Part shown: piece after piece, positions 1 to 64,000 of the stretch
How positions within the stretch are numbered: the stretch's first letter is position 1
Layout of the letters: the number at the start of each line of letters is the position of its first letter
Assembly (NCBI GenBank): GCA_000004985.1
Contig: GG738850.1
DNA length: 64,000 nt
Source of the DNA: Naegleria gruberi
Lineage: Eukaryota
Reading direction: 5' to 3' (one strand)
Notes under the pieces: generated by a model
Databases searched by the model: none
Seen by the model: only the letters and a program-made list of their open reading frames with translations
Told to the model about the DNA's origin: nothing
Program-made: the position numbers and the translations under genes

Positions 1-1
1 A

Positions 2-128
2 TTGTAACTCTTGCCATGGTAATTTAACTCCTGCACGTTTCCAGGGTAAAGTTGTTAAGAAGACTGAATTGATATTTGCCAAAAAGCCAGAAACCGTCAA
101 CTCCAGCAATCCTTTCCAACCACATTAA
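2..128 (+). CDS. Possible 3' end of a gene entering from the left edge (Cys/His-containing C-terminus CNSCHGNLTPARFQGKVVKK...)
   Basis: Open frame from the window edge to TAA at 126-128. A second short in-frame stretch, 130-237, with a basic KKRK motif follows in another frame. Insufficient for assignment. Confidence 0.2.
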   Translation, partial: CNSCHGNLTPARFQGKVVKKTELIFAKKPETVNSSNPFQPH

Positions 129-1006
129 TGGTGATAACAGTTCAAAGAAGAGAAAATCTGAATCTCCAATAACTCTTGACAATCATATCAATGAAGCTTC
201 TATTGAATTCCCTGATAGTAAAAAGTTGAAACAATAAATAAGCTTAATTGTGTGGAAACTATTTATTAACAAACTGTGGTCACAAGTCTTCACAATTTGA
301 AATTATTGGTGGTGTCAGTCATACTTCCTTAACTAAACCTGATATGTGTAAACATTCCATTTACTTGGTAAATCTTAGCTACTTAAACTGGTTTCAATAA
401 AGTTGAATAAATAGGAAATAAATTCTTGGAGTATTATTCTAGAAGTTCTTGAAGATTTCATTCCCTGGAAAATATTATTGGTTCATCATGATTTTGAATA
501 ATGACAAAATATATAAAAGTAATATTGAATTTGCTCCACTCCTTTTCAACAAATTTCATAGAAGTCCGATGTTACTAATAGTTGTTATTAATCCCAAAAG
601 CTTAAGAGAAGACACGCCACTCAACTCTCTCAATCACCAATTCAAAATATTGCCAAAAGACGATCAGTGTAACAAAGTGATTAAAGTGAGAAAATAATTG
701 TAGATGAATTAATTCTTAGTTGCTATTATCGATCATTGCTGTTTTGTGTGTTAATTGCTCCATCATAAGACTGTTGTAATAATGAACACAGCCAAGAAAT
801 ATTATTCATGTTGTTGTTTTGGTGATTGAAGAAGACGTTCGAGGGTTGAAGTTTGCTGAATTTTTCACTTCCTTGTTTTTCAACCACAGAAATTATCAAC
901 AAGCCAAAAATGCCCTCTCAAACTTTTGTTGTAAAATGTGTTTTACTAGGTTTACTCCAACAAAATTTTAAAAAACTTGTTGAAAAAAAATACGTCACAC
1001 TAGAAA

Positions 1007-1705
1007 ATGACTGCCGGCAAAAATAAGAGAGTTGTCAAGGGTAAGAAGACTAAGAAGATTACCGATCCATTCGCCAAGAAGGAATGGTTCGACGTCTTTG
1101 CTCCTCACCCATTCAACAAGAAGAAGACTGAACCATTCACCAAGACCCCAATCAATAAAACCGCTGGTACTAAAATCTCCACTGAAGCTTTGAAGGGAAG
1201 AGTCTTCGAAATCTCTGCTGCTGATTTGTTGAATGAAGAAGAACAACAACATCAACTCATCAGATTGGCTGTCGGTGATGCCAAGAGTGAAAATAAGAAG
1301 GCTTTGACTGTCTTCAACGGTTTGAGATTCACTGTTGATAAGCTCAGATCTTTGGTCAAGAAGTGGCACACACTCATTACCACCAGAATTAACGTTAAGA
1401 CTGCTGATGGTTTCCAAATGAGAGTTTTCGCTTTAGGTATTACCAAGAGAAGACAATTGCAAACTCACAAGAGAACTTATGCTTACAAGTCTCAAGTCAT
1501 GAGAATCACTGCCAGAATGAAGGATGCTATCAACAAGAAGGCTACTGCTTCTCCAGTCAATGAATTCGTTGAAAAGGTCGTTACTGGTCAATTGGGTAAG
1601 GAAATTGAAAAGTCCTGTGCTTCTATCTTCCCAATGAAGGACGTCTGTATCTGCAAGATTAAGGTCACCAAGACACCAAAGGATCTCGCTTCCGCTCTCC
1701 ACTAA
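1007..1705 (+). CDS. RPS3A: 40S ribosomal protein S3a (eS1), single exon, 232 aa
   Basis: Full-length match to eukaryotic S3Ae along the whole protein (N-term MTAGKNKRVVKGKK...DPFAKKEWFDVFAP, central KGRVFE, LVKKWHTLI, TADG). ATG at 1007, TAA stop. Codon usage is biased to C/G-ending codons, typical of a highly expressed gene. Confidence 0.93.
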   Translation: MTAGKNKRVVKGKKTKKITDPFAKKEWFDVFAPHPFNKKKTEPFTKTPINKTAGTKISTEALKGRVFEISAADLLNEEEQQHQLIRLAVGDAKSENKKALTVFNGLRFTVDKLRSLVKKWHTLITTRINVKTADGFQMRVFALGITKRRQLQTHKRTYAYKSQVMRITARMKDAINKKATASPVNEFVEKVVTGQLGKEIEKSCASIFPMKDVCICKIKVTKTPKDLASALH

Positions 1706-2113
1706 ATAAATTAAATCCCAAAAAATTAAAATTCATTTAAAAATTCAAAATTTTATCTTTTTACAAGATTTTTAATTCTTGTAATCCATAAATATCTATA
1801 AGTTCATAAAGATCTCTCGTATGACTCTATTCCTGATATCAAGACTGATATTTTACTTTAAAGTAAAAGTTGAAACACAAAATTGAAACTCAATTGAGAG
1901 AGATGTAATGATGTGATGTTGGTTGAAGTAGAGATTGAGTTTGACTTTATTTACTTCCATCATCAACACACCACATCACAATGTTATTGAGGGCATTGCC
2001 CAAAAATTGAGAACCGGACTAGGTTTAAGTGGTACACCAGAAAAAAACTACAGCCGTTTGTGTCTTCTATTAAAAAAATATAATAACGTACTGGACTGGA
2101 AATTGAGTCGAAT

Positions 2114-4994
2114 ATGGGCTGTGGCACATTTTCCAAAAATTTGGTAGAGGACAGGCACACCCCAATAATTAGTAACAAAAAGTCATCATCAACGGCGGAT
2201 ATTCCACCAACAACAACAACAAATAATCCTTCAGAAACATCAGGTTCAGTCGATATATCGAATAGAAGAGTGTCCAAACAATCTTCAGTGAGAGCAAGTA
2301 AGGCTTCTACACTAGCCGAACAACTTTCTTCTCAGCAACAACATCAATCACACCAAGAAGAAGAATATTCTTTCGCGGACCACCAAGAAGAGGCTTATGC
2401 TTTTATTCCGTGGCCAGAAGATATAATGATCAGTCTCGCTACTAAGGGATCTAAATTTGAATTAAGAGAAGTATCACTTCTTCTACCATCGGATGAATTA
2501 AATCAAAAACCTCTTCTTAAATATGTAAAGGATAAGAGAAATAATTGTCAACAAAATATAATAGATTGCATGTATACAATCATGAGTAGGGTTCTAAACT
2601 TTGGAACCAATTTACCTTTTCCTGTAAATACTGAAAACCAATTTGATCTTGCCGTTGATTTCATTGCTAATGGCTGTCCAATTGGAAAACAACAATTTAC
2701 CTTCTTTTCTCATAAAGAAATCCTCCTACACAGAAGTGCGTTCTTCAAAGGAGAGTTATCAAAAGATAACGGAGCAGTAGATTCACTAAAAAGAACCCTT
2801 AGTAGTGCTCATGACCTTAGAAAATCGATGGTAAAGGCAGAATTCGCTGATAGAAGAAACACAGCAGGTGATCCATCACAGCTAAAACGAACGTCGAGTC
2901 ATATAACATCTCAAGGTCCTAGATCGAGTCTACCTCCAATGCCCTTACAAAAACGACCTTTTAATACAACAAGCTCTTCCAACCTCCTTCAGGGTATGGG
3001 TGATCTAAGCAAATCTGGATCTTCATCTTCGATAACAAGCGTTGAAGAGGGAGGTAATTCAGAGAAGGAAGAATTATTCTCCTCACAAGGTAGTTTATCA
3101 ACACTTTTACTAACAGAAGATTCTAGGAAAAAAGGACAACGAAAGCCAAACAACCAAAATTTAGCAGTCTCCATTTCTAAGCAAACAAAAGCAAATCTAC
3201 AGCCAAGTAGGTTAGAGGTTGCAATATCTCCTCTTGTAAAAGATCCAGAGATTTTGTTGTTAGTTTTTGAAAATATTTACTCTGGCTATTTCCGACCTGA
3301 ATACGTTCAAAAGATGAAATCTTTGGATATTGAAAGTTTAATTCAGATATTAGCACTAGGTTACCAATTTAAAGTTCATTCATTGAGAGCAGTTTCAAAA
3401 AGTTTAATCAGTCAGTTTTTGTGTACCCACAAGGATAAGTACACATCTTTGGAGGAGCTCATCAATGGAACTTGCAAGAATATAACTGTTGAGGATATTC
3501 AAAAAAACAATATGAGTATAGTTTTAGAATTGAAGAAAATTTTCATGGACTCTAAGAGTAAGTAATTAATCTAGAGAATTTCTAACATGCATTTTAATAG
3601 AATCATTACAAGAAAATTTCATTTCTCTATCACAAGAAAAAAGAACATTCCTTAAGGATCTAGATTTTATGTTTGTACATAGTAATATGAAGAAGAACCA
3701 TATGGACTTCAGTGACATGAAGTTAACAATACAGGTTGAAGAAAAAAAGGAAGAAGAGGAAAAAGAAGATGAATCCCCCAAGAGGTCGTCGTCTTTCAGG
3801 GATACTTATGAAGAAGATGTTCAACCACTAATAAGTCAAAGAAAGAAGAGGACGAGCAAACTTCAGGACAGTGTCGATAAGAGTCAAACTAAGAAAATAT
3901 TTATTCACAACTTTATACTGAAATCAAGAACAGATATTACAAATCCTGAAATATTTAATCTATACAGCACAAATGTTGATGTTGTGAAGACTTTTATTCA
4001 TTACCTGTATACAGATACTATACACAGTGATACATACAATGTGAGTAAGAAGAAGATAATACCTCTTGCTGCTTTGTTCAAGATTGATAGACTGAAATAT
4101 GAATGTTTGGCTCATGCTATTTTCAATTTATCGGATGAAAACATTCTCAGGAAGTTTAAGAAAGCTCAAGATGCTAAGGAGACTGTTCTTGCCCAAGCAA
4201 TTTTCTACACAATGTCACACATGTATCCTAAACTAGTCCAAAAGAACTATGAGGAAGGAACGCCAGAATATAATATTCTCTTCTCAATAGATGAAAAGCT
4301 TAGGCATTTATATCAGAGAATGAGTGGGCAATTCCTTATTAGAAGAAGAATATTTACAGAAAGTAGGTTGGCGGAGATAATACCGAGAGCTGATGTTTCT
4401 AAACTTTCTCCTTCTCAAAAATCTCCAAACCACAAGATTAATGTTCAAATATGTGGCCTTCACGGCTCTGGTCTTAGTACCTTCGTAAATCAAGCCAAAC
4501 CTCTCATCTCTGAACTTCATTCATTTGAAGGAGTTGACAATATTGAACTCAATATTTCTTCCATGTACATATCAGACAGACCATTTACTGCAAATTCTTT
4601 AAAGTCAACAGACGGTGTAATTTTTATATTTTCCATTGATTCAGTAGATTCCTACCAAACAATGAGAGCTAAGTATGACGACTTTAGATTCTATTCCAAA
4701 GTTCCAGCTGTAATAATAGGAAACAAATGCGATTTGATACTTTGTAATTTTGAAACAGAGGACAAGATTGTTGATTCAGACAGAATAGTGAAAGAAGTAA
4801 CTGAAGATATGGCTTGCCCATATCTTGAAATGTCTTCTAAAAATTCAAGTGATGTTAAAAGATCGCTTGAGGAATGCATAAGAGAAGTGTTGTTTTATAG
4901 ACATATCACTTCAAAGATACCAAGTCATTTCTTAAATACTATTGCTAGGGATCAACAAGGATTGGAATCATCAAGTAACATTTCAGAGGAATAA
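2114..4994 (+). CDS. BTB/POZ-domain protein with C-terminal degenerate Ras-like (pseudo)GTPase domain; N-terminal MGCG myristoylation motif; 2 exons (2114-3557, 3601-4994; intron 3558-3600)
   Basis: ORFs 2114..3565 and 3669..4994 are joined in frame by a 43-nt intron (GTAAGT ... TTCTAAC ... AG). Removing it gives ...FMDSKS-K-SLQENF... with no stop. BTB-like segments FTFFSHKEILLHRSAFFKGEL and TFIHYLYTDTI...LFKIDRLKYECL. The C-terminal domain has G4 NKCD and G5 SSK motifs, but the P-loop is GLHGSGLST (no Lys) and DxxG is missing. Confidence 0.55.
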
Positions 4995-5049
4995 TAAATA
5001 TCAAATATTCCATTACGCTTTACAATTGCTTTTAGAAACATGAAAAAAA

Positions 5050-6643
5050 ATGTATCCAAATAGAATGCTGGGGTTTACTTTCCCTAATTTTCCTCTCTTT
5101 CCACCAAGTAAAAATACAACACCACAACGGAATGATTTCAACGATTTATCAATTCTATGTGTTGCAAAAGAAGAACAGAAATCAATAACTGGTACGATCG
5201 ATGATTCGTCTTCTTCCTGTTCCGATCGCATCACAAAGAAACAAACAACAAAAAGAAAGAGATTATTTTGCAAGGAAAGTTACATTACATGTCAAGTAGG
5301 TTTTAAAGAAGATAGTTTCTAATCTAGATTCGGAATAGAGCAACTCTCAATTATATTCAACAATACAAGTTGTGGAGGAGGAAAATATTCTAATTCAACT
5401 GAACAAAATTCTTGATGCCTCCAATGACGAGCAATATTTTGGAATAACAATACTAGGAAACAAATATAATGTTAAAAAGACATCACATTTATACAGATTA
5501 AGATCCAAATTGGAGGTGAGGAGAAGGAAAAGATTAATAGGAGACTCTTTGGAGTTGTTTGATCTTGATCATATTTTACAACAAGTATCACTTCATTCAC
5601 AAAATAATCATTTCAAGCATCACGTTGTGAATAGCGATAGTATTCCTTATGTATTAAAATCTAAAATTCCAGTGATTGATAATTTTTCAAAATCAGAGAA
5701 TGAAATCAAGAAGGAATCAAAACCAGTTCCAATTCTTCCCAAGAAAATACTCCCTAAACCTATTGTAAATCAAAAGCCATCCCCAAAAAAAGGAAATACT
5801 CAAACTCAACAATCACTAGGACTGCCATTTATTGGTGGATATAATAATATCTCATTGCATTCTCCACTCATGTTTTTAACAACATCAAGAGAACTTCCAA
5901 TTACTTCACAAGTTATGCAACCACCCCCAACAAATATTCCTTTCAAAAACACATTTAATACGGACATTCAAATTACAACTCAAGCTTCTTCAAACAATGA
6001 AAAGTCAAAGAGACAAAAGATTGAAACAATAATTCCATTCAGTCAAAAATTACTAGGTTCAACAAAAATTACTGATATACTTTCGACGCATGATATTAGC
6101 TCATGTAATCTTGTAAAGTTATTCAAGGATATCACAAAACACAAGCAGAACATTATTTCTAACATACAATTGTGTAGAATCAAACCAACATTGTTGAAAC
6201 AAATTAATTCGCTCCTACAAAGATGTTTTTGGCCCAACATTGATGTAGAGAAATATCTCGAGCAACCAGATAGAACTATTGTAGCCATGTACAATCATTT
6301 GGTTGTTGGATTCGGAGTTGTGACAAGTGAAGGATATATTCATTACTTGGTTGTTATGCCACAGTTTAGAAATTATGGAATAGGTTCATTACTAATTGAA
6401 CAATTATTGAAATGCAACAGATCTTCTGAATTCACAATTCATATTCCACTGGAAGACAAGAAAACTATTTCATTTATGAAGAAAAGGTTTGGATTTAATT
6501 CTAAAGCTGTACATTGTGATTTCTTTAAAAGTTTGGTAGAATCTCCCAATAATAATATTTCTCTAACACAATATCAAACTAATATTACAGATTTCTTTAA
6601 AGAGAAATCTAGTGATGCATTATTAATGGTACGATCTAATTAA
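5050..6643 (+). CDS. GNAT-family N-acetyltransferase-domain protein (C-terminal acetyl-CoA binding fold); 2 exons (5050-5295, 5339-6643)
   Basis: Real ATG at 5050. A 43-nt intron, 5296-5338 (GTAGGT ... TTCTAATC ... AG), joins frame 1 to frame 2 with no stop. C-terminal GNAT motif region VVGFGVV...YIHYLVVMPQFRNYGIGSLLIEQLL. Start codon and exon 1 are less certain. Confidence 0.5.
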
Positions 6644-6644
6644 A

Positions 6645-7007
6645 TTATGGTGTAGTTTTTTGATGTTTTTCAATATTATTTACAATATATTTAATATCAT
6701 TGTTGATGTGGTTGGCCCAATTTTCAACATCTCCCAATTCCTTTACACATTGATTTAACTGTTGGAAAGTTTGAATCCATTGTGTTGTTTGTTTGTTGAA
6801 TTTTTCTACTTGGGCATGAAGATGTTTGGCTTCATTTTCGATCATTTGTTGATTTTGAAAAACTTTGATGACATCACTATTTGTTTGATCGATCAATTCA
6901 TGACTGACCGATTGCAGACTATCCTTGGCTTTGTGCCTCCTCTTGTCATTTTCCTCTCGGACCTTTTGTTGGCGTTGATTGTGTTCCTTGATGAGATGTG
7001 ATAACAT
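6645..7007 (-). CDS. BLOC1S1: BLOC-1 (biogenesis of lysosome-related organelles complex 1) subunit 1 / GCN5L1 homolog, 119 aa
   Basis: Colinear similarity to BLOS1 over the whole length: MLSxLxKEH...KRR...NQ...E.K.L..Q...F.KQT.QWI...KE.GDVENWA. Single exon. Confidence 0.85.
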   Translation of the reverse strand: MLSHLIKEHNQRQQKVREENDKRRHKAKDSLQSVSHELIDQTNSDVIKVFQNQQMIENEAKHLHAQVEKFNKQTTQWIQTFQQLNQCVKELGDVENWANHINNDIKYIVNNIEKHQKTTP

Positions 7008-7101
7008 TTTTTAATATTTTAAATAAAATCTTTTCGGAATAAAACAACACTACGAATAATTAAACAAAAAATTATTGTGAATGAAAATAATTTAGTTTAA
7101 T

Positions 7102-9500
7102 TTACACATCTGGGATTGTTTGATACAAGGCATCTATTTCGTTTTTGAAAACTTCTTTCAACTTTGGTCGGATAATCTTCATGGTTGGTGTTGTAACTCC
7201 GTATTGTTCAAATTCCTTTGGCAAAAGTTTAAGGCCACGAATAATTTCAAAACCTTTAAGCTTGGCTTGCTTGGCGACTGCGACAATATCAGCAAGTACT
7301 GCCTTAACAATATCTGGATCTTCACACAACTCTTCAATCTTATCAGCCAATTGTTCCTTACCATTATCTTTGGCATATTGTTGCAAAACTGAAATATTAG
7401 CAACAGCAAAACCTATAACACAGCTCTTGAATGAATCTCCATAAACCCAAATGCCAGTAATAAACTTAGATTGACTTAATTTTTGTTCAATATTTTCAGC
7501 AGCAATATATTCACCTTGACTCAATTTGAAAATATTCTTCTTTCTGTCAATAATTGAAATTGTACCATTTTCATTTTCCTTTCCAATGTCACCTGTATGG
7601 AACCATCCTTCAGCATCCCAAGCTTCCTTAGTCTTTTCTTCATCCTTATAATATCCCATTGAGACTGATGGACCACGTACACAAATTTCACCAGACTTAT
7701 TTAGTTCCATACTATAGTTCATTTCAGGCACATCATCCAATTTAACTTCAACTGATGGGACAACACAACCAATATGACTTTCAGAATAGTCATAAGGAAG
7801 TTGAATCAATGCAGCAGCACATGTTTCCTGAAAATTAGTTAGATTAAACAACATTCACAAAAACTTACAGTAAGACCATAACCTTGGACCAAACTACATC
7901 CGAAAATGACTCTCATGTATTGTTGAACTTCAGGACGGATTGGTGCACCACCTGAAAGACAAAATCTGATACGTCCACCAAAGTTCTTTCTGATAACACC
8001 CAAAACAACATCTGAGATTGGAGTAGATTTACCAGAGAGCATACCTTCTTCCTTAGATTTAATGGCCTTACTAATGGCCCATTGCTTTAATTTACCTTCC
8101 TTTGAGATCTTTTCTTTAATACCATCATATAATTTATCAAGAACTCTTGGTACAGCAGGGAAAGCAGTTGGTTTCAAAGCAATCAAATCATCCTTCAAAT
8201 TCTTAATATTACCTTCCCAGAAACCAATACTAGCACCTGCTTGCAAAAAGACAATTTCAACCATACGCTCCAAAATGTGTGCAAGTGGTAAATATGAAAC
8301 AACTTTCAAAAAATGTATCAATTCCAAAATCTACTATACTTACCACAATCATTTTCATTCAAATCAATAATATTGTGGGCAATACCAGCACTAGCAGCAA
8401 TAAAGTTCAAATGGGTAATGACAACACCCTTTGGCATACCAGTGGTTCCTGATGTGTAATTCAAACAAGCAATACTTTGAGGAGTTGGTGGAACATCTTC
8501 AATTGGGTTTTGTTTACCGAGTTCCATAACTTCATTTAAGGTGTATGACTTGATGTTAATCTTTTCCAAAGTTGATTTTTGTTCTTCAGTGATAGCATCA
8601 AAACAGATGACTGATTTAAGGTATTCAGCCTTTGGTGCCAATTTGATGACACTACCAAGGGTTTCTCCAGAACAACAAACTGAAACAACTTCACCATGAT
8701 TCATAATGAAATTTGATGATTCTTCTCCGAGAGTGTCATAGAGAGCAAGACTGACAAGAGATTGCTTATTGCAAGCCTCAACTGAAATTTGCCATTCTCT
8801 TCTATTCTTACTGTAAATAGCAATATGTTGGTTTGGGGAAATACCAATATGTCTCAAACCACAAGCAAGATTTCTGGACATATCATCAACTTCTTTAAAT
8901 GTAATGAATTCATATTCCATTAATAATTTAGATGAATCTGTTGGGTCTCTCATTCTTCTACCCAAGCAAGGTCTATCTGCGAATTTTTCAACACACTTTT
9001 TGAATGAATCATACAATGTGGAAATGTCCTCATATTTCTTAATAATCAAGGCATCTTGGTGGCCATTCTTTCTCTTGATACGAGGATCAGATCCACCAGA
9101 GACAGTTTGATTAGCTACTGGAGGATATGATTTAGATGAAGATGTAGTTGTTTTAATTCCCTTCAATTCCGGAACAAGGAATAAAGAAGCATCGGTCTTT
9201 GGTTCACTCTTTGGAACAGCCTCTACTGGTGGTTCCTCTTCCTTTGGTGGGGTTGTAATTTCTTCAACAAAATTATTAATATCCTTGTTTTCTTGATCTT
9301 TTTTTCTTTTAACCTTTTTCAATTATTAACAATAAAAACTCACCTTCAACTGTTGAAATATTTTCCTCTGTTTTCAAAGTTTCTGTGGTTGCCACTTCTT
9401 CAGTAGTAGTGGTACTACTTTCAATCTTTTCTTCTTGTTGCTTTTGTTCTTGTTCCTCCGTAACAGCAAGGGAATCGGCAAATGCTGAAAAATCACTCAT
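7102..9500 (-). CDS. Long-chain-fatty-acid--CoA ligase (ACSL / yeast Faa-like), 4 exons: 9500-9344, 9297-8344, 8302-7869, 7827-7102
   Basis: AMP-binding motif YTSGTTGMPKGV, SYLPLAHILER and GYGLTE motifs, C-terminal ACSL signature GWFHTGDIG...IDRKKNIFKLSQGEYIA. Introns 9343-9298 (GTGAGT, 46 nt), 8343-8303 (GTAAGT, 41 nt) and 7868-7828 (GTAAGT ... CTAAC ... CAG, 41 nt); phases verified. Exon 1 is an acidic, Thr-rich N-terminal extension starting at ATG 9500. Confidence 0.88.
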
Positions 9501-10084
9501 TTTTTTTTGATTTTAATGTTTGGTTGGGCAGGGGTTGGTGTGCCATTCAAAAGATTTGCTTCGGATTAATGCTCAAACAGCACACTCCACTTCTTGTGTT
9601 GTGGAGGATTAAGAGAGTCACATTAAAGAATCTTTAACAACTGTGTATATCCTGCAAAAAAATAAAATTTAGTAAATGAGGTGGATATTTTGAAGGTTCA
9701 ATGGTTGTAGGTTAGGAAAATTTTGCTTGTTTACAAAGAGTTGGAACTTGAGTGTTCTGCATATTGAGGTAAATGGTTGTATAAACTATTCAAATTATCA
9801 TTGTGACTATTGAGTCGAATTAAGGTGAATGTACCATTCGAGGGATTTCATATTTGAGATAATAAGGACAATATTGAGCGGCAATTTGTTGGCTTTTGGT
9901 TATTTTTTCTACGATCTATTGGTGCGACGTCGATTTTTTGTCCTTCGCACAAATGATTCACTTAAACAAGACATAAGTATTTATTGTAAAGTATTATCTT
10001 TGCTTGAATAATCTACAGTTTATTAATCACACTAGAATTGAATCCAATTCTTAGTTGGAGGTATGGTCAATCAAGTTATACAAT

Positions 10085-11091
10085 TTACCAACAACATCCA
10101 CTACCTCCTTCACTTTCGTTTGGTTCACTAGTTGAAATATTTACATTATCAGTTGGCTTATTTCTGACTGGTTCAGTACTTTCGAGAAGATTAGTTGTGT
10201 TGAGTATTTGATAGACAACTTCCTCAAATGCCTTATCAACATTTTCTTTTGTTTTGGCTGATGTTTCAATATAGACCATATTATTGGATTTGGCAAAGTT
10301 TTGAGCGTCTTGGAGTGAAACTTTTCTTTCTTCCTTCAAATCAATCTTGTTTCCAATCAATAATTTTACACATTCCTCAAATGTTGAATATAAATCACAT
10401 TCCTTAAGCCAATTCTTAATATTATTAAATGTTTCCTCTCTAGTAACATCATAAACAAGAATTATTCCATGAGCATTTCCTAAATATTTTGATTAAAATA
10501 TAAATCTCAAAATACATACTATAATAACTTGATGTAAGAGTTCCTTAAATTTTGTTAGAATTGATCAGTGAATTTTGGAAGCAAACTTACTAAATCTCTC
10601 TTGACCTAATTCAATTCTTTAGAGAATTCTGTTTCTTATTTATACACTTACCTGCAGTATCAAATATCTTTATCAATTATTTAGAAAAATTCAAATCTAT
10701 TATTTTACCTACAGTCAATTTTACTTTCTTCCTATTTACATTCATAAATTTAACCTTGCTATTTATAAAATCGTCATCATCATATTAAATCCAAATTCAA
10801 TAATTATTCATTAAAAACATACAAATCCACACCAATTGTTGGCGACATTTGTTCTTTAAACTCATCCTCAGTAAATTGTGTAATAATACTACTCTATCGG
10901 AATTAATTATCTTCATCAATCTTTAAAAAAACAAACCTTTCCTGTGGCACTATCACCAACAAGCTATTAAATCCCGAACCGAACCAAACCAAAATAATCG
11001 ATTCATCATCATCATCGTCGTTGCAAATACTCTAATAAATTGGAAAACTCACCACAAGTTTGAAATTATGATCAAAAGCCTTTGAAGTCAT
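10085..11091 (-). CDS. Rab-family small GTPase, at least 8 exons including 15-27 nt micro-exons; C-terminal double-Cys prenylation motif
   Basis: Exons reconstructed by hand: MTSKAFDHNFKLV | LVGDSATGK | SSIITQFTEDEFKEQMSPTIGVDF | KVKFMNVNRKKVKLT | IFDTAG | GQERF | RTLTSSYY | RNAHGIILVYDVT...IGNKIDL...ETSAKT...GCCW. All Rab G1-G5 motifs are present, with canonical GT...AG junctions. Confidence 0.7.
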
Positions 11092-11240
11092 TTTTTTATT
11101 TTTAGATTTCTATTAAGAAACACGTTTGCAGTTTTTGTTTGAAAGTTCTTCCCAGTGTCCAAACAATCAATTGAATAATATTGAAAAGAAATTGAAGAAT
11201 TGAATCGATAGCAATGGTTTATTTACAAAATTTAAAAAAA

Positions 11241-12311
11241 TCAATTCAAATTGCAACCAATTGCCTTGTTTGTTTGCACCTTAATTGAATGTAAAATTGG
11301 AGTTAATTTGGCAGTTAACTTGGATGGAACCTTTCCATTGGCCTTTTTTGATTCATCCATCAATAATACCAAGTCAACTGGAATTGCAACTATTGGAATG
11401 GCACTTTTAATCATCAATCCTGTTAAACTCATAATACCTGTGTGGCCATTAGTCAATCCATCAGATTTATCCAAATCTTGATGCTTGTGGCCTGTCAGAG
11501 ATTCAACAAATTGAAGAACGTTGACATTTCTATTACCAATTTTCATAACTCTACTATCAATGTATGGATCAGTCAACCTTTGTTCATAAATCTTTCTAAT
11601 CATTGCATTTACTGCTTGAGTATCCCTTTGTAAGAGTTCTTGAATGGACTTGGCTGATTTCTTGGCATGTTTCCATTCAGCAATTGATGCAGCAACTGTT
11701 GCTGTTGTTCCCACACCAACACAACCAATACCAGCACCTGAGGCAATTAATGAAACACCAAAAGTGAAAGGAGCAGCTACGATACCACCAAGAATCAAGG
11801 AAGCTCCAACAATATTGGTTTTTGTACCTTTCACTTTGGTCTTTGCTGTACTTTGTTGTTTCTTTTCTAATGATTGGATTAAATTGTCCAGCATTTTAAT
11901 GATTTCCAATCGTTGGACAAGCCACTCATTTGCAGATTGTTCAATGACAGCAAATCCACAATTTGGATTATCAAAATTGGTACTTTCAAATGTTGGGGTT
12001 TGAGGAAGAATTACATTGGTCTGGAAATTTGTTTGTTGACCACCTTTTTCATAGCTACTATTACTGGTTGTGGATTGAATTGGTTTAAAGTTATTGGTTA
12101 GTTGTAATGGTTGGGGAGTTATTGGTTGTTGTACAAATTGAGGATTAGAAGTGATAACTGGAAAATATTGAGCGTTTGGTTGTGGATACATGTATTGAGG
12201 AGGATTAGGTGGGTAAAGTTGATATTCTGGTGGTTGATAATTCACTCCAGGTTCTGTAATGTTTGGTTGAGTAGAGAAATGTGGATATTGAGGAGAAACT
12301 TGTTGATGCAT
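11241..12311 (-). CDS. Hypothetical membrane-hairpin protein with N-terminal P/Q/Y-rich region containing PPxY motifs (PPEY, PPQY)
   Basis: Long ORF. The N-terminus is a low-complexity Q/P/Y region with PY motifs. The centre has a glycine-zipper hydrophobic hairpin, IVGASLILGGIVAAPFTFGVSLIASGAGIGCVGVG, reminiscent of ApoL-like or pore-forming helical hairpins. No confident family assignment. Confidence 0.35.
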   Translation of the reverse strand: MHQQVSPQYPHFSTQPNITEPGVNYQPPEYQLYPPNPPQYMYPQPNAQYFPVITSNPQFVQQPITPQPLQLTNNFKPIQSTTSNSSYEKGGQQTNFQTNVILPQTPTFESTNFDNPNCGFAVIEQSANEWLVQRLEIIKMLDNLIQSLEKKQQSTAKTKVKGTKTNIVGASLILGGIVAAPFTFGVSLIASGAGIGCVGVGTTATVAASIAEWKHAKKSAKSIQELLQRDTQAVNAMIRKIYEQRLTDPYIDSRVMKIGNRNVNVLQFVESLTGHKHQDLDKSDGLTNGHTGIMSLTGLMIKSAIPIVAIPVDLVLLMDESKKANGKVPSKLTAKLTPILHSIKVQTNKAIGCNLN

Positions 12312-12603
12312 TTTGTTTAAATTGTATTGAATAGAAAATAGATCATGAGTTTCTGATTTATTCTTTTCCTCAATTCCTTGTTTTGTTTCGAATTGAGGTA
12401 CACCAATGTCAAATCTATAATTCGAAACCCGACTTCAATTTAGAAGGTTGACTCTCGATTTCAAGGAGAAATAAATTTGAGCGCAAAACAACGACAGCCG
12501 ATATCTCTTTCTAAAACTGCGAACTTCAAATTGTCCACATTTGACTTGCAAGAATCAAATATTGTTTCATCAATGAATGCATGATCATTGCAATTCAGTT
12601 TTA

Positions 12604-13425
12604 TCACAAAATGTTAACAATTTCATATTCAATGCAATTATTTTCTTGTTTTATTTTGTTCATTGTTGAACTAATTGATTTGATATTATGTACATTTGAT
12701 TTTCTTTCTTTACTACCACTAATTATGTCAATAGTTTCAAATTCAGATAATAAACCATGGTAGTTATTTATCTTATCAGTGATTGATTCTTGTTTGATGC
12801 TTTCCACAGTGAATGTTGATTCGTCTTGTTCCGATTCTTCTTCTTGTTCTTCAGAACATTCAGGGAAGCATTCATCAAAGATAGATGATGAAATTGAAAC
12901 ACAACTCAATGGAGTTTCTTCATCATCATCTTCATAGGAATAGACTGAGTAGACATCGGATGAATTATCTTCATCAGATTCTTCGCATTCATCGTATTGT
13001 TCATAAGTAGTAGAACAATCACTATTGTTGTTATCAATCTTTCTTAAACTATCAATGAGCAATTCTCTTCTCATATATTCAGAGTCGAATGAATCACCAA
13101 GATCATTCTTCCAAGACATGATGATATCATCAACTCTTTCAATTTCTTCTTCCATATACCAGAGATCCATTTCTAAGTTGTTTGTTATTAGGAAAGTCCA
13201 AAATTTTCTATGTATATTTGATGATTTTGAACTAGTGTTCGAATATTCTTCTTCATGCAAAAGCCTTGTTATGCTATTTGAGTACAAGTAGACTTGATGT
13301 TGTCTCTTTTTTTTTGATTTGTATCGTTGCTTGAATTTGCAGTGAAACATTTTAAACCTACGCTCTGTTGCATCAATAGCGCGGACGAATGAAATTGTTG
13401 AACGTGCTTTGATGAGCTGCTTCAA
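12604..13425 (-). CDS. Hypothetical acidic (D/E/S-rich) protein
   Basis: 273-aa ORF with ATG at 13425. Strongly acidic C-terminal half and no recognisable domain. May continue in a downstream exon. Confidence 0.3.
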   Translation of the reverse strand: MKQLIKARSTISFVRAIDATERRFKMFHCKFKQRYKSKKKRQHQVYLYSNSITRLLHEEEYSNTSSKSSNIHRKFWTFLITNNLEMDLWYMEEEIERVDDIIMSWKNDLGDSFDSEYMRRELLIDSLRKIDNNNSDCSTTYEQYDECEESDEDNSSDVYSVYSYEDDDEETPLSCVSISSSIFDECFPECSEEQEEESEQDESTFTVESIKQESITDKINNYHGLLSEFETIDIISGSKERKSNVHNIKSISSTMNKIKQENNCIEYEIVNIL

Positions 13426-14029
13426 GTCACATCATCAAACCAAGAGCGCAATTTTCTTTGTTCCTTCCGCACTGTATTTTACCTCGTGAGGAAGCGTTGA
13501 TGGCTCACTTGCTACGTGTTTGCTGAGGTGGATGAAACGTTTGAAAAAACACGATCACGTTCTATTAGAGGTCAAATTGATTGTGCTTGCGCAGCAGTAA
13601 AGGACTTTCTCGTTGGATTCTTAGTTGCATTGGCGATGTTATCTTGGTATGGAAAACGTACGATCATGTCTGAGAATCTCAAATTGATAATCGTTTTGAT
13701 ATGATTGAGGTTAAAGTGTAATAATAGTTTGTAAAATGATCCACCTATTTTGATTAGATGAACTAAGAATCAGTTCAATCAAATTGAATATTGTAGATTT
13801 TCAAATCATAAACAGATGGCAACTTTTGATTGAGCATTTTGATTCTGAAATTAAATCACTTCTTTGTTGAAATTTCCAGCTTGTGATTTATTTTCCAATC
13901 TCCAATTTTTTTGAGTTTGGACAAAGATACTCATTGGAAGGTCAATATTCGAAACTCATCTAATGATACAGAAATTCAAAACGGAATAATTCAAATTGTT
14001 GACTATCTTATTACAATTATTTAAAAAAA

Positions 14030-14883
14030 TGTCGCATGCACCACAAGAAGAAACACTTGTGAACACAAGCAGGAAGGCTACAAATTTTCTCTTCCTTACA
14101 GATTACTTGATTGGAGGAGCTTCTCGAGCCATCGGAAGAACATTAACAGCACCAATTGATCGATTCATGATTCTCCTTCATCACCCAGAAAAACCCAAGT
14201 TTCCGCAAGCTTGTTTCTTGTTTTGGAGAGGAAATTTACTCAACATGATCAAATCATTCTTTCCAAATACTGTGGTTTTTAATTTTGCCATCAAGGATTT
14301 GATAAAGAGGCAGAATTATTTACCATTTCAAGCAGTTGATCAGAGAGGATATGGATTTGTGGTGAATCAGTTTGTGAGTGGTGGTTTGGCAGGTGCTTGT
14401 TGTGAATTTGTGAGATTCCCTTTTGATAATATTATGAAATTTAGGGTGGGTCAATTGGGTAGTGGAATGGAAAAGTATTTCGGATTGTTTAAAGGGGCTG
14501 GTATTTCAGTAATGAGCGCAATGGTTTATCGTTCGTTATATTTTGGATTAAATGATTCATTGAGAGAAGTGAATACTTACAGGAACGATTTGGGAGTGAA
14601 AGGAGTCATATCTAAATATGGGATAGCTCAATTAGCATCAGCAAGTGCTTGGATTATGAACAGTCCAATTAGCACCATACATAGAAGAATGATCATGCAA
14701 CAACAATATTCCCCCAATCAATGGCATTATAATTCCTCAATAGATTGTTTCAAAAAAATACTACGAAACGAAGGAATTTCCTCCTTCTTTAGAGGCTTGA
14801 GATTTTCGAACACTATTGGGCCTGCAGTTATTTTGACTCTCTATGATCAAGCCCATTGTTACTTATTTGAACAGGAGAAGTAG
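14030..14883 (+). CDS. Mitochondrial carrier family protein (divergent ADP/ATP-carrier-like)
   Basis: Three-fold repeat with carrier signatures: GGASRAIGRTLTAPIDRFMILLH (Px[DE]xx[KR] motif), GGLAGACCEFVRFPFDNI, and the SAWIMNSPISTIHRRMIMQ repeat. The first real ATG is at 14030 (MSHAPQEE...). Single exon. Confidence 0.65.
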
Positions 14884-15301
14884 TCCATGTTATTGTCTAG
14901 TAAAGGTTGTCTTCCTGATTATACCAAAAAAGTCCACAATAAGGTGAAATGTATTGAGGAGTTAAGGTACAGTTCGAAGAGTTTGTTCAACTTGAAGGAT
15001 TAGTAAACAATTCTAGGATTTGCCATGTTGAGTAAGTGTCCAAAGAATTCCAGCCAGAGTTGTATTATTATCTAGTTTTTGTGTCAAACCTATAGTTCCA
15101 TTTCCATAGCTAGGTTCTACATCAGGTACAAGTACTCCAATAACTGAACTTCAAAATTGCTGAATACTGTTAACGAAATTTAGTTAAATTGTTACTATAA
15201 TCAGATTTAATCTGGATTGTCTCTGATTATGTAGTTTTTGAAAAGAAGACAAGTTATTGAACTTTCAGAAAGACTGGTTTAAATAAACCAGTCCAATAAA
15301 A

Positions 15302-16282
15302 ATGCCAAGAACACTTTTCTCTGCACTTCCACACGAAACACTTCAACACATATTATCTTTTGGAGTTTGCAATCTATCTTCTTGCAAAAGAGAGGAACTT
15401 TATTCATGTATTCGATTTGTTTCCAATTTTCAATCTTTAAACAAGCAACTTTCTTCCGAAATGCAACGCTATTTTAATGAATTTTGGTGGCTAGTAGTAA
15501 AGAAAACAGTTGGATATAATTTATTATTAGAAACTGAGTATAATCAATTAAAAGAGAAAATGATTGAAATTGGAGAATTAAAAAGGAAGGCATTAATTGC
15601 TAAATATATTACAAGAAATGCTCGTACAAGATATTCAGATGTGAGATTGTTAGTATTTGGCTATAAAAAAGTTGGAAAATCAGCAATTACCATTCAATTC
15701 TTACAAGGAGTTTTCATATCAGAATATTCATCATTATGTGACGATTCCTATCGTAAACCATATGAAGTAGATGGCCATTACGGATTACTAGATATTCTAG
15801 ATTGCTCTACAGATGCTGATCCATCATCTGCATTGAGGGATGGACATGTAATTTCTGGAAATAGTTATTTAATTGTTTGGGATGTTTCCAATACAGAAAA
15901 CTTATTGGAAAAGACTGACACCTTGTTAAGCCAATTATTCGAACTCAGATTCATTAGGAATACTCAGGTTATGAATAACTTTCCAATTGTATTTGCTTTG
16001 AATAAGACGGATTTATTAGAGGATTCCAATGGAAGTAATGTTATAATTGAGAAATGCAGAAATGCAATTAATGAAGTTATCAGAAAGAAAGAGTTGAATA
16101 ATTGTGCAATTATTGAATGTAGTGCTAAAAAAGGAGAAAATATACATTCTTTATTTGAAGAGTGTGTGAGAAGAGAGAGACTAATGACTGACCAAGATCA
16201 TTTATCTTTATTGAAGAATGTTTTGACACATGATTCGAAATGCATTCACCGAAGCACTAACAAATCATGCACCCTTCATTGA
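15302..16282 (+). CDS. F-box-like N-terminal domain fused to a Ras-like small GTPase domain
   Basis: ATG at 15302. N-terminal LFSALPHETLQHILSFGVCNLSSC...LYSCIRFV fits the F-box consensus. GTPase motifs: G1 GYKKVGKS, G4 NKTD, G5 CSAKKG. The switch II region is atypical. Confidence 0.55.
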   Translation: MPRTLFSALPHETLQHILSFGVCNLSSCKREELYSCIRFVSNFQSLNKQLSSEMQRYFNEFWWLVVKKTVGYNLLLETEYNQLKEKMIEIGELKRKALIAKYITRNARTRYSDVRLLVFGYKKVGKSAITIQFLQGVFISEYSSLCDDSYRKPYEVDGHYGLLDILDCSTDADPSSALRDGHVISGNSYLIVWDVSNTENLLEKTDTLLSQLFELRFIRNTQVMNNFPIVFALNKTDLLEDSNGSNVIIEKCRNAINEVIRKKELNNCAIIECSAKKGENIHSLFEECVRRERLMTDQDHLSLLKNVLTHDSKCIHRSTNKSCTLH

Positions 16283-16460
16283 CTTGTACAGAAATAACCT
16301 GTCGTTAACTCATCCTTAATCAATATCAAGATAAGAAAAATCATTGCATCTACCACGACTGTCCAATATTGTGTTTTCAAAATCAAGATTGAATGTTTCA
16401 ACAAGGTATCAATCAACAATCAACATATAAAGTGATTTAGTTGCCTACCACCAAGAAAAA

Positions 16461-17921
16461 ATGTCACAACATCATCACAACAATACTAGACCCAATTTAT
16501 TAGAAAATATTCCTTTGGAAGTTTGGCAGAGTTGTATTTTTGAATATTGGCTCGGACCCATTCATGAAATCAATCAGTGTTTGGATAAATTGAATATTGA
16601 TGAAATTGAAAAGTTTAAAAATGTAATTTATTCAAAGATTATTGATGGATTGGATTTGATGAGTGTGCGGAGTGTTCATAAACTTTGTTATTTGGTTTCT
16701 AGGAGATTTAGAGAATTGTTTATAAAGGAAATGGACGAGTTTTGGTTGAAGGTATCGAATATGTTGGAGATGGCTGTTTATTGGAGAAGGTATGAAACTT
16801 CAAAAGGTGCTACATTAGCACAGGGTGATATTACGGCCATAGATTCTATTCCCTATGTGCAAATGCAAAAATTAATTGAGGCCACTGAAATGAATCTAAA
16901 TAGAGAATATACTGATATTATTGATCCATCCATGTGTAGAGAACACTGGCATAATTCAAATATTAAAAAAAAGAATGATGTAAATACGGAGCTGATGCAT
17001 CAGGAATTTGTAAAGAGATTTGAAAAATTAATCATCTCTCAAGAAAAATACGAAAAGATTAGAAAAGTAACTCAACTCGATAGCTATGATTTGTTTTTAC
17101 ACAAGTCATTTATAATATCATTGGACATGATTTCATATTTCGATAGTGAAAGGTCTAATTCAGGTTATTCTAGTTTTAGCACTGAGACTCAATGTCAATT
17201 ATTCAATAAGGGGCTCTTTTCCTTAAAACCTAACCCTAACTCTCTTGGATTAATTATTTCACATGCAGAAAACTCAGAGGAAGTACTTAACATTGATTCA
17301 AAATTCATAGCTATTTCAATTTCAAACTCTGAATGGGCAGAAAAGCAGTTTACAAACATTCCAAATACTGTACAATATCTATGTCTTGAATTCAATCATC
17401 ACTCCTATTCAGGGTATAAGAGCTTGATAGATAAACGCCTATTTGATGAGAATGATCCTGTATTTCCCAATGTTCGTGATCTAACCATTAGAATCGGATA
17501 TCCTGAAGATGATGACTATTTCCTCCACAATTTAGTCATTGAAAAGAATATTCTTTCTGGAATAACAAGGACGAGATTTCCAAAATTGATAAGAATTTCA
17601 ATTTGTGGCTTTGGATCAATGGAATCTCTGTTAGATTGTGAAATTTTGAGCCAATTACCTTATGTGGAAATTATTCAATTCTCTCATGGATATGATTACG
17701 AATTGACTCGTCATTGGTCAGAAAGAAAAGTTCATGAATTAGTAACAAGACATCAAGATTCATTGATTCATCATTTGGTAGTTCATGCATGTATTAGTAG
17801 AATCAATAATGATGCTGATTATGGTTCAATTAAGGAATATTACAATCTCAGTAAGCCAAAGTTTGTGGCTTCCATTTCTCATTCCTCATTCAATGAATAT
17901 TACGAAAATTGCTTCGAATAA
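16461..17921 (+). CDS. F-box domain protein, hypothetical
   Basis: ATG at 16461. N-terminal LENIPLEVWQSCIFEYW...LDKL matches the F-box pattern. The rest has no assignable domain. Confidence 0.45.
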   Translation: MSQHHHNNTRPNLLENIPLEVWQSCIFEYWLGPIHEINQCLDKLNIDEIEKFKNVIYSKIIDGLDLMSVRSVHKLCYLVSRRFRELFIKEMDEFWLKVSNMLEMAVYWRRYETSKGATLAQGDITAIDSIPYVQMQKLIEATEMNLNREYTDIIDPSMCREHWHNSNIKKKNDVNTELMHQEFVKRFEKLIISQEKYEKIRKVTQLDSYDLFLHKSFIISLDMISYFDSERSNSGYSSFSTETQCQLFNKGLFSLKPNPNSLGLIISHAENSEEVLNIDSKFIAISISNSEWAEKQFTNIPNTVQYLCLEFNHHSYSGYKSLIDKRLFDENDPVFPNVRDLTIRIGYPEDDDYFLHNLVIEKNILSGITRTRFPKLIRISICGFGSMESLLDCEILSQLPYVEIIQFSHGYDYELTRHWSERKVHELVTRHQDSLIHHLVVHACISRINNDADYGSIKEYYNLSKPKFVASISHSSFNEYYENCFE

Positions 17922-18146
17922 ATTAAGTGGCTTGATTAGAATAGTAAAAACTCATATATTTGTATCAGTAAACAATGGTATCCCAATTTTCAATTTTTTG
18001 TTATCCTTCACAAATTAGTAAATTGTGTAATTTTTAATTAAAAAAAATTATCGCTTCACCACCCACTCGCATGATTCTTCATCAATTAGTGTAATTCGGA
18101 ATCAAATAATCTTCACACAAAATTATCATAATCATCGGGTGTAAAA

Positions 18147-21100
18147 ATGGAGCGAACATTATCATCGACAAATTGGAATAGAAAATTTAATTGTTCCGAA
18201 CAACGACAACGATCATCAATTCATATTGTAAATTATTTAATAGTGATAATTATTAGTTTTATTCTCATTAGTCATGGAATTAATTCAGTGATGGGAAAGA
18301 TTAGATATTTTGATACAAATAGTTTATTTGAACAAAATTATGTTCACTCAACGACATCAACAAGTGCTTCTGATGATGATGATACGGATTATTCGGCCCT
18401 ATTTTCAGATACATCACCACAACTTTCACTATTTAATATTCACAAGATTATTTCAGCGAGATTTGTCTTTTCAAAATTTAACGAGTTTATTTATTTACCA
18501 TCGAAATCTAATTCTACAATGGTGTTTTACTTTTTGACAGTTCTTAAAGATGGATTTGTCAAAATTGATTGTGATGGTGTTATTAACACAAAGGATTCAA
18601 CAATTTCAAGTACACTTGTAGTTGGAAAATATAATTTGGAAGAAGAAAAAGTTGTTTGGGCTGCCAAGCAAGAAATTCAATACTTTTTCGGTAAACCATT
18701 TGCATACGTAACAGAAAAAGATGAGATTATTATCAGTTGTAATATCAAAGATGATCAAGGTATTTTCTCAAAAAAGTTCTTTTCAGTGAATGGTGTATCA
18801 ACAAAACAACCTTCATTCGTCAACAAGAATACTGCACGAGAAGTCAACATTGTCATGGAAGGTAGTATTGATCGATTTTCTACTATTGGTAATCAAAGTG
18901 AAGGGTTTTTAGTGTTTGGTGCTAAAAATTTGAGAAAAACAAACTCTCTTTACGATTCTAAAAAGGAGACTTTGCATTTAGAAACATCTGTTATGGCTTC
19001 TTTTTATGCTGATGGATCACCTAGATGGAATGTGAAATTAGGTATGTGTTTAGTTTCATTTTTATATTCATAATACTGATCCAAGTTTATGGAAATATTG
19101 AGTTTTTTGAGCTTCTTTCAGTTAAAGTAGTTAGTTTATCAAATAACACTATACCCATTGTTGCTTGCTTTAATTATCTTGGAAGTGGCAGCCTAAAAAC
19201 TTTTGAGAGCCTTCAGGATACCTTTGTAGCACAAACAGATTCAGGATTCGAAAATACTAATTTCAGACTTTTTTCAAAGTACTTTTCAGCTGGAGTTTAT
19301 AGTATTTCTGAAACAGGGGTGTTTTCAGAACTATTTTCATTAAGAGCTTATCCTACAGGTGATTCAACAAGTGCCAACATTCTTGTTAAAGGGTTTTACT
19401 ATGACAAGGACAAGAAAATCTACATTTTATTAATTTATATGAAAGGATATCTTACTTTTTCTAAAACCAGTCATGGAGGATCCAATATGGAAGGAAATAT
19501 AATTTACACATCTACCAACAGAACTGGAGATTATATTCTTGTGAAATATACTGAGGGAGGTACTCCAGTATGCGTTCCTACATCATACATTGGTGATGAT
19601 CCTATTGTAACTACAAATTATTTTATCAATAAGAGAGTTTCTATTGAATCCTACAATAGTTCAAAGCTGCATTTGGAAGTGATAGATATTGAAACAGGAA
19701 CTATCAGGGATAATTTGGCAATTGACATTCAATCCGAAGACCCGTATGGCATTCAGTACGAATTATTTTATGAAAAGAGAAGATATTTAATTGTAAGAGG
19801 AACAACTCAAAATAATGGAACAATATTAATTAATAACAAGTTTTATGTAAAGCCATCAAAGGGTCAGTCAGAATTGGTATTTGTTCTGTACTTGAATACT
19901 CACCCAGAATATGGTAAACGTGAATTGGAATGTGATCAACAACTCAAATGCAGAGCGGTAAGTTTGAATTTTCAATCATTTTTAATTGTTCGATTAGAAT
20001 GCAAATGACAAGATTTGTCAAGCACATGGTATTTGTAATATGGAACAAAAATGTGAATGTGATGAATTCTATATGGGAGATTTTTGTGAAACATATTATA
20101 GAAATACTTTTATAGCAGTTATGGCAACTGTAGGAGTCATATTGATTACTCTGACAGGAAGTGTTTTAACAGGCATCGGAATGTATGCTTACAGAACAAT
20201 AGCTAAACGTCTAAAGCGTTTGCAGAGCAAGGTTAAGGCTGAACAAGAATTGGAACAAAAATTATTGGAATTTGTTGGACTTAATATTAACGAAACTACG
20301 TTTAATTTCAAAACATGGCTCATTCCATTCGAACAATTAACAATTGACAGAGAAATTGCTAGCTCTAATGGAAGAACAATTTTCCAAGGCTCATGGAAAG
20401 GAACATCTGTTGCCATTAAGAAGGTTAGACTAGAAGATTCCTTTGATTACCATGAGGATACTAAGGAATTGAACCTGGATAAAACATTGGAAAGAGAAGC
20501 AGCCATTTTGAGTAGAGTTAGACATCCTAATATTTTGAGATTCTGGGGTTTGGCATTTACTCAAACTGAACAATTTTTAGTGAGTGAGTTATTTACCTTG
20601 AGTATGGATCAAATTATTGATGAGGCAAAAAGAGGAGATCTCTACATTCCAATCCTTTGTAAACTTCAAATTCTACACGATATTGCATGTTCAATGACCT
20701 ATTTACATGAATTTGATCCTCCAATTCTTCACAGAAATTTAAAACCATCCAATATTATGGTAAGTTTTCAGGAAATTTTATTGATTTTCCTTACAATTTC
20801 AAGTTGAGTGAAGACGTCAGATATGGAAAAATACTTTCTGCTGTAAAGCCAAAAATCGCTGACTTTGGATTGTCTACACACTTGAGAGAAGATAATGTTC
20901 TTACGATGCAAATCGGTAATGTTCTATACTCAGATCCTCTCATCTTTAAGGGTGAAAGATATTCTGAAAAGTGTGATGTTTACAGTTTCTCAATGATAAT
21001 GTACGAAATGTTTTTTGAAACAGAACCATACAAAACTTCAGATAAGGTTGGAGAAATTAAGGAAAATTATAATCAATACTCAGTTCTTCCAAACAAGATA

Positions 21101-21343
21101 TCTGAAGGGTACAGACCAAAGATTCCTTTCACAAAAACTCTTGAATCGATTGGTGATTGGATGGAATCTAATTTAGAGTTAATCAATGAACGAATTACAG
21201 ATCCAGAAAATTTAGCAAAATGCATCCAATCCTATTCTGAACTAATGAAGAAATGTTGGTCTGGTGATCAAGATGAAAGACCTTCTTTCCGTGCCATCCA
21301 AGTTTCTATCCAGCAAATTATCAAAGCTTTGGAAATTAAATAA
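18147..21343 (+). CDS. Receptor-like TKL-type protein (pseudo)kinase: signal/anchor, large ectodomain, EGF-like Cys motif, TM helix, kinase domain; 4 exons (18147-19041, 19122-19957, 19998-20759, 20804-21343)
   Basis: Introns 19042-19121 (GTATGT ... CAG), 19958-19997 (GTAAGT, 40 nt) and 20760-20803 (GTAAGT, 44 nt); phases verified. EGF-like CQAHGICNMEQKCECDEFYMGDFCE. TM helix FIAVMATVGVILITLTGSVLTGIGMYAY. Kinase motifs VAIKKV and IADFGLS are present, but the catalytic loop reads HRNLKPSN (Asn replaces the catalytic Asp) and the Gly-loop is degenerate. Confidence 0.65.
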
Positions 21344-21655
21344 TAATATATTTAACACTCTTACTGTGCCTATTACATACCTTATTATAGCAAGAATACC
21401 AAATTTACCTCATTACAGCTCGTTATCATTAAGGAAGAGATGAAAAACTGAACATGTCTGCTATTTTTATGTAGCAATGATATCAAAAATTAAAAGGGCA
21501 CAAATCAATAAAATATATTTTCTTATCATTTTTTAAAAACAAACGCTAAACACAACAGCACTGCTATTTTTCAGCGACGTCTTGGACTTTTGGAGAGGAT
21601 CCATCATCATAAAAGCAGCAACAACAACAATAACAACAGTATATAATAATTGAAG

Positions 21656-24166
21656 ATGCAGGCATTGTTGAAAAGGAAGAAAGTTGCCAAGTTTAATTTT
21701 AAAATAACAATTCTCCACTTGATGAAATTACCAAAGAGTGGAGTTATATTGTATATAACATGGAAGAGAGGAAAGAAACATAAAGGAGAAACAAAAAAAG
21801 CCTTTGCCAAAGATAAAACAGCATCATGGGAAGAAGAAATTGAATTTAAAGGAACATTGTTTAAAAATTCTAAAGGAAAATATAAGAAGAAGTTTTTGGA
21901 ATTACATCTTCACCAAGTAGGAGATAAAAAGAAGAAGAGTGAGATTGGACACTTATCTATTAATTTAGCAGATTATTCATCTTTGCAAATGGAAAGTCGA
22001 TCCGAAACTAGAACATTTACTGTACCTATGTGGGGAGGATCATCAAATGGTGAATTGAAAATCAAGATTGAAAGTAATCCAAGATTGAAATCCGATCCAA
22101 ATGATTTAACAACATTTACTGATAATACCACCATGACTGATGCTACTGAAGATAGTGAAGAAGATAATCAAGGAGGTTTTAGATCGAAAGGATTTAGAGA
22201 ATATGGTGAGGATGATGATGATCATTTCGGAGAGCATGATGATGAAGAAATTGTAGAAAATGAAGACTTTGATATGGAAGATGATGATAATAGATTTAAT
22301 CGTGAAGATGATGATGTAAGAAGTGGTGGAAGTAATGACCAAGCTAGTGATAGGGAGGATTTCAATAATTCACCTCCTAGAGGTTCTTCTTCAAGAGTGA
22401 CCAGGAGCAGAGATGATTTGAGTGATGGTTTGGATGACGACATGGATGAAGACTTTAATAGTGGAGATGAAGAATTGGATGAAGAACCAGTTGCCAAGAA
22501 ACCAGAACCAAAACCACTTTCAGGTGTTAGTGCCTTTGAAAGAAGAGGTGTTATTGGATCAAGAAATAAGGACAGAAGACGTCAAAATATGAGTTTAACG
22601 AATGAACTTGATTCTGATGCCTTCTTGAAGAATTTGGAAAAAACCAATGAATCAATTCAACAAAGACAGAAGAGAAAAGTCATTGAAGAACCTGTTAAAA
22701 CAAATACTAATAATAATAATGCTTCTGATGATGAAAACAGTATGACTGGAGACGACCAATCAAGTAGCCACAATGAAGAATTGGAAAAAGCCAAGAAGGA
22801 ATTGGAGAAACTTGAAATTAATAGACGAGTAACTGAAGAAAAATTAGCAAAGGCTCAAAAAGAAAACAACGAGAAGAACCTTGTTTTTTATCTAATTACA
22901 GACAAATTACCTGAATATTCACGTGAAATTCCAGTTTCTGCTCCATTGATTTATAAGGCTCTCAAACATTGGGATTCTTTCAAGCCAGAAAATAATTCAT
23001 TAATTTCCAAGATTATTACTGCCCTGACTTCTGTCATTAGAAGTAATGACACTAAATTTGATACATTATGCTATTGGTTATCTGTCATGTTAAGTTTACT
23101 CACCCTTTTACAAAAAGACTTCCCAATTACTCATTCCCACGAACAAGGTGTTCAAGTTGACTTACTCAAGGATTTAGATTTGTCTTCAATCAATGTTGGT
23201 AGTAGAGGTATCCTAGATGATGTTTTGCCATCAAAGGAAACAACTGTTGGATATATTGAAATGTTAGAAGCAGTTGTTAAAACAGTATTAGAATTGGATA
23301 AGGAAAAGGGTATAAGAACAACTAGCATTTCACTTGTTGCTTCAGATAATGGTAATGATGATGACAACTCATTTGCTTTTGAGGGTCCTGTTTCTCAATT
23401 CAAAAAGGATTTATTGGAGTTAATTCATAAGATTTTTGTGATTCTGTACCAAGATGTGATTCGTAAATTACTTCCACTTCTTTTTGAAGGTTTATTTGGT
23501 AAGAATGGGCAACCATCTTCAAATGCTGATGCAAACAAAATTGGAAAAGTACTTGATGAAACATTCAAGCTATTCAAGAATAACTTTATACCAAAGACAT
23601 TCAGAGAACAATTTTTCGGACAAGTATTCTACTTTATTAATTGCTTTGCTTTCAATGCAGTGTATTCACATAAGAGAAATTACTGCAATATGAGTTCTGG
23701 TATTATGTTAAAGATGAGCGTCTCTATATTGGAACTATGGGCTGAAGAAAGAAACTTTGAGTTTTGTACTTCCAAACAATTCACACAAGGAGTTGTTATT
23801 ACAGGAATAGGGATGCTTTTCTTGAGACAAACAGCTGACGTGATGATTACTGCCAAGTCTTCACTTGTTGATAAATCCTCAAGACAATTGGTTTGTCCAT
23901 TGCTTTCTGATACTCAATTGAAAAGAGCTTTGGAAAATTACAAGAAGGACGATTTTGATAATGTTGTTCCTTCATCAGTGCTGAATAATATTCACTCTGA
24001 TAAGAGTAAGCCAAAATATTTATTGAATGGATCCCTTATCTTTAAACCAAACCTCGAGTACCTTTCACAAAATTCCTCATCTCTTAATATTATGAACGAT
24101 GCTATCTTCCAAAACAATATACCTGCACAATTACAGGACGAGGAATTCGATTTCCTCACCAAATAA
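21656..24166 (+). CDS. NT-C2 (N-terminal C2) domain + acidic linker + C-terminal Dilute (DIL, myosin-V cargo-binding-like) domain protein
   Basis: Real ATG at 21656 (the track start at 21650 is TTG). N-terminal KFNFKITILHLMKLPKSG...ITWKRG resembles the EHBP1/EEIG1-type NT-C2 domain. C-terminal region LIYKALKHWDSFKPENNSLISKIITALTSVIRSN...FDTLCYWLSVMLSLLTLLQKDFP resembles a DIL domain. Confidence 0.6.
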   Translation: MQALLKRKKVAKFNFKITILHLMKLPKSGVILYITWKRGKKHKGETKKAFAKDKTASWEEEIEFKGTLFKNSKGKYKKKFLELHLHQVGDKKKKSEIGHLSINLADYSSLQMESRSETRTFTVPMWGGSSNGELKIKIESNPRLKSDPNDLTTFTDNTTMTDATEDSEEDNQGGFRSKGFREYGEDDDDHFGEHDDEEIVENEDFDMEDDDNRFNREDDDVRSGGSNDQASDREDFNNSPPRGSSSRVTRSRDDLSDGLDDDMDEDFNSGDEELDEEPVAKKPEPKPLSGVSAFERRGVIGSRNKDRRRQNMSLTNELDSDAFLKNLEKTNESIQQRQKRKVIEEPVKTNTNNNNASDDENSMTGDDQSSSHNEELEKAKKELEKLEINRRVTEEKLAKAQKENNEKNLVFYLITDKLPEYSREIPVSAPLIYKALKHWDSFKPENNSLISKIITALTSVIRSNDTKFDTLCYWLSVMLSLLTLLQKDFPITHSHEQGVQVDLLKDLDLSSINVGSRGILDDVLPSKETTVGYIEMLEAVVKTVLELDKEKGIRTTSISLVASDNGNDDDNSFAFEGPVSQFKKDLLELIHKIFVILYQDVIRKLLPLLFEGLFGKNGQPSSNADANKIGKVLDETFKLFKNNFIPKTFREQFFGQVFYFINCFAFNAVYSHKRNYCNMSSGIMLKMSVSILELWAEERNFEFCTSKQFTQGVVITGIGMLFLRQTADVMITAKSSLVDKSSRQLVCPLLSDTQLKRALENYKKDDFDNVVPSSVLNNIHSDKSKPKYLLNGSLIFKPNLEYLSQNSSSLNIMNDAIFQNNIPAQLQDEEFDFLTK

Positions 24167-24391
24167 TTGTTGTAATCAACAACAAACAATGTATAAACTA
24201 TAATTTATAATAATCTATTAATAGATGTTTAAATTGTAAATCACAAGAATAAAGTTAATATTGGAAATTGCTTTTAATGATATAAATTATTTCAATGAAT
24301 TAATCAACGACCAAAGATTGATGAGAGCACAGTGTTGTTTCTTCCTTGCTAGGCATTTAGAATAGTTTTATTTTGTAATTTACAATCATGT

Positions 24392-25695
24392 TTAGAGAGA
24401 GTATGATGAACAAACCTTCTCGCACAAGTCAACCAATTCATTATATAGCTCCTTATTTTTGGTAATTGGCAATGGTTCTTTAACTGCACATTGATCAAAG
24501 AATTTACCAGAAATTCCAGAAACATCTTTAGAACAAGCCAAATGGAGGGTGTTTTGACTACCAATTTCCAAATCTACAAAGAAAAAATATTGAATCAATG
24601 AAATCAAAGATTGGAGACCATAAGGAACCTCTCTCGATAATTCTGATTTGATAGCTCCTGGATGGCAAGCATTTACAGTAACTTTGCAATTTGGAGTATT
24701 CTTGATACGTTCATTAAAGTAATAGGTTTGATAAATATTACACAACTTGGTAAAACCATATTGCTTATTCTGGTTGACCAAGAAAAAATTAGAGAATGGT
24801 GTGACTGGCTTTTGTACACGATTCATCAATGTATGAACCTTCTTCTCAGTATTATAAAACTCATAATCCTTAATAAACATGTGAGCATATGAGGAAACAA
24901 TCACAATTCTAGCTCCATTAGGATTACCATTCATATTATTCCACAACAAGTCAACCAACAAATGATGACCCAATACATTCGATTGAAACATCTCCTCATA
25001 TCCTTGAACTGAATACCTTTCCCCTTTTATGAAATTAATTTACCATAAATTCAATTATTAACAAACCTACCTCCTACAGCACATCCTGCATTATTGATAA
25101 GAACATCCAATACTAAACCACCGTGTAAAAATTCCCTAGCACATTCTCTAACACTTTCCAAATTATTGAAATCCAATTTAATGAAATTCAAAGATCCTCC
25201 CTCATAGTTTACTTTCTTTTTCTTAATTTGTGAAATTACCTTTTGTGTCTTTTCTTCATTCCTACAAGCCATATAAACTGTAGCTCCCTGTCTATACAAT
25301 GCCTCAGCAGTATAGGAGCCAATACCTGCACTTGCACCTCTACAATATTTCAAATTATTCACAATGATGACAAATTGACCAAAAATTTAAATCATCACAA
25401 TTACCAGCAGATTTTAAATTCCCAATCAATCAATATTATTATTACTCCATCACCACACAAATAAAACAACGTACGTTATCAAGCAAACCTTTCCTCTCAT
25501 ATCTTCCTTCTCTCCATTAGTTCTCACTCCTCTCGTCATGAAATATTTCAGGAGCATGAGTGAGGATCCGACAATTCCTACTGCTGCTGCTGCTGTGCAA
25601 CCAATGGCAAACTGATGCTTTTCGAGTAGGGCAGAGTAGTAACCACCAGTAGTACTAGCGGCGCCTAGAAGATTGGAAAAATTGAAGAGCGGCAT
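24392..25695 (-). CDS. Short-chain dehydrogenase/reductase (RDH11/12- or WWOX-like SDR) with N-terminal membrane anchor; 3 exons (25695-25475, 25339-25071, 25023-24392)
   Basis: Splicing reconstitutes the canonical SDR motif GKVCLIT|GASAGIG across a 135-nt intron (GTACGT ... AG). A second intron, 25064-25024, has a GTAGGT donor (41 nt). NNAG and the FQSNVLGHHLL region are present. Confidence 0.8.
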
Positions 25696-25775
25696 TTTTT
25701 TTCTAAATGCGCTCGAAAAATTGCCGCTCCAATAATTGATTTCAGAAATATGAAAACTTTATTGTGTCAAACTAA

Positions 25776-26615
25776 CTAAACAACAGGATTTTCTTTGGAT
25801 TTGATTCTCCTTCTCAAAACCAACACGATTACAACAACTGAAATGACAACAATCACCATCAAGCCACTAAATCCAAGAACTGAACCAACTATTGCTCCAG
25901 AAATTACCTCATTTTGGTCATGTGTTGAAAATTCCAACAAACACTGACTGTCCCATGCTTTACATTCAATTTGCAAATAGACAGGAACATGCTTTTCACT
26001 CTTTTTACTTTGTGGAATGTCAATATATTGAGAAATGGTATCAAATCTTGAGATTACCTTTGTTTCCAACTTTGGATCATCTTGCTTATTAAAAGTATAT
26101 CCAATGTTGAGTTTAATTGGTTCATATGGATAGTCATTCTTCACATCAATATATGTTTGTGAATCACCCTTAATTATATTTGAAAAATCCAATCTCAACA
26201 TGCAATTTTCACACATTAGATACGGAGAATTAAATTGAGGTATCTCAAAAACAGGACTGATGGTGCAATTGACACTAAATTCCACATCTGAAGAGAAAAT
26301 CAAATACCACGGTCCTCTATGCAACTTGAGGGAAAAATTGTTGACACTATCTCTATTCTCAATAATGGATTCCCAATTAAATGTCTCATTATTAAAGACA
26401 TTGTGAGAGCTGTACAAATTAACACGAGTACTAGCATTGAAATTTAACAAGTAGGATCCACCACTAATACCCTCCTCCTTTTCACTATTGATTAATTTAT
26501 AGAACATGTTGGAGCGTGTGGAGGAAGCAGCTACTCCGATAGATGATGAGCATACACACAACAGTAATAGAATGGTCAGCAGTAATAAAGAAGTGGTGCA
26601 GTTCAGTGATTTCAT
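25776..26615 (-). CDS. Hypothetical type I membrane glycoprotein (signal peptide, ectodomain, single TM, short basic tail)
   Basis: ATG at 26615. N-terminal LLLLTILLLLCVCSS signal. C-terminal TM AIVGSVLGFSGLMVIVVISVVVIVLVL followed by RRRIKSK. Several N-glycosylation sequons. No family assigned. Confidence 0.4.
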   Translation of the reverse strand: MKSLNCTTSLLLLTILLLLCVCSSSIGVAASSTRSNMFYKLINSEKEEGISGGSYLLNFNASTRVNLYSSHNVFNNETFNWESIIENRDSVNNFSLKLHRGPWYLIFSSDVEFSVNCTISPVFEIPQFNSPYLMCENCMLRLDFSNIIKGDSQTYIDVKNDYPYEPIKLNIGYTFNKQDDPKLETKVISRFDTISQYIDIPQSKKSEKHVPVYLQIECKAWDSQCLLEFSTHDQNEVISGAIVGSVLGFSGLMVIVVISVVVIVLVLRRRIKSKENPVV

Positions 26616-27040
26616 TTTCTTTGGTTAGGAGTTGTGATGTGAAATTTTGCTATTTAAGGCGGAACTTTAATTTTCACTCCAACTCCAACGATTAATTGTA
26701 TCTCACCAACGTTGTTACTGTAAAGGAGAGTTGTTGTTGTTATTGTTGGATTCCATTACAATTCATTGGGGTCTGGATATAGGAGATGACTCATATATAC
26801 ATTAATTCATTATTATAATAACAGCATCTAAAACAACAATTACCAAGTGAAAAAAAAAGAATTGAAATCTATGCAACAACTACACTTGTTGTGGAGTTGG
26901 ATTTATTTGAGGGATTATGAAAATCAAATATTGAATTATAAAAATTGACAACTATTTGTTTATGTGCTCTTTCCACTTAATATGTTGTTTTTCAACTTTA
27001 ACCAATTTCTCTAAAATGGCCGATTTATAGGGTTAGATAG

Positions 27041-28729
27041 ATGGGAACCCCAGATTGGGGTAATGATTTAACACTCAACTATGACACTTGCAATATTATG
27101 TCACTCACACAAAAACAATCAAAAAAAATGAGTAAACGAAATAGACAAGATTTGGAAAATCAATTAATTAATTATTCGGAGGAAAATAATATGGACGAGA
27201 AAGCAAAAAAGGTTTCAATGCAACGACAAGAAATATTTTCAGATGATGTTTGTTTTGAAATAATTTGCATGCTCGATGATTCGTGGTTTATTTTGAATAA
27301 TTGTTCATTGATTTCAAAACAATTCTTTAATGTGATCAAGGAACGTTCAAAACTTGTTATTCAATTTAATCAAAAATTTACAGAAACAAGAATTGAATTA
27401 TTCATGAAAAGTCAATTTATGAATAGTATTGTTCATCTTAAATTTTATAGAAGCTCGCTTGACTCTATAGAACAAGTCAAATTAATAAGTGAAATGAAAC
27501 AATTAAAATTACTTGATATTCGTGGAATTCAAATAGGAGATGAAGGAGCCAAATTTATAAGTGAAATGAAACAATTGAGATCACTTAGTATTTATAACAA
27601 TCAAATTGGTGTAGCAGGAGTCAAATCAATAAGTGAAATGAAACAATTAACATCACTTGCAATTTGTAACAATCGAATTGGTGATGAAGGAGTCAAATTT
27701 ATAAGTGAAATGAAACAATTAACGTCACTTACTATATGTTACAATCAAATTGGTGTTGAAGGAGTAAAATCCATAATTGAAATGAACCAATTAAAATCAC
27801 TTAATATATCTTACAATGAAATTGGAGATGAAGGCGCGAAATCAATATGTGAAATGAAACAATTAACATCACTTAATATATGTGACAATCGAATTGGTGT
27901 AGAAGGAATCAAATCAATATGTGAAATGAAACAATTAACATTACTTAATATATCTAAGAATCAAATTGGTGATGAAGGAGTCAAATTCATAATTGAAATG
28001 AAGCAATTAACGTCACTTGACATATGTTACAATCGAATTGGTGATGAAGGAGCCAAATCCATAAGTGAAATGAAACAATTGAAATCACTTGATATTTATA
28101 ATAATCAAATTAGTGATGAAGGAGTCAAATTTATAAGTGAAATGAAACAATTAACATCACTTGATATTAGTGCAAATGAAATTGGTGTAGAAGGAACCAA
28201 ATCAATATGTGAAATGAAACAATTAACATTACTTAATATATCTAAGAATCAAATTGGTGATGAAGGAGTCAAATTCATAATTGAAATGAAGCAATTAACG
28301 TCACTTGACATATGTTACAATCGAATTGGTGATGAAGGAGCCAAATCCATAAGTGAAATGAAACAATTGAAATCACTTGATATTTATAATAATCAAATTA
28401 GTGATGAAGGAGTCAAATTTATAAGTGAAATGAAACAATTAACATCACTTGATATTAGTGCAAATGAAATTGGCGTTGAAGGAGTCAAATCAATAAGTGA
28501 AATGAAACAATTAACATCACTTAATATTAATAACAATGAAATTGGTGATGAAGGAGCCAAATTTATAAGTGAAATGAAACAATTAACATCACTTAATATA
28601 TGTTACAATCGAATTGGTGTTGAAGGAGTCAAATTAATAGGTGAAATGAAACAATTGAAATCACTTAATATTAATTACCAAAAGACGAAATCTAAGGATT
28701 TGGTATGGATTACAAATGAGACTGCTTAA
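27041..28729 (+). CDS. F-box / RNI-like leucine-rich-repeat protein (about 18 tandem 24-aa LRRs)
   Basis: F-box region IFSDDVCFEIICMLDDSWFILNNCSLISKQFFNVI, followed by 72-nt (24-aa) repeats of consensus SEMKQLTSLDIxxNxIGDEGxKxI. The first ATG, at 27041, may not be the true start. Confidence 0.7.
   Translation: MGTPDWGNDLTLNYDTCNIMSLTQKQSKKMSKRNRQDLENQLINYSEENNMDEKAKKVSMQRQEIFSDDVCFEIICMLDDSWFILNNCSLISKQFFNVIKERSKLVIQFNQKFTETRIELFMKSQFMNSIVHLKFYRSSLDSIEQVKLISEMKQLKLLDIRGIQIGDEGAKFISEMKQLRSLSIYNNQIGVAGVKSISEMKQLTSLAICNNRIGDEGVKFISEMKQLTSLTICYNQIGVEGVKSIIEMNQLKSLNISYNEIGDEGAKSICEMKQLTSLNICDNRIGVEGIKSICEMKQLTLLNISKNQIGDEGVKFIIEMKQLTSLDICYNRIGDEGAKSISEMKQLKSLDIYNNQISDEGVKFISEMKQLTSLDISANEIGVEGTKSICEMKQLTLLNISKNQIGDEGVKFIIEMKQLTSLDICYNRIGDEGAKSISEMKQLKSLDIYNNQISDEGVKFISEMKQLTSLDISANEIGVEGVKSISEMKQLTSLNINNNEIGDEGAKFISEMKQLTSLNICYNRIGVEGVKLIGEMKQLKSLNINYQKTKSKDLVWITNETA
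27890..28470 (+). repeat. Near-perfect 288-bp tandem duplication (4 LRR units, 96 codons) inside the F-box/LRR gene
   Basis: The sequence at about 27913-28200 is repeated identically at 28201-28488 (offset exactly 288 bp). Identity decays only at the flanks. Confidence 0.85.
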
Positions 28730-28860
28730 TCAACCTCACACTTAAAATAACTATTAACATTCTTCCCAATATCTACGGTCAGGTTCTCGACGGAATTGCA
28801 ACCGATTGTGAATTATTTACATTGAGTAAGGTTTGAGGTTAATGAGAGGCTAATAATAAT

Positions 28861-28910
28861 AAAATAATAAAAATAGATTAGAATTATAAAATAATAAAAA
28901 TAGATTAGAA
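28861..28910. repeat. 23-bp direct repeat x2 (AAAATAATAAAAATAGATTAGAA) with 4-bp spacer, immediately upstream of the RCC1-like gene ATG
   Basis: Exact copies at 28861-28883 and 28888-28910. Confidence 0.7.
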
Positions 28911-28914
28911 AAAA

Positions 28915-30231
28915 ATGTCTGATGATCAACAAGAGGACCTTTCACCTTCCCGTCCGACTGAAAAAGAAGTAAAACCACCACCCCTTCGAAAATATGGCAA
29001 TTTGAATGATGTGAGAGAGGCTCATTCGTTCTATGCTGTAGGAAATATGGCAACAATCTTTGTTTTTATGGCACAGAATAATGCAGATAGTTTTGAATTG
29101 ATTGCGTTGGAGGGAGAACAATTTCCTGACGAGGTACGTGATAAGCGTGTGTCGTTGATCTTATCTGGTGGGAGAGCAAGTGGAGTTTATTCAATATTTA
29201 TGATTAGAGGATTGGAAAAGAAAGGTTTCTTGTTGGGAAAGGGAGTTGTGAAATATTTTACATACGAAAGGTTGATGAATGATGTGGATAGTTCAAAATC
29301 GAGGAGATTTAATCGATGTTTGGCTTGTTGTGAGGGATATGTAATTTTAGAGATGGAGGATGAGGAATTGTATATATTTGAAATTGTGGATGAAGTTTTA
29401 AAACCATTTAAATTGGAAAAAAAAGTGAAACTAATTGCTCACAATATGATGTCTAGCACTGTTGCTGTGTATTTTACAGATCATACTTTGAGGATTGTAG
29501 ATTTGACAAATGACAACAAGTTGGGAAATGAAATTGAGTTAATTAATAATTCTCCAATCAAAGTCTTGGCGAAATATGCAGCAGATTTATTTATTTTCGT
29601 TCATCAGGATGATTCCATGTATATTTATAGAAATGATGAGGAAAGTGATGGGTTTGTTAGTATTCCAGACAATGTCACTACTCAAATCAAAACTGAGTTT
29701 TCATCTCCAATCAAACAATTGGTTGCTGGTTATTCACATTTTGTTGTTCTACTTGAAGATGGAAAATGTTATACCAGGTAGGTTATTTTGTAAATGATAT
29801 AGTTGAATTGAATGCTAATTCTCTTTTAATAACCAAGAGGGATGAACAATTATGGTCAAATAGATGGTAAAATGGGTGGTGAGGGCTCTACAGTGACTCA
29901 TTTTCATCCAATTCTTCACAATATTGGAACAGTGCTCTCTGTGAATTGTTCTTCATTATCCACAACTTTGGAAACAGAAAGTGAAATAGTTCTTGTCGGA
30001 GAAGTTTCTCAAACATTCCAAAAGTTAAGTTATCCTTATTGTCAGGGAATGAATAGCTTTTGGGTTCATAGAAAAGAATTCTCAGATGAAACAACTAGCT
30101 TTGGACCTTGGCATGGATTTATTTATAGAGCTAGTTTCCATAATTTACCTTGTAAGACATTACAATATTTCAAAAATAATTTGAGAATGTTGGTAAAGGT
30201 TCCTAAACTTTCTGATATTTCCATTCAATAA
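28915..30231 (+). CDS. RCC1-repeat (regulator of chromosome condensation-like) protein; 2 exons (28915-29780, 29838-30231)
   Basis: A 57-nt intron (GTAGGT ... GCTAAT ... AAG) joins ...DGKCYT|R|GMNNYGQIDGKMGG, which is an RCC1 blade signature. ATG at 28915. Confidence 0.65.
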
Positions 30232-30380
30232 TTGCCTATTAAATTAATTTTACAGCTCCATAAATTTCAAAACTCAAATATTGCGGAAGAACTGTTAAGG
30301 TAAACAACTTACTAACCTCACTCTAACCATGCAAAAAGAGTTTTATTTTATTGTTGTTTTATTGATCATTCCAAAGAAAA

Positions 30381-32681
30381 TCATTCTTCATTGAGGTAAT
30401 TCCAATTGTGAGGATCTGAATTTGGACATTGTGAATTCAGGACAATCTTATCAAACTTTAAGGTGATCAATTGCTGATTAGAGTTAATGACATGCATGAT
30501 ATTTGGTTTAGTACAGAAAGATCCAAGTACCCATCCAACTGTTTGATTGGCCTTTTTGAAGGATAGTTCGTTGTGATCGAAAAGAAGAACGTGGCCCTTT
30601 CCTTCATCTCCAAATCCAAGAATGGCCACAGTTGAGTCATTGATTTCACAAGCTGATTGAGGTGTTGGATGAATTCTAAAGTTCTTTGCCTCAAATGCCA
30701 AAGTAGGAATTGATTTGTCTGGATAGATTATTTTCCATGTCTTTTTCTTTAAATCAAAACAATGAACTTTTGAAAATGATTTCGTAGAGTCACTACCACC
30801 AATTATCAAAAGTGAATTCTTTTCTGGCAAATGAATGGCTGAATGCTGAGAGAGGGGATCAGGTAAATCGTTATGATCCTCTTGTTTAATTTTCTCCCAT
30901 GAAAAAGATGATAAATTCAATAGATACATGTCGTTGAAATATTCGTAAGGACCTCCCTTACAGACTTGTCCACCAAATATCAATATACTATTCAACTTTG
31001 CTATGTAAGTTGCAGAGTGGAAGGCACGTGCAGATGGAACTTCTCCTTTGGTTTTCACATTAATGAGAGAGGCAGCATTGATATCATAGCAAATGACATC
31101 ATTGTACTGATATTGAGAATCAAAACCACCAAATATGAAAACCATATCATTGACACATGTGGCAGAGTGTCCCCACTTGGTTTCTGTGACAAATTTCCCA
31201 CTCGTATTCTTCAACTTTGGCACAGAAACATTTCCAGTATTTACATCAATGAATTGAATCATTTGTCCTGCGGTAGCTCTTGGTCCTCCAATTACAATAA
31301 TTGTATCTTTCCATTGACAAGTGCTTGAGAATATTCTATCACCAATGGCTGCATTATTTACAGAGCTAACAGAAGAAACGAGCTTTTGATTTCTTTGCTT
31401 GGTAGTTGGCAATCTCATAACTCCTCGTACTTTAGGTTGTCTAATATAGAATTCATCATCGCTTGGACATACATTTGTGGTATGATATCTGGACTTACAT
31501 GAACCACATTCCTTAATGGAGTAATAGTTTCTTGTTTGGCCACAAACCAAGTAATAATATTTGAAGAATTCAGGAGGTACTGGATAGAGTGTTTGTTTGG
31601 AACCATAAAATCCACCACCAGTTTCCAAAGTCCTTGGTAGATCGTCCAAAGATTTGATTTCTCCAACTGGTTCAGTACAATACAATGAAGATGGTCTACC
31701 AAATAAACCAACAGTGTATGAATCAGAATCATCAGAATCATCTCCAATCCACCAATAATTTAGAGAAATAGAATTTCCATCTGAGAGTACCATGTGTGGC
31801 CATCCTTTTGGGATGAACATAACATCACCAGGATTCAGTGTGACACGAACAGGATTTGATTTGAAAAAGTTAGGGAAATTCAGTGCGATTTCAGAAGGTT
31901 CCTTAGTGAGATCGATACGTGTTTGTCTATCACTGGTTGGATGATCTTCCTCATTGAGATAGAGTAAGGATTTTTCCTTTGGCTCCCATAAAATCATGTG
32001 TTTCTTTCCAAATATTTGAACGAATAAATTATCTGAATTATCATAGTGAATTGGTGTCAATGATTGATCAGAAGAAATCCACATATTTCTATAAAATTGT
32101 GAACTGCCAATCAATTGACTTTGTAAATTTTCCACATTTCCCAATTTTGATTTGGTTTGTTGTAATTGCCAAAATGCATCTCCCAACACCCGAGTGTCCA
32201 TTTGATAAATGTAGTGTTTCTCATTGGGAGAGAGGAGAAACATTGGTTCCTTTTGTAGCTGTCCTCTCGTTCCAAAGACAAACGAGAGAGCTTGTTCCAA
32301 ACTCATTGAAACAACCTTCCTTTGTGGCGATTGGACATTCTTATATCCATGTCCACCAGGAAACACACCATCAGTGGCAACATATAAATCAACTGTCTGT
32401 CCACCCACTTGTGATCCATAATCCTTCACCAAATCCATAAAATCCTTCATAAAACCATCAACATTAACCAATCCATCAGTCGACTGCTGATCAATCACAT
32501 GTGGTACAGCATGTAAGACCAATCTTTGCAAATTGATATTCTCTCCCCTTTTCTGTTCGGAATTGAAGGGATGAACAGAGAGTGGTTTGGCAGAACATTC
32601 GAGACCTTGCCCGGTGAATTGTTCTAAAAGCCATTTGGAGAGTGAGCTACTACCAGTAACACCTTGATTGGTTTGAACCAT
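30381..32681 (-). CDS. JmjC-domain (Fe(II)/2-oxoglutarate oxygenase) protein with C-terminal Kelch beta-propeller; TYW4/TYW5-like architecture
   Basis: 766-aa single ORF. The JmjC core, TPIHYDNSDNLFVQIFGKKHMILWEP ... NPGDVMFIPKGWPHMV, carries the HxD...H iron ligands. The C-terminal roughly 330 aa has Kelch-like blades (IFGG, VIGGP, LIIGG repeats). The N-terminal roughly 200 aa is unassigned. Confidence 0.65.
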   Translation of the reverse strand: MVQTNQGVTGSSSLSKWLLEQFTGQGLECSAKPLSVHPFNSEQKRGENINLQRLVLHAVPHVIDQQSTDGLVNVDGFMKDFMDLVKDYGSQVGGQTVDLYVATDGVFPGGHGYKNVQSPQRKVVSMSLEQALSFVFGTRGQLQKEPMFLLSPNEKHYIYQMDTRVLGDAFWQLQQTKSKLGNVENLQSQLIGSSQFYRNMWISSDQSLTPIHYDNSDNLFVQIFGKKHMILWEPKEKSLLYLNEEDHPTSDRQTRIDLTKEPSEIALNFPNFFKSNPVRVTLNPGDVMFIPKGWPHMVLSDGNSISLNYWWIGDDSDDSDSYTVGLFGRPSSLYCTEPVGEIKSLDDLPRTLETGGGFYGSKQTLYPVPPEFFKYYYLVCGQTRNYYSIKECGSCKSRYHTTNVCPSDDEFYIRQPKVRGVMRLPTTKQRNQKLVSSVSSVNNAAIGDRIFSSTCQWKDTIIVIGGPRATAGQMIQFIDVNTGNVSVPKLKNTSGKFVTETKWGHSATCVNDMVFIFGGFDSQYQYNDVICYDINAASLINVKTKGEVPSARAFHSATYIAKLNSILIFGGQVCKGGPYEYFNDMYLLNLSSFSWEKIKQEDHNDLPDPLSQHSAIHLPEKNSLLIIGGSDSTKSFSKVHCFDLKKKTWKIIYPDKSIPTLAFEAKNFRIHPTPQSACEINDSTVAILGFGDEGKGHVLLFDHNELSFKKANQTVGWVLGSFCTKPNIMHVINSNQQLITLKFDKIVLNSQCPNSDPHNWNYLNEE

Positions 32682-32839
32682 TTTTTTATTATTTAAAATT
32701 ATGTTGATCTTTGGCTATGAGAAAGATTTCGCAATGAAATTCTGCAAAAACGAATCACAGATTGGAACCAAGTTGGAAAAAGTTCACCGAGTCAGTGACG
32801 TGGTTGTTCTGTATTCATATCAATGGTTAATAATCTTTA

Positions 32840-33547
32840 TTACAAATTCTTTTGAATGGCTTCTCTCATAACCTTGATGGTTTGTTGAGGTTGAGGAGAT
32901 TTGAAAATTGCAGAACCAGAAACAACAACGTTAGCTCCTGCTTCAGCTGCTGGAACAATGGTTGTTTCAGTAACACCACCATCAACTTGAATATTCAAAT
33001 GTGGATACTTTTCACGTAAAATCTTGACTTTTTCCATTTGATCAGCCATAAAAGATTGTCCACCAAATCCAGGTTCAACACTCATAATTAAAATCATATA
33101 AATGGATTCAGTATGATTATCCAAAATAGGGAATAAAACATCAACTGGAGTCTTTGGTTTGATAGTAATTGAAGTTTTGCATTGTTTTCCTTGTTTTTCA
33201 TTTTCTTCTTTAATTAAATTCATAACTTTTAATGTAGATTCCAAATCACCATTTTCCGATTCGTAATGGAAAGTAATATTATCAGCTCCTGCTTCAATAA
33301 AATCATGAATCCATTTACTTGGATGAGAAACCATCAAGTGGCAATCCAAAAATCCCTTGGTATGTTTTCTCAATGATTTAACTACTGGTGCTCCGATAGT
33401 AATATTATTAACAAAATGACCATCCATCACATCAACGTGTAACCAATCGGCTCCGAAATCTAACATTTGATTGGAATCGGCAGCGAGAGTGGCAAAGTCA
33501 GCACTAAGAATTGATGGACAAATAATGGCTTGGAGTTGTTGAGACAT
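32840..33547 (-). CDS. RPE: Ribulose-phosphate 3-epimerase
   Basis: Colinear with RPE: PSILSADFA, LHVDVMDGHFVNNIT, MVSHP, VEPGFGGQSF, VDGG, and SGSAIF. Confidence 0.92.
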   Translation of the reverse strand: MSQQLQAIICPSILSADFATLAADSNQMLDFGADWLHVDVMDGHFVNNITIGAPVVKSLRKHTKGFLDCHLMVSHPSKWIHDFIEAGADNITFHYESENGDLESTLKVMNLIKEENEKQGKQCKTSITIKPKTPVDVLFPILDNHTESIYMILIMSVEPGFGGQSFMADQMEKVKILREKYPHLNIQVDGGVTETTIVPAAEAGANVVVSGSAIFKSPQPQQTIKVMREAIQKNL

Positions 33548-33681
33548 TTTTTTAGAATTAATTTATTAATTTATTAGAATATTGTGTTTAATTTGTTTAA
33601 TTTTAGAAGGCGAATTAGTAAACATTTTAGTAAATATTGTCGGTACGGGAAATAATTGTACAGTGTGATTTATTAATGAAA

Positions 33682-36359
33682 TTACAGTTTGTCGGATTGC
33701 AATGTGAAACGAGGGAAGTTAATTCTAGGATAAGGTGTTTGAGAGAGTTTGACTTTGGAGGCCTTCTTATTGGCAAGGAGTAGTGAGGCAACTTCCTTTT
33801 TCCAGTTGTCTGCTTCTTTTTGTAATCCTTCAAATTCTTCTAAAGCTATTGAGACATAGATAATTAAATCTTTTGGAATGTCGAGGGATGGATTGTCGCG
33901 TACGAGATCATTAAATGATTTGGAATCTGCCTGAACTGATTTAAGTGTTTGAATAAATGTTTCAACCTTGCTCTTCAAAACTCTAAAATAATTTTGTTTA
34001 AGGATATATTGAATTAAATTCTCAATACTTACAAATCAATTGATTCTTCAACTCTTTGGAATTCACTATCAACGGCCTCTTCAGCTTGTGCTTCCTTCTT
34101 CTTCTTTTTCAATATTGAGGATGATCTAATCTTTGATACAGAGCTGTAGGAAACAATAGACTCAATACTTGGACGAGTTCCAGATATTGAAGTTCTTCTT
34201 GGTTCCATATCCAAACTACGACGTATGCCTGTATCTTCAACTGAAACTATTGTTCTCTTCTTTTCATAGGCTGGTGGCGTAAGTGAGTTACTGTTAGATC
34301 TGTCTCTTCCAACTATTGGAGAACTTGGTTTATCCTTCTTAGGTTTGTCTTGAGGAATGGCAGAGAGTGGTGCAAATTCTGAAAATACTGACGAAGAGTA
34401 TCTTTGCAATTTGAAAAGAATAATTCTTTGGAAGATGCTTCTAATGTCTGCACTCCAATGAAGGAACAAGTGATAGAATCTATCTCTCAACAAGTCATGC
34501 CCAATAAATTTCATTCTTGCCCTTCCGTTGAACAAGTCCAGAATATTATACACGAAAATTAAAGTTCTCGAAACAATTTGGAAATGGTCTGTTTCAAGAA
34601 GTCTCGAAATTGCTGTTTCAAAGAACTCGAAATTGAAGCTATATCACAAATTAATTCTTGATTAAATTTTCTAGTATACTTACTTCTCAGGTAGTGAACC
34701 AATAAATAGTTCAATATTAGAGTCATTAGATTCCAAGTAGAAATAGGTATGTTGATGTTTTTGATTTCTGTACAGTAAATATTGTTGGAATTGGTGTTCC
34801 AAGTGTCTCACTTCTTCGAACCACTTGTCCGTCCAATCTAGAGTGTAGAAAACTTGATCGGGGTTATATCCGTTAGTGTTTGAGAAGAAAATTTCCATCA
34901 AAATGTTAATCACTCTAGGGTTACGAAGAGCAATCAGGGAGCATGACAACCATTGCTTAAATGCGATGGATTCGTGGCCATCCTCACCTCTTGCTGATTC
35001 TTCTAATCTTTGAATTTTTTGTTCTTGTTTGTTAGTTGTATCAGTTGATGAAACAATAGCATCGCTAAAGTTAATATTGATATGTTGTTTCAAATAAATT
35101 TCACCCAATTGAGTAAAATGAGTTACAAGAGTAGTATATCCGGGCACTAGTTGCCAATGTTTGTTTGATGTATCATGTTTCATAATCTTACTGATTTGAT
35201 CCACAAATTCTGAGAAGAAATAATTGAAAAAGTCGGCTGAAACCTTTGATGTTGGTACCCACACAGATGCATTCTTCATCCATTCACTCATCTTGATTAG
35301 AATAGACTTGGTATTTGGATCATTGAGTGGATCAATTTCAAAGAAGAATTTAAAGTAGCACAGAGCTGTCTTGAGTACGAATAATTTTTCCTCATCCTCA
35401 GCTGGCTCTTCTTTTGTCTTTTCTTCTTCATCTGAGTCATATTGTCCTAGAAGGGTCGAGAGACTGGTCATTGAAGGGACATACTTTAAGTTTTTAAAAG
35501 ACTTTTTCTTAATGTCCAAGTTAGTGTTCACAATATCAACAGTTTCAGGTTCCACAAAATCGGAATCAAATTGTTTCAAACAAAGGCTAGCAACAAACAT
35601 CTCAATTTGATCGACCGATAATAATCGGAAACAGTTTACGGCCAGAACAGAAGCACAAAATCTCATCAATTCAACAACGATATTTTCATGCTTCTTCGTC
35701 TTTAGTACTTGGTTGATGACGAAATCTTGAGTTCTCACCAGTAATTCCTTGTATTCCAATAGGACCTTCTTTGATAGTTCATCATTACCGTCGGATTTCT
35801 TCATAGATCCTAGTAAAGAGCTTAGGAAACCTTTCTTTTGTGGTTGGTTGTTAGGATTAAATGTTGGACTAATTTTCAAGAATGATAGATCTGTTTCTGT
35901 AGATGATGAGAGATCGGCACCAGTGTGTGATGGAGAGACCTCCTTTGTTATTTGATTCAAAATTAGGTTTTGGAAATACTTTGGGTGAAATTCTCTTCTC
36001 TTGATCAACAATAAAATTAACTTGTAGCAAGGTAATCTATAATTAATGCTGATCATATCTATTCTAATAATCAAATACTTCCACACATCCAGGAATAGCT
36101 GTGATGCTTGGAGTCTCTTCTTTGTAATGTTGTGTGTTTCTTCCAATCCAATAACTCCCACATTGTTATCAATTGTTAAACCTCCGAAATCAAATCTTGG
36201 ATCTTCTTGAAACATTTCCAAGAGTTGAGATAATACATTCTCTTGGATCGTTTGTGATGACAGTAATTGTTTACACAATTTCTCTTGCTTTCCTGTCCAC
36301 TTTACCAGAAAATCCCTTCTGCTGGTAAATTGTTGTGTAGGGTCTTCTATAGCGCTCAT
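33682..36359 (-). CDS. Large conserved hypothetical protein (about 860 aa), 3 exons (36359-34684, 34638-34033, 33982-33682)
   Basis: Real ATG at 36359 (MSAIEDPT...). Introns 34683-34639 (GTAAGT, 45 nt) and 34032-33983 (GTAAGT, 50 nt) link three ORFs in phase. Helical-repeat-like composition; no domain recognised. Confidence 0.45.
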
Positions 36360-36845
36360 CAAATTTAAAATTGACTAATATAAATATTAAAATATGATGA
36401 TGATTAGTCAAGATTGCCAAAGCTGCCTGATGATAGCAAATCTGATGATATGAAAAGAAAGGCTTTTTTTTATTTTTGGAATTTTGAAAATATAGGCCTT
36501 ATTTGTGAGTATGAAATGACTTCAACCTTCTCCGACCAGCCGTGATGCAACGGCTCTTTGGCATAATTATGGAAGACATTGATCCAATTTTAAATAGTGG
36601 TGTTTCATCAATCTTCCAAAGATTTTTGTATTGTCGCTAAAACCTTGTTGGCTGATATATATTGGTAGGAAATCATTCTTGTTATCAATTTACAAAGACA
36701 ACAATATCTCTGTTTGTGTAGAACGTTTGTTGGTATGAATTATATTGAATGTTTAGAAACCAATTAATTTCCCTTATCTCGGAACATTAACGAGGTCTGG
36801 GGTTGAAATTTTCTTCTTGAAATGCTTGAGTGATTAATTTGGTGC

Positions 36846-37874
36846 TTACAGTTGTTGATTGGTATTATTCATTCGTTGTAAATATTCGTTCAATCTGAGC
36901 TGAATGACAAACTTATTGAGATGATAGACAAAATATTCGTCAGAGTTTTCCATTTTGATTTCGTGAAGATCTTTGAGTTGAATCCAAGGTTTGGACTTTT
37001 CTATTGAGCTGAGCTTGTTCATGATCAGTTGATGGTATTCACTTCGTTTCTCTTCAGAGGGAAGATGATTTCTCACCTTCATTAATTGATCTCTTTCCTC
37101 AGAGCCATTTTCAAACCAGATACGTGGGGGTTTTCCTTGAATTAATCTCTCAGTTTCGTAACACAATCTTAGTGAGTGGTAGTAATTCTTTTGGTAACCT
37201 CGTTTGATTTTACCCTCTCCTTGTTGTAATTGTCTTTTAGCAAATGCACAATGAGATGAAATAACCTTCTTATTTAAGAATTGAATGTTTAACTTTTTCA
37301 AAGGTTCCCATTCTCTTGATTGATATTTATATGGGAAGAAATCTGGAACGAATAATGTTTGAAATACGAAAGGATTTCCATGTAGACACAATTCCAAATA
37401 TTTTCCAATTTCTAATTAATTATTAGATTAATCCAAATAATATAAATATTAATATTATTATTTTGTTGTAATTAATAGTAATAAATTAATAATAATTATT
37501 ATAATAAATAATGATCTGATCAAAGTACACAACCTACCAAAACATGAAATATCATTTCCATCCTTTGTTACGGTACAAATTCCCTTATCAGCCAAATTCA
37601 ACACCTTTGCCTTGGCACTTCCAATGCTACTAATATCAACATATGATAATTTTGGTTCATCAATAGAAAAAGAAGGCATTGATAGGAATTGCTCACACGG
37701 TAACATGTAAATCATGACAAAATCAAAATCACTCTTATTTTCATTCTTTAAATTGTAGAGTGTTGATCCGACAGCTGTGATGAACAGTAATTTAGCCTTT
37801 GGTGAAACATTTTCCTTCAGGAAATCCTCACCCATCAATTTGATAGAATTTTCATCGAATTGTTTGTTGTTCAT
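36846..37874 (-). CDS. Minimal nucleotidyltransferase-fold (Pol-beta superfamily) protein, 2 exons (37874-37538, 37411-36846)
   Basis: N-terminal LLFITAVGSTLYNL...SDFDFVMIYMLP matches the GS...[DE]h[DE]h nucleotidyltransferase signature. A 126-nt AT-rich intron, 37537-37412, has a GTAGGT donor and AG acceptor; phase verified (...DISCF|E|IGKYLELCLHG...). Confidence 0.45.
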
Positions 37875-37879
37875 TTTTT

Positions 37880-39480
37880 TTAATCAAATACCTAAACAGA
37901 AAAACCTTAGAGTACTTGGCCATTACCCTTGGGATGATACTTTGGTAACACAAGACATCCAATCCAAGATAGACAAATTCACAAAATCATTAAGATTTTT
38001 ACCATTATTCAAATTACAGCCAACAAACCTTAAAATAATTATGCATGCTAAAGCAATCAGCCTATTCACTCACCTCTCAAAAATCAATATAATCCCTTTA
38101 AAGAAAGCTCAGGAAATAGATCGTGCAATTAGAGGTGCAATCAGACGTAAATTATTAATGGACAGAGCAACTCCAACAAGTTTCTTTCACCTGCCATTAG
38201 AAGAAGGTGGATTAGGATTACCATCAATTGAGGAATTCTCTGAAAGAATGAATTTAAGAACTATGAATTTAATCGCCAATAATAAGAATAAGTTAATAAG
38301 AAAAGCTTTCAAACATGGTATCAAACATTGTGAGGAAACTAAAGATAATATTTATGCTAAATGGTTATCTGTACTTAAAGAATATAATCTCACATTTGTG
38401 CAGAATGATACGAAATTTAGAATAGCCAAAATTAAAACAGGGAATAGTTTCGATATCCATACAGATGGATCTAGAATTAATCAAAAGACAGGAATGGGTA
38501 TTAATATTTATGATACCTCAAATAGATCAGTTCCTTGTAAAACTTTATCCCTCAGAATCAATAATCATTATTCAAATAATATAGCCGAAATATGCTCTAT
38601 AATAACTTCTATTAATGTAATCCCACGAAACTCTAAAGTTACCATTCATACTGATAGTGAAGTTGCAATAGAAGTTCTCAAAGATAGATACAAAGGAGAT
38701 TTTCTAACATTAAAAGAAGCCTTCTTTAGAACAACCAAAAATAGAAAAATAGAATATGAAATTAAGAAAGTTGAAGCACACAAAGATAGCGAGAATATCA
38801 AGGTTGATTTAATAGCAAAGAATGCTACAACCAGAGATGATATTTTTGATATTCGTAATTTACTCAAGAATCAACACCTCCTTGTTAAGGATGGTGTTGT
38901 CATCTTCAATCATAAGAAGATGACCATAACAAGACATTTAAGTGTAAGACATAATAAGATGAATGAAAACCCTAACTTTATTCTAAACCAAAGTTGGTAT
39001 TCTCTTAATGTGCAATACCTTAAAACTCGTCTTACTCCTAAAACTAAATACTTTATATGGAGAAATTCCATCAATGCCCATATCAATTTTGGTAAGGGTA
39101 AAAGTTTCTGTTACGATTGTGGTACAGAATCTGATTTATTCCATTACATTCATGAGTGCCCTGGCTTGGATAGTGCCAGGTATTTTTGTCAGTCAAAGAT
39201 ATCTGATATTCTTGAAGGGAGAGAGTGCTTACTTTCTCATTTTCAATTCAAACCAGAAAAGCATCACCATGCATTACATTTCCATCATAACGGAATCACC
39301 TCTTTCGAAGATGGATACATGCAATTCCATAAAGACATCGCTAAGAAGTGGCCAGAGATCCAAGGTGCCATTTCTAACTTTGTCGGCCGTTCCTATTCTA
39401 ACTATTATATTGACTCCAAATAATTTATATAACCTATGAGAATCTGAATAGATTCGTTATTGTCGTAATAAAAGATTTTT
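37880..39480 (+). mobile_element. 5'-truncated non-LTR (LINE) retrotransposon remnant: ORF2 tail with RT thumb, RNase H and zf-RVT (CCHC-like) domains
   Basis: RT C-terminal/thumb region (KNLRVLGHYPWDD...LPLEEGGLGLP). RNase H motifs (HTDGS ... AEICS ... IHTDSE ... KVEAHKDSENIKVDLIAKNA). zf-RVT-like motif (PKTKYFIWRNSIN...CYDCGTESDLFHYIHEC). No catalytic RT motifs or endonuclease upstream, so the copy is truncated. The ORF-track coordinates 37777-37879 are read-through into the neighbouring gene, not element sequence. Confidence 0.65.
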
Positions 39481-39583
39481 TTTAATCAAATTCAACAACG
39501 AATCTTGTTATTTTTGGATTTATTACAAAATCTTGGAAAACCGATGATGTTCATTAAGGATATTCTTAATACTATAACAAGAA

Positions 39584-39654
39584 GCGTCGATGGTTTAGTG
39601 GTAGAATACGGCGTTGCCATCGCCGTGACCCGGGTTCAATTCCCGGTCGACGCA
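39584..39654 (+). tRNA. tRNA-Gly (anticodon GCC)
   Basis: 71-nt cloverleaf: acceptor GCGTCGA/TCGACGC, D-arm TGGTTTAGTGGTAGAATA, anticodon stem CGGCG/CGCCG with loop TTGCCAT, T-arm CCGGGTTCAATTCCCGG. Confidence 0.9.
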
Positions 39655-39662
39655 GCCATTAC

Positions 39663-39673
39663 TTTTTTATTTT
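39663..39673 (+). terminator. Pol III terminator T-run downstream of tRNA-Gly
   Basis: TTTTTTATTTT begins 9 nt after the tRNA 3' end. Confidence 0.45.
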
Positions 39674-40215
39674 ATACTCACAAAACCTCAATAACTCAAC
39701 TTTTTGTACATAAAAGTAGACATGTGCTACTACCTATCACTGAAATTTCATCCTTCCATAATTTGTAATCATCGAGAAAATAATCACAGTTTTGCTGCCA
39801 TTTTTTTAAAAGAAAAAATATTAAATAAAAAATTGAAATCCATCAAAAATAAATAATATGAATAAACATTAAGAGTTCATCAGAGTGGTCTGATGTGTTA
39901 CATGATTTCTTGAGGAGATGAAGGCATGTAAATTAGATTTCCTAACTCCACTCTTGAGTAAGATTAGAGCTGAAAAGAAGAAGAATATTAAGGAGTGATA
40001 TTGGACTCCAAGTGACAATGCTCAGAACAGTACAGAACAGAGTAGAAGTTTAATCCTTTCTAATCATCTCTAGTGAATGAAAAGTTTCTTCACACTTAGA
40101 AACTTACTCCCATGGTTGCTGTCAATGAAAATTATTGCACTGTACAATTCCTTGCACACAACTTTTTTAATTACTTGTTAATCAATTACGCAATAATAAT
40201 CTATCAAAATTGTGT

Positions 40216-40857
40216 TTATTTCTTTCCACAGAAAGTCATCTTATCGGTACGACATTCATTAAGTCTTTCCAAATTAATGAATTGAACATCTTGCTTACAT
40301 GAATTGGTTTGCCAAATACGTTTCTCTGACCAGGTTGAATTACATGAGATGGAGTAACTTTCAGCACCATTAGAAATGCATGTATTCAATGGAGTTGCAG
40401 CAATTGATCTAACAACATCATTTTTACAATCAACCTTTCCATTGAAATTAACATGTCTGAAAGTCCACAACATTGCTGGATAATCATTGAAATTGAAAGA
40501 ACCACATTCGATGGTGTAAGGTTGCTCTGGATCACTACAAGTTTCATCTGGAGTATAAATATTATCACCTTCGGTTTCACAATTAGAACAATTACTATTG
40601 CACGATGTTCCCCAGGTGTATCTGACCTTACCTGGAGCAATTTGTGTGCATTGGGAGATTGAATAGCCATAGGTTGGATCACTAGAAGGAACACACAGAT
40701 TCGTCTTCTCAGCATAGATAGATTGGACGGTCCCAATGCATGAAGAACTACCTTTAGCATAATATTTGAATTTCACATATTGATTGTCTTGGTGAGAGTG
40801 GCAGATGGTGATGGCCAAGAAGAGGGTGAGGAGCAAAAGGGAATTGAATAATTTCAT
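40216..40857 (-). CDS. Secreted Cys-rich protein (signal peptide MKLFNSLLLLTLFLAITICHS); pattern reminiscent of ponticulin-like Cys-rich proteins
   Basis: ATG at 40857, hydrophobic signal, more than 20 Cys, repeated Y..Y...C.G...C spacing. No C-terminal GPI or TM signal. Confidence 0.5.
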   Translation of the reverse strand: MKLFNSLLLLTLFLAITICHSHQDNQYVKFKYYAKGSSSCIGTVQSIYAEKTNLCVPSSDPTYGYSISQCTQIAPGKVRYTWGTSCNSNCSNCETEGDNIYTPDETCSDPEQPYTIECGSFNFNDYPAMLWTFRHVNFNGKVDCKNDVVRSIAATPLNTCISNGAESYSISCNSTWSEKRIWQTNSCKQDVQFINLERLNECRTDKMTFCGKK

Positions 40858-41150
40858 TGTTTTTGTTTTTTTTAACGAAGAGAATGCAAAGATAAGATTC
40901 GGCCAGTTTCGAACCGGCAAGAGCTGTTCCCTTCAGACTCTTTTGGCTGCCTAAAGCAGATAGAATTTTGTGTAGTGGAAGATAAGTTTGACAGCCCCTA
41001 TCTATTTCAAATTTGACTAGGTTACAGAGAAACACCACGCTTGCTAAGTGTTCACCACAACTTTACAATATTCGAATTTGTGGCTGTAGACACTTCCATT
41101 AATAAACAAGTCCATTGGCTGCATTTCAAATTAACTTAGCAACATGATGT

Positions 41151-41417
41151 TTGTTCTTTTGCTTTGTATACTTCTTGGTTGCAAGTGCATTGCTACTCGA
41201 TACTTCATATGGTGCTTTGAGAACTCAATATTTGTATCAGGGCACTGGATGTCATTCAGGTGATTATTTCATGAAGTCCATTCGTGGTAGTGTTGCAGGA
41301 TGTAATGTAACTGAGTGTGCTCCATATGTTGCCGAACCAACTGTTCTCTCAAGTATGAATGTCCAACTTCATATCCAAGTAATCCAGAGCTTGCATTTGG
41401 TGGAATTCAACATCTGA
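41151..41417 (+). CDS. Cys-rich ponticulin-like domain fragment (YLYQGTGCHSGDYF...GCNVTEC) lacking an in-frame ATG; unresolved 5' exon or pseudogene
   Basis: The track start is TTG. A signal-peptide-like ATG, ATGATGTTTGTTCTTTTGCTTTGTATACTTCTTGG at 41144, lies in another frame. I could not find a canonical intron that joins them. Confidence 0.25.
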   Translation: MFFCFVYFLVASALLLDTSYGALRTQYLYQGTGCHSGDYFMKSIRGSVAGCNVTECAPYVAEPTVLSSMNVQLHIQVIQSLHLVEFNI

Positions 41418-41436
41418 TGATCATATCAGAGAGTTA

Positions 41437-43104
41437 TTGACACGAGCAGGATACGACTCACCACAAAAGATTAACAGCACTGGAGCATTTGGTACTATAT
41501 TCAGGGTAGAAGATTCCATTCTAAAAGTTCTAAACTATTATAATTTAATGTCAAGTTTGCGAAAGATTCTAATTAAGGAGTATTATTTGGGAAGAAATGT
41601 TAGGGAGGAGGGAGTTCGGTACTATGGACTCATGTATAATGATGTCAAGAAATCTATTGTTGATATTAAGAGGATTATCATTCTCTCCAAAAACTTTGTT
41701 GCTCTCGAAATGAAATATTACAAATTTGGAGATTTGAGAAATTTGGTTTCTCCAAAATTGGCACTTCCACTTTCTACTCATATTTCCAGAAAGATTCTTA
41801 AAGATGTTTCGAAAGGATTGCTAAAATTGAAGGAGAATAACATTGTCCATTGTGATGTCAAGTTGGAAAATATTTTCATTGAGAAACTCGATCAACAAGA
41901 GGCAAGAATTAGAGTTATTTTAGGAGATTTTGGTGTTTCTACATTCGGAACTGATGATGAAACTCATCTTAAAGGTACAATGAAATATTTATCTCCTGAA
42001 GCTCAATATGAACATGATTATTCATCCAAGTCTGACGTTTATGCCCTTGGTGTTGTAATGAAATGTTTAACTCAAAACGATCCACATGTCAATAGAGAAT
42101 TTCTTGACAAGATGACACATCCAATTAAGGGTGAACGTTATGATATTGAGGATGTTAGAAAAAATCTTGATGATATCATCCTAATCAAGAGACATCCAAT
42201 AGATGTTCTTTCAACAATCAATGATGAATGTGAAATCATAGGCACATCAATTGTCTTGAATGGTTTCAGATATTCTGCCACTGAATACTTGGAAATCACC
42301 AATTTACAAACTGGAGAAACTTCTATGCGTTACTTCAATGAGTATATCAAATTAGCCAATTGGTGTCGCAGTAGAGATAGTGATATGTTCAATGCAAGTG
42401 ATTACTGTGGTGCCTTGTTCATCTTTCAAAACAGTAAGAATGTAATAATCCTATTCCAATCCGCCTATGACAAGGGTTTTGCTGTTTTTAATTTGAATTT
42501 TGCATTGACTCAAATTATTGTCTACCCGACATACTTTCCAAATACTATACTCGATATGAAAGTGCAGGAAGAAACCGTTTCAATTAAGACAAAGGAGGAA
42601 GATGGTGATGAAGAGTGGGTTGAATATCCACATCCGTGGTGGAATTCTGAAATGAGAGAAACTATTTTCAGTAATGAGGATGACAATTACAACGAGAACA
42701 GTGATTACACATATAGGCATCAAGTTGAAAAATTAGAAACCTATCTCACAACAAGTCATGATGAACCTCCAAAATCCTTTGCAGATGAGCTCAAACTATT
42801 CTCAAATTTTCCTTACAAAATTGAAAAACTTGAAAAGGAAACATCATATGGAGTCAATATCTATTCATTCCCATTAGAAAACTGTTTTGCAGGAGTGTGC
42901 ATCCTTTCAAAGAGATACAAAATATTTGAATACGTTGTGAACAATGTGAATGTTGATCATTTTAGTGATCCTGCTTTCCATCAAGCTCTAGAAAGAAAGA
43001 AAGCTGTTGTTGCTTGGGAATTCCTGTCTGATTACATTGTTATGATTTCAAATGTCCAAAAGATGACTCAAATAGCCGAAACCAATGAAACTTTGATTTT
43101 TTGA
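41437..43104 (+). CDS. Ser/Thr protein kinase with about 250-aa C-terminal extension; 5' end unresolved (no in-frame ATG before the Gly-loop)
   Basis: Kinase motifs: Gly-loop STGAFGT, catalytic loop HCDVKLEN, DFG (GDFGVS), and the GTMKYLSPE activation segment. The frame is open from 41419 with no ATG, so an upstream exon is required. It may be spliced from the 41144-41417 region. Confidence 0.65.
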   Translation: MTRAGYDSPQKINSTGAFGTIFRVEDSILKVLNYYNLMSSLRKILIKEYYLGRNVREEGVRYYGLMYNDVKKSIVDIKRIIILSKNFVALEMKYYKFGDLRNLVSPKLALPLSTHISRKILKDVSKGLLKLKENNIVHCDVKLENIFIEKLDQQEARIRVILGDFGVSTFGTDDETHLKGTMKYLSPEAQYEHDYSSKSDVYALGVVMKCLTQNDPHVNREFLDKMTHPIKGERYDIEDVRKNLDDIILIKRHPIDVLSTINDECEIIGTSIVLNGFRYSATEYLEITNLQTGETSMRYFNEYIKLANWCRSRDSDMFNASDYCGALFIFQNSKNVIILFQSAYDKGFAVFNLNFALTQIIVYPTYFPNTILDMKVQEETVSIKTKEEDGDEEWVEYPHPWWNSEMRETIFSNEDDNYNENSDYTYRHQVEKLETYLTTSHDEPPKSFADELKLFSNFPYKIEKLEKETSYGVNIYSFPLENCFAGVCILSKRYKIFEYVVNNVNVDHFSDPAFHQALERKKAVVAWEFLSDYIVMISNVQKMTQIAETNETLIF

Positions 43105-43288
43105 AAAATTTATTGGAAAGTATGAATTATACCTCTAAGGGTGTGTTTTCATCTTCATTTGGAGGTTCTTTATATCAATGTGCAAATAATGATGGAGATG
43201 ATAATGAATCATCAAATAGGTGGAATGACGTATAAATATTTATAATTTTAAATATATTGATTTTTTTTCAAAATAAAAATTAAAAAAA

Positions 43289-44020
43289 ATGGGAATTTTA
43301 TTTGGAAAGATGTGGGAGCGATTGTTCGGGGATGAACAAGTAAAAATTTGTATTGTTGGATTGGACAATGCAGGTAAAACAACAACTCTCTATAAATTGT
43401 ATGTTGTTTATTTGTGTGATTGTGTGGATTGAAAAATTTTGAATGATCATCGTGATGATTAAATTACTGATGATTATTTTCAATAATTTAATATTAAATA
43501 TTAAATTATTATTGTGGATATTTGTGATGATCGGAATTTAATCATCAACATTTTTAATTTACTGATGAATTATAGACATTTGGGTGAAATTGTAGAAACT
43601 CAACCAACGATCGGAAGTAATGTCGAAGAAGTCAACTATAAAAACATCAAAATGCAAATGTGGGATTTAGGAGGACAAAGTTCACTGAGAGCTAGTTGGC
43701 AAATATACTTTTCCAATTCACAAGGAATTATTCTAGTAGTTGACAGTACAGATAGAAATAGAATTTCAATTGTAAAGGAAGAATTATTCAGAATTTTGGA
43801 ATGTGCAGAATTGAAAGGAGCTTCAATTCTGGTTTTTGCAAACAAACAAGATGTTAAAGGGGCCATGACAGCAACAGAAGTGTCAAAAGCTCTCAATTTA
43901 CAAAATATCAAGAGTCATGATTGGCATATTCAATCATGTTGTGCCTTAACAGGTGATGGTCTTGGTCCTGGAATGGATTGGTTAACAGAAAGAATTTCCA
44001 GCCACAAGACATCCAAATAA
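43289..44020 (+). CDS. ARL5: ADP-ribosylation factor-like GTPase 5 (ARL5), 2 exons (43289-43398, 43576-44020), 184 aa
   Basis: [37 protein letters not shown]|[19 protein letters not shown]...WDLGGQ...ANKQDV...[14 protein letters not shown] is colinear with ARL5. The intron is 43399-43575 (GTATGT ... TTATAG, 177 nt); phase verified. Confidence 0.88.
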
Positions 44021-44255
44021 TTCACTCTCAAATAATGTACATATAAAAAATAACTCTTATTTCAACAATTTATTAAAATTATTTATTAATTATAAATTAG
44101 CCGTTAAATTTTTCGCCAATTTTTTTCCACGACAAATTTTCGCCGCTGTTATTTTGGCTTATTTGTTGTTTGAGGTTTTTTGATGGTTTTTTCTTAAAGA
44201 GCGCAAAGAATCAAAGTTTCATTCCATACAATCATAAAACAAATACAACAAAACA

Positions 44256-44498
44256 ATGTGTTATCAAACTACTTGCAGGTAAGTTGTACCAAGAGAGTAC
44301 TTGTAGTACTATTATTGCTTAGTAAATGTGGAAAAAAAACCTGGGCAGGTAAGTCATCGAGCTCGGAACAATTCGTATTGAATTAATTTTAATTTTGATG
44401 ATTTGATGATGATTTATAAATTAGGATGTGGAATGCACAAGGAAAGTGTCATGTCTCAAATTAAACCAGAAGAAAGATGTGCTTGTCCTAGAAATTAA
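44256..44498 (+). CDS. Predicted spliced micro-gene encoding a 40-aa Cys-rich peptide (MCYQTTCSKCGKKTWAGCGMHKESVMSQIKPEERCACPRN); 3 exons (44256-44278, 44323-44348, 44425-44498)
   Basis: Two canonical introns, 44279-44322 (GTAAGT ... TTAG, 44 nt) and 44349-44424 (GTAAGT ... AATTAG, 76 nt), with exactly compatible phases give a stop-free 123-nt CDS. No homolog recognised. Confidence 0.35.
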
Positions 44499-45235
44499 TT
44501 TACATCATCACCAGTAATAATAGATTAATTTTGAATTAATTATTACTGTTTTTACCTAGTTTTGTAAATAAAGATATGTTTTTTGAAATAAAGTAGCAGT
44601 ATATTCATCGGAATTGGTTCAATAATTAGATACTGATCCAGGGAAGATGGTTATGATGGTTTTCAATGAATACTTGCTAGTAGATTTGAACAAAGTACCA
44701 CTAAAAGAGTTGACATTCGAATAGGATTTGATTATGAAGAGGTAAATGACAAGAGATTGCTTGTTAACTGACTCTCAGTTGAATTTCTTTTCCGTCTGGA
44801 TTGGATTCTTTCGTTAATGAAAGCGGACGAAATACAGATATTGATCTAGGTGATTTGAATAATTATTCACCTGTAGTTCGAAAACACAATAAGAGTAACC
44901 TCTTAAAAAGAGCATACGTGTATCCAACGCATTACCATATCATTATCCAGTGTTTATTATCGAGAAGATAAATCAAATCCTTTGAATAGTTGTATTACGT
45001 CATTTTTTTTAAAAATTTAAAAATTTAATTAATTATCTAATTTTCATCATTTGAAAAAAATAGCATAAATATCTTCTTGTGTTATTGTTGTGTTTCCGGC
45101 GTTCATCATCACAATATTAAATCGATTCTATCAAGGCTTTTGCTCAATAAGAATCGAGTAGAATAATAATACACGGATATTTTGGATTTTTTTCAAATTC
45201 TAGAACAATTTTGATATAAACTGGTTGATCGGAGA

Positions 45236-48200
45236 ATGATCAATACAAATTTAAAAGGCAACAGCACCTCTTCGTTTGCTGAATCACCTACTGTTGCAAC
45301 AACGAGCAGTAATATGTATAATTCATCGAGAGAAATGGCTGGATTTCCTCTTCAAAAATTAGTTTTAGGAGAAGTAAATTCTCTCATTCTAGCCATGAGA
45401 AATATTCATTCAATGAGATATTCTAATAGATATAGATTTGTATGTATTGTTATTAGTTACAGCTTTGAATAATATTTTAAAAGCAATATGAAAACTTACC
45501 AAGACAAGGAGGAAATGAAAGTCCTGTCCTTGTGGGAATGAGAGCTTTACGAGAAAAAATCTGTAGTAACATTGGATGGCAATCCATGACTAGTTTGGAT
45601 ATTCTTCAACCTTTCTTTTCAATTATTAAATCGGAAGATACTGAAGGAAGAATAACATCAATGGCCTTACGATCCATTCAAAAATTATTGGAATCACCAA
45701 GTTTTATTTGTAGGTTTTATTGTTTTATAGTATTATTCTTAAGGTAAAAAAGCTCCTTTATCTAATTTAGAAGAAGCCAAGACGGCCATTCAAGAAATTG
45801 TTTCTGCTGTTCAACAATGTCAATTCGAGTTTAACTCTACTGATTCTACTTCATTGTCAGAATCGGGAGGACCTATTATTTTGGATCATTCTCTTGGAAG
45901 TGGACTTGGTTCTATAGCATCAGTTGTATCGGAGACTACACTTTTGGAATCTGTACTCATTCAAATAATTAATACATTCATGTGTTGCATTAAATGTGAA
46001 GCTGGATTTTTAATACCAGAAGAGATGATTCTTGAAATCTTAAAGAGTGTTTTGAGAATTGGAAGAGAAACAAGACCATGCACTGATTCCTTGAGAAAAA
46101 TAGCAGAAATGACAATGCAAGAAATTGTTAAAATTGTCTTTACAAGATATAAGAATATGGCTACCTCATCATCTCAGGCAGTCTATGGAGGAGAAAAGAT
46201 TTTTGAATTTATTTGCGACATGTGTGATATTTCTTCTAATACTTCAACTGAATCACCATCAACAGCAGCCATCAAATTAACTTCTCCTTCAACAGGACCT
46301 AATTCTGCTGGAGTAAATAGTATTGGTACTAGATATTTGGGAATTAGTCTTGCTTGTCATGCGATTGAGCTTATTGGAGATACCATTTCCAAAGATAAGA
46401 ATAACAAGATACTGAACATGATTTGTGATCAACTTTTTAGAGCCCTTTTGAGAAACACCAACATTTCCTATCAGACAATACTCTTTATGGCCAATGGTGA
46501 AATGATGTTCAGTCCAACTGTCCAATCTGGTATGGGGTCCTCCTCACCAATCACTTCTGCAGTTTTAATTGCTGCAAATGGTGGTAATTTACAACCAACC
46601 CATGCAAACTATGGCAATAACTTGATGCTCCTTTCTGCTGTTCTCAAATGTACCATATCCTACTTGGCAAGCTTACCTAATCTGAGATATTATTTGCATG
46701 AACAAATTGCTTCTATTCTCCTCACATTATTACAACATTTACCATCACCACAACAACAATACGGATCAAACAAGAAGAATTTTTCCAATTCTCCAATTTT
46801 AGGAAGTAATAGTAATATTTTCCTTCCATTCGAATTACAAGAATTAATTTTGGAATATTTGGTAGAAGTTTGTAGAGATTCAAACTTTATTACCTTCTTG
46901 TATAGAAACTATGATTGTTATGGATGCTTTGTAAAAAATAAGGATAACTTTATCGTCAATGTAAATACTATACCGAACCTTTTCGAACACATTTACCTCT
47001 ATTTGAATAGTTATATTGGACTAAACTCAAATTCAAACTCATCAAACAATAGCCAAAATAACTTCCATAATAGTGCTTCTATGGGAAATACATCAAGCCA
47101 ATTCAATAACTTTTCCAATCCTTCCTCATCTGGCTCTGGTAATTTGCATACTTTGCACGTGTTGGCATGGGTTGGCCTTTTGAGTGTTGTAAGGTGTCTT
47201 GCCGAACGATGCCAAGAACAACAAGAAAGTAGACAAACTTTGGACATGCAAATTGTTCACACTAAAATGTCAGAATTGAAAACTTTCAAAAAACAAAAGC
47301 ACAAGTATATGGAAATTGTTGCCCTTTTCAATAGTAGTCCACAAGAAGCCATAACACAATTATTGCAATTACACAATATTAGCATTCCAAAAGATTTGAC
47401 TCAATTCATCAAGAGTGACAGCTCAAACGAACAAGAAAGCACAACTGTCGACTGGAATGAGGCTATAGTTTTATTGCAAAGAGCTGCTGAAAAAATTTCT
47501 AAATTCCTTCTCGACTATAATATGTGGCTAGATAAGCAAAAAATTGTTGATTACTTTAATAGCTTCTCTTCTCCACCTAGTACAGTAGTGGATATTAAAG
47601 TAAATATGGGATCCATAGTAATACCAGAAGATCAACTCAATCACAACACTTATCTGATTCCAATTTTGAGTAAGACAAGAAAAGACCATCTCAGAAATGC
47701 CCTTCCTTTGGAAGTAATGAGACAATTTATGGATGGGTTTGATTTTTATGGAATGAGAATGGAAGAATGTATGAGATATTTCATTAATAGATGTAAGATT
47801 TCAGGAGAAGGACAACAAGTAGAAAGAATCATTAAACTCCTCGGTGAAAGTTACTACAGAGACAACAATACCCACTTTGCTTTGGAGAGAAATGATTCAA
47901 GCAAAAATCGTACCATACCAGCCATTCCTTACATTGACAATGGAGAACAAGCTTGGATTTTAGCTGTAGCTTTAATGCTCTTACACACAGATCTTCACCA
48001 TCAAAACAATAGAAACAGAATGAATTTGGCCGATTTTATGAAAACCATTGGATATCACGATGAGTTAAAGGGTATTCCTCAAGAAGAACTTCACAAAGTC
48101 TATCACTACTTATTGGCTAATGAATTTGAAGTCATGACAGGAATGACCGATGCCTACAAGACTGAAGCAATTTGGAAAGAAGTTATTGTTGACAAATCCT

Positions 48201-51200
48201 TTGCATATTATGATGAACATTTGAGTAACAAATCAGAAACCTCTGAAAATATCATTTCCTATGTTTATGATATGGACATGTTCCAAAGTATGTTTGGTCA
48301 TGTAATTCTTGCAACTACGACCATATTGGAACATACTGACGATATACAATTACTTGAATTGGCAATTAGAGGATTTTTGGATAGTGCTCGTGTTGCTGCA
48401 AGCTATCACTTGCATCATGTTTTTGATAACTTGGTCATTACTCTCTGCAAATTTACCACACTTATGGACGGTGTAACTCCACCTTCCATCTCTGCTGTTA
48501 GCTGTCCGAATACAAGTGAAAATACCACTTCACCACCAACATGGCCTCTCAATGCCAGTACTGCAACCTCAATTATGACTCATGATGGTGTTGTTATTTC
48601 AACAGTTAACAGTTCTGATCCTAACAGTTCAGCTTCTTCACCTTCTACAGCTCAAAGCTCTATTTCATCTAACAATAAGGGTGATGTTTCTCGTAACGAT
48701 AAGAATAGATCAATTCTCATGTTTGGCCACAATGAAAAGGCTAAATTAGCTTGTCGTACCGTGTTTGCCATCACTAGAAAATATGGTGATAATCTCAGAG
48801 AAGGTTGGAAGAATATTTTAGATCTTATCTGTAGAATGAGAGAATTGGAACTTTTACCAGAATCTATTGTTGAATCAAGACTTGTTCGTCAATTAAGAGA
48901 ATTCCAATTCCCATCTTCTAGTGCTGATTCTGCTAAACTTTCCTCTCCAAGAAAGGATAGTAATGATTCAACCATTTCCAGTGTTGCAACCAATCAACTT
49001 TTAACATCTGGTTCTTCCCTTTATAATCAAGTTATATCCAGTCTTTCAAAGAGTAGTACCAAGAAATCCAAGCCAAAATCTCAAAATGGAAGCAATGCTC
49101 CAATGAAGAGTGCAACATTCTCACTTCTCTCAACCATGTTTGGCGGCTTTTATGGCAGTGCTGACGACTCGAATAATGAAAAGAAGAAGAACTTGGACGA
49201 GGAATCTGATGATGAGGAAGAATATGAACAAGGACATGTCTCACAAAACTCTGAGGATGCCCACTTCTCTATTGAAATTAAACATGCTCTCGATGAATCA
49301 AGAAAGTGCATTGAACAATGTCGTATTGTAGAGTTATTAATGATGGATGCCAAGGAATTGAGTGGCAATTCATTGGAATACTTGTTGAGTGCCCTCATCA
49401 GAAATGGTAAGCCAGCAGGTATTTTAATGACCATGCACATTCCTGCTCCTCACTTGTTCACATTGAAAACAACCAAACAACAACAAAATGCAACTACCTC
49501 AACCTATTACTATTATGAAAGAGACTTAGATACTTCCCTCTTCTGTTTGGATTTATTGTGTGATGTTTTGATTAATAATAATTTGAATAGAAATACTGGT
49601 TGCGAAAGATTGAAACTTATTTGGAATTATGTTTACAGCCACGTTTACAAATTAATGATTTCCATTTTGCAATTATACCAACCAATCAGCACCATTCAAT
49701 CCATTTACCAAGTTAATAATGGACCTAATAGTGCTCCACCATCTGTAGGTTCATCCAATCCTTTCGGTACTAGTTCTGGTAGCGATAGAAACAGCCCACT
49801 CCCAGTAACAAATAATCAACCACTCAGAACAAGAATGACCAAGCAACATTACCACGTCTTGCAAAGATGTTTGACTTGTATTTGGAGATTGTGTATGGAT
49901 CTTTCTACACCATCTACCCAATTCAATAGTGTTGAAAATCAAGCAGAATGGGAGATTGTTCAAAAAGAAATGCTCTCTGTCCTTATTGATAACCTTGGTA
50001 AGCAATGGAGTGAAACTATGTTGGGTGTTTTCCATAATAGTTTACTTCCTATGATTCACATGTTCTTGTCGAGACAAGGTGAAACTCTACTCTCACCAAT
50101 GGCTACCAAATTCATTCAAGATCGTACAAATGCTACCAATCTTAATCCTTCCACAATATTTACTGATAGCTCATCAAGACTCATTGTAGATTTGTGGGAT
50201 CATTTAGTTTTCAAGATTTTGAGAAGTATTTCCAACGTTTCCTCCTCATGGATAAATAATAATCCTAATAGCTCACTCTTCACATCCATCAAACCTTCAC
50301 AACAATTACAATTAATTACCAGATCATTAGATGTACTTACTCTCAGTTTACAATACTCTACATTACAGGATGATACTACTCATTTCGGGTTATGGTTTGT
50401 TGTTCCTGATAATATCCCAACATTTGTCCAAAGTATCTTGTCCGTTTTGAGTTCTTCCATTACAACAAATGTAAATATTCAAAACACCTCCAATGGAAGC
50501 AATAGCTCCCAACAATTTGTATCCACCCTTAAAAAGCTTATGGCTCTCACAATGGACATTTTAATCATTTTGGAAAATTTGGTTATGGAAATTTTGAAGA
50601 GAATTGTATCCATTGCCTATTCATCTGCTAACTCATCCCAAAACGTCATCAAATTGGATAACAAGTGGATCAATGCTTGGCTTTCAATTCTTGAAGGTAT
50701 AGCAGTATTGTGTTGCACTGGTGGCATTAACACTAGTGGACCGGTCAATGTTCTGAACTTACTAATGTCACAATTGAATAATAGTCAAATTCAAATGTTG
50801 AGCCACCTCCAAAGAGATATTAGAACCCAAGCACTTTCAACCTTACAAAGATCTCTTGTTTATAGTTGTGATTTCAGATATTCATTCACTGCCAACCAAG
50901 AAGACTCACAAAATCTAAAATATCTCCTCAATGATCAACTCTTAATGATGTGTATGGATCGTGTATTGCTCAAGACATTTTTCCAAACTCTTCTCACACT
51001 CAAACCAAAGACAACTGAATATCAAACCAATCACAATACAGAAATGGATATTTCCTCTTTAGAAGAGCTTAGGGTCAGAGCCAACAACTTACTTGCTAGA
51101 ATATTCCTGCACTTTTTACCAAGAATGTTCCCTGTGAATAATACTGAAAGTCAACAAGATAATGGTTTCTCTTCATTGTGGCTCACCATTCTTCAAGTTA

Positions 51201-51577
51201 TGTACAACTTTTTACTCGTCAAACCAAAGAGTGATCATTTGAGGGAGGCTCTTCCAGAATTGTTGAAGAATATGATACTTGTAATGAATAATATTGAAGT
51301 ATTCAGACTTTCTCCAAAGTTGTGGGAGTTAACAGAGAAGGAACTTTCTCAATCTATTCCAACCCTTTTGGAAGATGTCAAACCCAGGATAATCAATACC
51401 ATGACACAACCTGCTGCTAACACTAACATTACAACACCTGTTGATAGTAGTGCCACAAGCAGTTCACAATCCAATGCAACTGCAAATTATACAACTGAAT
51501 CAACAGCCACCACAGCTGTTGCACAAGATGATAACCCAACAACATCAACCGAAACACCATTTAATTCACAACAATAA
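45236..51577 (+). CDS. GBF1/Gea-type large Sec7-domain ARF guanine-nucleotide exchange factor; 3 exons (45236-45439, 45484-45709, 45753-51577), about 2080 aa
   Basis: The N-terminal DCB region matches GBF1 (LVLGEVNSLILAMRN ... PFFSIIKSEDTEGRITSMALRSIQKLL). Sec7 core FYGMRMEECMRYFINRCKISGEGQQVERII...LAVALMLLHTDLHH. Introns 45440-45483 (GTATGT, 44 nt) and 45710-45752 (GTAGGT, 43 nt); phases verified. Confidence 0.85.
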
Positions 51578-51703
51578 AAGGAGTTCACACCTTAGGATAG
51601 AATGGGCAGAGATTTATAAATTGAGTAAAAAAAAAGAGTAGAATCTTAACAGTTATTATAATGAGTGTGAGGCAGAGTCTGGCCAAATCCTTTTTTTTGG
51701 ATT

Positions 51704-53323
51704 TTACTTAAACATCTGTTGGTTATGAATACTAAGTGATTTTAATTGTTTCATTTCACTTATTGATTTGACTCCTTCACCACCAATTTCATTGTAACAT
51801 ATATCAAGTGATGTTAATTGTTTCATTTCACTTATGAATTTGGATCCTTCAGCACCAATTCGATTCTTAGATATATTAAGTGATGTTAATTGTTTCATTT
51901 CACTTATTGATTTGACTCCTTCATCACCAATTCCATTTCCACCAATATTAAGTGATATTAATTGTTTCATTTCACTTATAAATTTGACTCCTTTATCACC
52001 AATTTCATTGTAACATATATTAAGTGATTTTAATTGTTTCATTTCACTTATTGATTTGACTCCTTCAACACCAATTTGATTGTTATAAATATAAAGTGAT
52101 GTTAATTGTTTCATTTCACTTATTGATTTGACTCCTTCAACACCAATTTCATTGTTATAAATATTAAGTGATGTTAACTGTTTCATTTCACTTATATATT
52201 TGGATCCTTCATCACCAATTTCATTTCCACCAATATCAAGTAATTTTAATTGTTTCATTTCACTTATAAATTTGGCTCCTTCATCACCAATTCCATTTCC
52301 ACTAATATCAAGTGATGTTAATTGTTTCATTTCACTTATTGATTTGACTCCTTTATCACCAATTCCATTTCCACTAATATCAAGTGATGTTAACTGTTTC
52401 ATTTCACTTATTGATTTGGCTCCTTCATCACCAATTCGATTGTTATAAATACTAAGTGATGTTAATTGTTTCATTTCACTTATTGATTTGACTCCTTCAT
52501 CACCAATTCGATTTTCACCAATATTAAGTGATGTTAACTGTTTCATTTCACTTATATATTTGGATCCTTCATCACCAATTTCATTTCCACCAATATCAAG
52601 TAATTTTAATTGTTTCATTTCACTTATAAATTTGACTCCTTTATCACCAATTCCATTTCCACTAATATCAAGTGATGTTAACTGTTTCATTTCACTTATT
52701 GATTTGGCTCCTTCAACACCAATTTCATTGTTATTAATACTAAGTGATGTTAATTGTTTCATTTCACTTATTGATTTGGCTCCTTCATCACCAATTCGAT
52801 TGTTATCAATATTAAGTGATGTTAATTGTTTCATTTCACTTATATATTTGGATCCTTCATCACCAATTTCATTTCCACCAATATCAAGTGATGTTAATTG
52901 TTTCATTTCACTTATGAATTTGGCTCCTTCAGCACCAATTCGACTGTAACATATATCAAGTGATGTTAATTGTTTCATTTCACTTATTGATTTGGCTCCT
53001 TCATCACCAATTTGATTTTCACCAATATCAAGTAATTTTAATTGTTTCATTTCAGTTATGAATTTTACTTGTTTAGAGTCAAGCAACCTTCTCGAAAATT
53101 TAAGATGAACAATACTATTCATAAATTGACTTTTCATGAATAATTCAATTCTTGTTTCTGTAAATTTTTGATTAAATTGAATAACAAGTTTTGAACGTTC
53201 CTTGATTACATTAAACCATTGTTTTGAAATCAATGAACAATTATTTAAAATAAACCACGCATCATCGAGCATGCAAATTATTTCAAAACAAACATCATCT
53301 GAAAATATTTCCCTCTCCTCCAT
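51704..53323 (-). CDS. F-box / RNI-like leucine-rich-repeat protein, paralog of 27041-28729 in inverted orientation
   Basis: ATG at 53323. The first roughly 100 aa (MEEREIFSDDVCFEIICMLDDAWFILNNCSLISKQWFNVIKERSKLVIQFNQKFTETRIELFMKSQFMNSIVHLKF...) are nearly identical to the + strand paralog at both protein and DNA level. Followed by about 19 x 24-aa LRRs with internal multi-repeat duplications. Confidence 0.75.
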   Translation of the reverse strand: MEEREIFSDDVCFEIICMLDDAWFILNNCSLISKQWFNVIKERSKLVIQFNQKFTETRIELFMKSQFMNSIVHLKFSRRLLDSKQVKFITEMKQLKLLDIGENQIGDEGAKSISEMKQLTSLDICYSRIGAEGAKFISEMKQLTSLDIGGNEIGDEGSKYISEMKQLTSLNIDNNRIGDEGAKSISEMKQLTSLSINNNEIGVEGAKSISEMKQLTSLDISGNGIGDKGVKFISEMKQLKLLDIGGNEIGDEGSKYISEMKQLTSLNIGENRIGDEGVKSISEMKQLTSLSIYNNRIGDEGAKSISEMKQLTSLDISGNGIGDKGVKSISEMKQLTSLDISGNGIGDEGAKFISEMKQLKLLDIGGNEIGDEGSKYISEMKQLTSLNIYNNEIGVEGVKSISEMKQLTSLYIYNNQIGVEGVKSISEMKQLKSLNICYNEIGDKGVKFISEMKQLISLNIGGNGIGDEGVKSISEMKQLTSLNISKNRIGAEGSKFISEMKQLTSLDICYNEIGGEGVKSISEMKQLKSLSIHNQQMFK

Positions 53324-53557
53324 ATGTATTACTATTGATCACAATTATTTTAATAATATTATTATTATTATTAGTATTCTTATTTGATAGTTTGTTGCTT
53401 TTAGACTTGACACCTTCTTGATATTTGCTTTTAAATATTTTTTTTAATGAAACAAAACTAATCAATGGATTGGATGATGTGAAGTTGGCAGCTAACTTAC
53501 GACGTTTGATGCTAACTTTACAACAAAAGAAAGACTAATAATTTATTGAGTGCTAAT

Positions 53558-56437
53558 TTACAATGTTTGTGGTGGATACTTTTCAGTAAGATAGGTATTG
53601 ATAGCAGGTAAATGTTTAGAAAGGAATTTGGCATTCTTTTCAATAGCTTCCAAAGTATTCGAATAATGCTTCATGCTCAATTTTTCAATATTTGGAGCAA
53701 AAAATTGAATCAATTCATCCCTTTCAAAGATATTAGTGAATAGAGAACCAACCCCATATACTAATCTATTACTGACTTGATCTTGTCCGCATTTTGAGAG
53801 AATGGCATCATATCTAGTTCTGACAAAATTCCAAGCAACGTTTGGTCCACTTGGTACATTTCTTGCAACTTCTCTAATAAGGAAGATACTATCTTGTGGC
53901 TTAACATGTGGAGAAAGGGCCAAATCCAAAGTCGTTTGCAAGAGTGGAATTTGTTGAGTGTATGCAAGTGCATACATTAACTTGGTTCTTTCCACAGAAT
54001 CTTGCTCAGCTTTGAATTGATTCAAAATTTGATAATATTCACGTTCTCCACCATTAGAAACAACAGCTCTATAAACAGCATTACGAAGAATTGGAGGAAT
54101 AATGGTTGAGTTTCTTTCTTGATAACGTTTAAAGGCTTCAGTGACACATTCAGTGAGACCAAAACGACAGGCCAAATTGAGAACAAATGGACGTAACTCA
54201 TCAAGATTTTCCTCATCTTCATCTGCTCCTGGTACATTGGTCCATCCAATTGATTCATACTTGTTTTTAACCAAATCTTTTACCATTCTAGAGAATGAGT
54301 TTGAAACACTTTCGGCGGCCAACAATTGATGAAGTTTGAGAATGGATTGATACATATTTTCCCACAAAATACTAGTGTCATCATTCTTCAAAGCAAGAAG
54401 CATTTCAAACATTAAAGAGGAATCAATATTTTCAACAGTTGATGTGGCAATAGAAAAAATGTCATTGAAAAGATCAAATCTATCCTCAGTGTCAAAATCT
54501 TCAATCTTGGCAATTAAATTCTTCCACATCTTGGTTGAGTAATTGACACGGTAGAAACCAGTCTTGTGATAGTTAAACTTGTAAACCTTATCAGTAATCT
54601 TCAATGATGGAACCTTACTGGACATTTCAACCTTTTTAACATCTCCATCAGCAGAGGTTACATATGTTAATGGAATCCACCATGTTGAATTTTTAAATTG
54701 GTCAACTTGTGTTGCATTTGCATATGAAAAGAATCTGTTTTGTGAGAGAGAAATAGTGCCATCAGCATTTTCATTGACTTGAACGATTGGCATACCTGGT
54801 TGATGTAACCATGTACCAAAGTTGGTAGCAGTTTCTTGAACATTTTGTACAGGAAGAAGTTCCAATAATTGCTTAGTTTCAGCATTTTGATTCTTGTACT
54901 TGGCAAAGTAGGAACGAATCCATTGCACGAACTTGTCTTCTCCCAAATAATTGAAGAACATACTCAATACAGCACCACCCTTGTCGTAGGTAATGGAATT
55001 GAACAAGGAATCAATTTCATCCTTAGATTGAATCTTGTCATATAATCTCACAATAGGATCAGCACTTGGAACAGAATCAGCATCAGCAGCATAAATAACA
55101 CTATTGGTGAGCTTTTTCAAACCTCTCTTCCAATCAGGATAGGTCTTATCCAAGGCGTATGTTTCCATGAATGTGGCAAAACCTTCATTCAACCAGAGGT
55201 GAGTCCAAAATGCACAAGTGATAATATTTCCATTGAATTGGTGAGAAATTTCATGACTCACAACTTCAATACCATTTTCCTTATCGAGTTGTGAAGCTGT
55301 AGCATTATCGAAAATAATATAAGTTTCACGATAGGTAATTAATCCAAAATTTTCCATAGCACCACTTGCAAAGGATGGAATTGAAATGTGATCCATCTTG
55401 TTAATTGGGTATTCAACTTGATAGAGATCTTGGAAGAATTTGGTGACCTTGATGGAAGCTTCAAGAGCAGCTCTACCTTGTTCTGATTTACCAACAGGTG
55501 TATAAATTCTATGTCTAATCTTTCCATCAGTTTTTTCAATATAATCATATTGTCCAATAATGAAAGCAATCAAATAGGTAGACATGAGTGGAGTCTTGTC
55601 AAATTTAACTTTAACTCTTCCATCAGGGAGGTTTGTTCTTTCAATTTCATCAGTGTTAAATAAAACTCTTGTTTTTTCATCCTTCAATTTTGTGGTAATT
55701 GTCATTTGATAGGTAGCTTTGAATTTTGGTTCATCAAATAAAGGAATAGCAGCTCTACCATCTTCACTTTCAAATTGAGTTGACAATACAGTAGATCCAT
55801 CTGCTGCCTTACTAGAATAAAATCCTCTCATATCAGTTCTAATTGGAGCTTGATATTCAATTCTCAAAATATAAAAAGCTCCCTTTTCAAGATTATTCTT
55901 TGTATGAACTTGAATCTTTCTATACTTTTCCAAAACTGCAGTTGAAAATCCACTTAATACTACTTCTGAAGATGTCTTTTCACTCTTAATAGAAATACCT
56001 GCTAATTTACCATCTACTGCTGGAAGAACACCATTTTTAGCATGTTGCTTCTTTTGATCTTCTGTTGCTTTGATAATTGCCACGAATTGCATTTCCTCAG
56101 CACTCAACTCTACAACATTAGTTTCTGTAGTAACTTCCAATCTAATAGAAACCACTCCATTAAAAGTAGTAGCACCATCCAACAATGCTTCAATTTCAAT
56201 ATCATAATGACGAGGAAGAATAGTATCGGGTAATCTGTATGGATAAGTCTTTACACCATCATCTTCTATAACTCCATCCCATCCACGAATTAAATAGGTT
56301 GCCCAAATGGTTACACCAGCCACAATTATAGTCAGGATGGCCACCACTACAATGGAAATAATGGTCAATCTCCTCTTCTCTGCTACATTTTCCTGTCCAA
56401 TACGAGTCGCATCGTGATGACCCGAAGAACTCAACAT
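53558..56437 (-). CDS. Membrane-anchored aminopeptidase N (M1 zinc metallopeptidase), 959 aa, single exon
   Basis: N-terminal signal-anchor RLTIISIVVVAILTIIVAGVTIWATYLI. Exopeptidase motif GAMEN (FASGAMENFGL). Zinc-binding HEISHQFNGN...WLNEGFATF (HExxH-x18-E). ERAP-like C-terminal domain. Confidence 0.9.
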   Translation of the reverse strand: MLSSSGHHDATRIGQENVAEKRRLTIISIVVVAILTIIVAGVTIWATYLIRGWDGVIEDDGVKTYPYRLPDTILPRHYDIEIEALLDGATTFNGVVSIRLEVTTETNVVELSAEEMQFVAIIKATEDQKKQHAKNGVLPAVDGKLAGISIKSEKTSSEVVLSGFSTAVLEKYRKIQVHTKNNLEKGAFYILRIEYQAPIRTDMRGFYSSKAADGSTVLSTQFESEDGRAAIPLFDEPKFKATYQMTITTKLKDEKTRVLFNTDEIERTNLPDGRVKVKFDKTPLMSTYLIAFIIGQYDYIEKTDGKIRHRIYTPVGKSEQGRAALEASIKVTKFFQDLYQVEYPINKMDHISIPSFASGAMENFGLITYRETYIIFDNATASQLDKENGIEVVSHEISHQFNGNIITCAFWTHLWLNEGFATFMETYALDKTYPDWKRGLKKLTNSVIYAADADSVPSADPIVRLYDKIQSKDEIDSLFNSITYDKGGAVLSMFFNYLGEDKFVQWIRSYFAKYKNQNAETKQLLELLPVQNVQETATNFGTWLHQPGMPIVQVNENADGTISLSQNRFFSYANATQVDQFKNSTWWIPLTYVTSADGDVKKVEMSSKVPSLKITDKVYKFNYHKTGFYRVNYSTKMWKNLIAKIEDFDTEDRFDLFNDIFSIATSTVENIDSSLMFEMLLALKNDDTSILWENMYQSILKLHQLLAAESVSNSFSRMVKDLVKNKYESIGWTNVPGADEDEENLDELRPFVLNLACRFGLTECVTEAFKRYQERNSTIIPPILRNAVYRAVVSNGGEREYYQILNQFKAEQDSVERTKLMYALAYTQQIPLLQTTLDLALSPHVKPQDSIFLIREVARNVPSGPNVAWNFVRTRYDAILSKCGQDQVSNRLVYGVGSLFTNIFERDELIQFFAPNIEKLSMKHYSNTLEAIEKNAKFLSKHLPAINTYLTEKYPPQTL

Positions 56438-56770
56438 ATTGTTGTTTATGTTTATATTATTAAAAAAAACTATATGTGATCAATGATGATCAAGATTAAC
56501 TTTCCAATGTTAATTATTTAAATGGCGATGGATGAAAATTAGCGACTCAACAACTAGAGATCTTGTTACGATCGGAATAAAAGAATAAAAGGTGATCGGT
56601 AAGAGTTGGAGAATTTTTTTTGTAAATTTTTTTTGGATTTTGAGAATCGATAAGCAGCCGAGTAACGAAATTTGTGGATTGAATCAATCTGAGGTATGCA
56701 ATAAGTTTCGTATTGCTATAAATAACAAAAATTGTGTAAATTGTGTAAATTCAAACATGTATCCATGTAT

Positions 56771-58333
56771 TTAAAGTTTCAAAATGGCATTTTTCAAATC
56801 AGTAATGAGATCTTTAGGTGATTCCAATCCAATACTTAAACGGAGAAGGGATGGTGGAGAGAAATTATCCCATTGGAATCTGTAATCAATGGATGATTCA
56901 ACTCCTCCTAATGAAGTTGCATTCTCAATGATGTTTAAGAGTTTAGGTAATTTTCTGGCTTCCAACGGATCAGATAATTCGAAAGAGAGAATTCCTGGAC
57001 CTTTTCCATCCATTTGCTTTTCACAAATTTCATAATTGGTGAGTTTTCTTTCATTGTTGGATGGTTCAGAAGTTTCCTCAATTGGTTCTTCTGCAGATTT
57101 TAGTTTAGGATAGTGAACTTTGGTTACTTTCATTCTAGTTTCCTCATTTCCAATTTGAGATTGCAACCAATTGGCAACAATTTCAGCAGATTGTGATTGA
57201 TAATTCACTCTCACATTCAAAGTCCTCAAAGATCTCATCAGTAGATAAGCTTCCAAATTTCCCATCACTCCTCCCATCACTGATCGATACGATTTCACGC
57301 TGCTAATCAATCCATTCGATTTTCCAGTAATCATTCCACCCAATAAATCACTATGGCCTCCCATGAATTTAGTTGCACTGTGTAATGCAAAGTCTGCTCC
57401 CCATTTCAATGGTTGTTGAAGAGCTGGTGAAGCAAAGGTTGAATCAACAACCACAAGAGCACCCATTTGTTTTGCCTTTTTAGAATAATATTCAATATCT
57501 TCCAGGTCACATGTTGGGTTGACTGGAGTTTCCAACCAAATAACATCTCCAACATAGAGTCCACTCTTTTTCTCATCAAGTGGTTCCTTTTCTAAATCCT
57601 CCAAATCATGCAATTCCAAAAACATATTTTCCTTATCAAGTTCTTCATTCAATTTCGTATTTGGATTCGAATTTTCTTCACTTTCCAAATTTTTCTTGAC
57701 TTGTTTTTTCAAAATTCCAGAATAGTGTTTTGCAAATGTTCTCAATAGGTCCATAGCATCACTGGTGCCAGAATATCCAACTGCATCATCACTCTCAGTA
57801 AATTTCTTTCCAAATTCCTTATCATGAGGTTTCATTCGTTTAAAGATTCGTTTCGGTCTGAGTGTGAAAAGAAGTGTGAAAGTTGCAGCTTGTCCACTGG
57901 CAAAGGCAACACTTTTGTATTCTTCACTACCTTCTAGGTTTGCTACGAGGGTTTCTAATCGACTTCTTGTTTTGTTATCTTGTATTTCTTCTAGTTTCGA
58001 ATAATGATTAGTTTACTTACGAACACGTGAATAAATATTTCCATCATTTACATCAGAATCGAGAGAGAAAGTTGTGGAAAGATGAAGAGGAGGTGCCAAA
58101 TCACTAACCTTCTCTACTTTCCTATCGGAACAAATTGCAAGAGTAGAAAAGCTCAATTCGTTTGCATCATTCGAAACTTTGGACGAATCTAGAACTTGTT
58201 TAGGTTCGGAAATTGTAGCAATTGGTGAACTTATCACAGAAGCAGTTGGAATTTGTTGTTGCTGTTTGTGTGCATGATTGCTAGAGGAGCGGTCATCAAC
58301 TTCCTTCTTTTTGAACAACTTGAGAAACGACAT
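56771..58333 (-). CDS. Cys/Met-metabolism PLP-dependent enzyme (cystathionine gamma-lyase / gamma-synthase family), 2 exons (58333-58021, 57978-56771), with about 70-aa N-terminal extension and a low-complexity insertion
   Basis: PLP-lysine motif HSATKFMGGHSDLLGG. The N-terminal family motifs STTF...YSRV|HNKTRSRLE...LEG are reconstituted only when the 42-nt intron 58020-57979 (GTAAGT ... CTAAT ... AG) is removed. Spacing then matches YSRSGNPTRxxLE exactly. Confidence 0.8.
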
Positions 58334-58804
58334 TTTTTTTTTGGATGTTTTTTTACAATTCAAGTTCAATGTTCATTTGATTCAGTTTCACTCAGTGATC
58401 AATTGAAAACTGTAGAATTTTACAACGAACCATTATAGAAGATTCAATGTTGTTTAAGATTTTTTGATAATTTTAATAACTCTTTCGGAAGACTGTTTGG
58501 TGATTGGAAAGCAACAAACTTTCGAATAAAAAGTCTTGAAAGTTTGCCAAGATGTTTTATTGTGAATCTGAATTACCATAAAGATCTCAATAGTGAAAAT
58601 TGGTATTTTAAAAGTGAATGGATAATTTTCATCTCTTTCACAATCAACAATTAATTTCTAAATTTGGAAATTAGACAACATGGGTAATTGAGTTTCATCT
58701 TCACAAATCATTGAATCTCTACCATCCTCATGCTGAAATAGTATAAATACGACCCTCAGAAGAAACATTGACTTTCAAACAAAAACAAAAAAAAACAAAA
58801 CAAA

Positions 58805-59935
58805 ATGTATTCGAATAACAAAACTATCCGAAACACCTTGAGCAACTTGTTGCTCCTCACTCTCCTTTCATTGACATTCATTAACTGTTCCTCAATGCAA
58901 AACAACCTCTTTTCATCCAACTCGAGAGGAATTAACGTTGCTGGAGGCACATCAGTGTCATCTGCCAATGAATTTCCACACATGGTGAGCATTCAATACT
59001 ATTCCAGCTCATCAGTTGCCACAGGAATCCACTTCTGTGCAGGAACCATCATCTCCCCACTCCACATTGTAACTGCCTCTCACTGTGATATTGGTGTCAC
59101 TTTAGATAAATTGAGAATCATTGCTGGTAATTCGAATAATCAATGCACTGCTAGTTCTACCTCATGCACCATTCGTAAAGTAACCAAATTCACCAGACAC
59201 CCAAGCTATGACAGTTCTACCATAAAGAATGATATTGCAATCATTGAATTGGATCAACCAATTCCATTGGATGGAGTTAGAGCAGTTGCCGCCAAAATTG
59301 AAAACTTGACTTTGGATCAGTTTCTGTCATCTAGTACTAGCTCAATGGTTAATATTGCTGGTTGGGGAAGGACTACAACTCAATCGAGTGTTCAAGTGAT
59401 TCAGAAGGCTATGGTTCCAGTTTCGCCAATTTCTGTTTGTAATGCTAAAAATTTGGGAGTTTCTTCTCCAAATCAAATTTGTGCTGGTAATGGAAATGGT
59501 GTTGATACTTGTGGTGGTGATAGTGGTGGTCCACTTTTCAGAATTATTGCTGCAGGAACTGCCAACAATAATTTGCCAATCTTTGTCTTGACAGGTGTCG
59601 TTTCTTATGGACCTCCTGGATGTGGTGGCTCAAATGTTGGTGCCTACACCAATGCAACTCAATATATCTCATTTATAAGAGACCAAGTTGGTTCCTCATA
59701 CACAGTTGAGAAGTACGGAGATAGTTCAAAGCCAATTACTCCAACTCCTGTACCAACTCCTTCTCCAGTTACTCCAGTTGTTCCTGTTCCTTCCAATAAT
59801 AATCAATCTTGTAAATGCAAGTGTTATTGTAAGAAGGTTAGACAAATGAGGGAAATGAGATTGAGAGGTGGAAATAATGTTGATGAAAGTCAGTTTATGA
59901 AATGGATAAAGTTAAATCCATTCAAAGCATTGTAA
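58805..59935 (+). CDS. Secreted trypsin-like S1 serine protease with Pro/Thr-rich linker and C-terminal Cys/Lys-rich tail
   Basis: Signal peptide. Catalytic triad motifs TASHC (His), NDIAIIELD (Asp) and GDSGGPLF (Ser). C-terminal PTPVPTPSPVTPVVPVP linker, then CKCKCYCKK. Confidence 0.85.
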   Translation: MYSNNKTIRNTLSNLLLLTLLSLTFINCSSMQNNLFSSNSRGINVAGGTSVSSANEFPHMVSIQYYSSSSVATGIHFCAGTIISPLHIVTASHCDIGVTLDKLRIIAGNSNNQCTASSTSCTIRKVTKFTRHPSYDSSTIKNDIAIIELDQPIPLDGVRAVAAKIENLTLDQFLSSSTSSMVNIAGWGRTTTQSSVQVIQKAMVPVSPISVCNAKNLGVSSPNQICAGNGNGVDTCGGDSGGPLFRIIAAGTANNNLPIFVLTGVVSYGPPGCGGSNVGAYTNATQYISFIRDQVGSSYTVEKYGDSSKPITPTPVPTPSPVTPVVPVPSNNNQSCKCKCYCKKVRQMREMRLRGGNNVDESQFMKWIKLNPFKAL

Positions 59936-60100
59936 ACCATGAGTTTATAGCATAATATTAGAGTTTTCTACAAAAAGTGTAGAAAACAATTTGTAAATTA
60001 ATAAAACACAATTTTGCCTAAACCTTTACTTAGTGTTATATGTTTCATTTGAAGAAGTCGAACTGTTTATCAATAGTATTTAAAACACTATCAACAGACA

Positions 60101-60325
60101 TTAATGTCCAAAGTTTTTTAAACGCTCCACTTCCTCTGGCGTGAGCGATAATTCTTCTTCTTCTTCATCCTCATCGTTTTGTTCCACCTCTCTTTTTTTG
60201 TTGTTTATAATATCATCCATAAGTTGCACAATTTGTTGTGAGTTAATTTCAGGTTTGGAAGATGGAAAGACAAATGTTGTTGGAGTTATGTTAGGAGAGA
60301 ACGATGGTGAGGGTGAGCATGACAT
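60101..60325 (-). CDS. Hypothetical small acidic protein (74 aa)
   Basis: ORF with a poly-Glu stretch. No homolog recognised. May be an exon of a larger gene. Confidence 0.2.
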   Translation of the reverse strand: MSCSPSPSFSPNITPTTFVFPSSKPEINSQQIVQLMDDIINNKKREVEQNDEDEEEEELSLTPEEVERLKNFGH

Positions 60326-60497
60326 TTTTTATGTAGGAAAGAATAAACGAACAATGGAATCAATAGAATATTACAGATTTAAATATTTGACTTGAAAATT
60401 TATTCATAAATTATATTGCTTAACAATAAGAAAATTCAAGGCATCCTTAATGTTATTCCTTAATAAAATACAACAACTGCCCAAAACCGTTAAAAGA

Positions 60498-60585
60498 TCC
60501 GATGAGACGGAATCGAACCGCCGACCACAGGATTACAGTTGTTTCTTGCTACAGTCCCATGCTCTACCAGCTGAGCTATCATCGG
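60498..60585 (-). tRNA. tRNA-Tyr (anticodon GTA) with 14-nt canonical-position intron
   Basis: The reverse complement gives CCGATGA-TAGCTCAGCTGGTAGAGCA-TGGGA-CTGTAAA-[intron AGCAAGAAACAACTGT region]-TCCTG-TGGTCGGCGGTTCGATTCCGTC-TCATCGG-A. The intron lies 3' of anticodon position 37, as in eukaryotic tRNA-Tyr genes generally. Confidence 0.85.
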
Positions 60586-60984
60586 TTACGTTAGTTTCAT
60601 TAAAAATCTTTTTATCAATAATATTACATGTTGAAGTTATTGAAAAATTAAAACAATTTTTTGTATGTACTGTCGCAACAATTACAACAAGGTTACTACA
60701 GTTCAGGAAAATTCACCTTCCTTTTCTCAATATTCTCTTCCAATTCACGATTCTTCCTAATGCACATCGCCGTTAATTGTCAACAGTCACCAAGTTTAAG
60801 CAAGTTTCTGAACCATTTCAAAAAAAAACGTAATCTTATTTGCAATATCATTGTTGCTCTTATCTTCTTCAACTATTATTGCTTTTCTATCAAATATTTT
60901 CTTCTCTACATCTTGAAGATAATTTGTCTCCATATTTACTGTGAGCGGTCATTATTCGAAACTCTGTCACCTGTCCTTTCAAAA

Positions 60985-63294
60985 ATGATGGTCATTATGA
61001 AAGCAAAACAAAAAATGTTCGAACGAAAGACTGCAACTTCAGTAACCACTTCTTCTGAAGCACACGATTCCAACAGCAATAATAACTATACAACAACAAA
61101 TCAAGCACCATCTCTCTCCATCAATAGTAGTGTAGGCCTTCCAGAACACAACCACCATCAACAACACTTTCCTTCCTCATTATCGTCATCCTCTTCTCAA
61201 CAACATCAACAACCTCTGACTAATTCCCCTTCCAATTTATCAATTTTGCGAGATTATAAACATCATCAACAACAACAAGGTAATACTCACCACAACAATA
61301 CCTCACCACAAACACCACCACACTCTCCCCGCCAAAATTCAAACAACACCACCACCAACGGTAATGCATCACCATCTACGGCTAGTAGCACCACCAACAC
61401 CACAACAAACACAAACAAACGGCTAAGTATCAAGTTAGCCTCCAACTCGAGTAAGCGTCTCTCGGTAAATTTGCTGCTGAACAAGCTGAGCGGCGTAGGA
61501 GGTGGTAATAATGATAATGCTGCTCTTCAGCATCACTTGCAACAATATTCGTCATCCATGATGAGACATGGCTCTGGAACTGGTGGTGGTGCTCAAGGAG
61601 GAGTAGGAGGAGGATCGAATAGTATTGCTCCTGGAGGAGGAGGTATTGGAAGTAGTAATGCATTGATTGGAAATATGGATTCAATGAATAATGCTCTGAT
61701 GAGTAGGGAAGGCTCACAGATACTATTGGGTGTTCCCTATAAGGAGGGATTGGGTTATAGAAAGACTTCTCACTGGCCCTATCGTTATAATAAGAGATAT
61801 TTCGTTCTGAAGAATCATCACTTGAGAATTTATCGAGCCATTAATGACTATCAACAACATCAACAGTATTCATCCATTGTCAAACATGCACTCAAACAGC
61901 AGCAACATGGAGATTCGAATATGAATGGAAATGTTGTGGCCATTAATAACATCATTAATCATGATTTGTATAATTCTAGGGATGACAGTAATAATTTGAG
62001 TAATCATAGTATTGTCTCTCCATATTCTAGTTTTACTTCTAATATGATAACCACTCCATCTGGAGATATGATACCTAAAGTTGATACTTCTTCATTCATG
62101 CTCTACAAGATTCCTCTCAAATACTGTAAAATATTCAAGTTTCATACTACTAATACTAATGAATCGACTAATTTGGACTATAGAAGTAGTGCATCCGAAA
62201 TGAATGCAAAGGATGTACCAAGTAAATCATTTGCTACCACTGATAAAAAGGACGAAAAGAAGGAAGATGACGAGGAAGAAGAATTTGAACTTCATTTCCT
62301 TCCTCCTCCTACATATACTGGACCAGGAGTTACAGGACAAAAAGCTTACAAATTACATGAAAATGAGGAGGGCAATACAAACAATATGTCGTCATCACCT
62401 TCATCGGTAATTCATGGAGATGAAGTGGCTTCTGGCTCTGGAGCTAATTCAGCCATTTTCAAGCTGAAATTTAAAGGAACTGCCAATGATTGGTTCAAAT
62501 TATTGGATAAAGCCATCTTTTTGGCCAGTAAAACTGGAGATAATGAGGAAGAGGATGTTTGGAATCAAGAACAAAAGAAGGATTTCGATGAGGAGGAATG
62601 GTTGTCACAATACAAGAAGGAACAACAACAAGATATGATGGATTTACCAGTCTTTTTGAGACCACTTCAAATGCAAATTAAACAACACAATGATGAAATG
62701 CTAATTGACCACCAAGAAAAACAAAAGCAAATTTCTGCCGAGAAGAACATGTCTCTTAAGAAACGTCTCTCTCAATACTTCTCAGGAAGTGGTGCCAGCA
62801 ATGCTAATTCGAATAACAATAATAAGAGAAATTCAGGCAATTCATATGCATACGTCTCTGAAAAACCATTTGATTTGAAGAGTGATAATCTTGTAGATAG
62901 TATTTCCGAGTCAACAACAAGTCACAACAGTAGTAATGAGAAGAGAAAGAGTGGTTATGTTATTGATGATTCGATACCCGACATTACTGACATGAGTCAG
63001 TTACAGGACTTGATTAGACAACACGACGATGATGATTACTCTCAACCATCTCAACCAAAGTTTGCATCGGATCATAAGACTACTAACCATGCAGTCTCCA
63101 GTTTAAAGACAGAAGAAAAGAAAAATTCTGCTCTCCATCGTTTATCAACAAACCTTAGCGAACTATTTTCGAAAAAGAAGCAACAATCAAACACACAAGT
63201 GCCAGATAACTCTGACACCATCTCAGTCGATGGAAAGAAGGAAAAGAGAAAGAGTGTATTCGGAAGGCTGTTGAACATCAACAAGGAGAAATAA
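60985..63294 (+). CDS. Low-complexity (Q/N/S/H-rich) protein with a PH-like domain
   Basis: The track start at 60661 is TTG. The first plausible ATG is at 60985 (MMVIMKAKQ...); an upstream in-frame ATG near 60760 cannot be excluded. PH-like core LGYRKTSHWPYRYNKRYFVLKNHHLRIYRAIND. Confidence 0.45.
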   Translation: MMVIMKAKQKMFERKTATSVTTSSEAHDSNSNNNYTTTNQAPSLSINSSVGLPEHNHHQQHFPSSLSSSSSQQHQQPLTNSPSNLSILRDYKHHQQQQGNTHHNNTSPQTPPHSPRQNSNNTTTNGNASPSTASSTTNTTTNTNKRLSIKLASNSSKRLSVNLLLNKLSGVGGGNNDNAALQHHLQQYSSSMMRHGSGTGGGAQGGVGGGSNSIAPGGGGIGSSNALIGNMDSMNNALMSREGSQILLGVPYKEGLGYRKTSHWPYRYNKRYFVLKNHHLRIYRAINDYQQHQQYSSIVKHALKQQQHGDSNMNGNVVAINNIINHDLYNSRDDSNNLSNHSIVSPYSSFTSNMITTPSGDMIPKVDTSSFMLYKIPLKYCKIFKFHTTNTNESTNLDYRSSASEMNAKDVPSKSFATTDKKDEKKEDDEEEEFELHFLPPPTYTGPGVTGQKAYKLHENEEGNTNNMSSSPSSVIHGDEVASGSGANSAIFKLKFKGTANDWFKLLDKAIFLASKTGDNEEEDVWNQEQKKDFDEEEWLSQYKKEQQQDMMDLPVFLRPLQMQIKQHNDEMLIDHQEKQKQISAEKNMSLKKRLSQYFSGSGASNANSNNNNKRNSGNSYAYVSEKPFDLKSDNLVDSISESTTSHNSSNEKRKSGYVIDDSIPDITDMSQLQDLIRQHDDDDYSQPSQPKFASDHKTTNHAVSSLKTEEKKNSALHRLSTNLSELFSKKKQQSNTQVPDNSDTISVDGKKEKRKSVFGRLLNINKEK

Positions 63295-63406
63295 ATCCTC
63301 TTCATTCAATAATTTTTCAATAGGATGTTACAAATACAAATATAAATATTGAAGTCTTGTCTAACAATTTTAGAACATAAAAGGTCAAATTGAACAAATC
63401 CTTTAA

Positions 63407-64000
63407 TTAAGAAATATCTCCAACTGAAATCATATCTTCACCTTGATCCAATTCCTCCCAACAAGCATCCTTTGAATTTCTATCGAGAACACTCAAATTG
63501 TTGTGCTTTTCAAAAATAGTGGCATTGAGAACTTGTGGTGTTGCTGAGCCAATACTACTTTGGAATGTAAAATCATCCACCTCTGATCCTATATCATTCT
63601 CAGTGTCCAAGTCAGCTTCCTCATTATCACTTGCAATAACCTCGCCTGGATATGATGAATTGGTGTTAGTCACAGCTGTAAAATTGTGTTCAAAAGTGTC
63701 TGGCACTGATGATGATTCTGAGGCCTCACCCATCAAGTCATTCTCTGTTGGATCTTCAAGGTAAGGGTTTTCATCATCTTCAATTGGCTTGGAAAGAATG
63801 TTACTATTATTTCTCTCGAATTGAGGTGAAAAGGTGTCACTTTGATCCATTAAATGTAAGCTATAAGGGAAAAGTGGCATATTCTTTCTATTATGGAAAT
63901 AGGTATCTGACATTACATCTCTATTGTCATCTGTTGCACTGATTGTATCCTTAACTCCAACTTGCTTATCCTTCTTGTTTTTCTTTTTTGGTTTCTCTGA
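63407..64000 (-). CDS. Hypothetical acidic protein, 3' part only (CDS continues beyond window end)
   Basis: The ORF stays open in frame to position 64000 on the minus strand (...EKPKKKNKKDKQVGVKDTISATDDNRDVMSDTY...). Confidence 0.35.
   Translation of the reverse strand, partial: SEKPKKKNKKDKQVGVKDTISATDDNRDVMSDTYFHNRKNMPLFPYSLHLMDQSDTFSPQFERNNSNILSKPIEDDENPYLEDPTENDLMGEASESSSVPDTFEHNFTAVTNTNSSYPGEVIASDNEEADLDTENDIGSEVDDFTFQSSIGSATPQVLNATIFEKHNNLSVLDRNSKDACWEELDQGEDMISVGDIS

What the first reader, a model, noticed from the sequence alone, without database searches (positions are those of the whole stretch)
2114..16282. E3-adaptor domains (BTB, F-box) fused to Ras-like or pseudo-GTPase domains: two examples in one window
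Gene 2114-4994 encodes an N-myristoylated (MGCG) BTB protein whose C-terminus is a Ras-like fold with a destroyed P-loop (GLHGSGLST, no Lys) but intact NKCD/SSK motifs. This is a reversed, pseudo-GTPase version of the RhoBTB architecture. Gene 15302-16282 fuses an F-box-like N-terminus to a Ras-like GTPase with an intact GxxxxGKS P-loop. Together with two F-box/LRR genes and another F-box gene (16461-17921), the window is enriched for cullin-RING ligase substrate adaptors. Some are apparently coupled to nucleotide-binding switches, suggesting a lineage-specific expansion of GTPase-regulated ubiquitin-ligase adaptors.
Basis: partly seen in the sequence, partly recalled or inferred. Interest (0 to 1): 0.6.

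Follow-up and report, generated by a model that had tools for sequence, protein, structure and literature searches.

The report
Naegleria BTB–dead-Ras fusion, already catalogued
Two neighbouring genes of the amoeba Naegleria gruberi join a Ras-type GTPase domain to a possible ubiquitin-ligase adaptor domain (BTB certain, F-box doubtful), but both genes and this idea were already published in a 2021 supplement.

Summary
The window is Naegleria gruberi. Both proteins appear verbatim in Table S8 of Herman et al. 2021 (PMC8296547). That supplement already notes "one Ras protein ... combined with the BTB domain" and proposes "GTPase-dependent ubiquitination".

**Gene 1 (2114-4994) is real.**
- The 43-nt GT..AG intron is in frame, and the residues across the junction are conserved in three orthologues.
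- The protein (945 aa) starts with an invariant MGC motif.
- It has two BTB domains, not one, each split by an insert.
- A helical linker leads to a Ras fold with no P-loop Lys, no switch I and no DxxG, but an invariant NKxD.
- This pseudo-GTPase state is conserved in Naegleria, Willaertia and three more distant homologues, which carry strong BTB hits (59-64 bits).

**Gene 2 (15302-16282) is a Ras-family protein of an N. gruberi paralogue expansion.**
- The P-loop, NKTD and SAK motifs are intact. Thr35, Gly60 and Gln61 are replaced.
- F-box similarity is confined to the first helix (LPxEILxxILxF). Pfam scores stay below threshold, and the structure model was too poor to decide.

**Other claims.** No F-box signal was found in gene 16461-17921, and only a sub-threshold one in the two LRR genes. 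The window is not demonstrably enriched for ligase adaptors.

The parts
2114..3557 (+). Gene 1 exon 1 (NAEGRDRAFT_46403; corrected model XP_002681393.1*), residues 1-481 plus the first base of codon 482
   Evidence: ORF; spliced translation. It is identical to the sequence printed in Table S8 of PMC8296547.
2114..2125 (+). MGCG N-terminus, a candidate N-myristoylation (Gly2) and palmitoylation (Cys3) motif
   Evidence: M1, G2, C3 and G4 are invariant in the three orthologues. The distant homologues start MGCGTS and MGCSVS. Acylation itself is inferred.
2642..2767 (+). BTB1, N-terminal half (residues 177-218, ...FTFFSHKEILLHRSAFFKGEL...)
   Evidence: With the insert removed, Pfam BTB is the only hit: 17.6 bits here and 23.4/22.0 bits in the orthologues.
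2768..3208 (+). Insert of 147 residues inside BTB1, rich in Ser, Thr and Pro
   Evidence: Alignment. Its removal restores the Pfam BTB match.
3209..3421 (+). BTB1, C-terminal half (residues 366-436, RLEVAISPLVKDPEILLLVFENIYSGYF...)
   Evidence: The NCBI model XP_002681393.1 wrongly splices this part out.
3558..3600 (+). 43-nt intron (GTAAGT...TAATAG)
   Evidence: The flanking codons are conserved in the orthologues. Automatic gene calls in related species split at the same place by reading into the intron (P0010, P0012).
3601..4994 (+). Gene 1 exon 2 (residues 482-945 plus the stop codon)
3702..4124 (+). BTB2 (residues 516-656), split by a 50-residue acidic/basic insert (3741-3890)
   Evidence: Pfam BTB scores 23.7 bits with the insert removed. 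A profile of BTB2 plus linker hits only BTB proteins in the PDB: SPOP 3e-5, IVNS1ABP, KLHL11, KLHL22. The homologous domain in P0013-P0015 scores 59-64 bits.
4125..4430 (+). Conserved helical linker between BTB2 and the G domain (residues 657-758)
   Evidence: Conserved in the alignments. The KLHL22 match extends past the BTB domain into it. It is helical in the low-confidence model.
4431..4904 (+). Ras-like pseudo-GTPase domain (residues 759-916): P-loop GLHGSGLS at 4455-4478, NKCD at 4722-4733, SSK within 4827-4841
   Evidence: Pfam Ras 43.7 bits, on profile positions 65-160 only. Foldseek aligns 160-190 columns to RhoA, Rab9 and KRas, E 4e-7. Motif table.
15302..16282 (+). Gene 2 (corrected model XP_002681395.1*), 326 aa, single exon
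   Evidence: Identical to the Table S8 entry, which is classed 'Ras' with no extra domain listed.
15326..15361 (+). LPHETLQHILSF: F-box-like first-helix motif
   Evidence: hhalign against nine Pfam-validated F-boxes gives probability 86%, aligning 19 columns. The motif alone scores 29.4, against a shuffle maximum of 17.7. Pfam F-box-like scores 13.2 bits, sub-threshold.
15407..15640 (+). Rest of the conserved N-terminal extension (...FQSLNK...YFNEFWW..., then the ELKRK helix)
   Evidence: Conserved in ten N. gruberi paralogues. On its own it has no detectable F-box similarity: score 6.7, reached by 169 of 200 shuffles.
15641..16183 (+). Ras-family G domain: GYKKVGKS (15659-15682), degenerate switch I YSSLCDDSY (15725-15751), DCSTD in place of DTAGQ (15800-15814), NKTD (16001-16012), SAK (within 16118-16129)
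   Evidence: Pfam Ras 64 bits. Alignment to Ras proteins.
16268..16279 (+). C-terminal CTLH (CaaX-like box)
   Evidence: Most full-length paralogues end in CaaX boxes such as CSIM, CSLM, CICM and CSMM. His in the last position is atypical.
16461..17921 (+). No domain was detected and it is not shown to belong.
   Evidence: No Pfam family at E<=1. hhalign probability is 0.9% against F-box and 1.5% against the gene-2 extension.

Best explanation
The window is a stretch of the Naegleria gruberi genome. It carries two unrelated members of that organism's very large Ras superfamily, which happen to lie about 10 kb apart.

**Gene 1**
- It is a conserved two-exon gene encoding an MGC-start protein.
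- The protein has two insert-split BTB domains of the SPOP/KLHL type, a helical linker, and a C-terminal Ras fold.
- The Ras fold has lost the P-loop Lys, switch I and DxxG, so it cannot work as a classical GTP switch.
- Most likely mechanism (inferred):
  - The protein sits on a membrane through N-terminal acylation.
  - It dimerises or docks through the BTB pair, plausibly onto cullin-3.
  - It uses the dead G domain as a protein-binding or autoregulatory module, as the atypical GTPase domain does in RhoBTB.

**Gene 2**
- It belongs to an N. gruberi-specific expansion of CaaX-ended Ras paralogues that share a ~110-residue helical N-terminal extension.
- That extension begins with an F-box-like LPxEILxxILxF helix. 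It is probably a diverged F-box with a variable loop inserted after helix 1. This is not established.
- The G domain keeps the nucleotide-binding motifs but lacks Thr35, Gly60 and Gln61. It more likely holds nucleotide constitutively than cycles.

**Status.** Shown here: the gene models, the domain content, the motif states and their conservation. Inferred: acylation, cullin-3 or Skp1 binding, and nucleotide behaviour.
For: **Identity**
- Both proteins appear verbatim in Table S8 of PMC8296547 as N. gruberi XP_002681393.1* (Ras, BTB) and XP_002681395.1* (Ras).
- P0165 is XP_002681393.1.

**Gene 1 model**
-.

**Gene 1 BTB domains**
-.

**Gene 1 dead G domain**
- In the eight family members aligned, the Lys is present only in P0013 and is otherwise replaced by L, V or R.
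- The switch I segment is missing and there is no DxxG. NKxD is invariant.
- Fold search shows a full small-GTPase fold.

**Gene 1 N-terminus and distribution**
- The MGC start is conserved even in distant homologues.
- The family occurs in N. fowleri, N. lovaniensis, Willaertia and three unidentified eukaryotic contigs.

**RhoBTB precedent**
- RhoBTB shows bipartite-BTB1 cullin-3 binding and autoinhibition by the GTPase domain (PMC4931677).

**Gene 2**
- The paralogue family with a conserved extension is shown.
- Six of ten members give sub-threshold hits to F-box-clan families, and no other family recurs.
- hhalign to F-boxes gives 86-94%, with 0 of 200 shuffles reaching the score.
- There is no N. 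fowleri 1:1 orthologue in Table S8.
Against: **Gene 1**
- No binding to cullin-3 has been tested.
- The region that carries the cullin-3 contact loop in SPOP (recalled from memory) is occupied by the 147-residue insert in BTB1. In BTB2 it is about 16 residues shorter than in P0013-P0015.
- Invariant NKxD, together with a conserved GxxGxGxST, argues that some nucleotide binding may persist.
- Residue 6 of the Naegleria protein is Phe rather than the Ser/Thr that N-myristoyltransferase prefers.

**Gene 2**
- All F-box scores are below the Pfam cut-offs.
- The part after the loop shows no F-box signal.
- PDB sequence hits to FBXL2, cyclin F and FBXO42 are insignificant.
- The AlphaFold model had pLDDT 53.6 and found no F-box fold.
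- The curators of Table S8 did not call an F-box in this Ras subfamily.
Confidence: 0.6

Rival explanations
1. Gene 1 is not a cullin-3 adaptor. Its BTB pair serves only for oligomerisation or scaffolding at a membrane, as in many BTB proteins that never meet a cullin. The dead Ras fold is a structural or docking module.
For: Both BTB domains are altered at the alpha3-beta4 region: an insert in BTB1 and a shortening in BTB2. BTB scores are marginal in Naegleria. No cullin evidence of any kind was obtained.
Against: The closest solved relatives are all cullin-3 adaptors: SPOP, KLHL11, KLHL22 and IVNS1ABP. A conserved helical segment follows BTB2, where the 3-box/BACK region lies in such adaptors. 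RhoBTB binds cullin-3 through a BTB1 that also carries an insert.
Confidence: 0.3
2. The C-terminal domain of gene 1 is still a nucleotide-regulated switch of an unusual kind. It binds guanine nucleotide through NKxD/SAK and the glycine-rich loop despite lacking the P-loop Lys.
For: NKxD is invariant in all eight family members. GxxGxGxST is conserved in five of the eight, and one member keeps the Lys.
Against: The P-loop Lys is replaced by Leu, Val or Arg in seven of the eight. The switch I segment is deleted and DxxG is absent in all. Pfam matches only the C-terminal half of the Ras profile.
Confidence: 0.2
3. The N-terminal extension of gene 2 and its paralogues is a lineage-specific helical domain that has nothing to do with SCF ligases. 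The LPxEIL similarity to F-box helix 1 is convergence or chance.
For: Only 16-19 columns carry the signal. The remainder scores at shuffle level. No Pfam threshold is passed. The fold search was negative, though on a poor model. Table S8 lists no extra domain for this protein.
Against: F-box-clan families are the only ones that recur among the paralogues (6 of 10). In the short-loop paralogue XP_002668120 the Pfam F-box-like match runs over profile positions 2-36. With the loop removed, hhalign spans 44 columns. It spans 31 columns against a Naegleria Rab-like F-box, at probability 66%. F-box-GTPase fusions are abundant in this genome.
Confidence: 0.4
4. One reading: the window is a local cluster of cullin-RING adaptor genes (BTB, three or four F-box genes) that reflects a linked, lineage-specific expansion.
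For: Two adaptor-like GTPase fusions lie 10 kb apart. Two LRR genes have weakly F-box-like N-termini.
Against: Genes 1 and 2 are not paralogues. Unrelated genes lie between and around them: GNAT, GCN5L1, acyl-CoA synthetase, a Rab, ApoL-like and a mitochondrial carrier. Gene 16461-17921 shows no F-box. N. gruberi has more than 350 Ras-superfamily genes, many of them fused to F-box or BTB, so neighbours by chance are expected.
Confidence: 0.08

Closest known systems
[quoted passage not shown] 2021, PMC8296547, Table S8 and Supplementary Material 4)
   Same: It is the same gene. The published corrected model matches the spliced protein as far as the table prints it. The BTB-plus-Ras architecture and the idea of GTPase-dependent ubiquitination are stated there.
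   Different: The publication lists a single 'BTB'. It does not describe the tandem split BTBs, the loss of the P-loop Lys, switch I and DxxG, the MGC start, or homologues outside Naegleria.
RhoBTB (metazoan RhoBTB1-3, Dictyostelium RacA)
   Same: Both have tandem BTB domains with a bipartite first BTB, an atypical GTPase domain, and a helical BACK/3-box-like segment after BTB2 (PMC4931677).
   Different: The domain order is reversed (BTB-BTB-G rather than G-BTB-BTB). The G domain is classed as Ras, not Rho, by the Table S8 curators, and is more degenerate. An N-terminal MGC motif replaces the C-terminal CaaX of RhoBTB3. No specific sequence similarity to the N. gruberi RhoBTB fragment was found. 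N. gruberi also has true RhoBTB genes.
SPOP and BTB-Kelch (KLHL) cullin-3 substrate adaptors
   Same: They are the best solved-structure relatives of BTB2 plus linker, with E 3e-5 to 9e-3.
   Different: The substrate-binding MATH or Kelch domain is replaced by a dead Ras fold. The BTB domains carry large inserts. Cullin-3 binding is untested.
Naegleria F-box-GTPase fusions (Rab-like, Rho, Ran, G-alpha) described in PMC8296547
   Same: Gene 2 has the same layout: an N-terminal LPxE-type helix region, a helical linker, a G domain, and CaaX in one subgroup.
   Different: Gene 2 is in the Ras family, for which no F-box was reported. Its extension does not pass any F-box threshold, whereas the Rab-like ones score 33-37 bits.
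TbFRP (FYVE-F-box-GTPase of Euglenozoa, PMC3593210)
   Same: It is another discoban protein with an F-box placed upstream of a Ras-like GTPase domain.
   Different: TbFRP has a FYVE domain and a Rab18-like G domain. Its authors found no Naegleria orthologue.

Membership tests
BTB/POZ domain (Pfam PF00651) | Profile match above the curated cut-off (20.5 bits) | tested here: met
   The native window sequence scores 15.6 bits. With inserts removed, BTB2 scores 23.7 bits and BTB1 17.6 bits, with the orthologues at 22-25 bits. The homologous domain in P0013-P0015 scores 59-64 bits. All 16 PDB hits of the family profile are BTB domains.
Cullin-3 substrate adaptor | Cullin-3 contact loop (phi-x-E) and 3-box helices after the BTB domain | tested here: inconclusive
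   A conserved helical segment follows BTB2, and KLHL22 aligns into it. The loop region is replaced by an insert in BTB1 and shortened in BTB2. Motif positions are recalled from memory and were not verified.
Cullin-3 substrate adaptor | Physical binding to cullin-3 | not testable with these tools
   No complex prediction or experiment was available.
RhoBTB | N-terminal Rho-type GTPase domain followed by two BTB domains | tested here: not met
   The G domain is C-terminal. The curators of Table S8 class it as Ras.
RhoBTB | Tandem BTB domains, the first one bipartite | tested here: met
   The feature is defined in PMC4931677.
Ras-superfamily small GTPase (gene 1) | G-domain fold / Pfam PF00071 above 21.6 bits | tested here: met
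   43.7 bits. Foldseek hits RhoA, Rab9 and KRas over 160-190 columns (model pLDDT is 50-80 in this part).
Ras-superfamily small GTPase (gene 1) | G1 GxxxxGK[ST], G2 Thr, G3 DxxG | tested here: not met
   The P-loop is GLHGSGLS, the switch I segment is absent, and there is no DxxG. The same holds in all the aligned homologues except P0013, which keeps the Lys. This makes the domain a pseudo-GTPase.
Ras-superfamily small GTPase (gene 1) | G4 NKxD and G5 SAK | tested here: met
   NKCD is invariant as NKxD in the family. SSK, SAR or NAK occupies the G5 position.
F-box (Pfam PF00646 / PF12937), gene 2 | Profile match above the curated cut-off (20.5 / 24.3 bits) | tested here: not met
   13.2 bits on profile positions 1-15. 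The paralogues score 12-17 bits.
F-box, gene 2 | Profile-profile similarity over the whole ~45-residue domain | tested here: inconclusive
   Only helix 1 aligns in the native sequence (19 columns, probability 86%). With the loop deleted, 44 columns align at 94%. The post-loop part alone has no signal.
F-box, gene 2 | Three-helix fold | tested here: inconclusive
   The model is all-helical (H11-21, H30-47, H52-70) but pLDDT is 53.6. Foldseek found nothing at E<=1.
F-box, gene 2 | Skp1 binding | not testable with these tools
   -
Ras family GTPase (gene 2) | G1, G4 and G5 motifs and a Pfam Ras match | tested here: met
   GYKKVGKS, NKTD and SAK are present. Pfam Ras scores 64 bits.
Ras family GTPase (gene 2) | Switch I Thr35, switch II DxxG, catalytic Gln61 | tested here: not met
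   YSSLCDDSY replaces YDPTIEDSY, and DCSTD replaces DTAGQ.
N-myristoylated / palmitoylated proteins (MGC class) | Met-Gly start, Cys3, small or Ser/Thr residue at position 6 | tested here: inconclusive
   MGC is invariant. Position 6 is Phe in Naegleria and Willaertia, and Ser in P0013 and P0014. The consensus is from general knowledge.

The most novel reading that the evidence does not exclude
The BTB-BTB-dead-Ras protein represents an old family, wider than Naegleria, of membrane-anchored 'inverted RhoBTB' cullin-3 adaptors. In this family a nucleotide-dead Ras fold was recruited as the substrate-binding or autoinhibitory module. Separately, the conserved extension of the N. gruberi Ras subfamily is a cryptic F-box with a loop inserted after helix 1. 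That would add the Ras family to the list of G domains that Naegleria has repeatedly wired to SCF ligases.
Probability: 0.3. Interest if true: 0.5.

Novelty: already known. Interest (0 to 1): 0.27.

Why it matters
If BTB and F-box modules really hand Ras-type domains to cullin ligases, Naegleria would show a recurrent way of linking G-protein folds to protein degradation. RhoBTB is the only well-studied example of such a link.

The additions here are modest but concrete:
- The BTB partner is a conserved pseudo-GTPase, so 'GTPase-regulated' is probably the wrong picture for it.
- The RefSeq model of the gene deletes half of a BTB domain.
- The Ras-family extension is at best a very diverged F-box.

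None of this changes current understanding, because the architecture and the hypothesis are already in print.

Tried and rejected
- **AlphaFold on exon 2 of gene 1.** With a 3-sequence alignment the mean pLDDT was 42.5. Only the Ras part was usable, and the BTB2 part was not interpretable. The fold search returned only small GTPases.
- **AlphaFold on residues 1-113 of gene 2.** With 5 sequences the pLDDT was 53.6. Foldseek against the PDB gave no hit below E=2.7. This is uninformative rather than negative.
- **Spliced protein as input.** I worked around this with exon-wise rows.
- **Profile search with the gene-2 extension.** It found only two further N. gruberi fragments and no canonical F-box proteins.
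- **PDB sequence search with that extension.** The native alignment gave no F-box hits. The loop-deleted alignment gave FBXL2, cyclin F and FBXO42 only at E 0.08-2.
- **Comparison with Naegleria Rab-like F-box extensions.** Again only helix 1 aligned, except for 31 columns with XP_002677491.
- **Gene 1 BTB region against the N. gruberi RhoBTB fragment.** No signal.
- **Gene 16461-17921 as an F-box protein.** Rejected on present evidence.
- **LRR genes as F-box/LRR proteins.** Not supported above threshold.
- **Organisms behind the distant homologues P0013-P0015.** They could not be identified. Only the contig names are known, and no paper mentions them.

Full report
**What the window is.** The sequence is AT-rich (about 33% G+C) and eukaryotic. 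The spliced product of 2114-4994 and the product of 15302-16282 both appear letter for letter in Additional file 10 (Table S8) of Herman et al. 2021 (BMC Biol 19:142, PMC8296547). There they are the manually corrected Naegleria gruberi models XP_002681393.1* and XP_002681395.1*. The uncorrected RefSeq protein XP_002681393.1 (NAEGRDRAFT_46403, 828 aa) was also recovered.

**Gene 1, the gene model.** ORFs 2114-3565 and 3669-4994 lie on the + strand. A GTAAGT...TAATAG intron at 3558-3600 (43 nt) joins them in frame to give 945 residues. I could not test this with transcript data, but the comparative evidence is strong.
- The residues encoded on both sides of the junction, including the 22 codons upstream of the second ORF's ATG, are conserved in N. 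lovaniensis (945 aa, 61% identity over 99% of the length) and in Willaertia magna (876 aa).
- N. fowleri has a single 952-aa protein.
- Automatic gene calls in related assemblies break at exactly this spot by reading into the intron (P0010, P0012).
- The RefSeq model uses the same acceptor but an upstream donor. It therefore deletes 117 conserved residues, which are the second half of BTB1.

**Gene 1, the domains.** Pfam on the native sequence gives Ras (43.7 bits, profile positions 65-160 only) and a sub-threshold BTB (15.6 bits). Reading the alignment shows two BTB-like units, each interrupted by a poorly conserved insert of 147 and 50 residues.
- When the inserts are cut out, BTB is the only meaningful family hit for both units in all three species. 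Scores are 17.6-25.0 bits against a cut-off of 20.5.
- An exhaustive profile search found three more distant proteins with the same layout: P0013 (775 aa), P0014 (936 aa) and the partial P0015, at E 1e-30 to 1e-41.
- In these proteins the domain homologous to BTB2 scores 59-64 bits.
- A profile of BTB2 plus the following linker hits only BTB proteins in the PDB. SPOP, IVNS1ABP, KLHL11 and KLHL22 come first, and all are cullin-3 adaptors.

BTB is therefore established, and it is a tandem pair with a bipartite first member. That is the RhoBTB arrangement (PMC4931677), here placed upstream of the G domain rather than downstream.

**Gene 1, the Ras-like domain.** The fold search aligns 160-190 columns with RhoA, Rab9 and KRas. 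The model is of moderate confidence only in this part. The motif table shows:
- The P-loop Lys is replaced by Leu (window), Val (N. lovaniensis, N. fowleri, P0011, Willaertia, P0015) or Arg (P0014). Only P0013 keeps it.
- The switch I segment is missing.
- No DxxG is present.
- NKxD is invariant, and the SAK position is partly kept.

This is a conserved pseudo-GTPase, not a recent decay. The retained NKxD leaves open some nucleotide binding.

**Gene 1, the N-terminus.** M-G-C is invariant across the family, as in dually acylated G-alpha-i and Src-family proteins (general knowledge). Position 6 is Phe in Naegleria, which is not the preferred Ser/Thr. Acylation is a reasonable inference, not a demonstrated fact.

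**Gene 2.** The 326-residue ORF matches Pfam Ras at 64 bits.
- GYKKVGKS, NKTD and SAK are intact.
- The alignment with ordinary Ras proteins shows YSSLCDDSY in place of YDPTIEDSY, and DCSTD in place of DTAGQ. Thr35, Gly60 and Gln61 are therefore all gone. The two closest paralogues keep Thr35 and DxxG.
- The protein ends in CTLH. Its paralogues mostly end in CaaX boxes with Met.

Table S8 lists at least a dozen N. gruberi Ras-family paralogues with the same ~110-residue N-terminal extension. None is annotated with an extra domain, and this gene has no 1:1 N. fowleri orthologue.

**Is the extension an F-box?** Evidence in favour:
- The extension starts with L-P-x-E-[IL]-x-x-x-I-L-x-[FY], nearly invariant in ten paralogues.
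- Six of the ten give sub-threshold hits to F-box-clan Pfam families, and no other family recurs.
- hhalign against nine F-boxes that I first validated with Pfam gives 86% probability over 19 columns.
- After removing the variable loop that follows helix 1, it gives 94% over 44 columns. None of 200 column shuffles comes near.
- A natural short-loop paralogue aligns to Pfam F-box-like positions 2-36.

Evidence against:
- Every score is below the curated cut-offs.
- Almost all of the signal sits in helix 1. The post-loop part alone scores at shuffle level.
- PDB sequence hits to FBXL2, cyclin F and FBXO42 are insignificant.
- The structure model was too poor to decide.

I rate 'diverged F-box' at about even odds.

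**The other claims.**
- Gene 16461-17921 has no Pfam family and no profile similarity to F-boxes or to the gene 2 extension.
- The two LRR genes are inverted paralogues made of 72-nt tandem units. Their shared N-terminus reaches 13.5 bits on F-box-like and an hhalign probability of 1.9%.
- Other genes in the window are ribosomal protein S3a, a GNAT, GCN5L1, an acyl-CoA synthetase, a Rab, an ApoL-like protein, a mitochondrial carrier, kinases, a Sec7 GEF, peptidases and others.
- N. gruberi has more than 350 Ras-superfamily genes, many of them fused to F-box or BTB. Two of them 10 kb apart needs no special explanation.

**What was already known.** Supplementary Material 4 of PMC8296547 states three things:
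- The F-box is the most frequent extra domain on Naegleria GTPases (Rab, Rho, Ran, G-alpha).
[quoted passage not shown] Gene 1 is that one Ras protein. Not in that text are the tandem split BTBs, the conserved pseudo-GTPase state, the MGC start, homologues beyond Naegleria, and a possible F-box remnant in the Ras subfamily.

**Mechanism, with its limits.** For gene 1, I think the most likely picture is a membrane-tethered BTB dimer or adaptor whose dead Ras fold binds a partner or folds back on the BTB region, as proposed for RhoBTB. Only the parts list is shown; every interaction is inferred. For gene 2, the G domain probably holds nucleotide but cannot sense the gamma-phosphate in the usual way. 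Whether its extension recruits Skp1 is open.

**Verdict.** The core is already catalogued, the F-box half is weak, and the claim of clustering is unsupported. Interest is low to moderate.

Noticed in passing
window 27041-28729 (+) and 51704-53323 (-): Two inverted paralogous LRR_6 genes lie 23 kb apart. Each is built of 16-18 tandem 72-nt (24-residue) units that are 80-88% identical at the DNA level. The arms are 86% complementary over 1.2 kb, and the N-termini are nearly identical (EIFSDDVCFEIICMLDD...). Such homogeneous repeats suggest recent duplication or ongoing homogenisation.
   Followed up: partly
window 2114-4994: The RefSeq model XP_002681393.1 (828 aa) splices from after ...KANLQP to KSLQENF. 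This removes 117 conserved residues that form the second half of BTB1. The orthologues and the published corrected model keep them.
   Followed up: yes
window 11241-12311 (-): A 356-residue ORF with a Gln/Pro-rich N-terminus matches the Apolipoprotein L family (PF05461, E 6e-8, above cut-off). This is an unexpected family for an amoeboflagellate.
   Followed up: no
window 10085-10360 (-): This is the last exon of a third small GTPase. It matches Pfam Ras positions 109-161 and ends in ...GCCW, which looks Rab-like. Its upstream exons were not assembled here.
   Followed up: no
window 37777-39423 (+): A 548-residue ORF carries an RNase H domain (E 6e-11) and no other detected domain. It could be a cellular RNase H1 or a remnant of a mobile element.
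   Followed up: no
window 18147-20807 (+): Three consecutive or overlapping ORFs lie on one strand (18147-19073, 19025-20008, 20040-20807). The first two have no detectable family and the last is a partial protein-kinase domain. Together they are probably one intron-containing receptor-kinase-like gene.
   Followed up: no
window 30381-32681 (-): A single 766-residue ORF combines a JmjC/cupin hydroxylase domain with a Kelch propeller.
   Followed up: no
L001 2001-4328; L002 893-3703; L003 507-1772: These are distant homologues of gene 1 with strong BTB hits and degenerate P-loops (GDANVGKK, GTEGCGRS, GDTGVGVS). They lie on contigs of unidentified eukaryotes: JGI 3300062347, GCA_037189345.1 and GCA_016850925.1. 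The genes are intronless there, and G+C is 35% in L001 and 50% in L002.
   Followed up: partly

What the first reader, a model, noticed from the sequence alone, without database searches (positions are those of the whole stretch)
10085..11091. Uniform ultra-short introns (40-46 nt) and a Rab gene fragmented into eight or more exons with 15-27 nt micro-exons
Across at least 12 verified junctions in the window, introns are 40-46 nt (a few are 50-180 nt). Donors are GTAAGT, GTATGT or GTAGGT, the branch is CTAAC or CTAAT about 15-20 nt upstream of the AG, and acceptors are YAG or AAG. The Rab gene contains exons as short as 15 nt (GQERF) and 16 nt (IFDTAG). These would be missed by ORF-based annotation. 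The neighbouring 6-kb GBF1 gene has only two introns. The strong length constraint suggests intron-definition splicing with a tight size optimum. This is useful as an annotation prior for this genome and as a taxonomic clue.
Basis: seen in the sequence. Interest (0 to 1): 0.5.

Follow-up and report, generated by a model that had tools for sequence, protein, structure and literature searches.

The report
Naegleria Rab18 gene, short introns
This is the Rab18-type small GTPase gene of the amoeba Naegleria gruberi, split into eight exons (four of them 15-27 nt) by seven ordinary short GT-AG introns; the reading is correct, but the gene and the short-intron habit are already in the public annotation, so it is ordinary.

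Summary
On the minus strand, 11091..10085, eight exons (39, 27, 71, 46, 16, 15, 24, 395 nt) are joined by seven GT-AG introns (89, 43, 64, 45, 46, 47, 40 nt). They encode a 210-aa Rab with every GTPase motif and a CCW tail. It aligns without gaps to Ypt1 and Rab18 across all seven junctions.

The window is Naegleria gruberi NEG-M. One 2010 model (XP_002681527.1) already has all the micro-exons but lacks exon 1. A second (XP_002668282.1) has exon 1 but skips the 15- and 24-nt exons. N. fowleri and N. lovaniensis share six of the seven intron positions.

Across the window I placed 24 introns, 14 checked by homology. Eighteen are 40-47 nt (median 44.5) and none is shorter than 40. The rest are 50-135 nt.

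The claimed CTAAC/CTAAT branch motif is present in only 7 of 24. Acceptors are TAG or AAG, almost never CAG.

Intron-definition splicing is a reasonable inference that cannot be tested here. The one mildly new point is that the intron creating the 16- and 15-nt exons is absent from four relatives. It is probably a recent gain. Interest is low.

The parts
11053..11091 (-). Rab18 exon 1 (39 nt, ATG..., MTSKAFDHNFKLV)
   Evidence: The same 39-nt exon is present in N. fowleri, N. lovaniensis, Willaertia and L008. It is missing from XP_002681527.1.
10964..11052 (-). intron 1, 89 nt, GTGAGT...TAG, phase 0
   Evidence: The position is shared with four relatives. Retention gives a stop at aa 20.
10937..10963 (-). 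exon 2, 27 nt micro-exon (LVGDSATGK, P-loop)
10894..10936 (-). intron 2, 43 nt, GTTTGT...TAG, phase 0
   Evidence: The position is shared with four relatives.
10823..10893 (-). exon 3, 71 nt (switch I, PTIGVDF)
10759..10822 (-). intron 3, 64 nt, GTATGT...TAG, phase 2
   Evidence: Shared with N. fowleri, N. lovaniensis and L008. Willaertia has an intron 1 nt away.
10713..10758 (-). exon 4, 46 nt
10668..10712 (-). intron 4, 45 nt, GTAGGT...AAG, phase 0
   Evidence: It has an in-frame stop although its length is a multiple of 3.
10652..10667 (-). exon 5, 16 nt micro-exon (IFDTAG)
10606..10651 (-). intron 5, 46 nt, GTAAGT...TAG, phase 1, at CAG|GT; found only in N. gruberi
   Evidence: It is absent from N. 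fowleri, N. lovaniensis, Willaertia and L008, which have no intron at this position; the three Naegleria-type sequences have one 31-nt exon here. It resembles intron 4.
10591..10605 (-). exon 6, 15 nt micro-exon (QERF, catalytic Gln)
   Evidence: Skipped in XP_002668282.1.
10544..10590 (-). intron 6, 47 nt, GTAAGT...CTAAC...AAG, phase 1
10520..10543 (-). exon 7, 24 nt micro-exon (RTLTSSYY, switch II)
   Evidence: The same 24-nt exon is present in N. fowleri, N. lovaniensis and L008. Skipped in XP_002668282.1.
10480..10519 (-). intron 7, 40 nt, GTATGT...TAG, phase 1
10085..10479 (-). exon 8, 395 nt including TAA (G4 NKID, G5 SAK, C-terminal GCCW)
7828..7868 (-). acyl-CoA synthetase gene intron, 41 nt (GYGLT|ETCAA)
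   Evidence: The PDB alignment is gapless across the junction.
8303..8343 (-). acyl-CoA synthetase gene intron, 41 nt
9298..9343 (-). acyl-CoA synthetase gene intron, 46 nt (52 possible)
   Evidence: reading frame only.
57979..58020 (-). Cys/Met PLP enzyme gene intron, 42 nt (YSRV|HNKT)
   Evidence: Homology rules out the 30- and 33-nt alternatives.
25024..25070 (-). short-chain dehydrogenase gene intron, 47 nt
25340..25474 (-). short-chain dehydrogenase gene intron, 135 nt, GTACGT (GKVCLIT|GASAGIG)
19042..19085 (+). receptor-kinase-like gene intron, 44 nt
   Evidence: reading frame only.
19958..19997 (+). receptor-kinase-like gene intron, 40 nt
   Evidence: reading frame only.
20760..20803 (+). 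receptor-kinase-like gene intron, 44 nt (HRNLKPSNIM|L)
29778..29837 (+). RCC1-repeat gene intron, 60 nt
   Evidence: The RCC1_2 match covers 1-30 of 30 without gaps across the junction.
45440..45483 (+). GBF1-like gene intron 1, 44 nt
   Evidence: the only frame-compatible candidate. Sec7 and GBF1-like TPR domains lie downstream.
45710..45752 (+). GBF1-like gene intron 2, 43 nt (34 nt alternative not excluded)
   Evidence: reading frame only.
34639..34683 (-). DUF1765 gene intron, 45 nt
   Evidence: reading frame only.
33983..34032 (-). DUF1765 gene intron, 50 nt
   Evidence: reading frame only.
3558..3600 (+). intron, 43 nt, GTAAGT...CTAAC...TAG, joining ORFs 2114-3557 and 3601-4994
5296..5338 (+). 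intron, 43 nt, GTAGGT...CTAAT...TAG, joining an 82-codon first exon (ATG 5050) to ORF 5339-6640
   Evidence: read directly.
37412..37537 (-). RlaP-family gene intron, 126 nt, 13% GC (weakest call)
   Evidence: No hidden micro-exon.

Best explanation
The locus is the Rab18-type small GTPase gene of Naegleria gruberi NEG-M, on the minus strand. Its 633-nt coding sequence is cut into eight exons by seven canonical U2-type GT-AG introns. All seven lie in the first 238 nt of the coding sequence.

The introns are AT-rich (24% GC against 32% for the exons). They start with a strong U1-complementary donor (GTAAGT, GTATGT or GTAGGT type) and end in TAG or AAG. Most sit in the genome's preferred size class of 40-47 nt.

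Shown here: the exon chain, its conservation in relatives, and the length class. Inferred: each short intron is recognised as a unit across the intron (intron definition). This is why exons of 15, 16, 24 and 27 nt can be tolerated. The sharp peak just above 40 nt is most simply a pile-up at the shortest length the Naegleria spliceosome can handle.

The intron that splits a 31-nt exon into 16 + 15 nt is peculiar to N. gruberi. It is most parsimoniously a lineage-specific gain at a CAG|GT site.
For: - Exon chain and product.
- Pfam Ras 1-161 of 162, E 7e-62.
- Gapless alignment to Ypt1 (7.6e-55) and Rab18 (3e-54) over all junctions.
- 100% identity to N. gruberi XP_002681527.1, and full-length support from the N. 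fowleri, N. lovaniensis and Willaertia orthologues.
- Exact threading of the orthologous proteins on their genomic loci gives the same first four exon lengths (39, 27, 71, 46) and the same 24-nt exon in N. fowleri, N. lovaniensis and L008.
- Every intron gives a premature stop if retained.
- Window-wide, 18 of 24 introns are 40-47 nt and none is below 40. In the PLP-enzyme gene, homology picks the 42-nt solution over 30 or 33 nt.
- The window holds about 0.7 introns per gene. This matches the published 1.7 exons per gene and 10,688 introns in 15,709 genes (PMC8296547; PMC6142364 supplement).
Against: - No RNA evidence was available, so all junctions rest on homology and reading frame.
- Ten of the 24 window introns are supported by frame only. 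Two of these have an alternative acceptor (46 or 52 nt; 43 or 34 nt).
- No convincing branch-site consensus was found (strict CTAAY in 7 of 24).
- The published mean intron length for N. gruberi is 203 bp. The genome-wide distribution must therefore have a long tail, or contain mis-annotated long introns, that this 64-kb sample does not show.
- Intron definition is inferred, not tested.
Confidence: 0.9

Rival explanations
1. The narrow length peak is a selected optimum. On this view splicing is most efficient at about 44 nt, and the peak is not a passive pile-up at a lower bound under deletion bias.
For: - The distribution is tight on both sides for most introns: 18 of 24 within 8 nt.
- A related species has all six orthologous introns at 40-43 nt.
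Against: - There is a hard floor at 40 nt but a loose tail up to 135 nt. That shape is expected for a lower bound.
- Orthologous introns are freely longer in N. fowleri and N. lovaniensis (49-154 nt), so length is not tightly constrained within the genus.
- Sequence alone cannot separate the two models.
Confidence: 0.3
2. The shorter public model (XP_002668282.1, without exons 6 and 7) reflects a real alternatively spliced isoform and not an annotation error.
For: - Skipping exons 6 and 7 (39 nt) keeps the reading frame.
- The model exists in the 2010 annotation.
Against: - The skipped 13 residues (QERFRTLTSSYYR) carry the catalytic Gln and switch II, so the product would be a dead GTPase.
- All five related sequences keep these residues.
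- The other N. gruberi model includes them.
Confidence: 0.05
3. The locus is a decaying pseudogene or an assembly artefact, and the exon chain is an over-fitted reconstruction.
For: - Seven introns in 238 nt is extreme for a genome with about 0.7 introns per gene.
- A duplicate copy sits on a 5.3-kb scaffold.
Against: - The spliced ORF is intact with all G-box motifs and a prenylation tail.
- Six intron positions are conserved in N. fowleri and N. lovaniensis, and the protein is 86% identical.
- Every boundary is a canonical GT-AG with a strong donor.
Confidence: 0.02

Closest known systems
Public N. gruberi NEG-M gene models XP_002681527.1 (EFC48783.1) and XP_002668282.1 (EFC35538.1), 'rab family small GTPase'
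   Same: They are the same gene. XP_002681527.1 is 100% identical over residues 14-210 and already contains the 27-, 16-, 15- and 24-nt exons.
   Different: XP_002681527.1 lacks exon 1 and is flagged partial. XP_002668282.1, on a 5,345-bp scaffold, has exon 1 but skips exons 6 and 7. The 210-aa chain given here is the union of the two, and it matches the full-length orthologues.
Orthologous Rab18-type genes of N. fowleri (XP_044567336.1), N. lovaniensis (XP_044541899.1) and Willaertia magna (KAL9644573.1)
   Same: Six of the seven intron positions, with their phases, are shared with the two Naegleria species. The first two are shared with Willaertia. The donors are of the same GTAAGT or GTAGGT type.
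   Different: The two Naegleria species lack N. gruberi intron 5 and have two extra introns in the 3' half. Their introns are longer (49-154 nt). Willaertia has only four introns.
Short-intron eukaryotes spliced by intron definition (Schizosaccharomyces pombe and other fungi; ciliates with about 25-nt introns, PMC5014332)
   Same: They show a sharp intron-length mode close to a lower bound, a strong 5' splice site and AT-rich introns. Short introns are a common feature of many species (abstract of PMC5014332; the rest is from my own knowledge).
   Different: The Naegleria mode (about 44 nt) lies between ciliates (about 25) and fungi or Drosophila (about 50-65). There is no clear branch consensus of the fungal CTAAC type, and AAG acceptors are as common as TAG.
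Rab18 / plant RABC genes of other eukaryotes (Selaginella, Genlisea, Vitrella, Acrasis)
   Same: They belong to the same protein subfamily (52-57% identity) and are also intron-containing.
   Different: None of their intron positions coincides exactly with a Naegleria position. The nearest are one codon away, at DTA|G and after NKID. The dense 5' fragmentation therefore looks specific to the Naegleria/Willaertia lineage and not ancestral.

Membership tests
Rab small GTPase (Ras superfamily) | G1 P-loop GxxxxGK[ST], switch I Thr, G3 DTAGQE, G4 NKxD, G5 SAK | tested here: met
   GDSATGKS, PTIGVDF, DTAGQE, GNKID and ETSAK are all present in the spliced product. Pfam Ras matches 1-161 of 162, E 7e-62.
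Rab small GTPase (Ras superfamily) | C-terminal double-cysteine prenylation motif | tested here: met
   The product ends ...GSGCCW (CCX type). This ending is conserved in the Naegleria and Willaertia orthologues.
Rab18 / RABC subfamily | Closest named relatives are Rab18/RABC and not Rab1 or other Rabs | tested here: inconclusive
   Beyond Heterolobosea, the named hits in the large database are almost all Rab18 or RABC1/2. Among solved structures Ypt1 (7.6e-55) and Rab18 (3e-54) score equally. No phylogeny was made.
Canonical U2-type GT-AG spliceosomal intron | GT at the 5' end, AG at the 3' end, and an extended donor complementary to U1 | tested here: met
   All 24 introns are GT...AG. Donors are GTAAGT 10, GTAGGT 6, GTATGT 4, GTGAGT 2, GTTTGT 1 and GTACGT 1.
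Canonical U2-type GT-AG spliceosomal intron | Removal restores a continuous conserved protein; retention disrupts it | tested here: met
   Alignments are gapless across the junctions. All seven Rab introns give a premature stop when retained.
Canonical U2-type GT-AG spliceosomal intron | Recognisable branch-point motif at a fixed distance from the 3' splice site | tested here: inconclusive
   Strict CTAAY is present in 7 of 24 introns, 7-29 nt from the 3' end. The looser YTRAY motif is expected by chance in sequence of 22% GC.
Canonical U2-type GT-AG spliceosomal intron | Spliced junctions observed in RNA | not testable with these tools
   No transcript data for N. gruberi could be reached. 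The RNA-seq project PRJEB23822 exists (PMC6142364).
Intron-definition splicing | Introns well below about 200 nt, flanked by exons too short to be defined across the exon | tested here: met
   Introns are 40-135 nt and internal exons are as short as 15-27 nt.
Intron-definition splicing | Splice-site mutation causes intron retention and not exon skipping | not testable with these tools
   This needs an experiment.
Micro-exons | Internal coding exon of 30 nt or less, flanked by bona fide introns and conserved in orthologues | tested here: met
   The exons are 27, 16, 15 and 24 nt. The 27- and 24-nt exons are conserved in three other Naegleria-type sequences. The 16 + 15 pair is a single 31-nt exon in those relatives.

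The most novel reading that the evidence does not exclude
Intron 5 (10651-10606) splits a 31-nt exon into the 16- and 15-nt micro-exons. On this reading it is a recent intron gain in the N. gruberi lineage at a CAG|GT proto-splice site, and it was copied from the adjacent intron 4. The copying could be by reverse splicing or by local duplication.

For:
- The intron is absent from N. fowleri, N. lovaniensis, Willaertia and a Naegleria-like contig.
- Among 276 intron pairs in the window, intron 4 and intron 5 are the best-matching pair (shuffle p = 0.0015).

Against:
- Matches of equal score occur about seven times in the 128 kb of window sequence.
- Part of the similarity is a TTCTAA-type motif shared with other introns.

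The gain itself is likely. The origin from intron 4 is only suggestive.
Probability: 0.15. Interest if true: 0.45.

Novelty: already known. Interest (0 to 1): 0.15.

Why it matters
The value is practical.

- In Naegleria gruberi an intron-length prior of about 40-47 nt, with a floor at 40, together with protein-guided alignment, recovers micro-exons that one public model of this very gene skips. It also gives the first full-length 210-aa model of the gene.
- The skipped-exon model turns three short introns and two micro-exons into one 172-nt intron. Some of the long introns behind the published 203-bp mean may be artefacts of this kind. This is an inference and was not tested genome-wide.
- For intron evolution, the gene is a compact case of lineage-specific gain and loss within one genus.

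None of this changes what is known about splicing.

Tried and rejected
- A home-made dynamic-programming gene finder with a flat intron-length prior chained the whole window into two 'genes' with hundreds of introns. I discarded it.
- Over-representation of GTNNGT hexamers did not pick out donors, because there are too few introns in 64 kb.
- A candidate 169-nt intron in front of the LRR gene (53500-53332) was rejected. The ORF has its own ATG and the upstream piece has no support.
It also has no record for either N. gruberi model, so the public exon coordinates could not be read.
- Two structure-database searches were set too strictly and returned nothing.
- The GBF1 N-terminal search found no homologue, so the 43-or-34-nt choice for its second intron stays open.
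- The supplement table of PMC6142364 that should list N. gruberi intron quartiles is truncated in the held text. The 2010 genome paper is not held. My memory of a published median near 60 bp is therefore unverified.
- Similarity between intron 5 and intron 6 was tested and is not significant (z = 1.4).
- No hidden micro-exon lies in the 126-nt intron.
- No Rfam family lies inside any intron.

Full report
**What is at the coordinates**

The finding's span (10085-11091) is the stop codon to the ATG of a gene on the minus strand. Reading the reverse complement and joining at GT...AG boundaries gives eight exons of 39, 27, 71, 46, 16, 15, 24 and 395 nt. The seven introns are 89, 43, 64, 45, 46, 47 and 40 nt.

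My first attempt had two boundaries off by one or two bases. The correct ones use the donors GTAGGT (intron 4) and GTATGT (intron 7). The product is 210 aa and carries GDSATGKS, PTIGVDF, DTAGQE, GNKID, ETSAK and a C-terminal GCCW.

**Is it more than chance?**

- Pfam Ras matches profile positions 1-161 of 162 (E 7e-62).
- Yeast Ypt1 and human Rab18 align without a single gap over residues 5-107, which contain all seven junctions.
- Each intron gives a premature stop if left in.

The exon chain is therefore established as far as sequence can establish it.

**Whose gene it is**

The protein search returns Naegleria gruberi at 100% identity, so the window is N. gruberi NEG-M. Its 31-36% GC agrees with the published 33% (PMC8296547).

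Two models from the 2010 annotation exist.
- XP_002681527.1, on a 707,703-bp scaffold, has every micro-exon. It starts at exon 2 and is flagged partial.
- XP_002668282.1, on a 5,345-bp scaffold, has exon 1. It jumps from exon 5 to exon 8 and loses QERFRTLTSSYYR, which carries the catalytic glutamine and switch II.

The full-length orthologues of N. fowleri, N. lovaniensis and Willaertia magna support the 210-aa chain given here, which is the union of the two models. So the micro-exons are already public.

**Conservation of the structure**

I threaded each orthologous protein exactly onto its own genomic locus, allowing only GT/GC...AG introns. I read a Naegleria-like contig from run SRR636569 by hand.

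| Source | Exons (nt) | Introns (nt) |
|---|---|---|
| N. gruberi (this window) | 39, 27, 71, 46, 16, 15, 24, 395 | 89, 43, 64, 45, 46, 47, 40 |
| N. fowleri | 39, 27, 71, 46, 31, 24, 110, 36, 258 | 154, 83, 75, 52, 56, 63, 67, 79 |
| N. lovaniensis | 39, 27, 71, 46, 31, 24, 110, 36, 258 | 97, 80, 73, 49, 52, 72, 65, 72 |
| SRR636569 contig (L008) | 39, 27, 71, 46, 31, 24, 401 | 43, 40, 42, 40, 42, 43 |
| Willaertia magna | 39, 27, 72, 57, 465 | 56, 41, 44, 49 |

- Six of the seven N. gruberi intron positions are shared within Naegleria.
- The seventh, intron 5, splits the 31-nt exon into 16 + 15 nt and is found only in N. gruberi.
- N. gruberi and the SRR636569 species lack the two 3' introns of the N. 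fowleri/N. lovaniensis pair.
- None of these positions coincides exactly with introns of Selaginella, Genlisea, Vitrella or Acrasis Rab18/RABC genes. The nearest are one codon away. The dense 5' fragmentation therefore looks lineage-specific and not ancestral, though only four outside taxa were sampled.

**The window-wide length claim**

I listed coding-looking stop-to-stop segments. For each adjacent same-strand pair I enumerated all frame-compatible GT...AG joins of 25-400 nt without any length preference.

Thirteen pairs have a strong donor exactly at the ORF boundary with a 40-50-nt solution. The pairs that are evidently separate genes offer only long joins with weak donors.

Homology then confirmed these junctions:
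- two in the acyl-CoA synthetase gene, 41 and 41 nt;
- one in a Cys/Met PLP enzyme gene, 42 nt, where 30 and 33 nt were also frame-compatible but break the YSRxxNxT spacing;
- one in the kinase domain of a receptor-like kinase, 44 nt;
- one inside an RCC1 repeat, 60 nt;
- two in a short-chain dehydrogenase gene, 47 nt and 135 nt, the latter inside GKVCLIT|GASAGIG.

One more 43-nt intron was read directly (5296-5338).

In total there are 24 introns. Eighteen are 40-47 nt, the median is 44.5 and the minimum is 40. The rest are 50, 60, 64, 89, 126 and 135 nt. Of the 14 checked by homology, ten are 40-47 nt.

With roughly 35 genes in the window this is about 0.7 introns per gene. That matches the published figures (1.7 exons per gene; 10,688 introns in 15,709 genes). 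The Rab gene, with seven introns, is about ten times the average.

**Signals**

- Donors: GTAAGT 10, GTAGGT 6, GTATGT 4, GTGAGT 2, GTTTGT 1, GTACGT 1.
- Acceptors: TAG 12, AAG 11, CAG 1.
- Mean intron GC is 22%.
- The claimed branch motif CTAAC/CTAAT occurs in only 7 of 24 introns, at 7-29 nt from the 3' end. A looser YTRAY is expected by chance in such AT-rich sequence. That part of the finding is not supported.
- Intron lengths show no clear avoidance of multiples of three (6 of 24).

**The GBF1 remark**

The large gene at 45.2-51.6 kb has a Sec7 domain and a GBF1-like TPR domain. Two frame-supported introns lie near its 5' end: 44 nt, and 43 nt with a 34-nt alternative. A 5.8-kb open exon follows. 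The remark is right in substance. The gene is 35 kb away, not adjacent, and I could not confirm the junctions by homology.

**How it most likely works**

Shown: the exon chain, its conservation and the length class.

Inferred from general knowledge of short-intron organisms: each intron is paired across itself (intron definition). A near-perfect U1 site and the AT-rich intron body mark the unit. Exon length is then not limiting, which is what allows 15-16-nt exons.

The hard floor at 40 nt with a loose upper tail, and the freely longer orthologous introns in N. fowleri and N. lovaniensis, fit a pile-up at the minimum spliceable length better than a two-sided optimum. Sequence cannot decide between them.

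The published mean of 203 bp is far above the mode seen here. The skipped-exon model shows one way the mean could be inflated. It converts 46 + 15 + 47 + 24 + 40 nt into a single 172-nt intron.

**The one slightly new thread**

Intron 5 is absent from all four relatives and sits at CAG|GT. One gain is more parsimonious than two or three losses.

I asked whether it resembles a neighbouring intron. Against intron 6 it does not (z = 1.4). Intron 4 against intron 5 is the top pair of 276 in the window (z = 4.3; p = 0.0015 by 20,000 shuffles).

A scan of the whole window finds about seven other places that match intron 5 equally well. Part of the match is a TTCTAA-like motif seen in other introns. 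I treat an origin from intron 4 as a low-probability lead.

**Verdict**

Gene, organism and micro-exons are already in public records. This is an ordinary feature of a known genome with modest annotation value.

Noticed in passing
window 10606-10712 (-): The N. gruberi-specific intron 5 and the adjacent intron 4 are the most similar pair among 276 intron pairs in the window (shuffle p = 0.0015). Equally good matches to intron 5 occur about seven times elsewhere in the window.
   Followed up: partly
window-wide, 24 introns: 3' splice sites are TAG (12) or AAG (11), with a single CAG. AAG being as common as TAG is unusual compared with the YAG rule of most eukaryotes.
   Followed up: partly
L001 3001-4271, L006 501-1702, L002 3001-3850, L008 2044-2932: Orthologous introns of this gene are systematically longer in N. 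fowleri (52-154 nt) and N. lovaniensis (49-97 nt) than in N. gruberi (40-89 nt), Willaertia (41-56 nt) and an unnamed Naegleria-like contig from run SRR636569 (40-43 nt). The organism behind SRR636569 is not identified.
   Followed up: partly
window 60498-60585 (-) and 39584-39654 (+): There are two tRNA genes. One is tRNA-Gly(GCC). The other is an 88-nt tRNA with a GUA (Tyr) anticodon loop and an insertion of about 15 nt after the anticodon. This is a canonical tRNA intron, and ARAGORN in its default mode missed it.
   Followed up: partly
window 11244-12434 (-): The ORF immediately upstream of the Rab gene has a match to the Apolipoprotein L domain (PF05461, E 6e-8, 32.9 bits against a cut-off of 25.9). 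This is an unexpected family for an amoeboflagellate.
   Followed up: no
window 45755-51574 (+): The Sec7 domain of the GBF1-like protein spans 277 residues against 183 profile positions, so it carries sizeable insertions. A search with the spliced N-terminal 396 aa found no homologue at E <= 1e-10, not even an N. gruberi entry.
   Followed up: no
window 51704-53323 (-): A 539-aa protein is made almost entirely of about 24-residue leucine-rich repeats (ISEMKQLTSLxIxxNxIGDEGAK), repeated about 18 times with very high identity between copies.
   Followed up: no
window 41136-41420 (+): A signal-peptide-like start (ATGATGTTTGTTCTTTTGCTT...) is out of frame with the coding-looking ORF that follows. 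No strong donor was found that joins them, so the gene start is unresolved.
   Followed up: no
window 3558-3600 (+): A 43-nt intron appears to fuse two long ORFs (2114-3557 and 3601-4994) into one protein of about 945 aa. Its C-terminus has a partial Ras-family domain (PF00071, E 3e-11).
   Followed up: partly

What the first reader, a model, noticed from the sequence alone, without database searches (positions are those of the whole stretch)
18147..21343. Receptor-like TKL kinase with EGF-like ectodomain and HRD-to-HRN substitution (predicted pseudokinase)
Four exons encode signal or anchor, a roughly 600-aa ectodomain ending in an EGF-like module (CQAHGICNMEQKCECDEFYMGDFCE), one TM helix and a kinase domain. 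The catalytic loop is HRNLKPSN rather than HRDLKPxN and the Gly-loop is degenerate, while VAIK and DFG are retained. That pattern is seen in signalling-competent pseudokinases. Transmembrane receptor kinases with EGF-like ectodomains are uncommon outside animals and plants, and would mark lineage-specific receptor families.
Basis: partly seen in the sequence, partly recalled or inferred. Interest (0 to 1): 0.55.

Follow-up and report, generated by a model that had tools for sequence, protein, structure and literature searches.

The report
Naegleria membrane receptor with dead kinase
This is a real, already annotated Naegleria gruberi gene for a single-pass membrane receptor whose internal kinase domain has lost its catalytic residues yet is strongly conserved, so it is a credible but fairly ordinary receptor pseudokinase confined to Naegleria and its closest relative.

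Summary
The gene is real. The window is Naegleria gruberi NEG-M. With one correction (intron 1 ends at 19085, not 19121), the spliced product is 1022 aa and identical to XP_002681397.1, annotated "serine/threonine protein kinase".

The architecture is confirmed:
- N-terminal signal or anchor
- about 535-aa all-beta ectodomain with no detectable family
- one six-cysteine EGF-like module
- one TM helix
- conserved juxtamembrane segment
- TKL-like kinase domain (nearest solved structures: MLK4, CTR1, MLK1, Roco4, DLK, BRAF, TAK1)

HRN is not a sequencing error. It occurs in all five Naegleria sequences examined, all with a glycine loop lacking GxGxxG. N. fowleri and N. lovaniensis have also lost the catalytic-loop Asn. 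The Willaertia magna ortholog and six more distant heterolobosean relatives keep HRD.

The kinase domain is nevertheless the most constrained part: dN/dS is 0.026 between N. lovaniensis and N. fowleri, against 0.07 for the ectodomain.

Best reading: a functional receptor pseudokinase that lost catalysis on the Naegleria stem and signals non-catalytically. Ligand, partner and localisation are unknown. It is a new member of a known kind and of modest interest.

The parts
18147..19041 (+). Exon 1 (start codon ATG 18147; aa 1-298 plus the first base of codon 299)
   Evidence: ORF; splice model; exact match of the spliced product to XP_002681397.1
19042..19085 (+). Intron 1, corrected (44 nt, GTATGT...CCAAG).
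   Evidence: Ortholog alignments. The 12 restored residues are conserved. L002 has no intron here. The annotated protein matches only this model.
19086..19957 (+). Exon 2
19958..19997 (+). Intron 2 (40 nt, GTAAGT...TTAG)
   Evidence: Required to remove an in-frame stop. A 39-nt intron with a stop sits at the same position in L002, and N. lovaniensis genomic DNA is interrupted by stop codons at the same position.
19998..20759 (+). Exon 3
20760..20803 (+). Intron 3 (44 nt, GTAAGT...CAAG), immediately after the catalytic loop
   Evidence: position conserved in L002 and in N. lovaniensis genomic DNA
20804..21343 (+). Exon 4 with stop codon TAA at 21341-21343
18213..18281 (+). N-terminal hydrophobic signal peptide or signal anchor (aa 23-45, SSIHIVNYLIVIIISFILISHGI), preceded by a basic n-region
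   Evidence: Kyte-Doolittle peak. An equivalent hydrophobic N-terminus is present in the N. lovaniensis, N. fowleri (L003) and W. magna orthologs. Cleavage was not tested.
18297..19945 (+). Orphan all-beta ectodomain (aa 51-585; spans intron 1), with 6 N-glycosylation sequons
19949..20087 (+). EGF-like module (aa 587-619; Cys 587, 596, 602, 608, 610, 619; spans intron 2)
   Evidence: Pfam EGF_2 above the gathering score. All six Cys are conserved in five orthologs. The tail reads CxCx5Gx2C. It matches the EGF repeats of P0033.
20103..20192 (+). Transmembrane helix (aa 625-654), followed by the basic stop-transfer sequence RTIAKRLKRLQSK
   Evidence: Hydropathy. The only internal hydrophobic segment. 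A hydrophobic stretch is present at this position in all orthologs.
20196..20330 (+). Conserved charged juxtamembrane segment (aa 656-700, ...KAEQELEQKLLEF...)
   Evidence: dN/dS 0.024. The motif is shared with Acrasis and environmental relatives.
20331..21322 (+). TKL-like (pseudo)kinase domain (aa 701-1016; spans intron 3)
   Evidence: Pfam; PDB neighbours; conservation and dN/dS
20355..20375 (+). Degenerate glycine-rich loop IASSNGR (no GxGxxG)
   Evidence: Willaertia has GEGIDG; Acrasis and environmental relatives have xEGxxG.
20409..20420 (+). VAIK motif (beta3 Lys730 retained)
20730..20753 (+). Catalytic loop HRNLKPSN. Asn836 (AAT, 20736-20738) replaces the catalytic Asp. Asn841 is retained.
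   Evidence: HRN is present in all Naegleria orthologs; HRD in Willaertia, Acrasis and environmental relatives.
20861..20869 (+). DFG motif retained

Best explanation
This is the N. gruberi gene for XP_002681397.1, a type I single-pass membrane protein. From N- to C-terminus it has:
- a signal peptide or anchor
- an orphan all-beta ectodomain of about 535 aa
- one membrane-proximal EGF-like module
- a TM helix
- a conserved charged juxtamembrane helix
- a cytoplasmic TKL-type kinase domain

The kinase domain is a pseudokinase by the standard sequence definition. The catalytic Asp is replaced by Asn, and both remaining glycine-loop glycines are gone. The beta3 Lys, alphaC Glu and DFG Asp are kept.

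The loss happened on the Naegleria stem after the split from Willaertia, whose ortholog is canonical. The loss then went further in N. fowleri and N. lovaniensis, where the metal-binding Asn is also gone.

The kinase-like domain is the most strongly constrained part of the protein, so it still does something. The most likely role is this: the ectodomain binds an extracellular ligand or surface, and the information is passed on without phosphotransfer. The pseudokinase domain would act as a regulated docking or allosteric partner, or as a phosphorylation substrate through its invariant activation segment, for an active cytoplasmic or membrane kinase. This is how HER3, KSR and plant receptor pseudokinases work.

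Shown here: gene structure, architecture, loss of catalytic residues, phylogenetic timing, purifying selection.
Inferred: topology and surface location, ligand binding, non-catalytic signalling, existence of a partner kinase.
For: - **Gene model:** it is identical to the annotated protein.
- **Orthology:** there are single homologues in N. lovaniensis, N. fowleri, W. magna and two environmental sequences. Upstream microsynteny with N. lovaniensis is conserved.
- **Domains:** Pfam finds kinase and EGF_2. Hydropathy shows two hydrophobic segments, with basic residues after the second.
- **TKL neighbours:** the best PDB matches are TKL kinases. PDB 3p86, a CTR1 entry that itself carries HRN, is the second-best match, while its sister entry 3ppz carries HRD. 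From my own knowledge, 3p86 is the engineered kinase-dead D676N mutant.
- **Motifs:** HRN and a glycine loop without GxGxxG occur in 4/4 full-length Naegleria orthologs and in fragment P0013. HRD and an intact or nearly intact loop occur in Willaertia and six further relatives. N171 is lost in N. fowleri (I) and N. lovaniensis (T).
- **Constraint:** identity between N. gruberi and N. fowleri is 72% in the kinase domain and 51% in the ectodomain. For N. lovaniensis versus N. fowleri, dN/dS is 0.026 in the kinase domain (316 codons, dS 0.65), 0.024 in the juxtamembrane segment and 0.07 in the ectodomain. The activation segment DFGLSTHLREDNVLTMQIG.VLYSDPLIFKGERYSEKCDVYSFS is nearly invariant in Naegleria.
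- **Precedent:** a D166N substitution defines HER3 and the JAK JH2 domains, which signal allosterically (PMC4718504).
Against: - There is no biochemical, expression or localisation data of any kind.
- No partner kinase was identified, and no paralogue shares the ectodomain, unlike HER3 with EGFR and HER2.
- N. gruberi keeps Lys, Glu, Asn171 and DFG. HER3, JAK2 JH2 and KSR2 show that such domains can bind ATP and retain weak activity.
- The ectodomain fold is unresolved, with pLDDT 56-64, so ligand binding is a guess.
- A signal peptide could not be distinguished from an uncleaved anchor.
- Plasma membrane could not be distinguished from endomembrane.
- The paralogue searches are word-indexed and demonstrably lossy. 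They missed P0001 and P0030. A moderately similar active N. gruberi paralogue is therefore not excluded.
Confidence: 0.7

Rival explanations
1. It is a low-activity or atypical but still catalytic receptor kinase. The domain binds ATP through Lys730, Asn841 and Asp863. It performs slow (trans-)autophosphorylation when clustered, as reported for HER3, JAK2 JH2, KSR2 and CASK.
For: N. gruberi and the environmental ortholog L002 retain the beta3 Lys, alphaC Glu, catalytic-loop Asn and DFG. The review PMC4718504 documents weak activity in D166N pseudokinases. Very strong constraint on the whole domain is also what one would expect of an enzyme.
Against: Both surviving glycine-loop glycines (G52 and G55 equivalents) are replaced, with a one-residue deletion relative to Willaertia. 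N. fowleri and N. lovaniensis have additionally lost Asn171 (to I and T) without any relaxation of constraint. This argues that the conserved function does not need metal-ATP chemistry. The same D-to-N change in the closely matching CTR1 kinase is used as a kinase-dead form (PDB 3p86 sequence; its inactivity is from my own knowledge).
Confidence: 0.17
2. It is not a signalling receptor at all. It would be an adhesion, sorting or endomembrane type I protein, in which the former kinase domain serves only as a structural cytoplasmic tail, for example as a cytoskeletal or coat anchor.
For: No ligand, partner or pathway is known. The ectodomain gives only weak beta-propeller-like structural matches, and propellers with EGF modules occur in adhesion and endocytic receptors (integrin alpha and LRP2 appear among the weak hits). 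Localisation is untested.
Against: The nearest relatives (Willaertia, Acrasis, environmental sequences) are canonical TM kinases with the same juxtamembrane motif. The ancestral role was therefore kinase signalling. The activation segment and C-lobe, which are the regulatory and docking surfaces of kinases, are the most conserved parts.
Confidence: 0.1
3. It is an artefact or a decaying gene. HRN would be a sequencing error, or the locus a pseudogene.
For: HRN differs from HRD by a single base (AAT versus GAT). The N. lovaniensis assembly shows two apparent frameshifts in the ectodomain-coding part.
Against: HRN is present in five independent Naegleria sequences from different projects. The reading frame is intact across four exons in N. 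gruberi, N. fowleri (L003) and L002. dN/dS is 0.026-0.07.
Confidence: 0.01

Closest known systems
Willaertia magna KAL9644574.1 (hypothetical protein ABK040_015313), the outgroup ortholog
   Same: Same architecture end to end: signal, homologous ectodomain (37% identity), six-Cys EGF module, TM, juxtamembrane motif, and a kinase domain with the same alphaG-alphaH insertion (52% identity). The APE Glu is already missing.
   Different: It keeps GEGIDG, HRDLKPSN and every other catalytic residue, so it is presumably an active kinase. It has a 20-residue insertion before alphaC.
HER3/ErbB3 (animal receptor pseudokinase) and JAK JH2 domains
   Same: A single-pass receptor with a cysteine-containing ectodomain. 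The catalytic loop is HRN with the Asp replaced by Asn. Lys, Asn171 and DFG are retained in N. gruberi. The domain is functionally constrained. The likely mode of action is allosteric or scaffold (PMC4718504).
   Different: - HER3 is a tyrosine-kinase-group protein (HRNLAARN) with Receptor-L and furin-like domains. This protein is TKL and Ser/Thr-type (HRNLKPSN) with an unrelated ectodomain.
- HER3 lacks the alphaC Glu, which this protein keeps.
- HER3 has active paralogues as partners, and none was found here.
- The resemblance is convergent, not homologous.
MLK / CTR1 / Raf-type TKL kinases (MLK4 4uya, CTR1 3p86/3ppz, MLK1, DLK, ZAK, BRAF, TAK1, Roco4); KSR as the pseudokinase member
   Same: These are the best sequence matches among solved structures, with E values of 1e-24 to 1e-17. 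They share the PPI(L/V)HR(D/N)LK catalytic loop, the RHPNI motif after alphaC and CWxxxxxxRPSF.
   Different: These are cytosolic MAP3K-type kinases without a TM segment or ectodomain. Identity is only about 25-30%. The Naegleria protein has a roughly 30-residue alphaG-alphaH insertion and lacks the APE Glu.
Plant wall-associated kinases (WAK/WAKL)
   Same: The order of parts is convergently the same: a lineage-specific binding domain, membrane-proximal EGF-like module(s), a TM helix and a TKL-group Ser/Thr kinase. Some plant receptor kinases are pseudokinases.
   Different: The kinase is not of the RLK/Pelle-IRAK clade. No RLK or IRAK appears among the best 60 PDB matches, and a plant LRR-RLK scores only 47 bits. 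There is no GUB_WAK domain and no calcium-binding EGF.
Acrasis kona AKO1_008222 / AKO1_015812 / AKO1_006130 and environmental P0040, P0041, P0043 (unnamed heterolobosean receptor-like TKL kinases)
   Same: These are the nearest non-orthologous kinases, at 30-32% identity over the full domain. They share the juxtamembrane motif xAExExxxLL, the YELFFE motif and a single TM. AKO1_008222 also has an EGF-repeat ectodomain.
   Different: All have HRDLKP(S/Q)N, xEGxxG and SPE, so they look catalytically competent. Their ectodomains are unrelated to the Naegleria one.
Entamoeba transmembrane kinases (TMKs)
   Same: They are protist single-pass receptor-like kinases, many of which are predicted pseudokinases (my own knowledge; PATMK is cited in PMC4053784).
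   Different: TMK ectodomains are CXXC-rich repeats, and the family is large. This ectodomain has only 12 Cys, and the gene is single-copy per species.

Membership tests
Eukaryotic protein kinase superfamily (Pfam Pkinase / PK_Tyr_Ser-Thr) | Domain match above the curated gathering score | tested here: met
   Pkinase scores 120.5 bits (cut-off 31.7). PK_Tyr_Ser-Thr scores 106.8 bits (cut-off 23.1).
TKL group | Kinase domain closest to TKL families (MLK, RAF, LRRK, CTR1-like) rather than to other groups | tested here: met
   The top PDB matches are MLK4, CTR1, MLK1, Roco4, DLK, ZAK, BRAF, TAK1 and TNNI3K. Some CAMK members (CDPK1) score almost as well, at 2e-18. The profile hits are named STY/EDR1/MLK/TKL kinases.
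TKL group | Formal classification with group-specific HMMs (Kinomer, Kinannote, KinBase) | not testable with these tools
   No such library was available.
Pseudokinase (sequence definition: lacks at least one of VAIK-Lys, HRD-Asp, DFG-Asp; PMC4718504) | Absence of the HRD catalytic Asp | tested here: met
   Asn836, codon AAT at 20736-20738. It is conserved in all Naegleria orthologs.
Pseudokinase (functional sense) | No phosphotransfer activity | not testable with these tools
   This needs an in vitro kinase assay. The only indirect support is the additional loss of the glycine-loop glycines, and of Asn171 in two species.
EGF-like domain | Six cysteines in EGF spacing, with a Pfam EGF match above the cut-off | tested here: met
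   EGF_2 scores 23.5-24.5 bits against 22.1. The spacing is C-x8-C-x5-C-x5-C-x-C-x8-C. All six Cys are invariant in five orthologs.
Type I single-pass receptor-like kinase | N-terminal signal, one internal TM, kinase on the cytoplasmic side | tested here: inconclusive
   Hydropathy shows exactly two hydrophobic segments. Basic residues follow the TM. There are 6 N-glycosylation sequons in the ectodomain against 1 in the cytoplasmic part. No signal-peptide or topology predictor was available, and there is no experimental localisation.
Plant RLK/Pelle family, including WAK | Kinase domain of the RLK/Pelle-IRAK clade; GUB_WAK domain for WAKs | tested here: not met
   No RLK or IRAK appears in the best 60 PDB matches. 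A plant LRR-RLK (P0004) scores only 47 bits. There is no GUB_WAK hit even at E<=10.
ErbB/HER receptor tyrosine kinases | Tyrosine-kinase catalytic loop HRDLAARN; Receptor-L and furin-like ectodomain modules | tested here: not met
   The loop is HRNLKPSN, which is Ser/Thr-type. No such Pfam domains were found.
Beta-propeller ectodomain (WD40, YVTN, sialidase or integrin-alpha type) | Closed ring of 4-stranded blades; repeat signal or a confident structural match | tested here: inconclusive

The most novel reading that the evidence does not exclude
Naegleria carries a genus-specific cell-surface receptor that was an active receptor kinase in the common ancestor with Willaertia. It has since become an obligate pseudokinase that signals allosterically through a so far unidentified active kinase. 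It would be the first receptor-pseudokinase system I am aware of described in Discoba. It comes with a natural active/inactive ortholog pair and a stepwise record of decay:
- the APE Glu was lost first
- then the HRD Asp and the glycine loop
- then Asn171

Its ectodomain would be a new ligand-binding module. The N. fowleri ortholog would be a lineage-restricted surface protein of the brain-eating amoeba.
Probability: 0.35. Interest if true: 0.5.

Novelty: new member of a known kind. Interest (0 to 1): 0.33.

Why it matters
Receptor pseudokinases are well known in animals (HER3, RTK pseudokinases) and plants, and predicted pseudokinases are catalogued across eukaryotes. The category is therefore not new, and the gene itself is already in GenBank under a generic name.

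What is useful here is the clean evolutionary contrast. An apparently active ortholog in Willaertia sits beside a strongly constrained, progressively de-catalysed ortholog in every Naegleria species sampled. That makes the Willaertia and Naegleria cytoplasmic domains a natural active/inactive pair for asking what a receptor kinase domain is kept for once catalysis is gone.

It also flags a Naegleria/Willaertia-restricted extracellular domain, present in the pathogen N. fowleri, that has no detectable relatives elsewhere.

Finally, it corrects or flags three gene models:
- the N. lovaniensis ortholog, which is over-spliced
- the N. fowleri ortholog, which is N-terminally truncated

Tried and rejected
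- **Paralogue in the window:** none was found by tblastn.
- **Pfam on the ectodomain:** scans at E<=10 on all orthologs found nothing beyond EGF.
- **PDB sequence search:** the ortholog profile hit only the kinase part.
- **AlphaFold2 ectodomain models:** there were two, from the full ectodomain with 7 rows and from a trimmed version with 5 rows. They reached pLDDT 56 and 64.
- **Internal repeats:** hhalign self-comparison found none.
- **Literature by accession:** a search for all ortholog accessions found no paper. Searches on the Naegleria kinome and TKL kinases found no treatment of this gene. A search for the CTR1 D676N mutant found nothing in the library.
- **First dN/dS attempt:** one search was contaminated by tblastn high-scoring pairs running into intron 3 of L003. 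I redid it with each species' own exon-exact codons.
- **Saturated comparisons:** dS between N. gruberi and the other species is saturated (pS about 0.75). Only the N. lovaniensis versus N. fowleri pair is used.
- **Rejected readings:** sequencing error or pseudogene; RLK/Pelle or WAK membership; ErbB membership.
Full report
**Identity of the locus**

The window is AT-rich (about 33% GC) and eukaryotic, with short GT-AG introns. Three products were found by exact look-up as Naegleria gruberi NEG-M proteins:
- window 16461-17918 is XP_002681396.1
- window 21656-24163 is XP_002681398.1
- the spliced product of the finding is XP_002681397.1 / EFC48653.1 / D2V3K2, "serine/threonine protein kinase"

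The gene is therefore already annotated under a generic name. No paper in the searchable library cites any of the ortholog accessions.

**Gene model**

Alignment with orthologs shows that intron 1 must end at 19085, not 19121:
- The 36 nt in between encode YGNIEFFELLSV. This aligns with YDDKDFFEMHNI (N. lovaniensis, N. fowleri), YKNDDVFEMINM (environmental contig L002, which has no intron there) and YVNKEVFDLLSL (Willaertia).
- Only this 1022-aa model matches the database protein exactly.
- The corrected intron (44 nt) also fits the size of introns 2 and 3 (40 and 44 nt).

N. lovaniensis and L002 genomic sequences are interrupted at the same positions as introns 2 and 3. Nothing else of note lies on either strand within the gene. 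Antisense ORFs are at most 75 aa. The flanking genes are 225 bp upstream and about 310 bp downstream.

**Architecture** (numbering of the 1022-aa protein)

| Part | Residues | Notes |
|---|---|---|
| Basic n-region and hydrophobic core | 23-45 | signal peptide or anchor |
| Ectodomain | ~51-585 | 6 N-glycosylation sequons; no Pfam match at E<=10 in any ortholog |
| EGF-like module | 587-619 | Pfam EGF_2 above cut-off; six Cys invariant in five orthologs; tail CxCx5Gx2C |
| TM helix | 625-654 | the only other hydrophobic segment; followed by RTIAKRLKRLQSK |
| Juxtamembrane segment | 656-700 | conserved and charged |
| Kinase domain | 701-1016 | Pkinase 1.1e-34 |

**The ectodomain is an orphan**

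An exhaustive phmmer search of 1.84 billion representative proteins found only five homologues. Those that could be traced are Naegleria or Willaertia sequences or Naegleria-like environmental contigs. One further EGF-only hit was found. A profile search of PDB sequences hit only the kinase part.

**Kinase classification**

The best solved-structure matches are TKL kinases: MLK4, CTR1, MLK1, Roco4, DLK, ZAK, BRAF, TAK1 and TNNI3K (E 1e-24 to 1e-17). No RLK/Pelle or IRAK member is among the best 60, and the catalytic loop is Ser/Thr-type. The protein is therefore TKL-like. It is not a plant-type RLK or WAK and not an ErbB-type RTK. Its resemblance to those receptors in domain order is convergent.

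**Pseudokinase evidence** (motif table)

| Sequence | Glycine loop | Catalytic loop |
|---|---|---|
| N. gruberi | ASSNGR | HRNLKPSN |
| L002 (environmental) | SEQDGK | HRNLKTEN |
| N. lovaniensis | VNTSGK | HRNIKPST |
| N. fowleri | VSTSGK | HRNIKPSI |
| Willaertia magna ortholog | GEGIDG | HRDLKPSN |
| Three Acrasis kona and three environmental relatives | xEGxxG (GEGTFS in P0043) | HRDLKP(S/Q)N |

- A fifth Naegleria fragment, P0013, also reads HRNLKPSN.
- All of these sequences keep the beta3 Lys and DFG. The five orthologs also keep the alphaC Glu in LEREA.
- The six more distant relatives share 30-32% identity with the N. gruberi kinase domain. They also keep the SPE form of the APE motif (STE in P0041).
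- The APE Glu is missing in both Willaertia (MDPI) and Naegleria (SDPL).

The simplest history has three steps:
1. The APE Glu was lost in the Naegleriidae ancestor.
2. D166N and loss of the two remaining glycine-loop glycines followed on the Naegleria stem.
3. The metal-binding Asn171 was then lost in the N. fowleri and N. lovaniensis lineage.

HRN is thus neither a sequencing error nor a private mutation. The second-best PDB match, CTR1 entry 3p86, itself reads HRN, whereas 3ppz reads HRD. To my knowledge 3p86 is the engineered kinase-dead D676N mutant. I could not find that paper in the library.

**The domain is functional**

- Orthology is supported by single hits per species and by upstream microsynteny with N. 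lovaniensis.
- Between N. gruberi and N. fowleri, identity is 51% in the ectodomain but 72% in the kinase domain and 76% in the C-lobe.
- For the unsaturated pair N. lovaniensis and N. fowleri (dS 0.65-0.9), Nei-Gojobori dN/dS by region is:

| Region | dN/dS |
|---|---|
| Kinase domain | 0.026 |
| Juxtamembrane segment | 0.024 |
| Ectodomain | 0.07 |
| EGF module | 0.074 |
| TM helix | 0.19 |

Both species in that pair have lost the catalytic Asp, the glycine loop and Asn171. The constraint is therefore on something other than phosphotransfer. The activation segment and alphaF region are nearly invariant across Naegleria.

**Mechanism**

The best-supported reading (confidence about 0.7 for the whole statement) is a type I receptor whose cytoplasmic pseudokinase acts as a regulated docking or allosteric module, or as a substrate, for an active kinase. 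This is analogous to HER3 and JAK JH2, which carry the same D-to-N change (PMC4718504), and to KSR and plant receptor pseudokinases.

- Shown: anatomy, residue losses, their timing, and constraint.
- Inferred: topology, surface location, ligand binding, and the existence of a partner.

Rivals:
- Residual atypical catalysis (0.17). This is plausible for N. gruberi, which keeps Lys, Glu, Asn and DFG. It is less plausible given the further Asn171 loss in sister species under unchanged constraint.
- A non-signalling adhesion or sorting protein (0.1).
- An artefact or pseudogene (0.01, refuted).

**Context and novelty**

Single-pass TM Ser/Thr/Tyr kinases are common in protists, and about 40% have ectodomains unknown to Pfam (PMC10463195). 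Amoebozoan genomes also encode receptor-like kinases. Acrasis kona AKO1_008222 combines an EGF-repeat ectodomain, a TM and a related kinase. The architecture is therefore not exceptional for a protist.

What is specific here:
- the Naegleriidae-restricted ectodomain
- single-copy status
- the dated conversion from kinase to pseudokinase

I rate this a new member of a known kind, with interest of about 0.33.

**Caveats**

- The word-indexed homology searches are lossy. They failed to return known orthologs P0001 and P0030. Absence of an N. gruberi kinase-domain paralogue is therefore not proven.
- No signal-peptide or topology predictor, transcript data or biochemical data were available.

Noticed in passing
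L001 10214-11716 (N. lovaniensis PYSW02000014.1): The annotated N. lovaniensis ortholog (C9374_001885, 973 aa) lacks two ectodomain segments that all other orthologs have. The DNA does encode them (…RFDSNYNHTDNGFVVYGAKSIRKTNSLYDSTKENLHLESSVMAT…), but there are two apparent frameshifts. The annotation seems to have spliced around assembly indels or real lesions.
   Followed up: partly
L003 1869-2837 (N. fowleri Logan contig SRR29240419_9871): The annotated N. fowleri ortholog XP_044569366.1 starts at MDWWNNY. The contig has an in-frame upstream Met with a signal-like LSIIIIFLCAIILI segment, so the public model looks N-terminally truncated.
   Followed up: partly
window 9250-18150 versus L001 7645-10214: Microsynteny with N. 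lovaniensis holds upstream: window 2753-9250 is collinear with L001 1-7645. Between that block and the kinase gene, N. gruberi has about 9 kb carrying other genes. N. lovaniensis, N. fowleri and L002 have a UVB_sens_prot gene there instead.
   Followed up: partly
window 11241-12311 (-): A 356-aa ORF has a Pfam Apolipoprotein L (ApoL) match above the gathering score (6.1e-08; 32.9 bits against 25.9). This is an unusual family to see in a heterolobosean.
   Followed up: no
P0039 (Acrasis kona AKO1_008222), P0038, P0040, P0041: Heterolobosean and environmental single-pass receptor-like TKL kinases share a juxtamembrane motif (xAExExxxLL), a YELFFE motif and, in P0040 and P0041, a similar alphaG-alphaH insertion. 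P0039 has an ectodomain made only of EGF-like repeats. This looks like an undescribed heterolobosean receptor-kinase clade.
   Followed up: partly
window 39584-39654 (+): tRNA-Gly (GCC) gene.
   Followed up: no
window 27041-28729 (+) and 21656-24166 (+): The first is a 562-aa protein made almost entirely of LRR_6-type leucine-rich repeats. The second, immediately downstream of the finding, is an NT-C2 + DIL domain protein, XP_002681398.1.
   Followed up: no
window 16461-17921 (+): The upstream neighbour NAEGRDRAFT_63392 (486 aa) has no Pfam match and sits alone in its 90%-identity cluster. It appears to be an orphan gene.
   Followed up: no
P0033 (1514 aa, source unknown): A protein with NHL-like repeats, at least 9 tandem EGF-like repeats of the same CNGHGIC…C.C..GY.G..C type and a C-terminal TM, but no kinase. 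It was the only non-orthologous hit to the ectodomain query, and it matched through the EGF module only.
   Followed up: no

Follow-up and report, generated by a model that had tools for sequence, protein, structure and literature searches.

A facing pair of F-box-like/LRR paralogues in Naegleria gruberi with a similar head and separately remodelled repeat arrays

The LRRs of canonical FBXL receptors are roughly 26 residues long and contain cysteine; the GALA/RipG effectors of Ralstonia join an F-box to LRRs of 24 residues. Repeats that mediate inversions, such as int22h at human F8 and those at emerin/filamin, typically span several kb to tens of kb, with identity above 99%. Here we describe two genes, A and B, that invite comparison with each of these systems. 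They lie in inverted orientation in a 64-kb stretch of Naegleria gruberi DNA, referred to below as the window.

The inverted pair and the block between its members

Genes A (27041-28729, plus strand) and B (51704-53323, minus strand) face each other 23 kb apart, and an inverted repeat joins 27230-28685 (+) with 53311-51715 (-). A and B form the sole long repeat of the window, and masking both leaves no repeat of any kind. The pair had been described as near-identical, inverted F-box/LRR genes; the shared repeat bears out the pairing, but near-identity holds only for a head core, as the best full alignment is 86.7% identical over 1448 columns. Homology sets in sharply, at 27230 in A and 53311 in B, and the regions upstream show no similarity above that of shuffled controls. 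A string quoted earlier from A is indeed present from 27227, with its reverse complement in B at 53311, from 'gaaatatttt' on. The description of the shared region as the first 300 nt of CDS is wrong for A, whose first 189 nt of ORF are absent from B. Across the head, 233 of 245 columns are identical (95%; nine mismatches and a 3-nt indel), and BLAST gives 96.2% over 238 nt. The head core (27230-27446 in A, pairing with 53311-53095 in B) comprises 72 codons for the putative divergent F-box and the helices that follow it; it has five mismatches in 217 nt (97.7% identity) and includes the longest perfect tract common to both genes (112 nt, 27335-27446 in A). The LRR arrays are 83-87% identical whatever the register. 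The 3' tails are homologous, short and rich in indels, extending ~35-90 nt beyond the arrays to about 28765 in A and 51640 in B (local score 36 versus 19.6 +/- 2.4 in shuffles).

The longest ORF of A encodes 562 aa, with an F-box-like head followed by 17 RI-type LRR units. Of three possible starts (27041, 27128 and 27218), the Met at 27128 (MSKRNRQDLEN...) is probably the real one, as it matches the annotated start of the paralogue NAEGRDRAFT_64117. The 5' extension of A (27041-27229, +; 189 nt, or 102 nt from Met 27128) is without counterpart in B. Since its KRNRQDLEN motif is common to A and P0121, A would be the ancestral-like form and B a 5'-truncated copy. The ORF of B, preceded by a 234-nt spacer, encodes 539 aa, opening with four unique codons (MEER) before the head and 19 LRR units; its head core (53095-53311, -) keeps the family-typical SKQW, which is replaced by SKQF in A and P0121. 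Neither ORF shows evidence of introns. In A, a linker (27447-27474) with seven substitutions and a 3-nt indel marks a jump in divergence between the head and the array (27475-28672), which consists of 16.6 copies (TRF) of a 72-nt unit with a higher-order period of 288 nt. This array contains a perfect internal tandem duplication of 276 nt (27910-28473, in which 27910-28185 equals 28198-28473, four units apart) with no equivalent in B. The array of B (51734-53069, -; 18.4 copies by TRF) has perfect internal repeats of its own, one of 115 nt (five units apart) and one of 86 nt (four units apart). The tails, each made up of the C terminus and the beginning of the 3' UTR, occupy 28673-28765 (+) in A and 51640-51733 (-) in B and are homologous, with indels. 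'EMKQL' units number 17 in A and 19 in B and are spaced exactly 24 codons apart; together with TRF, this spacing confirms the earlier reading that both genes pass from the head into 72-nt LRR units.

Between the genes lies a unique block (28766-51639, ~22.9 kb) that contains no repeats of its own and does not resemble the outer flanks. The gene content first assigned to it broadly holds: scans recovered RCC1 (weakly), the JmjC/cupin-Kelch gene, RPE, tRNA-Gly(GCC), a Cys-rich ORF, the kinase and an Arf-like GTPase, while the nucleotidyltransferase was identified through synteny with RlaP. The block also holds DUF1765 and a retroelement remnant that bears RNase H. A 1907-aa ORF adjoining B is the 'GBF1' of the initial annotation, by that reading alone. 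Synteny with two further Naegleria species, N. lovaniensis and N. fowleri, extends to only ~5 kb of the block (RlaP-DUF1765-RPE), and therefore comparison with them cannot date or orient it. Judged by this gene order, the 23-kb, 12-gene block is not a conserved evolutionary unit.

The head, the repeats and the family

The label 'F-box' stands for the family as a whole, though not for A or B taken singly. Against the F-box profiles (Pfam PF00646 / PF12937), the B head scored E = 0.12 and 12.6 bits, under the 24.3-bit cut-off, and the A head gave no match even at E <= 10. Among the family heads at E <= 1, however, 16 of 22 match F-box-like and 16 of 22 match F-box, with best E values of 3.3e-6 and 8.9e-6. 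A profile search of the PDB paired head residues 4-40 with the F-box of FBXO42, at only E = 1.7. The head was modelled unreliably by single-sequence AF2 (pLDDT 42-54), and Foldseek with an alignment-based head model returned no match. By family profile, the head of A and B is best read as a divergent F-box.

The arrays are of RI-like LRR (LRR_6) type, by repeated profile match and by a predicted beta-strand/helix solenoid. LRR_6 (PF13516) matches A at E = 3.7e-73 and B at E = 3.3e-89, and the modelled array alternates strand and helix every 24 residues, with pLDDT of 84-94. In Foldseek this model matched NOD2, NLRP3, RI, FBXL17 and RipG4 (E = 6e-9 to 6e-6), with the RipG4 LRR domain as the second-best structural match and LegL1 as the fourth. 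The units are exactly 24 residues long, of IGDEGAK (RI/GALA-like) type, and do not conform to the canonical FBXL repeat; on sequence grounds, the architecture may be called FBXL-like, the repeat class not. Amino-acid variation among the units falls mainly on the exposed x residues of LxxLxLxxNxIG, and the scaffold is homogenised.

A and B appear to belong to a Naegleria-lineage family that combines an F-box-like head with RI-type LRRs. A full HMMER scan with the head yielded 21 clusters, and a word-indexed protein search yielded one protein with a 22-sequence head alignment and nothing with the B head alone. Many paralogues occur in one Naegleria genome. With 70 of 72 amino acids identical, the head of A has its nearest match among the family members found in B, and vice versa; the next closest, NAEGRDRAFT_64117, matches at 62/72, and the 19 other heads at 31-45%. 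The idea of a recent duplication, which would have been weakened had other family members been as similar, therefore survives, and this head identity, with a synonymous divergence of about 0.05-0.13, indicates a fairly recent origin of the pair by duplication. Elsewhere, a distant family member was seen in Logan contig L004 as one short F-box/LRR gene with no cluster; in JGI metagenome contigs scanned with head patterns, none of 331 pattern matches was confirmed. Searches of the literature turned up no account of this Naegleria F-box-like/LRR family. In the records examined, its proteins carry the public names 'predicted protein', 'leucine-rich repeat protein' or 'LRR_RI domain-containing protein', none of which says F-box; Naegleria F-box counts drawn from such labels could therefore miss the family, as could counts that apply single-sequence Pfam thresholds.

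Divergence along the pair and its origin

Divergence between A and B steps from 2.3% to over 10% at 27447. The contrast between head and array is clear at non-synonymous sites (3/179 versus 20.5/184, p = 2e-4). At synonymous sites it depends on the units chosen: the head pS of 0.054 compares with 0.126 in edge units (p = 0.28), with 0.084 in the nearest LRR-unit pairs (p = 0.74), and with 0.19-0.22 in collinear arrays (p = 0.023), though collinear units are not orthologous. This lack of orthology follows from the intra-array duplications and from the scattered nearest-neighbour pattern of the units; the two arrays were remodelled independently. The additional divergence of the arrays is non-synonymous and affects exposed LRR residues; turnover of units, separate in each array, adds to it. 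Selection is described here by pN/pS descriptors alone.

The step in identity could alternatively mark a recent conversion tract between A and B that homogenised the head only (27230-27446) after an older duplication, with synonymous divergence of about 0.2. Its sharpness at 27447, the low head pS relative to the collinear arrays and the many indels of the 3' tails fit such a history. Yet the synonymous contrast disappears once edge units or nearest pairs replace the non-orthologous collinear ones, the gradient is chiefly non-synonymous, and the left end of the tract is the end of all homology, as a duplication breakpoint predicts. We consider this account somewhat unlikely, and the ongoing gene conversion suggested by the initial annotation is not needed to explain the pattern. 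It appears to us likely, instead, that A and B are ordinary young paralogues, formed by a gene-sized inverted duplication, with a constrained head and diversifying, reshuffled LRRs. A segment of ~1.5 kb, starting at codon 64 of an A-type ORF and ending some tens of nt beyond the stop, would have been copied to a site 23 kb off, in the opposite orientation. B would be the copy, having lost the basic N-terminal extension and taken up a new ATG. After the split, the head was presumably kept under purifying selection, while the linker and LRR units may have gained amino-acid changes at omega near 1, mostly at exposed x positions. Unequal exchange of blocks of 4-5 units would have reshuffled each array separately, so that in a collinear alignment units that are not orthologous face each other and identity comes out at about 85%. 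More generally, an identity step along repeat-bearing paralogues can reflect selection and lost unit orthology and not gene conversion.

Other routes to the same arrangement are less probable. B might be a retrocopy, a reverse-transcribed and 5'-truncated A-like mRNA inserted by the machinery of a non-LTR retroelement; the copy is confined to the transcribed body, lacks its 5' part and runs into the beginning of the 3' UTR, and the block contains a non-LTR remnant with RNase H. We rate this origin as unlikely because neither a poly(A) tract after the shared tail in B, where the strand reads ...GATTCTACTCTTTTTTTTTACTC, nor a target-site duplication is seen. The two genes might also have begun as adjacent tandem copies that a later rearrangement moved apart and set in opposite orientations, possibly through an inversion that broke once in the interval between them; the present layout would then itself result from an inversion. 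In favour of this, gene order in the region differs greatly from that in N. lovaniensis and N. fowleri: collinearity is confined to RlaP-DUF1765-RPE, and neither species has an LRR gene within 10 kb of RPE. Such a history leaves unexplained the sharp 5' truncation of B within the CDS, however, and we regard it as similarly improbable. That the pair arose in assembly, from a collapsed or misjoined repeat or from haplotigs, is hardly credible: all that favours it is that LRR arrays are hard to assemble in general, whereas A and B differ by ~13% overall and in unit number, 5' ends and tails, and their flanks are unique.

Comparison with known receptors and recombination substrates

The A and B proteins are most likely SCF-type substrate receptors, in which the head would bind Skp1 and the horseshoe-shaped LRR domain would recognise targets for an E3 function. 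They differ from the FBXL receptors (Skp2, FBXL17, FBXL5; plant TIR1/COI1) in that their units are 24-residue RI/LRR_6 repeats (..IGDEGAK..), nearly identical to one another, and in that their heads are too divergent for the Pfam threshold. The LRR fold is shared with Ralstonia GALA/RipG and Legionella LegL1, as RipG4 and LegL1 rank among the top structural matches. However, those proteins are made by bacteria as effectors mimicking host proteins, while A and B are eukaryotic chromosomal genes of a lineage-specific family; the likeness seen is one of fold.

Like the int22h and emerin/filamin repeats, A and B are inverted, of kilobase length, and flank a gene-containing block. They share with recombination-competent repeats an inverted orientation on one chromosome, but lack a long tract of high identity (kilobase scale, above about 95-97%): identity is 86.7% over 1.45 kb, reaches 97.7% at best over 217 nt, and is perfect for 112 nt. 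As a modest substrate, the pair might in principle, on rare occasions, allow the inversion of the block by non-allelic homologous recombination that the initial annotation had raised. It is very improbable that it serves as a device for repertoire shuffling, in which crossovers between the oppositely oriented arrays would flip the 23-kb block and swap distal segments between the two genes to make chimeric receptors. If true, this would represent a eukaryotic, recombination-based diversification of SCF substrate receptors, possibly in defence against intracellular bacteria or giant viruses.

By itself the A/B pair is of little weight. It offers a clean, small case of growth in a lineage-specific F-box/LRR family, by a gene-sized copy in which a predicted adaptor-binding head stays constant and the LRR surface is varied by point changes and unit turnover. 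No immunity link or substrate is known for the Naegleria family, in which it differs from the LRRs of plant R-genes/NLRs. With these, and with the F-box expansions of C. elegans and plants, it has in common many paralogues and young local duplicates, together with variation at exposed positions, a homogenised scaffold and changes in unit number by unequal exchange.

Extent of the homology

The F-box-like/LRR paralogues gene A (27041-28729, + strand) and gene B (51704-53323, - strand) are joined by an inverted repeat in which A 27230-28685 (+) pairs with B 53311-51715 (-); this confirms the inverted pair described in the initial annotation, and the string quoted there is present in both genes when both strands are read. 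Homology begins sharply at 27230/53311, 12 nt past the ATG of B and 189 nt inside the longest ORF of A, and the sequences upstream resemble each other no more than shuffled controls do (score 25 vs 24.6 ± 3.1). The head, the shared 5′ coding part before the LRR array, is identical at 233 of 245 positions; its first 217 nt (the head core, 27230-27446 in A) hold only 5 mismatches and end in the longest perfect tract common to both genes (112 nt, 27335-27446 = 53206-53095). The arrays align at 83-87% identity in essentially any register, and past them homology between the 3′ tails can still be recognised, interrupted by several indels, as far as about 28765 in A and 51640 in B (score 36 vs 19.6 ± 2.4 for shuffled controls). 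As overall identity is 86.7%, the earlier description of the genes as near-identical fits the head alone. The 64-kb window holds no other repeated sequence and the flanks of A and B have none in common, so the duplicated unit is the gene body of about 1.5 kb.

Protein domains and family relationships

Both ORFs are intact (562 aa in A, 539 aa in B), with 17 exact 72-nt units following the head in A and 19 in B. RI-type LRRs make up the C-terminal three quarters (Pfam LRR_6, E = 3.7e-73 for A and 3.3e-89 for B), and the predicted model is a regular strand-helix solenoid (pLDDT 84-94). Structure comparison matched it best to 8j07 (an LRR protein of axonemal doublet microtubules), the LRR domain of Ralstonia RipG4, NOD2, Legionella LegL1, NLRP3, FBXL17, and ribonuclease inhibitor. 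Taken singly, the heads fall under the F-box threshold (B, E = 0.12, 12.6 bits vs a 24.3-bit cut-off; A, no match). A complete HMMER search through 1.84 billion representatives turned up 21 clusters in which the same head precedes LRRs. N. gruberi proteins encoded on other scaffolds account for at least 10 of them, and the remainder derive from metagenomes or sequencing-run assemblies. Because 16 of the 22 aligned heads match F-box-like and 16 of 22 match F-box (best E 3.3e-6), the head is accepted, on these profile matches, as a putative divergent F-box at the family level; it may bind Skp1.

A and B agree at 70 of the 72 residues of the head core, while NAEGRDRAFT_64117, the next-closest family member, which sits on a different scaffold, shares 62 with A and 60 with B. 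Identity to B is 31-45% for all remaining heads of the family. The pair is thus markedly closer than random family members, the comparison on which the initial annotation had staked recent duplication, with the caveat that the protein library compared was clustered at 50% identity. An N-terminal extension (KRNRQDLEN...) is common to A and NAEGRDRAFT_64117 and lacking in B, which suggests that B is the derived, 5′-truncated copy. Of the five mismatches in the head core, three fall inside an 11-nt stretch (27324-27334 / 53207-53217) and change SKQFF, found in A and NAEGRDRAFT_64117, to SKQWF, the form in B and in 19 of the 22 heads. The canonical F-box Trp has been kept or regained by B, even though it is A that otherwise has the ancestral appearance. 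A micro-conversion from a different paralogue could account for this, as could a selected change. A word-indexed protein database, in which other N. gruberi proteins do occur, returned neither product and nothing that has words in common with the head. Both genes may lack annotation or be differently modelled in the public proteome, or repetitive proteins may have been dropped by the index.

Array turnover and the question of gene conversion

In gene A four LRR units are perfectly duplicated in tandem over 276 nt (27910-28185 = 28198-28473), and gene B has its own perfect internal repeats of 115 nt and 86 nt. Collinear units of A and B are not orthologous: even the closest A-B pairs differ at 4/72 or more, and the nearest neighbours do not follow a diagonal but are scattered. 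Since the 276-nt tract exceeds any perfect tract shared by A and B, unit turnover is younger than their split. Across 30 distinct units the scaffold codons are invariant, silent sites included (e.g., ATA, GAA, CTT, and AAA in 30/30), and pN reaches 0.26-0.60 at codons 11, 13, 14, 16, 19, 22, and 24.

By Nei-Gojobori counts, the head core gave pS 0.054 (2 / 36.8 sites) and pN 0.017 (3 / 179.2 sites). The linker, first unit, and last 1.7 units, where loss of orthology is least likely, gave 0.126 and 0.111, the ten nearest A-B unit pairs 0.084 and 0.083, and the collinear arrays 0.19-0.22 and 0.13-0.15. For non-synonymous sites the contrasts were significant (p = 2e-4 and 1e-3). For synonymous sites, the head did not differ significantly from either the edge units (p = 0.28) or the nearest pairs (p = 0.74); only head versus collinear arrays reached p = 0.023. 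The initial interpretation is supported in part: recent duplication is supported, and the ongoing gene conversion invoked alongside it is unnecessary. A conversion tract over the head is possible, given that divergence rises abruptly at 27447 and silent sites are few, but the data can be explained without one. The simplest reading is a single A/B duplication with silent divergence of roughly 0.05-0.13, after which the head would have been constrained, the LRR surface would have evolved with an omega of about 1 or higher, and the units of A and B would have turned over independently.

The intervening block and inversion

Gene content of the roughly 23-kb block between the copies broadly matches the initial annotation, and GC content is 29-37% throughout the window. 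The ribulose-phosphate 3-epimerase (RPE) ORF (32840-33547, -) matches the N. gruberi protein at 100% identity along its whole length; the next relatives stand at 80% (metagenome) and 77-79% (N. lovaniensis, N. fowleri, and Willaertia). The interval 37777-39654 holds the remnant of a non-LTR retroelement, with a 548-aa ORF that includes RNase H (E = 6e-11). The remnant and the 5′ ORF of the RlaP-like nucleotidyltransferase gene overlap, and the remnant ends about 160 nt upstream of, and on the same strand as, tRNA-Gly(GCC) (39584-39654), the sole tRNA gene in the window; this placement is reminiscent of Dictyostelium tRNA-targeted retroelements. For a Cys-rich ORF of 234 aa (40216-40920) whose N-terminus resembles a signal peptide, Pfam gave nothing at E ≤ 0.001.

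Collinearity with N. lovaniensis and N. fowleri is limited to RlaP-DUF1765-RPE (32843-37421). In those two genomes a primase, a PHD gene, and another gene, absent in the window, lie between RlaP and DUF1765, and no LRR gene occurs within 10 kb of RPE. The block is thus neither conserved nor informative on past inversions. Microsynteny within Naegleria is very short. A and B form an ordinary young inverted paralogue pair of a lineage-specific F-box-like/LRR family; the two could in principle recombine, but beside known inversion-mediating repeats they make a poor substrate.

What the first reader, a model, noticed from the sequence alone, without database searches (positions are those of the whole stretch)
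27890..28470. Perfect 288-bp (4-LRR) tandem duplication inside the F-box/LRR gene; concerted evolution of 72-nt repeats
A 288-bp segment, about 27913-28200, is repeated with no mismatches at 28201-28488. The duplication junctions coincide with repeat-unit boundaries, so the reading frame is maintained. The minus-strand paralog shows similar multi-unit internal duplications (LDIGGNEIGDEGSKYISEMKQLTSLNI recurs three times). Repeat number is therefore dynamic, by unequal crossing-over or replication slippage. This is typical of rapidly evolving recognition modules.
Basis: seen in the sequence. Interest (0 to 1): 0.5.

Follow-up and report, generated by a model that had tools for sequence, protein, structure and literature searches.

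The report
Recent four-repeat duplication in LRR gene
An amoeba (Naegleria gruberi) gene for an F-box protein with leucine-rich repeats recently gained four extra repeats through one in-frame 288-bp tandem duplication, which is a real but ordinary way for such repeat genes to change length.

Summary
The window is Naegleria gruberi NEG-M nuclear DNA. The ORF at 27041-28729 (+), probably starting at 27128, encodes a divergent F-box followed by 16 full 24-residue GALA/CC-type leucine-rich repeats.

- The longest exact repeat is 276 bp (27910-28185 = 28198-28473).
- The true duplicated unit is 27892-28179 / 28180-28467, which is 287/288 identical.
- AATTGG occurs at 27892, 28180 and 28468, delimiting the two copies.

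The junction repeat A10 is a chimera. Its head matches A14 and its tail matches A06, apart from one later T>C change (Ile>Thr, 28197). This is the signature of a single unequal, in-register exchange or template switch that raised the array from 12 to 16 units.

"Concerted evolution" does not hold for this gene. Its other units differ by about 17% and are no closer to each other than to units of the paralog. It does hold statistically for the minus-strand paralog (51704-53323).

Variable residues cluster at the LxxLxLxxNx "x" positions (pN/pS 2.7, against 0.29 for the framework), as expected for a binding surface. This is a new instance of a well-known process, so interest is low. An assembly artefact cannot be excluded without reads.

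The parts
27041..28729 (+). Gene A: longest ORF (562 aa) encoding an F-box-like domain plus an LRR array. The probable true start is the ATG at 27128 (533 aa).
   Evidence: ORF list. Pfam LRR_6 3.7e-73, LRR_8, LRR_4. The closest annotated paralog, XP_002680560 (P0125), starts MRKRNRQDLEN and aligns with residue 30, MSKRNRQDLEN, at 27128. Flanking ORFs are exact matches to N. gruberi XP_002681531 and XP_002681536.
27233..27355 (+). Divergent F-box-like motif (IFSDDVCFEIICMLDDSWFILNNCSLISKQFFNVIKERSKL).
   Evidence: Gene A alone gives no Pfam F-box hit, and gene B gives PF12937 at E = 0.15. 9 of 10 aligned family N-termini hit PF12937 and 8 of 10 hit PF00646, best E 4.9e-7. A profile of 8 annotated paralogs scores A at 2.7e-22 and B at 8.7e-24. 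Of 62 further relatives found with the profile, 18 hit PF12937 and 16 hit PF00646 at E <= 1e-3. The full-length AF2 model shows three N-terminal helices at pLDDT 60-78.
27503..28654 (+). Array of 16 full 72-nt (24-aa) LRR units, A01-A16, with consensus LTSLDIxxNxIGDEGxKxISEMKQ. A degenerate unit lies before it (27431-27502) and a truncated one after it (28655-28726).
   Evidence: Unit table. TRF period 72, 16.6 copies. 17 matches to the EMKQLTSL-encoding 24-mer on the + strand. AF2 model pLDDT 88.3, with one beta-strand and one helix per 24 residues.
27892..28179 (+). Copy 1 of the 288-bp duplication: tail of A06, then A07, A08, A09, then head of A10.
   Evidence: Offset-288 identity tract 27892-28185 with one mismatch at 27909.
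28180..28467 (+). Copy 2 of the 288-bp duplication: tail of A10, then A11, A12, A13, then head of A14. A11 = A07, A12 = A08 and A13 = A09, each with 0 mismatches.
   Evidence: Unit distance matrix and run analysis.
28151..28222 (+). Junction unit A10, a chimera. Nt 1-35 are identical to A14. Nt 30-72 are identical to A06 except nt 47 (28197 C, where both A06 and A14 have T; Ile>Thr). The exchange interval is AATTGG at 28180-28185, and the same hexamer occurs at 27892 and 28468.
   Evidence: Three-way comparison of A06, A10 and A14.
51704..53323 (-). Gene B: inverted paralog (539 aa) with the same F-box-like N-terminus and 18 full LRR units. It carries several partial internal duplications: 115 bp exact at offset 360, 86 bp at offset 288, and 63 bp at offsets 288 and 648.
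   Evidence: ORF list, unit table, exact runs, A/B alignment.

Best explanation
Gene A is a Naegleria gruberi F-box/LRR protein, inferred to be a substrate-recognition subunit of an SCF-type ubiquitin ligase. Its divergent F-box would dock on Skp1, and its horseshoe of 24-residue GALA/CC-type LRRs would bind the target.

Very recently, one in-register unequal exchange took place between unit A06 and the unit now called A14, four units apart. It could have been unequal sister-chromatid or homolog recombination, or a replication template switch. It resolved within a 6-bp identical patch (AATTGG). The result was a head-to-tail duplication of 288 bp (96 codons), which lengthened the array from 12 to 16 full repeats and created the chimeric unit A10.

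One substitution has occurred since (28197 T>C, Ile>Thr, at a variable repeat position). The effect is four extra turns of the LRR solenoid that duplicate an existing stretch of binding surface, which can now diverge.

Shown here: the duplication, its breakpoints, the chimera, the fold class, and homology to F-box/LRR paralogs. Inferred: SCF function, the molecular mechanism of the exchange, and any adaptive value.
For: - Organism and locus: flanking ORFs are exact matches to N. gruberi proteins on a 707,703-bp scaffold.
- Exact repeat of 276 bp, and 287/288 identity in the best frame. Chance probability is about 1e-21.
- The identity tract is 294 bp, which equals the period plus a 6-bp microhomology. 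The two copies abut exactly, and A10 is an A14-head/A06-tail chimera. This is what one unequal exchange predicts.
- Units A07-A09 equal A11-A13 with 0 mismatches, whereas other unit pairs differ by about 12/72.
- The ORF stays open through 562 codons in a 33.5% GC genome.
- LRR Pfam hits. AF2 model pLDDT 88.3, pTM 0.83, a regular beta/alpha solenoid. Foldseek best match is the RipG4 (GALA) LRR domain at 8e-19. RNase inhibitor gives TM 0.70, and FBXL2-SKP1 is also matched.
- F-box homology through paralogs.
- pN/pS is 2.74 at repeat positions 5, 7, 8 and 10, against 0.29 in the framework.
- The NEG-M assembly is Sanger-based (PMC9928731, Table 1). From general knowledge of Sanger read lengths, single reads could span most or all of the 576-bp duplicated stretch.
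- Unequal crossing-over as a driver of LRR diversification is established for plant NLR genes (PMC6032283).
Against: - No reads or second assembly could be examined, so an assembly error is not excluded.
- The exchange point has only 6 bp of perfect identity, which is short for classical homologous recombination. The mechanism (homeologous recombination or microhomology-mediated template switch) is therefore undecided.
- Gene A's own F-box region does not reach any Pfam threshold. The isolated N-terminal model was poor (pLDDT 69) and matched no F-box structure.
- Neither gene A nor gene B was found in the protein collection, so there is no independent evidence here that they are annotated or expressed.
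- The pN/pS comparison is between paralogous repeat units, so it is not a formal test of positive selection.
Confidence: 0.8

Rival explanations
1. Assembly artefact: the second 288-bp copy was created, or the true copy number mis-stated, when reads from a 72-nt repeat array were assembled.
For: Near-perfect tandem copies within a repeat array are a classic source of mis-assembly. No reads were available to check. The single difference between the copies (27909/28197) could be a base-call error.
Against: The NEG-M genome is Sanger-sequenced. Neighbouring units differ by about 17%, which gives unique anchors on both sides within read length. Assemblers more often collapse than expand identical repeats, so an error would more likely mean there are more than two copies. 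The junction unit is a clean chimera with a microhomology, as expected from a biological exchange.
Confidence: 0.07
2. Gene conversion without a change in copy number: a tract of about 294 bp from A06-A10 overwrote pre-existing, diverged units four positions downstream.
For: Gene B shows several short identical patches at offsets of 288, 360 and 648 bp, which look like conversion or partial duplication. This shows that sequence exchange between units does occur in this family.
Against: The identity tract (294 bp) equals the offset (288) plus the 6-bp microhomology, so donor and recipient abut exactly. A conversion tract has no reason to have that length. A single tandem duplication predicts it.
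Confidence: 0.08
3. Long-term concerted evolution (continuous homogenisation) of the whole array, with the perfect block as its most recent trace.
For: Gene B's units are significantly more alike than A-versus-B units (9.3 vs 11.2 mismatches per 72, p = 0.0008). TRF reports a 288-nt period over both arrays.
Against: In gene A, units are no more alike than between genes (12.4 vs 11.2, p = 0.98). Outside the duplicated tract, offset-288 identity (84%) is barely above other offsets (81-83%).
Confidence: 0.05

Closest known systems
F-box/LRR (FBXL-type) SCF substrate receptors, e.g. Skp2 and FBXL2, with CC-type LRRs
   Same: N-terminal F-box-like motif followed directly by an LRR solenoid. The FBXL2-SKP1 structure is among the Foldseek matches (6o60_C, E 3.6e-13). 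Paralog N-termini hit Pfam F-box and F-box-like.
   Different: The repeats are 24 residues with an IGxEGxK motif, not 26-residue Cys-containing units. Gene A's own F-box is too divergent to pass Pfam thresholds. No Skp1 interaction has been tested.
GALA / RipG type III effectors of Ralstonia solanacearum (F-box plus 24-residue GALA-LRR; Kajava et al. 2008, PMC2244805)
   Same: Same architecture, with an F-box followed by 24-residue LRRs. In the paper's numbering the units share Ile-5, Gly-6, Gly-9 and Ala/Val-10 (NxIGxEGA). The best structural match is the RipG4 LRR domain, 9j7j, E 8e-19, 26% identity. The paper already lists F-box proteins with GALA-like LRRs in protists.
   Different: This is a eukaryotic host gene, not a secreted bacterial effector. 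It has a conserved apolar residue (Met) at position 16, which the paper gives as a feature of 'GALA-like' rather than GALA repeats. No evolutionary link was tested.
Intragenic LRR-block duplication in plant resistance genes (NLR and Cf-type genes)
   Same: In-frame gain of whole LRR units by unequal exchange, with variable residues concentrated at the solvent-exposed x positions of LxxLxLxxN. The mechanism class is reviewed in PMC6032283.
   Different: There is no NB-ARC/NACHT or receptor domain here, the organism is a heterolobosean amoeba, and no phenotype or polymorphism data exist.
Ribonuclease inhibitor (RI-type LRR)
   Same: Overall alpha/beta horseshoe. Foldseek TM-score up to 0.70 (4peq_B). 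Pfam LRR_6 is the top family.
   Different: RI repeats are 28-29 residues in alternating A/B types. The repeats here are uniform 24-residue units, with 17-19% sequence identity to RI.

Membership tests
Leucine-rich repeat proteins | Tandem LxxLxLxxN/CxL-containing units of 20-30 residues that are recognised by LRR profiles | tested here: met
   Pfam LRR_6 3.7e-73, LRR_8 3.5e-43, LRR_4 1.6e-40. 16 full units of exactly 24 aa.
Leucine-rich repeat proteins | Curved solenoid fold with one beta-strand per repeat on the concave face | tested here: met
   AF2 model pLDDT 88.3, pTM 0.83, alternating strand and helix every 24 residues. 736 PDB matches at E <= 1e-3, and all 50 listed are LRR proteins.
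GALA / GALA-like LRR (CC-LRR subfamily, Kajava 2008) | 24-residue unit with Ile at position 5, Gly at 6, Gly/Ala at 9 and Ala at 10 (paper numbering) | tested here: met
   The unit consensus N-x-I-G-D-E-G-A/V-K maps to positions 3-11 of the paper's motif (criteria read). The best structural match is RipG4 LRR.
GALA / GALA-like LRR (CC-LRR subfamily, Kajava 2008) | No conserved apolar residue at position 16 (strict GALA); a conserved one marks GALA-like repeats | tested here: not met
   Met is invariant at that position in all 30 distinct units. The repeats therefore fit 'GALA-like' rather than strict GALA.
F-box proteins | F-box sequence motif recognised by the curated profiles (PF00646 / PF12937) above threshold | tested here: not met
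   Gene A gives no F-box hit even at E <= 10. Gene B gives PF12937 at 12.3 bits, against a cut-off of 24.3.
F-box proteins | Homology of the N-terminal domain to bona fide F-box domains | tested here: met
   A and B score 2.7e-22 and 8.7e-24 against a profile of 8 paralogs. 9 of 10 family members hit PF12937 and 8 of 10 hit PF00646, best E 4.9e-7. Among 62 further relatives, 18 and 16 hit these families at E <= 1e-3, best 7e-19, and no non-LRR, non-F-box family recurs. The only PDB sequence hits of the profile are the F-boxes of FBXO44 and FBXW11, at a weak E of 0.5-0.7.
F-box proteins | Three-helix F-box fold | tested here: inconclusive
   The full-length model has helices at model residues 10-18, 23-33 and 35-44, but at pLDDT 60-78. 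The isolated-domain model has pLDDT 69 and pTM 0.31, with no significant PDB match.
F-box proteins | Binding to Skp1 in an SCF complex | not testable with these tools
   Needs an interaction assay or a complex prediction with N. gruberi Skp1.
Tandem duplication by unequal in-register exchange | Two abutting head-to-tail copies, an identity tract equal to the period plus microhomology, and a chimeric junction unit | tested here: met
   Tract 27892-28185 (294 bp = 288 + 6). AATTGG at 27892, 28180 and 28468. A10 has the head of A14 and the tail of A06.
Concerted evolution of a repeat array | Units within an array more similar to each other than to units of the paralogous array | tested here: not met
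   Gene A: 12.4 vs 11.2 mismatches per 72, p = 0.98. The feature is met only in gene B (9.3 vs 11.2, p = 0.0008).
NLR / STAND immune receptors | NACHT or NB-ARC NTPase domain joined to the LRRs | tested here: not met
   No such Pfam domain in gene A. NACHT-LRR proteins appear only as LRR-region hits from other organisms.

The most novel reading that the evidence does not exclude
Genes A and B, with their N. gruberi relatives, could belong to a large, lineage-specific and partly unannotated repertoire of F-box plus GALA-like-LRR ubiquitin-ligase adaptors. Their binding surfaces would diversify by unit duplication, shuffling and substitution, giving an amoebal intracellular recognition system, for example against bacterial or viral proteins. 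Such amoebal genes, rather than plant genes, could also be the eukaryotic source of the F-box/GALA-LRR effectors of Ralstonia and the LRR effectors of Legionella. Two observations leave this open: the best structural match is RipG4, and pN/pS is 2.7 on the concave-face positions. Nothing here tests it.
Probability: 0.1. Interest if true: 0.5.

Novelty: new member of a known kind. Interest (0 to 1): 0.15.

Why it matters
The value is mostly as a clean textbook example. The breakpoints, the 6-bp microhomology and the chimeric junction repeat can all be read directly from the sequence, showing how an LRR binding domain grows by four units in one step without breaking the frame.

There are also two practical points. 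First, two intact F-box/LRR genes in this window seem to be missing from the deposited N. gruberi protein set, so family counts for this genome may be underestimates. Second, the duplicated block is a convenient PCR-sized marker for copy-number polymorphism between N. gruberi isolates. It does not open a new question.

Tried and rejected
- Exact look-ups of the gene A ORF with three alternative starts, and of gene B, found nothing in the 15-billion-protein collection.
- The look-up of encoding contigs for the two flanking N. gruberi proteins returned nothing, so the deposited gene calls at the locus could not be read.
- A word-indexed homology search with gene A's N-terminus alone found no candidate. 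With the N-terminal alignment it found only one protein. That index clearly misses known paralogs, so I relied on the full HMMER scan instead.
- The AF2 model of the isolated N-terminal 80 residues was poor (pLDDT 69, pTM 0.31), and Foldseek against the PDB gave only noise with E > 1. It gives no structural proof of the F-box.
- A literature search for a described Naegleria F-box/LRR expansion found nothing specific.
- I considered a genuine 4-unit higher-order repeat across the whole array and rejected it. Outside the duplicated tract, offset-288 identity is 84%, against 81-83% at other offsets.
- I considered RI-type or NLR membership and rejected it, because the repeat length is wrong and there is no NTPase domain.
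- Between-strain or allelic comparison was not possible. The genome collection available is prokaryotic, and no Logan or other protein close to gene A was returned.

Full report
**Source and setting.** Two long ORFs in the window are exact matches to Naegleria gruberi proteins: XP_002681531 (30381-32681, minus strand) and aminopeptidase XP_002681536 (53558-56437, minus strand). Both are recorded on a 707,703-bp contig. The window is 33.5% GC. Its other ORFs are ordinary eukaryotic genes, including NT-C2/DIL, a GBF1-like Sec7 protein, a kinase, a Ras-family GTPase and JmjC-Kelch. The finding therefore lies in nuclear DNA of the amoeboflagellate N. gruberi NEG-M. A later pangenome paper lists that genome as Sanger-sequenced (PMC9928731, Table 1).

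**Checking the observation.**
- TRF finds a 72-nt period (16.6 copies) and a 288-nt period over 27475-28672.
- A base-by-base comparison at offset 288 gives one exact run of 276 bp, 27910-28185 = 28198-28473.
- Starting the frame anywhere from 27892 to 27898 leaves a single mismatch, 27909 T vs 28197 C, so the two copies are 287/288 identical.
- Elsewhere in the array, identity at offset 288 is 84%. A 276-bp exact run therefore has a probability of about 1e-21.

The duplication is real and very recent, but "no mismatches at those coordinates" is not correct.

**Anatomy of the event.** I phased the array on the invariant EMKQ|L boundary. This gives 16 full 24-residue units, A01 (27503) to A16 (ending at 28654).
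- A07, A08 and A09 are identical to A11, A12 and A13. All other unit pairs differ by 5-20 of 72 nt, with a mean of about 12.
- The junction unit A10 is a chimera. Nt 1-35 equal A14. Nt 30-72 equal A06 except nt 47, where both A06 and A14 have T and A10 has C.
- The exchange therefore lies in the hexamer AATTGG (28180-28185), which also occurs at 27892 and 28468.
- The tract of identity is 294 bp, which is the 288-bp period plus this 6-bp microhomology, and the two copies abut exactly.

This is what a single unequal, in-register exchange between A06 and the ancestor of A14 predicts. A gene-conversion tract would have that exact length only by coincidence. The array thus grew from 12 to 16 full units. 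The one difference between the copies is best read as a later T>C change (Ile>Thr) at repeat position 16, which is one of the variable positions.

With only 6 bp of perfect identity at the exchange point, I cannot tell homeologous recombination from a microhomology-mediated template switch. The frame is preserved because the period is 96 codons, not because the junction lies at a unit boundary. It does not.

**What the gene is.**
- *LRR region.* The 562-codon ORF (27041-28729) hits LRR_6 (3.7e-73), LRR_8 and LRR_4. An AlphaFold2 model of residues 59-562, built with nine paralogs as the alignment, has pLDDT 88.3 and pTM 0.83. It is a regular strand/helix solenoid.
- *Structural matches.* The best PDB match is the LRR domain of the Ralstonia effector RipG4, a GALA protein (E 8e-19, 26% identity). 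Next come ribonuclease inhibitors (TM up to 0.70), a Roco LRR domain and internalins. FBXL2-SKP1 is also matched.
- *Repeat class.* The unit consensus LTSLDIxxNxIGDEGxKxISEMKQ fits the 24-residue GALA/GALA-like class that Kajava et al. placed in the CC-LRR subfamily. They noted that this class often follows an F-box, including in protists (PMC2244805).
- *F-box.* The N-terminal motif IFSDDVCFEIICMLDDSWFILNNCSLISKQFFNVIKE looks like an F-box but fails Pfam on its own. Gene A gives no hit, and gene B gives 12.3 bits against a cut-off of 24.3. Homology settles the question. A profile of eight annotated N. gruberi paralogs scores A and B at about 1e-22. Nine of ten family N-termini hit F-box-like and eight hit F-box, best E 4.9e-7. 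A full HMMER scan of 1.84 billion representatives found 125 relatives. Of 62 of these outside the seed, 18 and 16 carry the two F-box families at E <= 1e-3, and no other non-LRR family recurs. A structural test of the isolated domain failed because the model was poor.
- *Conclusion.* I accept "F-box/LRR gene", with the F-box divergent and Skp1 binding untested.
- *Start codon.* The likely start is the ATG at 27128. The closest annotated paralog (XP_002680560, 69% identical) begins MRKRNRQDLEN opposite MSKRNRQDLEN.

**Concerted evolution and the paralog.** Gene B (51704-53323, minus strand) has the same N-terminus and 18 full units.
- Gene B contains several partial exact repeats: 115 bp at offset 360, 86 bp at offset 288, and 63 bp at offsets 288 and 648.
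- A label-permutation test shows that B's units are more alike than A-versus-B units (9.3 vs 11.2 mismatches per 72, p = 0.0008).
- A's units are not more alike once the duplicate copy is removed (12.4 vs 11.2, p = 0.98).

Homogenisation is therefore demonstrable in B. In A there is one event rather than ongoing concerted evolution. Outside the duplicated tract, gene A has no real 4-unit higher-order periodicity.

**Recognition surface.** Across the 30 distinct units, amino-acid entropy peaks at positions 5, 7, 8 and 10, which are the x positions of LxxLxLxxNx on the concave beta-face. The framework is nearly invariant. Pairwise pN/pS is 2.74 at those four positions, 1.14 at positions 13, 16 and 18, and 0.29 elsewhere. 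This is the usual pattern for LRR binding surfaces. It compares paralogous units, though, so it is not a formal selection test.

**Rivals.**
- *Assembly artefact.* This cannot be excluded without reads. However, Sanger reads, flanking units that differ by about 17%, and a biologically sensible chimeric junction make it unlikely. A collapse, meaning more copies in reality, would be the commoner error.
- *Gene conversion without a length change.* This is disfavoured by the exact abutment of the copies.

**Comparison with what is known.** In-frame gain of LRR blocks by unequal exchange is long established, for example in plant NLR and other resistance genes (review PMC6032283). F-box proteins with 24-residue GALA-like LRRs in protists were already noted in 2008. 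I found no paper describing this N. gruberi family specifically.

**Verdict.** This is a new, nicely resolved instance of a known process in a member of a known protein class. Interest is low (0.15).

Noticed in passing
window 27041-28729 (+) and 51704-53323 (-): Neither intact F-box/LRR ORF appears in the 15-billion-protein collection. Exact look-ups with three alternative starts failed, and no hit above 74% identity came back from any search, although the neighbouring N. gruberi genes are present. Both genes seem to be missing from the deposited N. gruberi gene set, perhaps because of repeat masking.
   Followed up: partly
window 27230-27446 vs 53311-53095: The F-box and linker DNA of genes A and B differs at only 5 of 217 nt (2.3%). 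Their LRR units differ by about 15% and are collinear only at the two ends. Homology starts at about the start codon of B and ends near the stop codons (27230/53311 to 28685/51715). Possible explanations are that the N-terminus was recently converted, or that the arrays are reshuffled much faster than point mutation, possibly with other family members.
   Followed up: partly
P0010 (XP_002675835) and P0017 (XP_002668605), other N. gruberi scaffolds: The same EMKQLTSL-type 24-aa units, 72-74% identical to gene B's array, sit at the C-termini of a kinase-domain gene model and an ABC-transporter gene model. This is either real domain shuffling of the LRR cassette or fused gene models.
   Followed up: no
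window 52200-52448 and 52488-52949 (+): Long ORFs (82 and 153 aa) lie antisense to gene B's LRR array and have their own repetitive translation (…SPIPFPLISSDVNCFISLI…). They are most likely a by-product of the periodic sequence, not genes.
   Followed up: no
window 28855-28910: A 27-bp AT-rich tandem repeat (2.1 copies, 96% match) lies in the intergenic stretch between gene A and the RCC1-like ORF that starts at 28915.
   Followed up: no
window 37777-39423 (+) and 39584-39654 (+): An ORF with an RNase H domain (PF00075, 6e-11) lies immediately upstream of a tRNA-Gly(GCC) gene. It could be a retroelement remnant next to a tRNA gene.
   Followed up: no
P0002 (Logan assembly, 598 aa) vs window 53567-55357: A protein from a public sequencing run is 94.6% identical to the N. 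gruberi aminopeptidase in this window. Read data from a closely related Naegleria strain or species therefore exist and could be used to compare LRR copy number.
   Followed up: no
window 28915-29781 and 29842-30231 (+): Two adjacent same-strand ORFs lie 60 nt apart, and the first ends in an RCC1-repeat match. They look like two exons of one gene split by a short intron.
   Followed up: no
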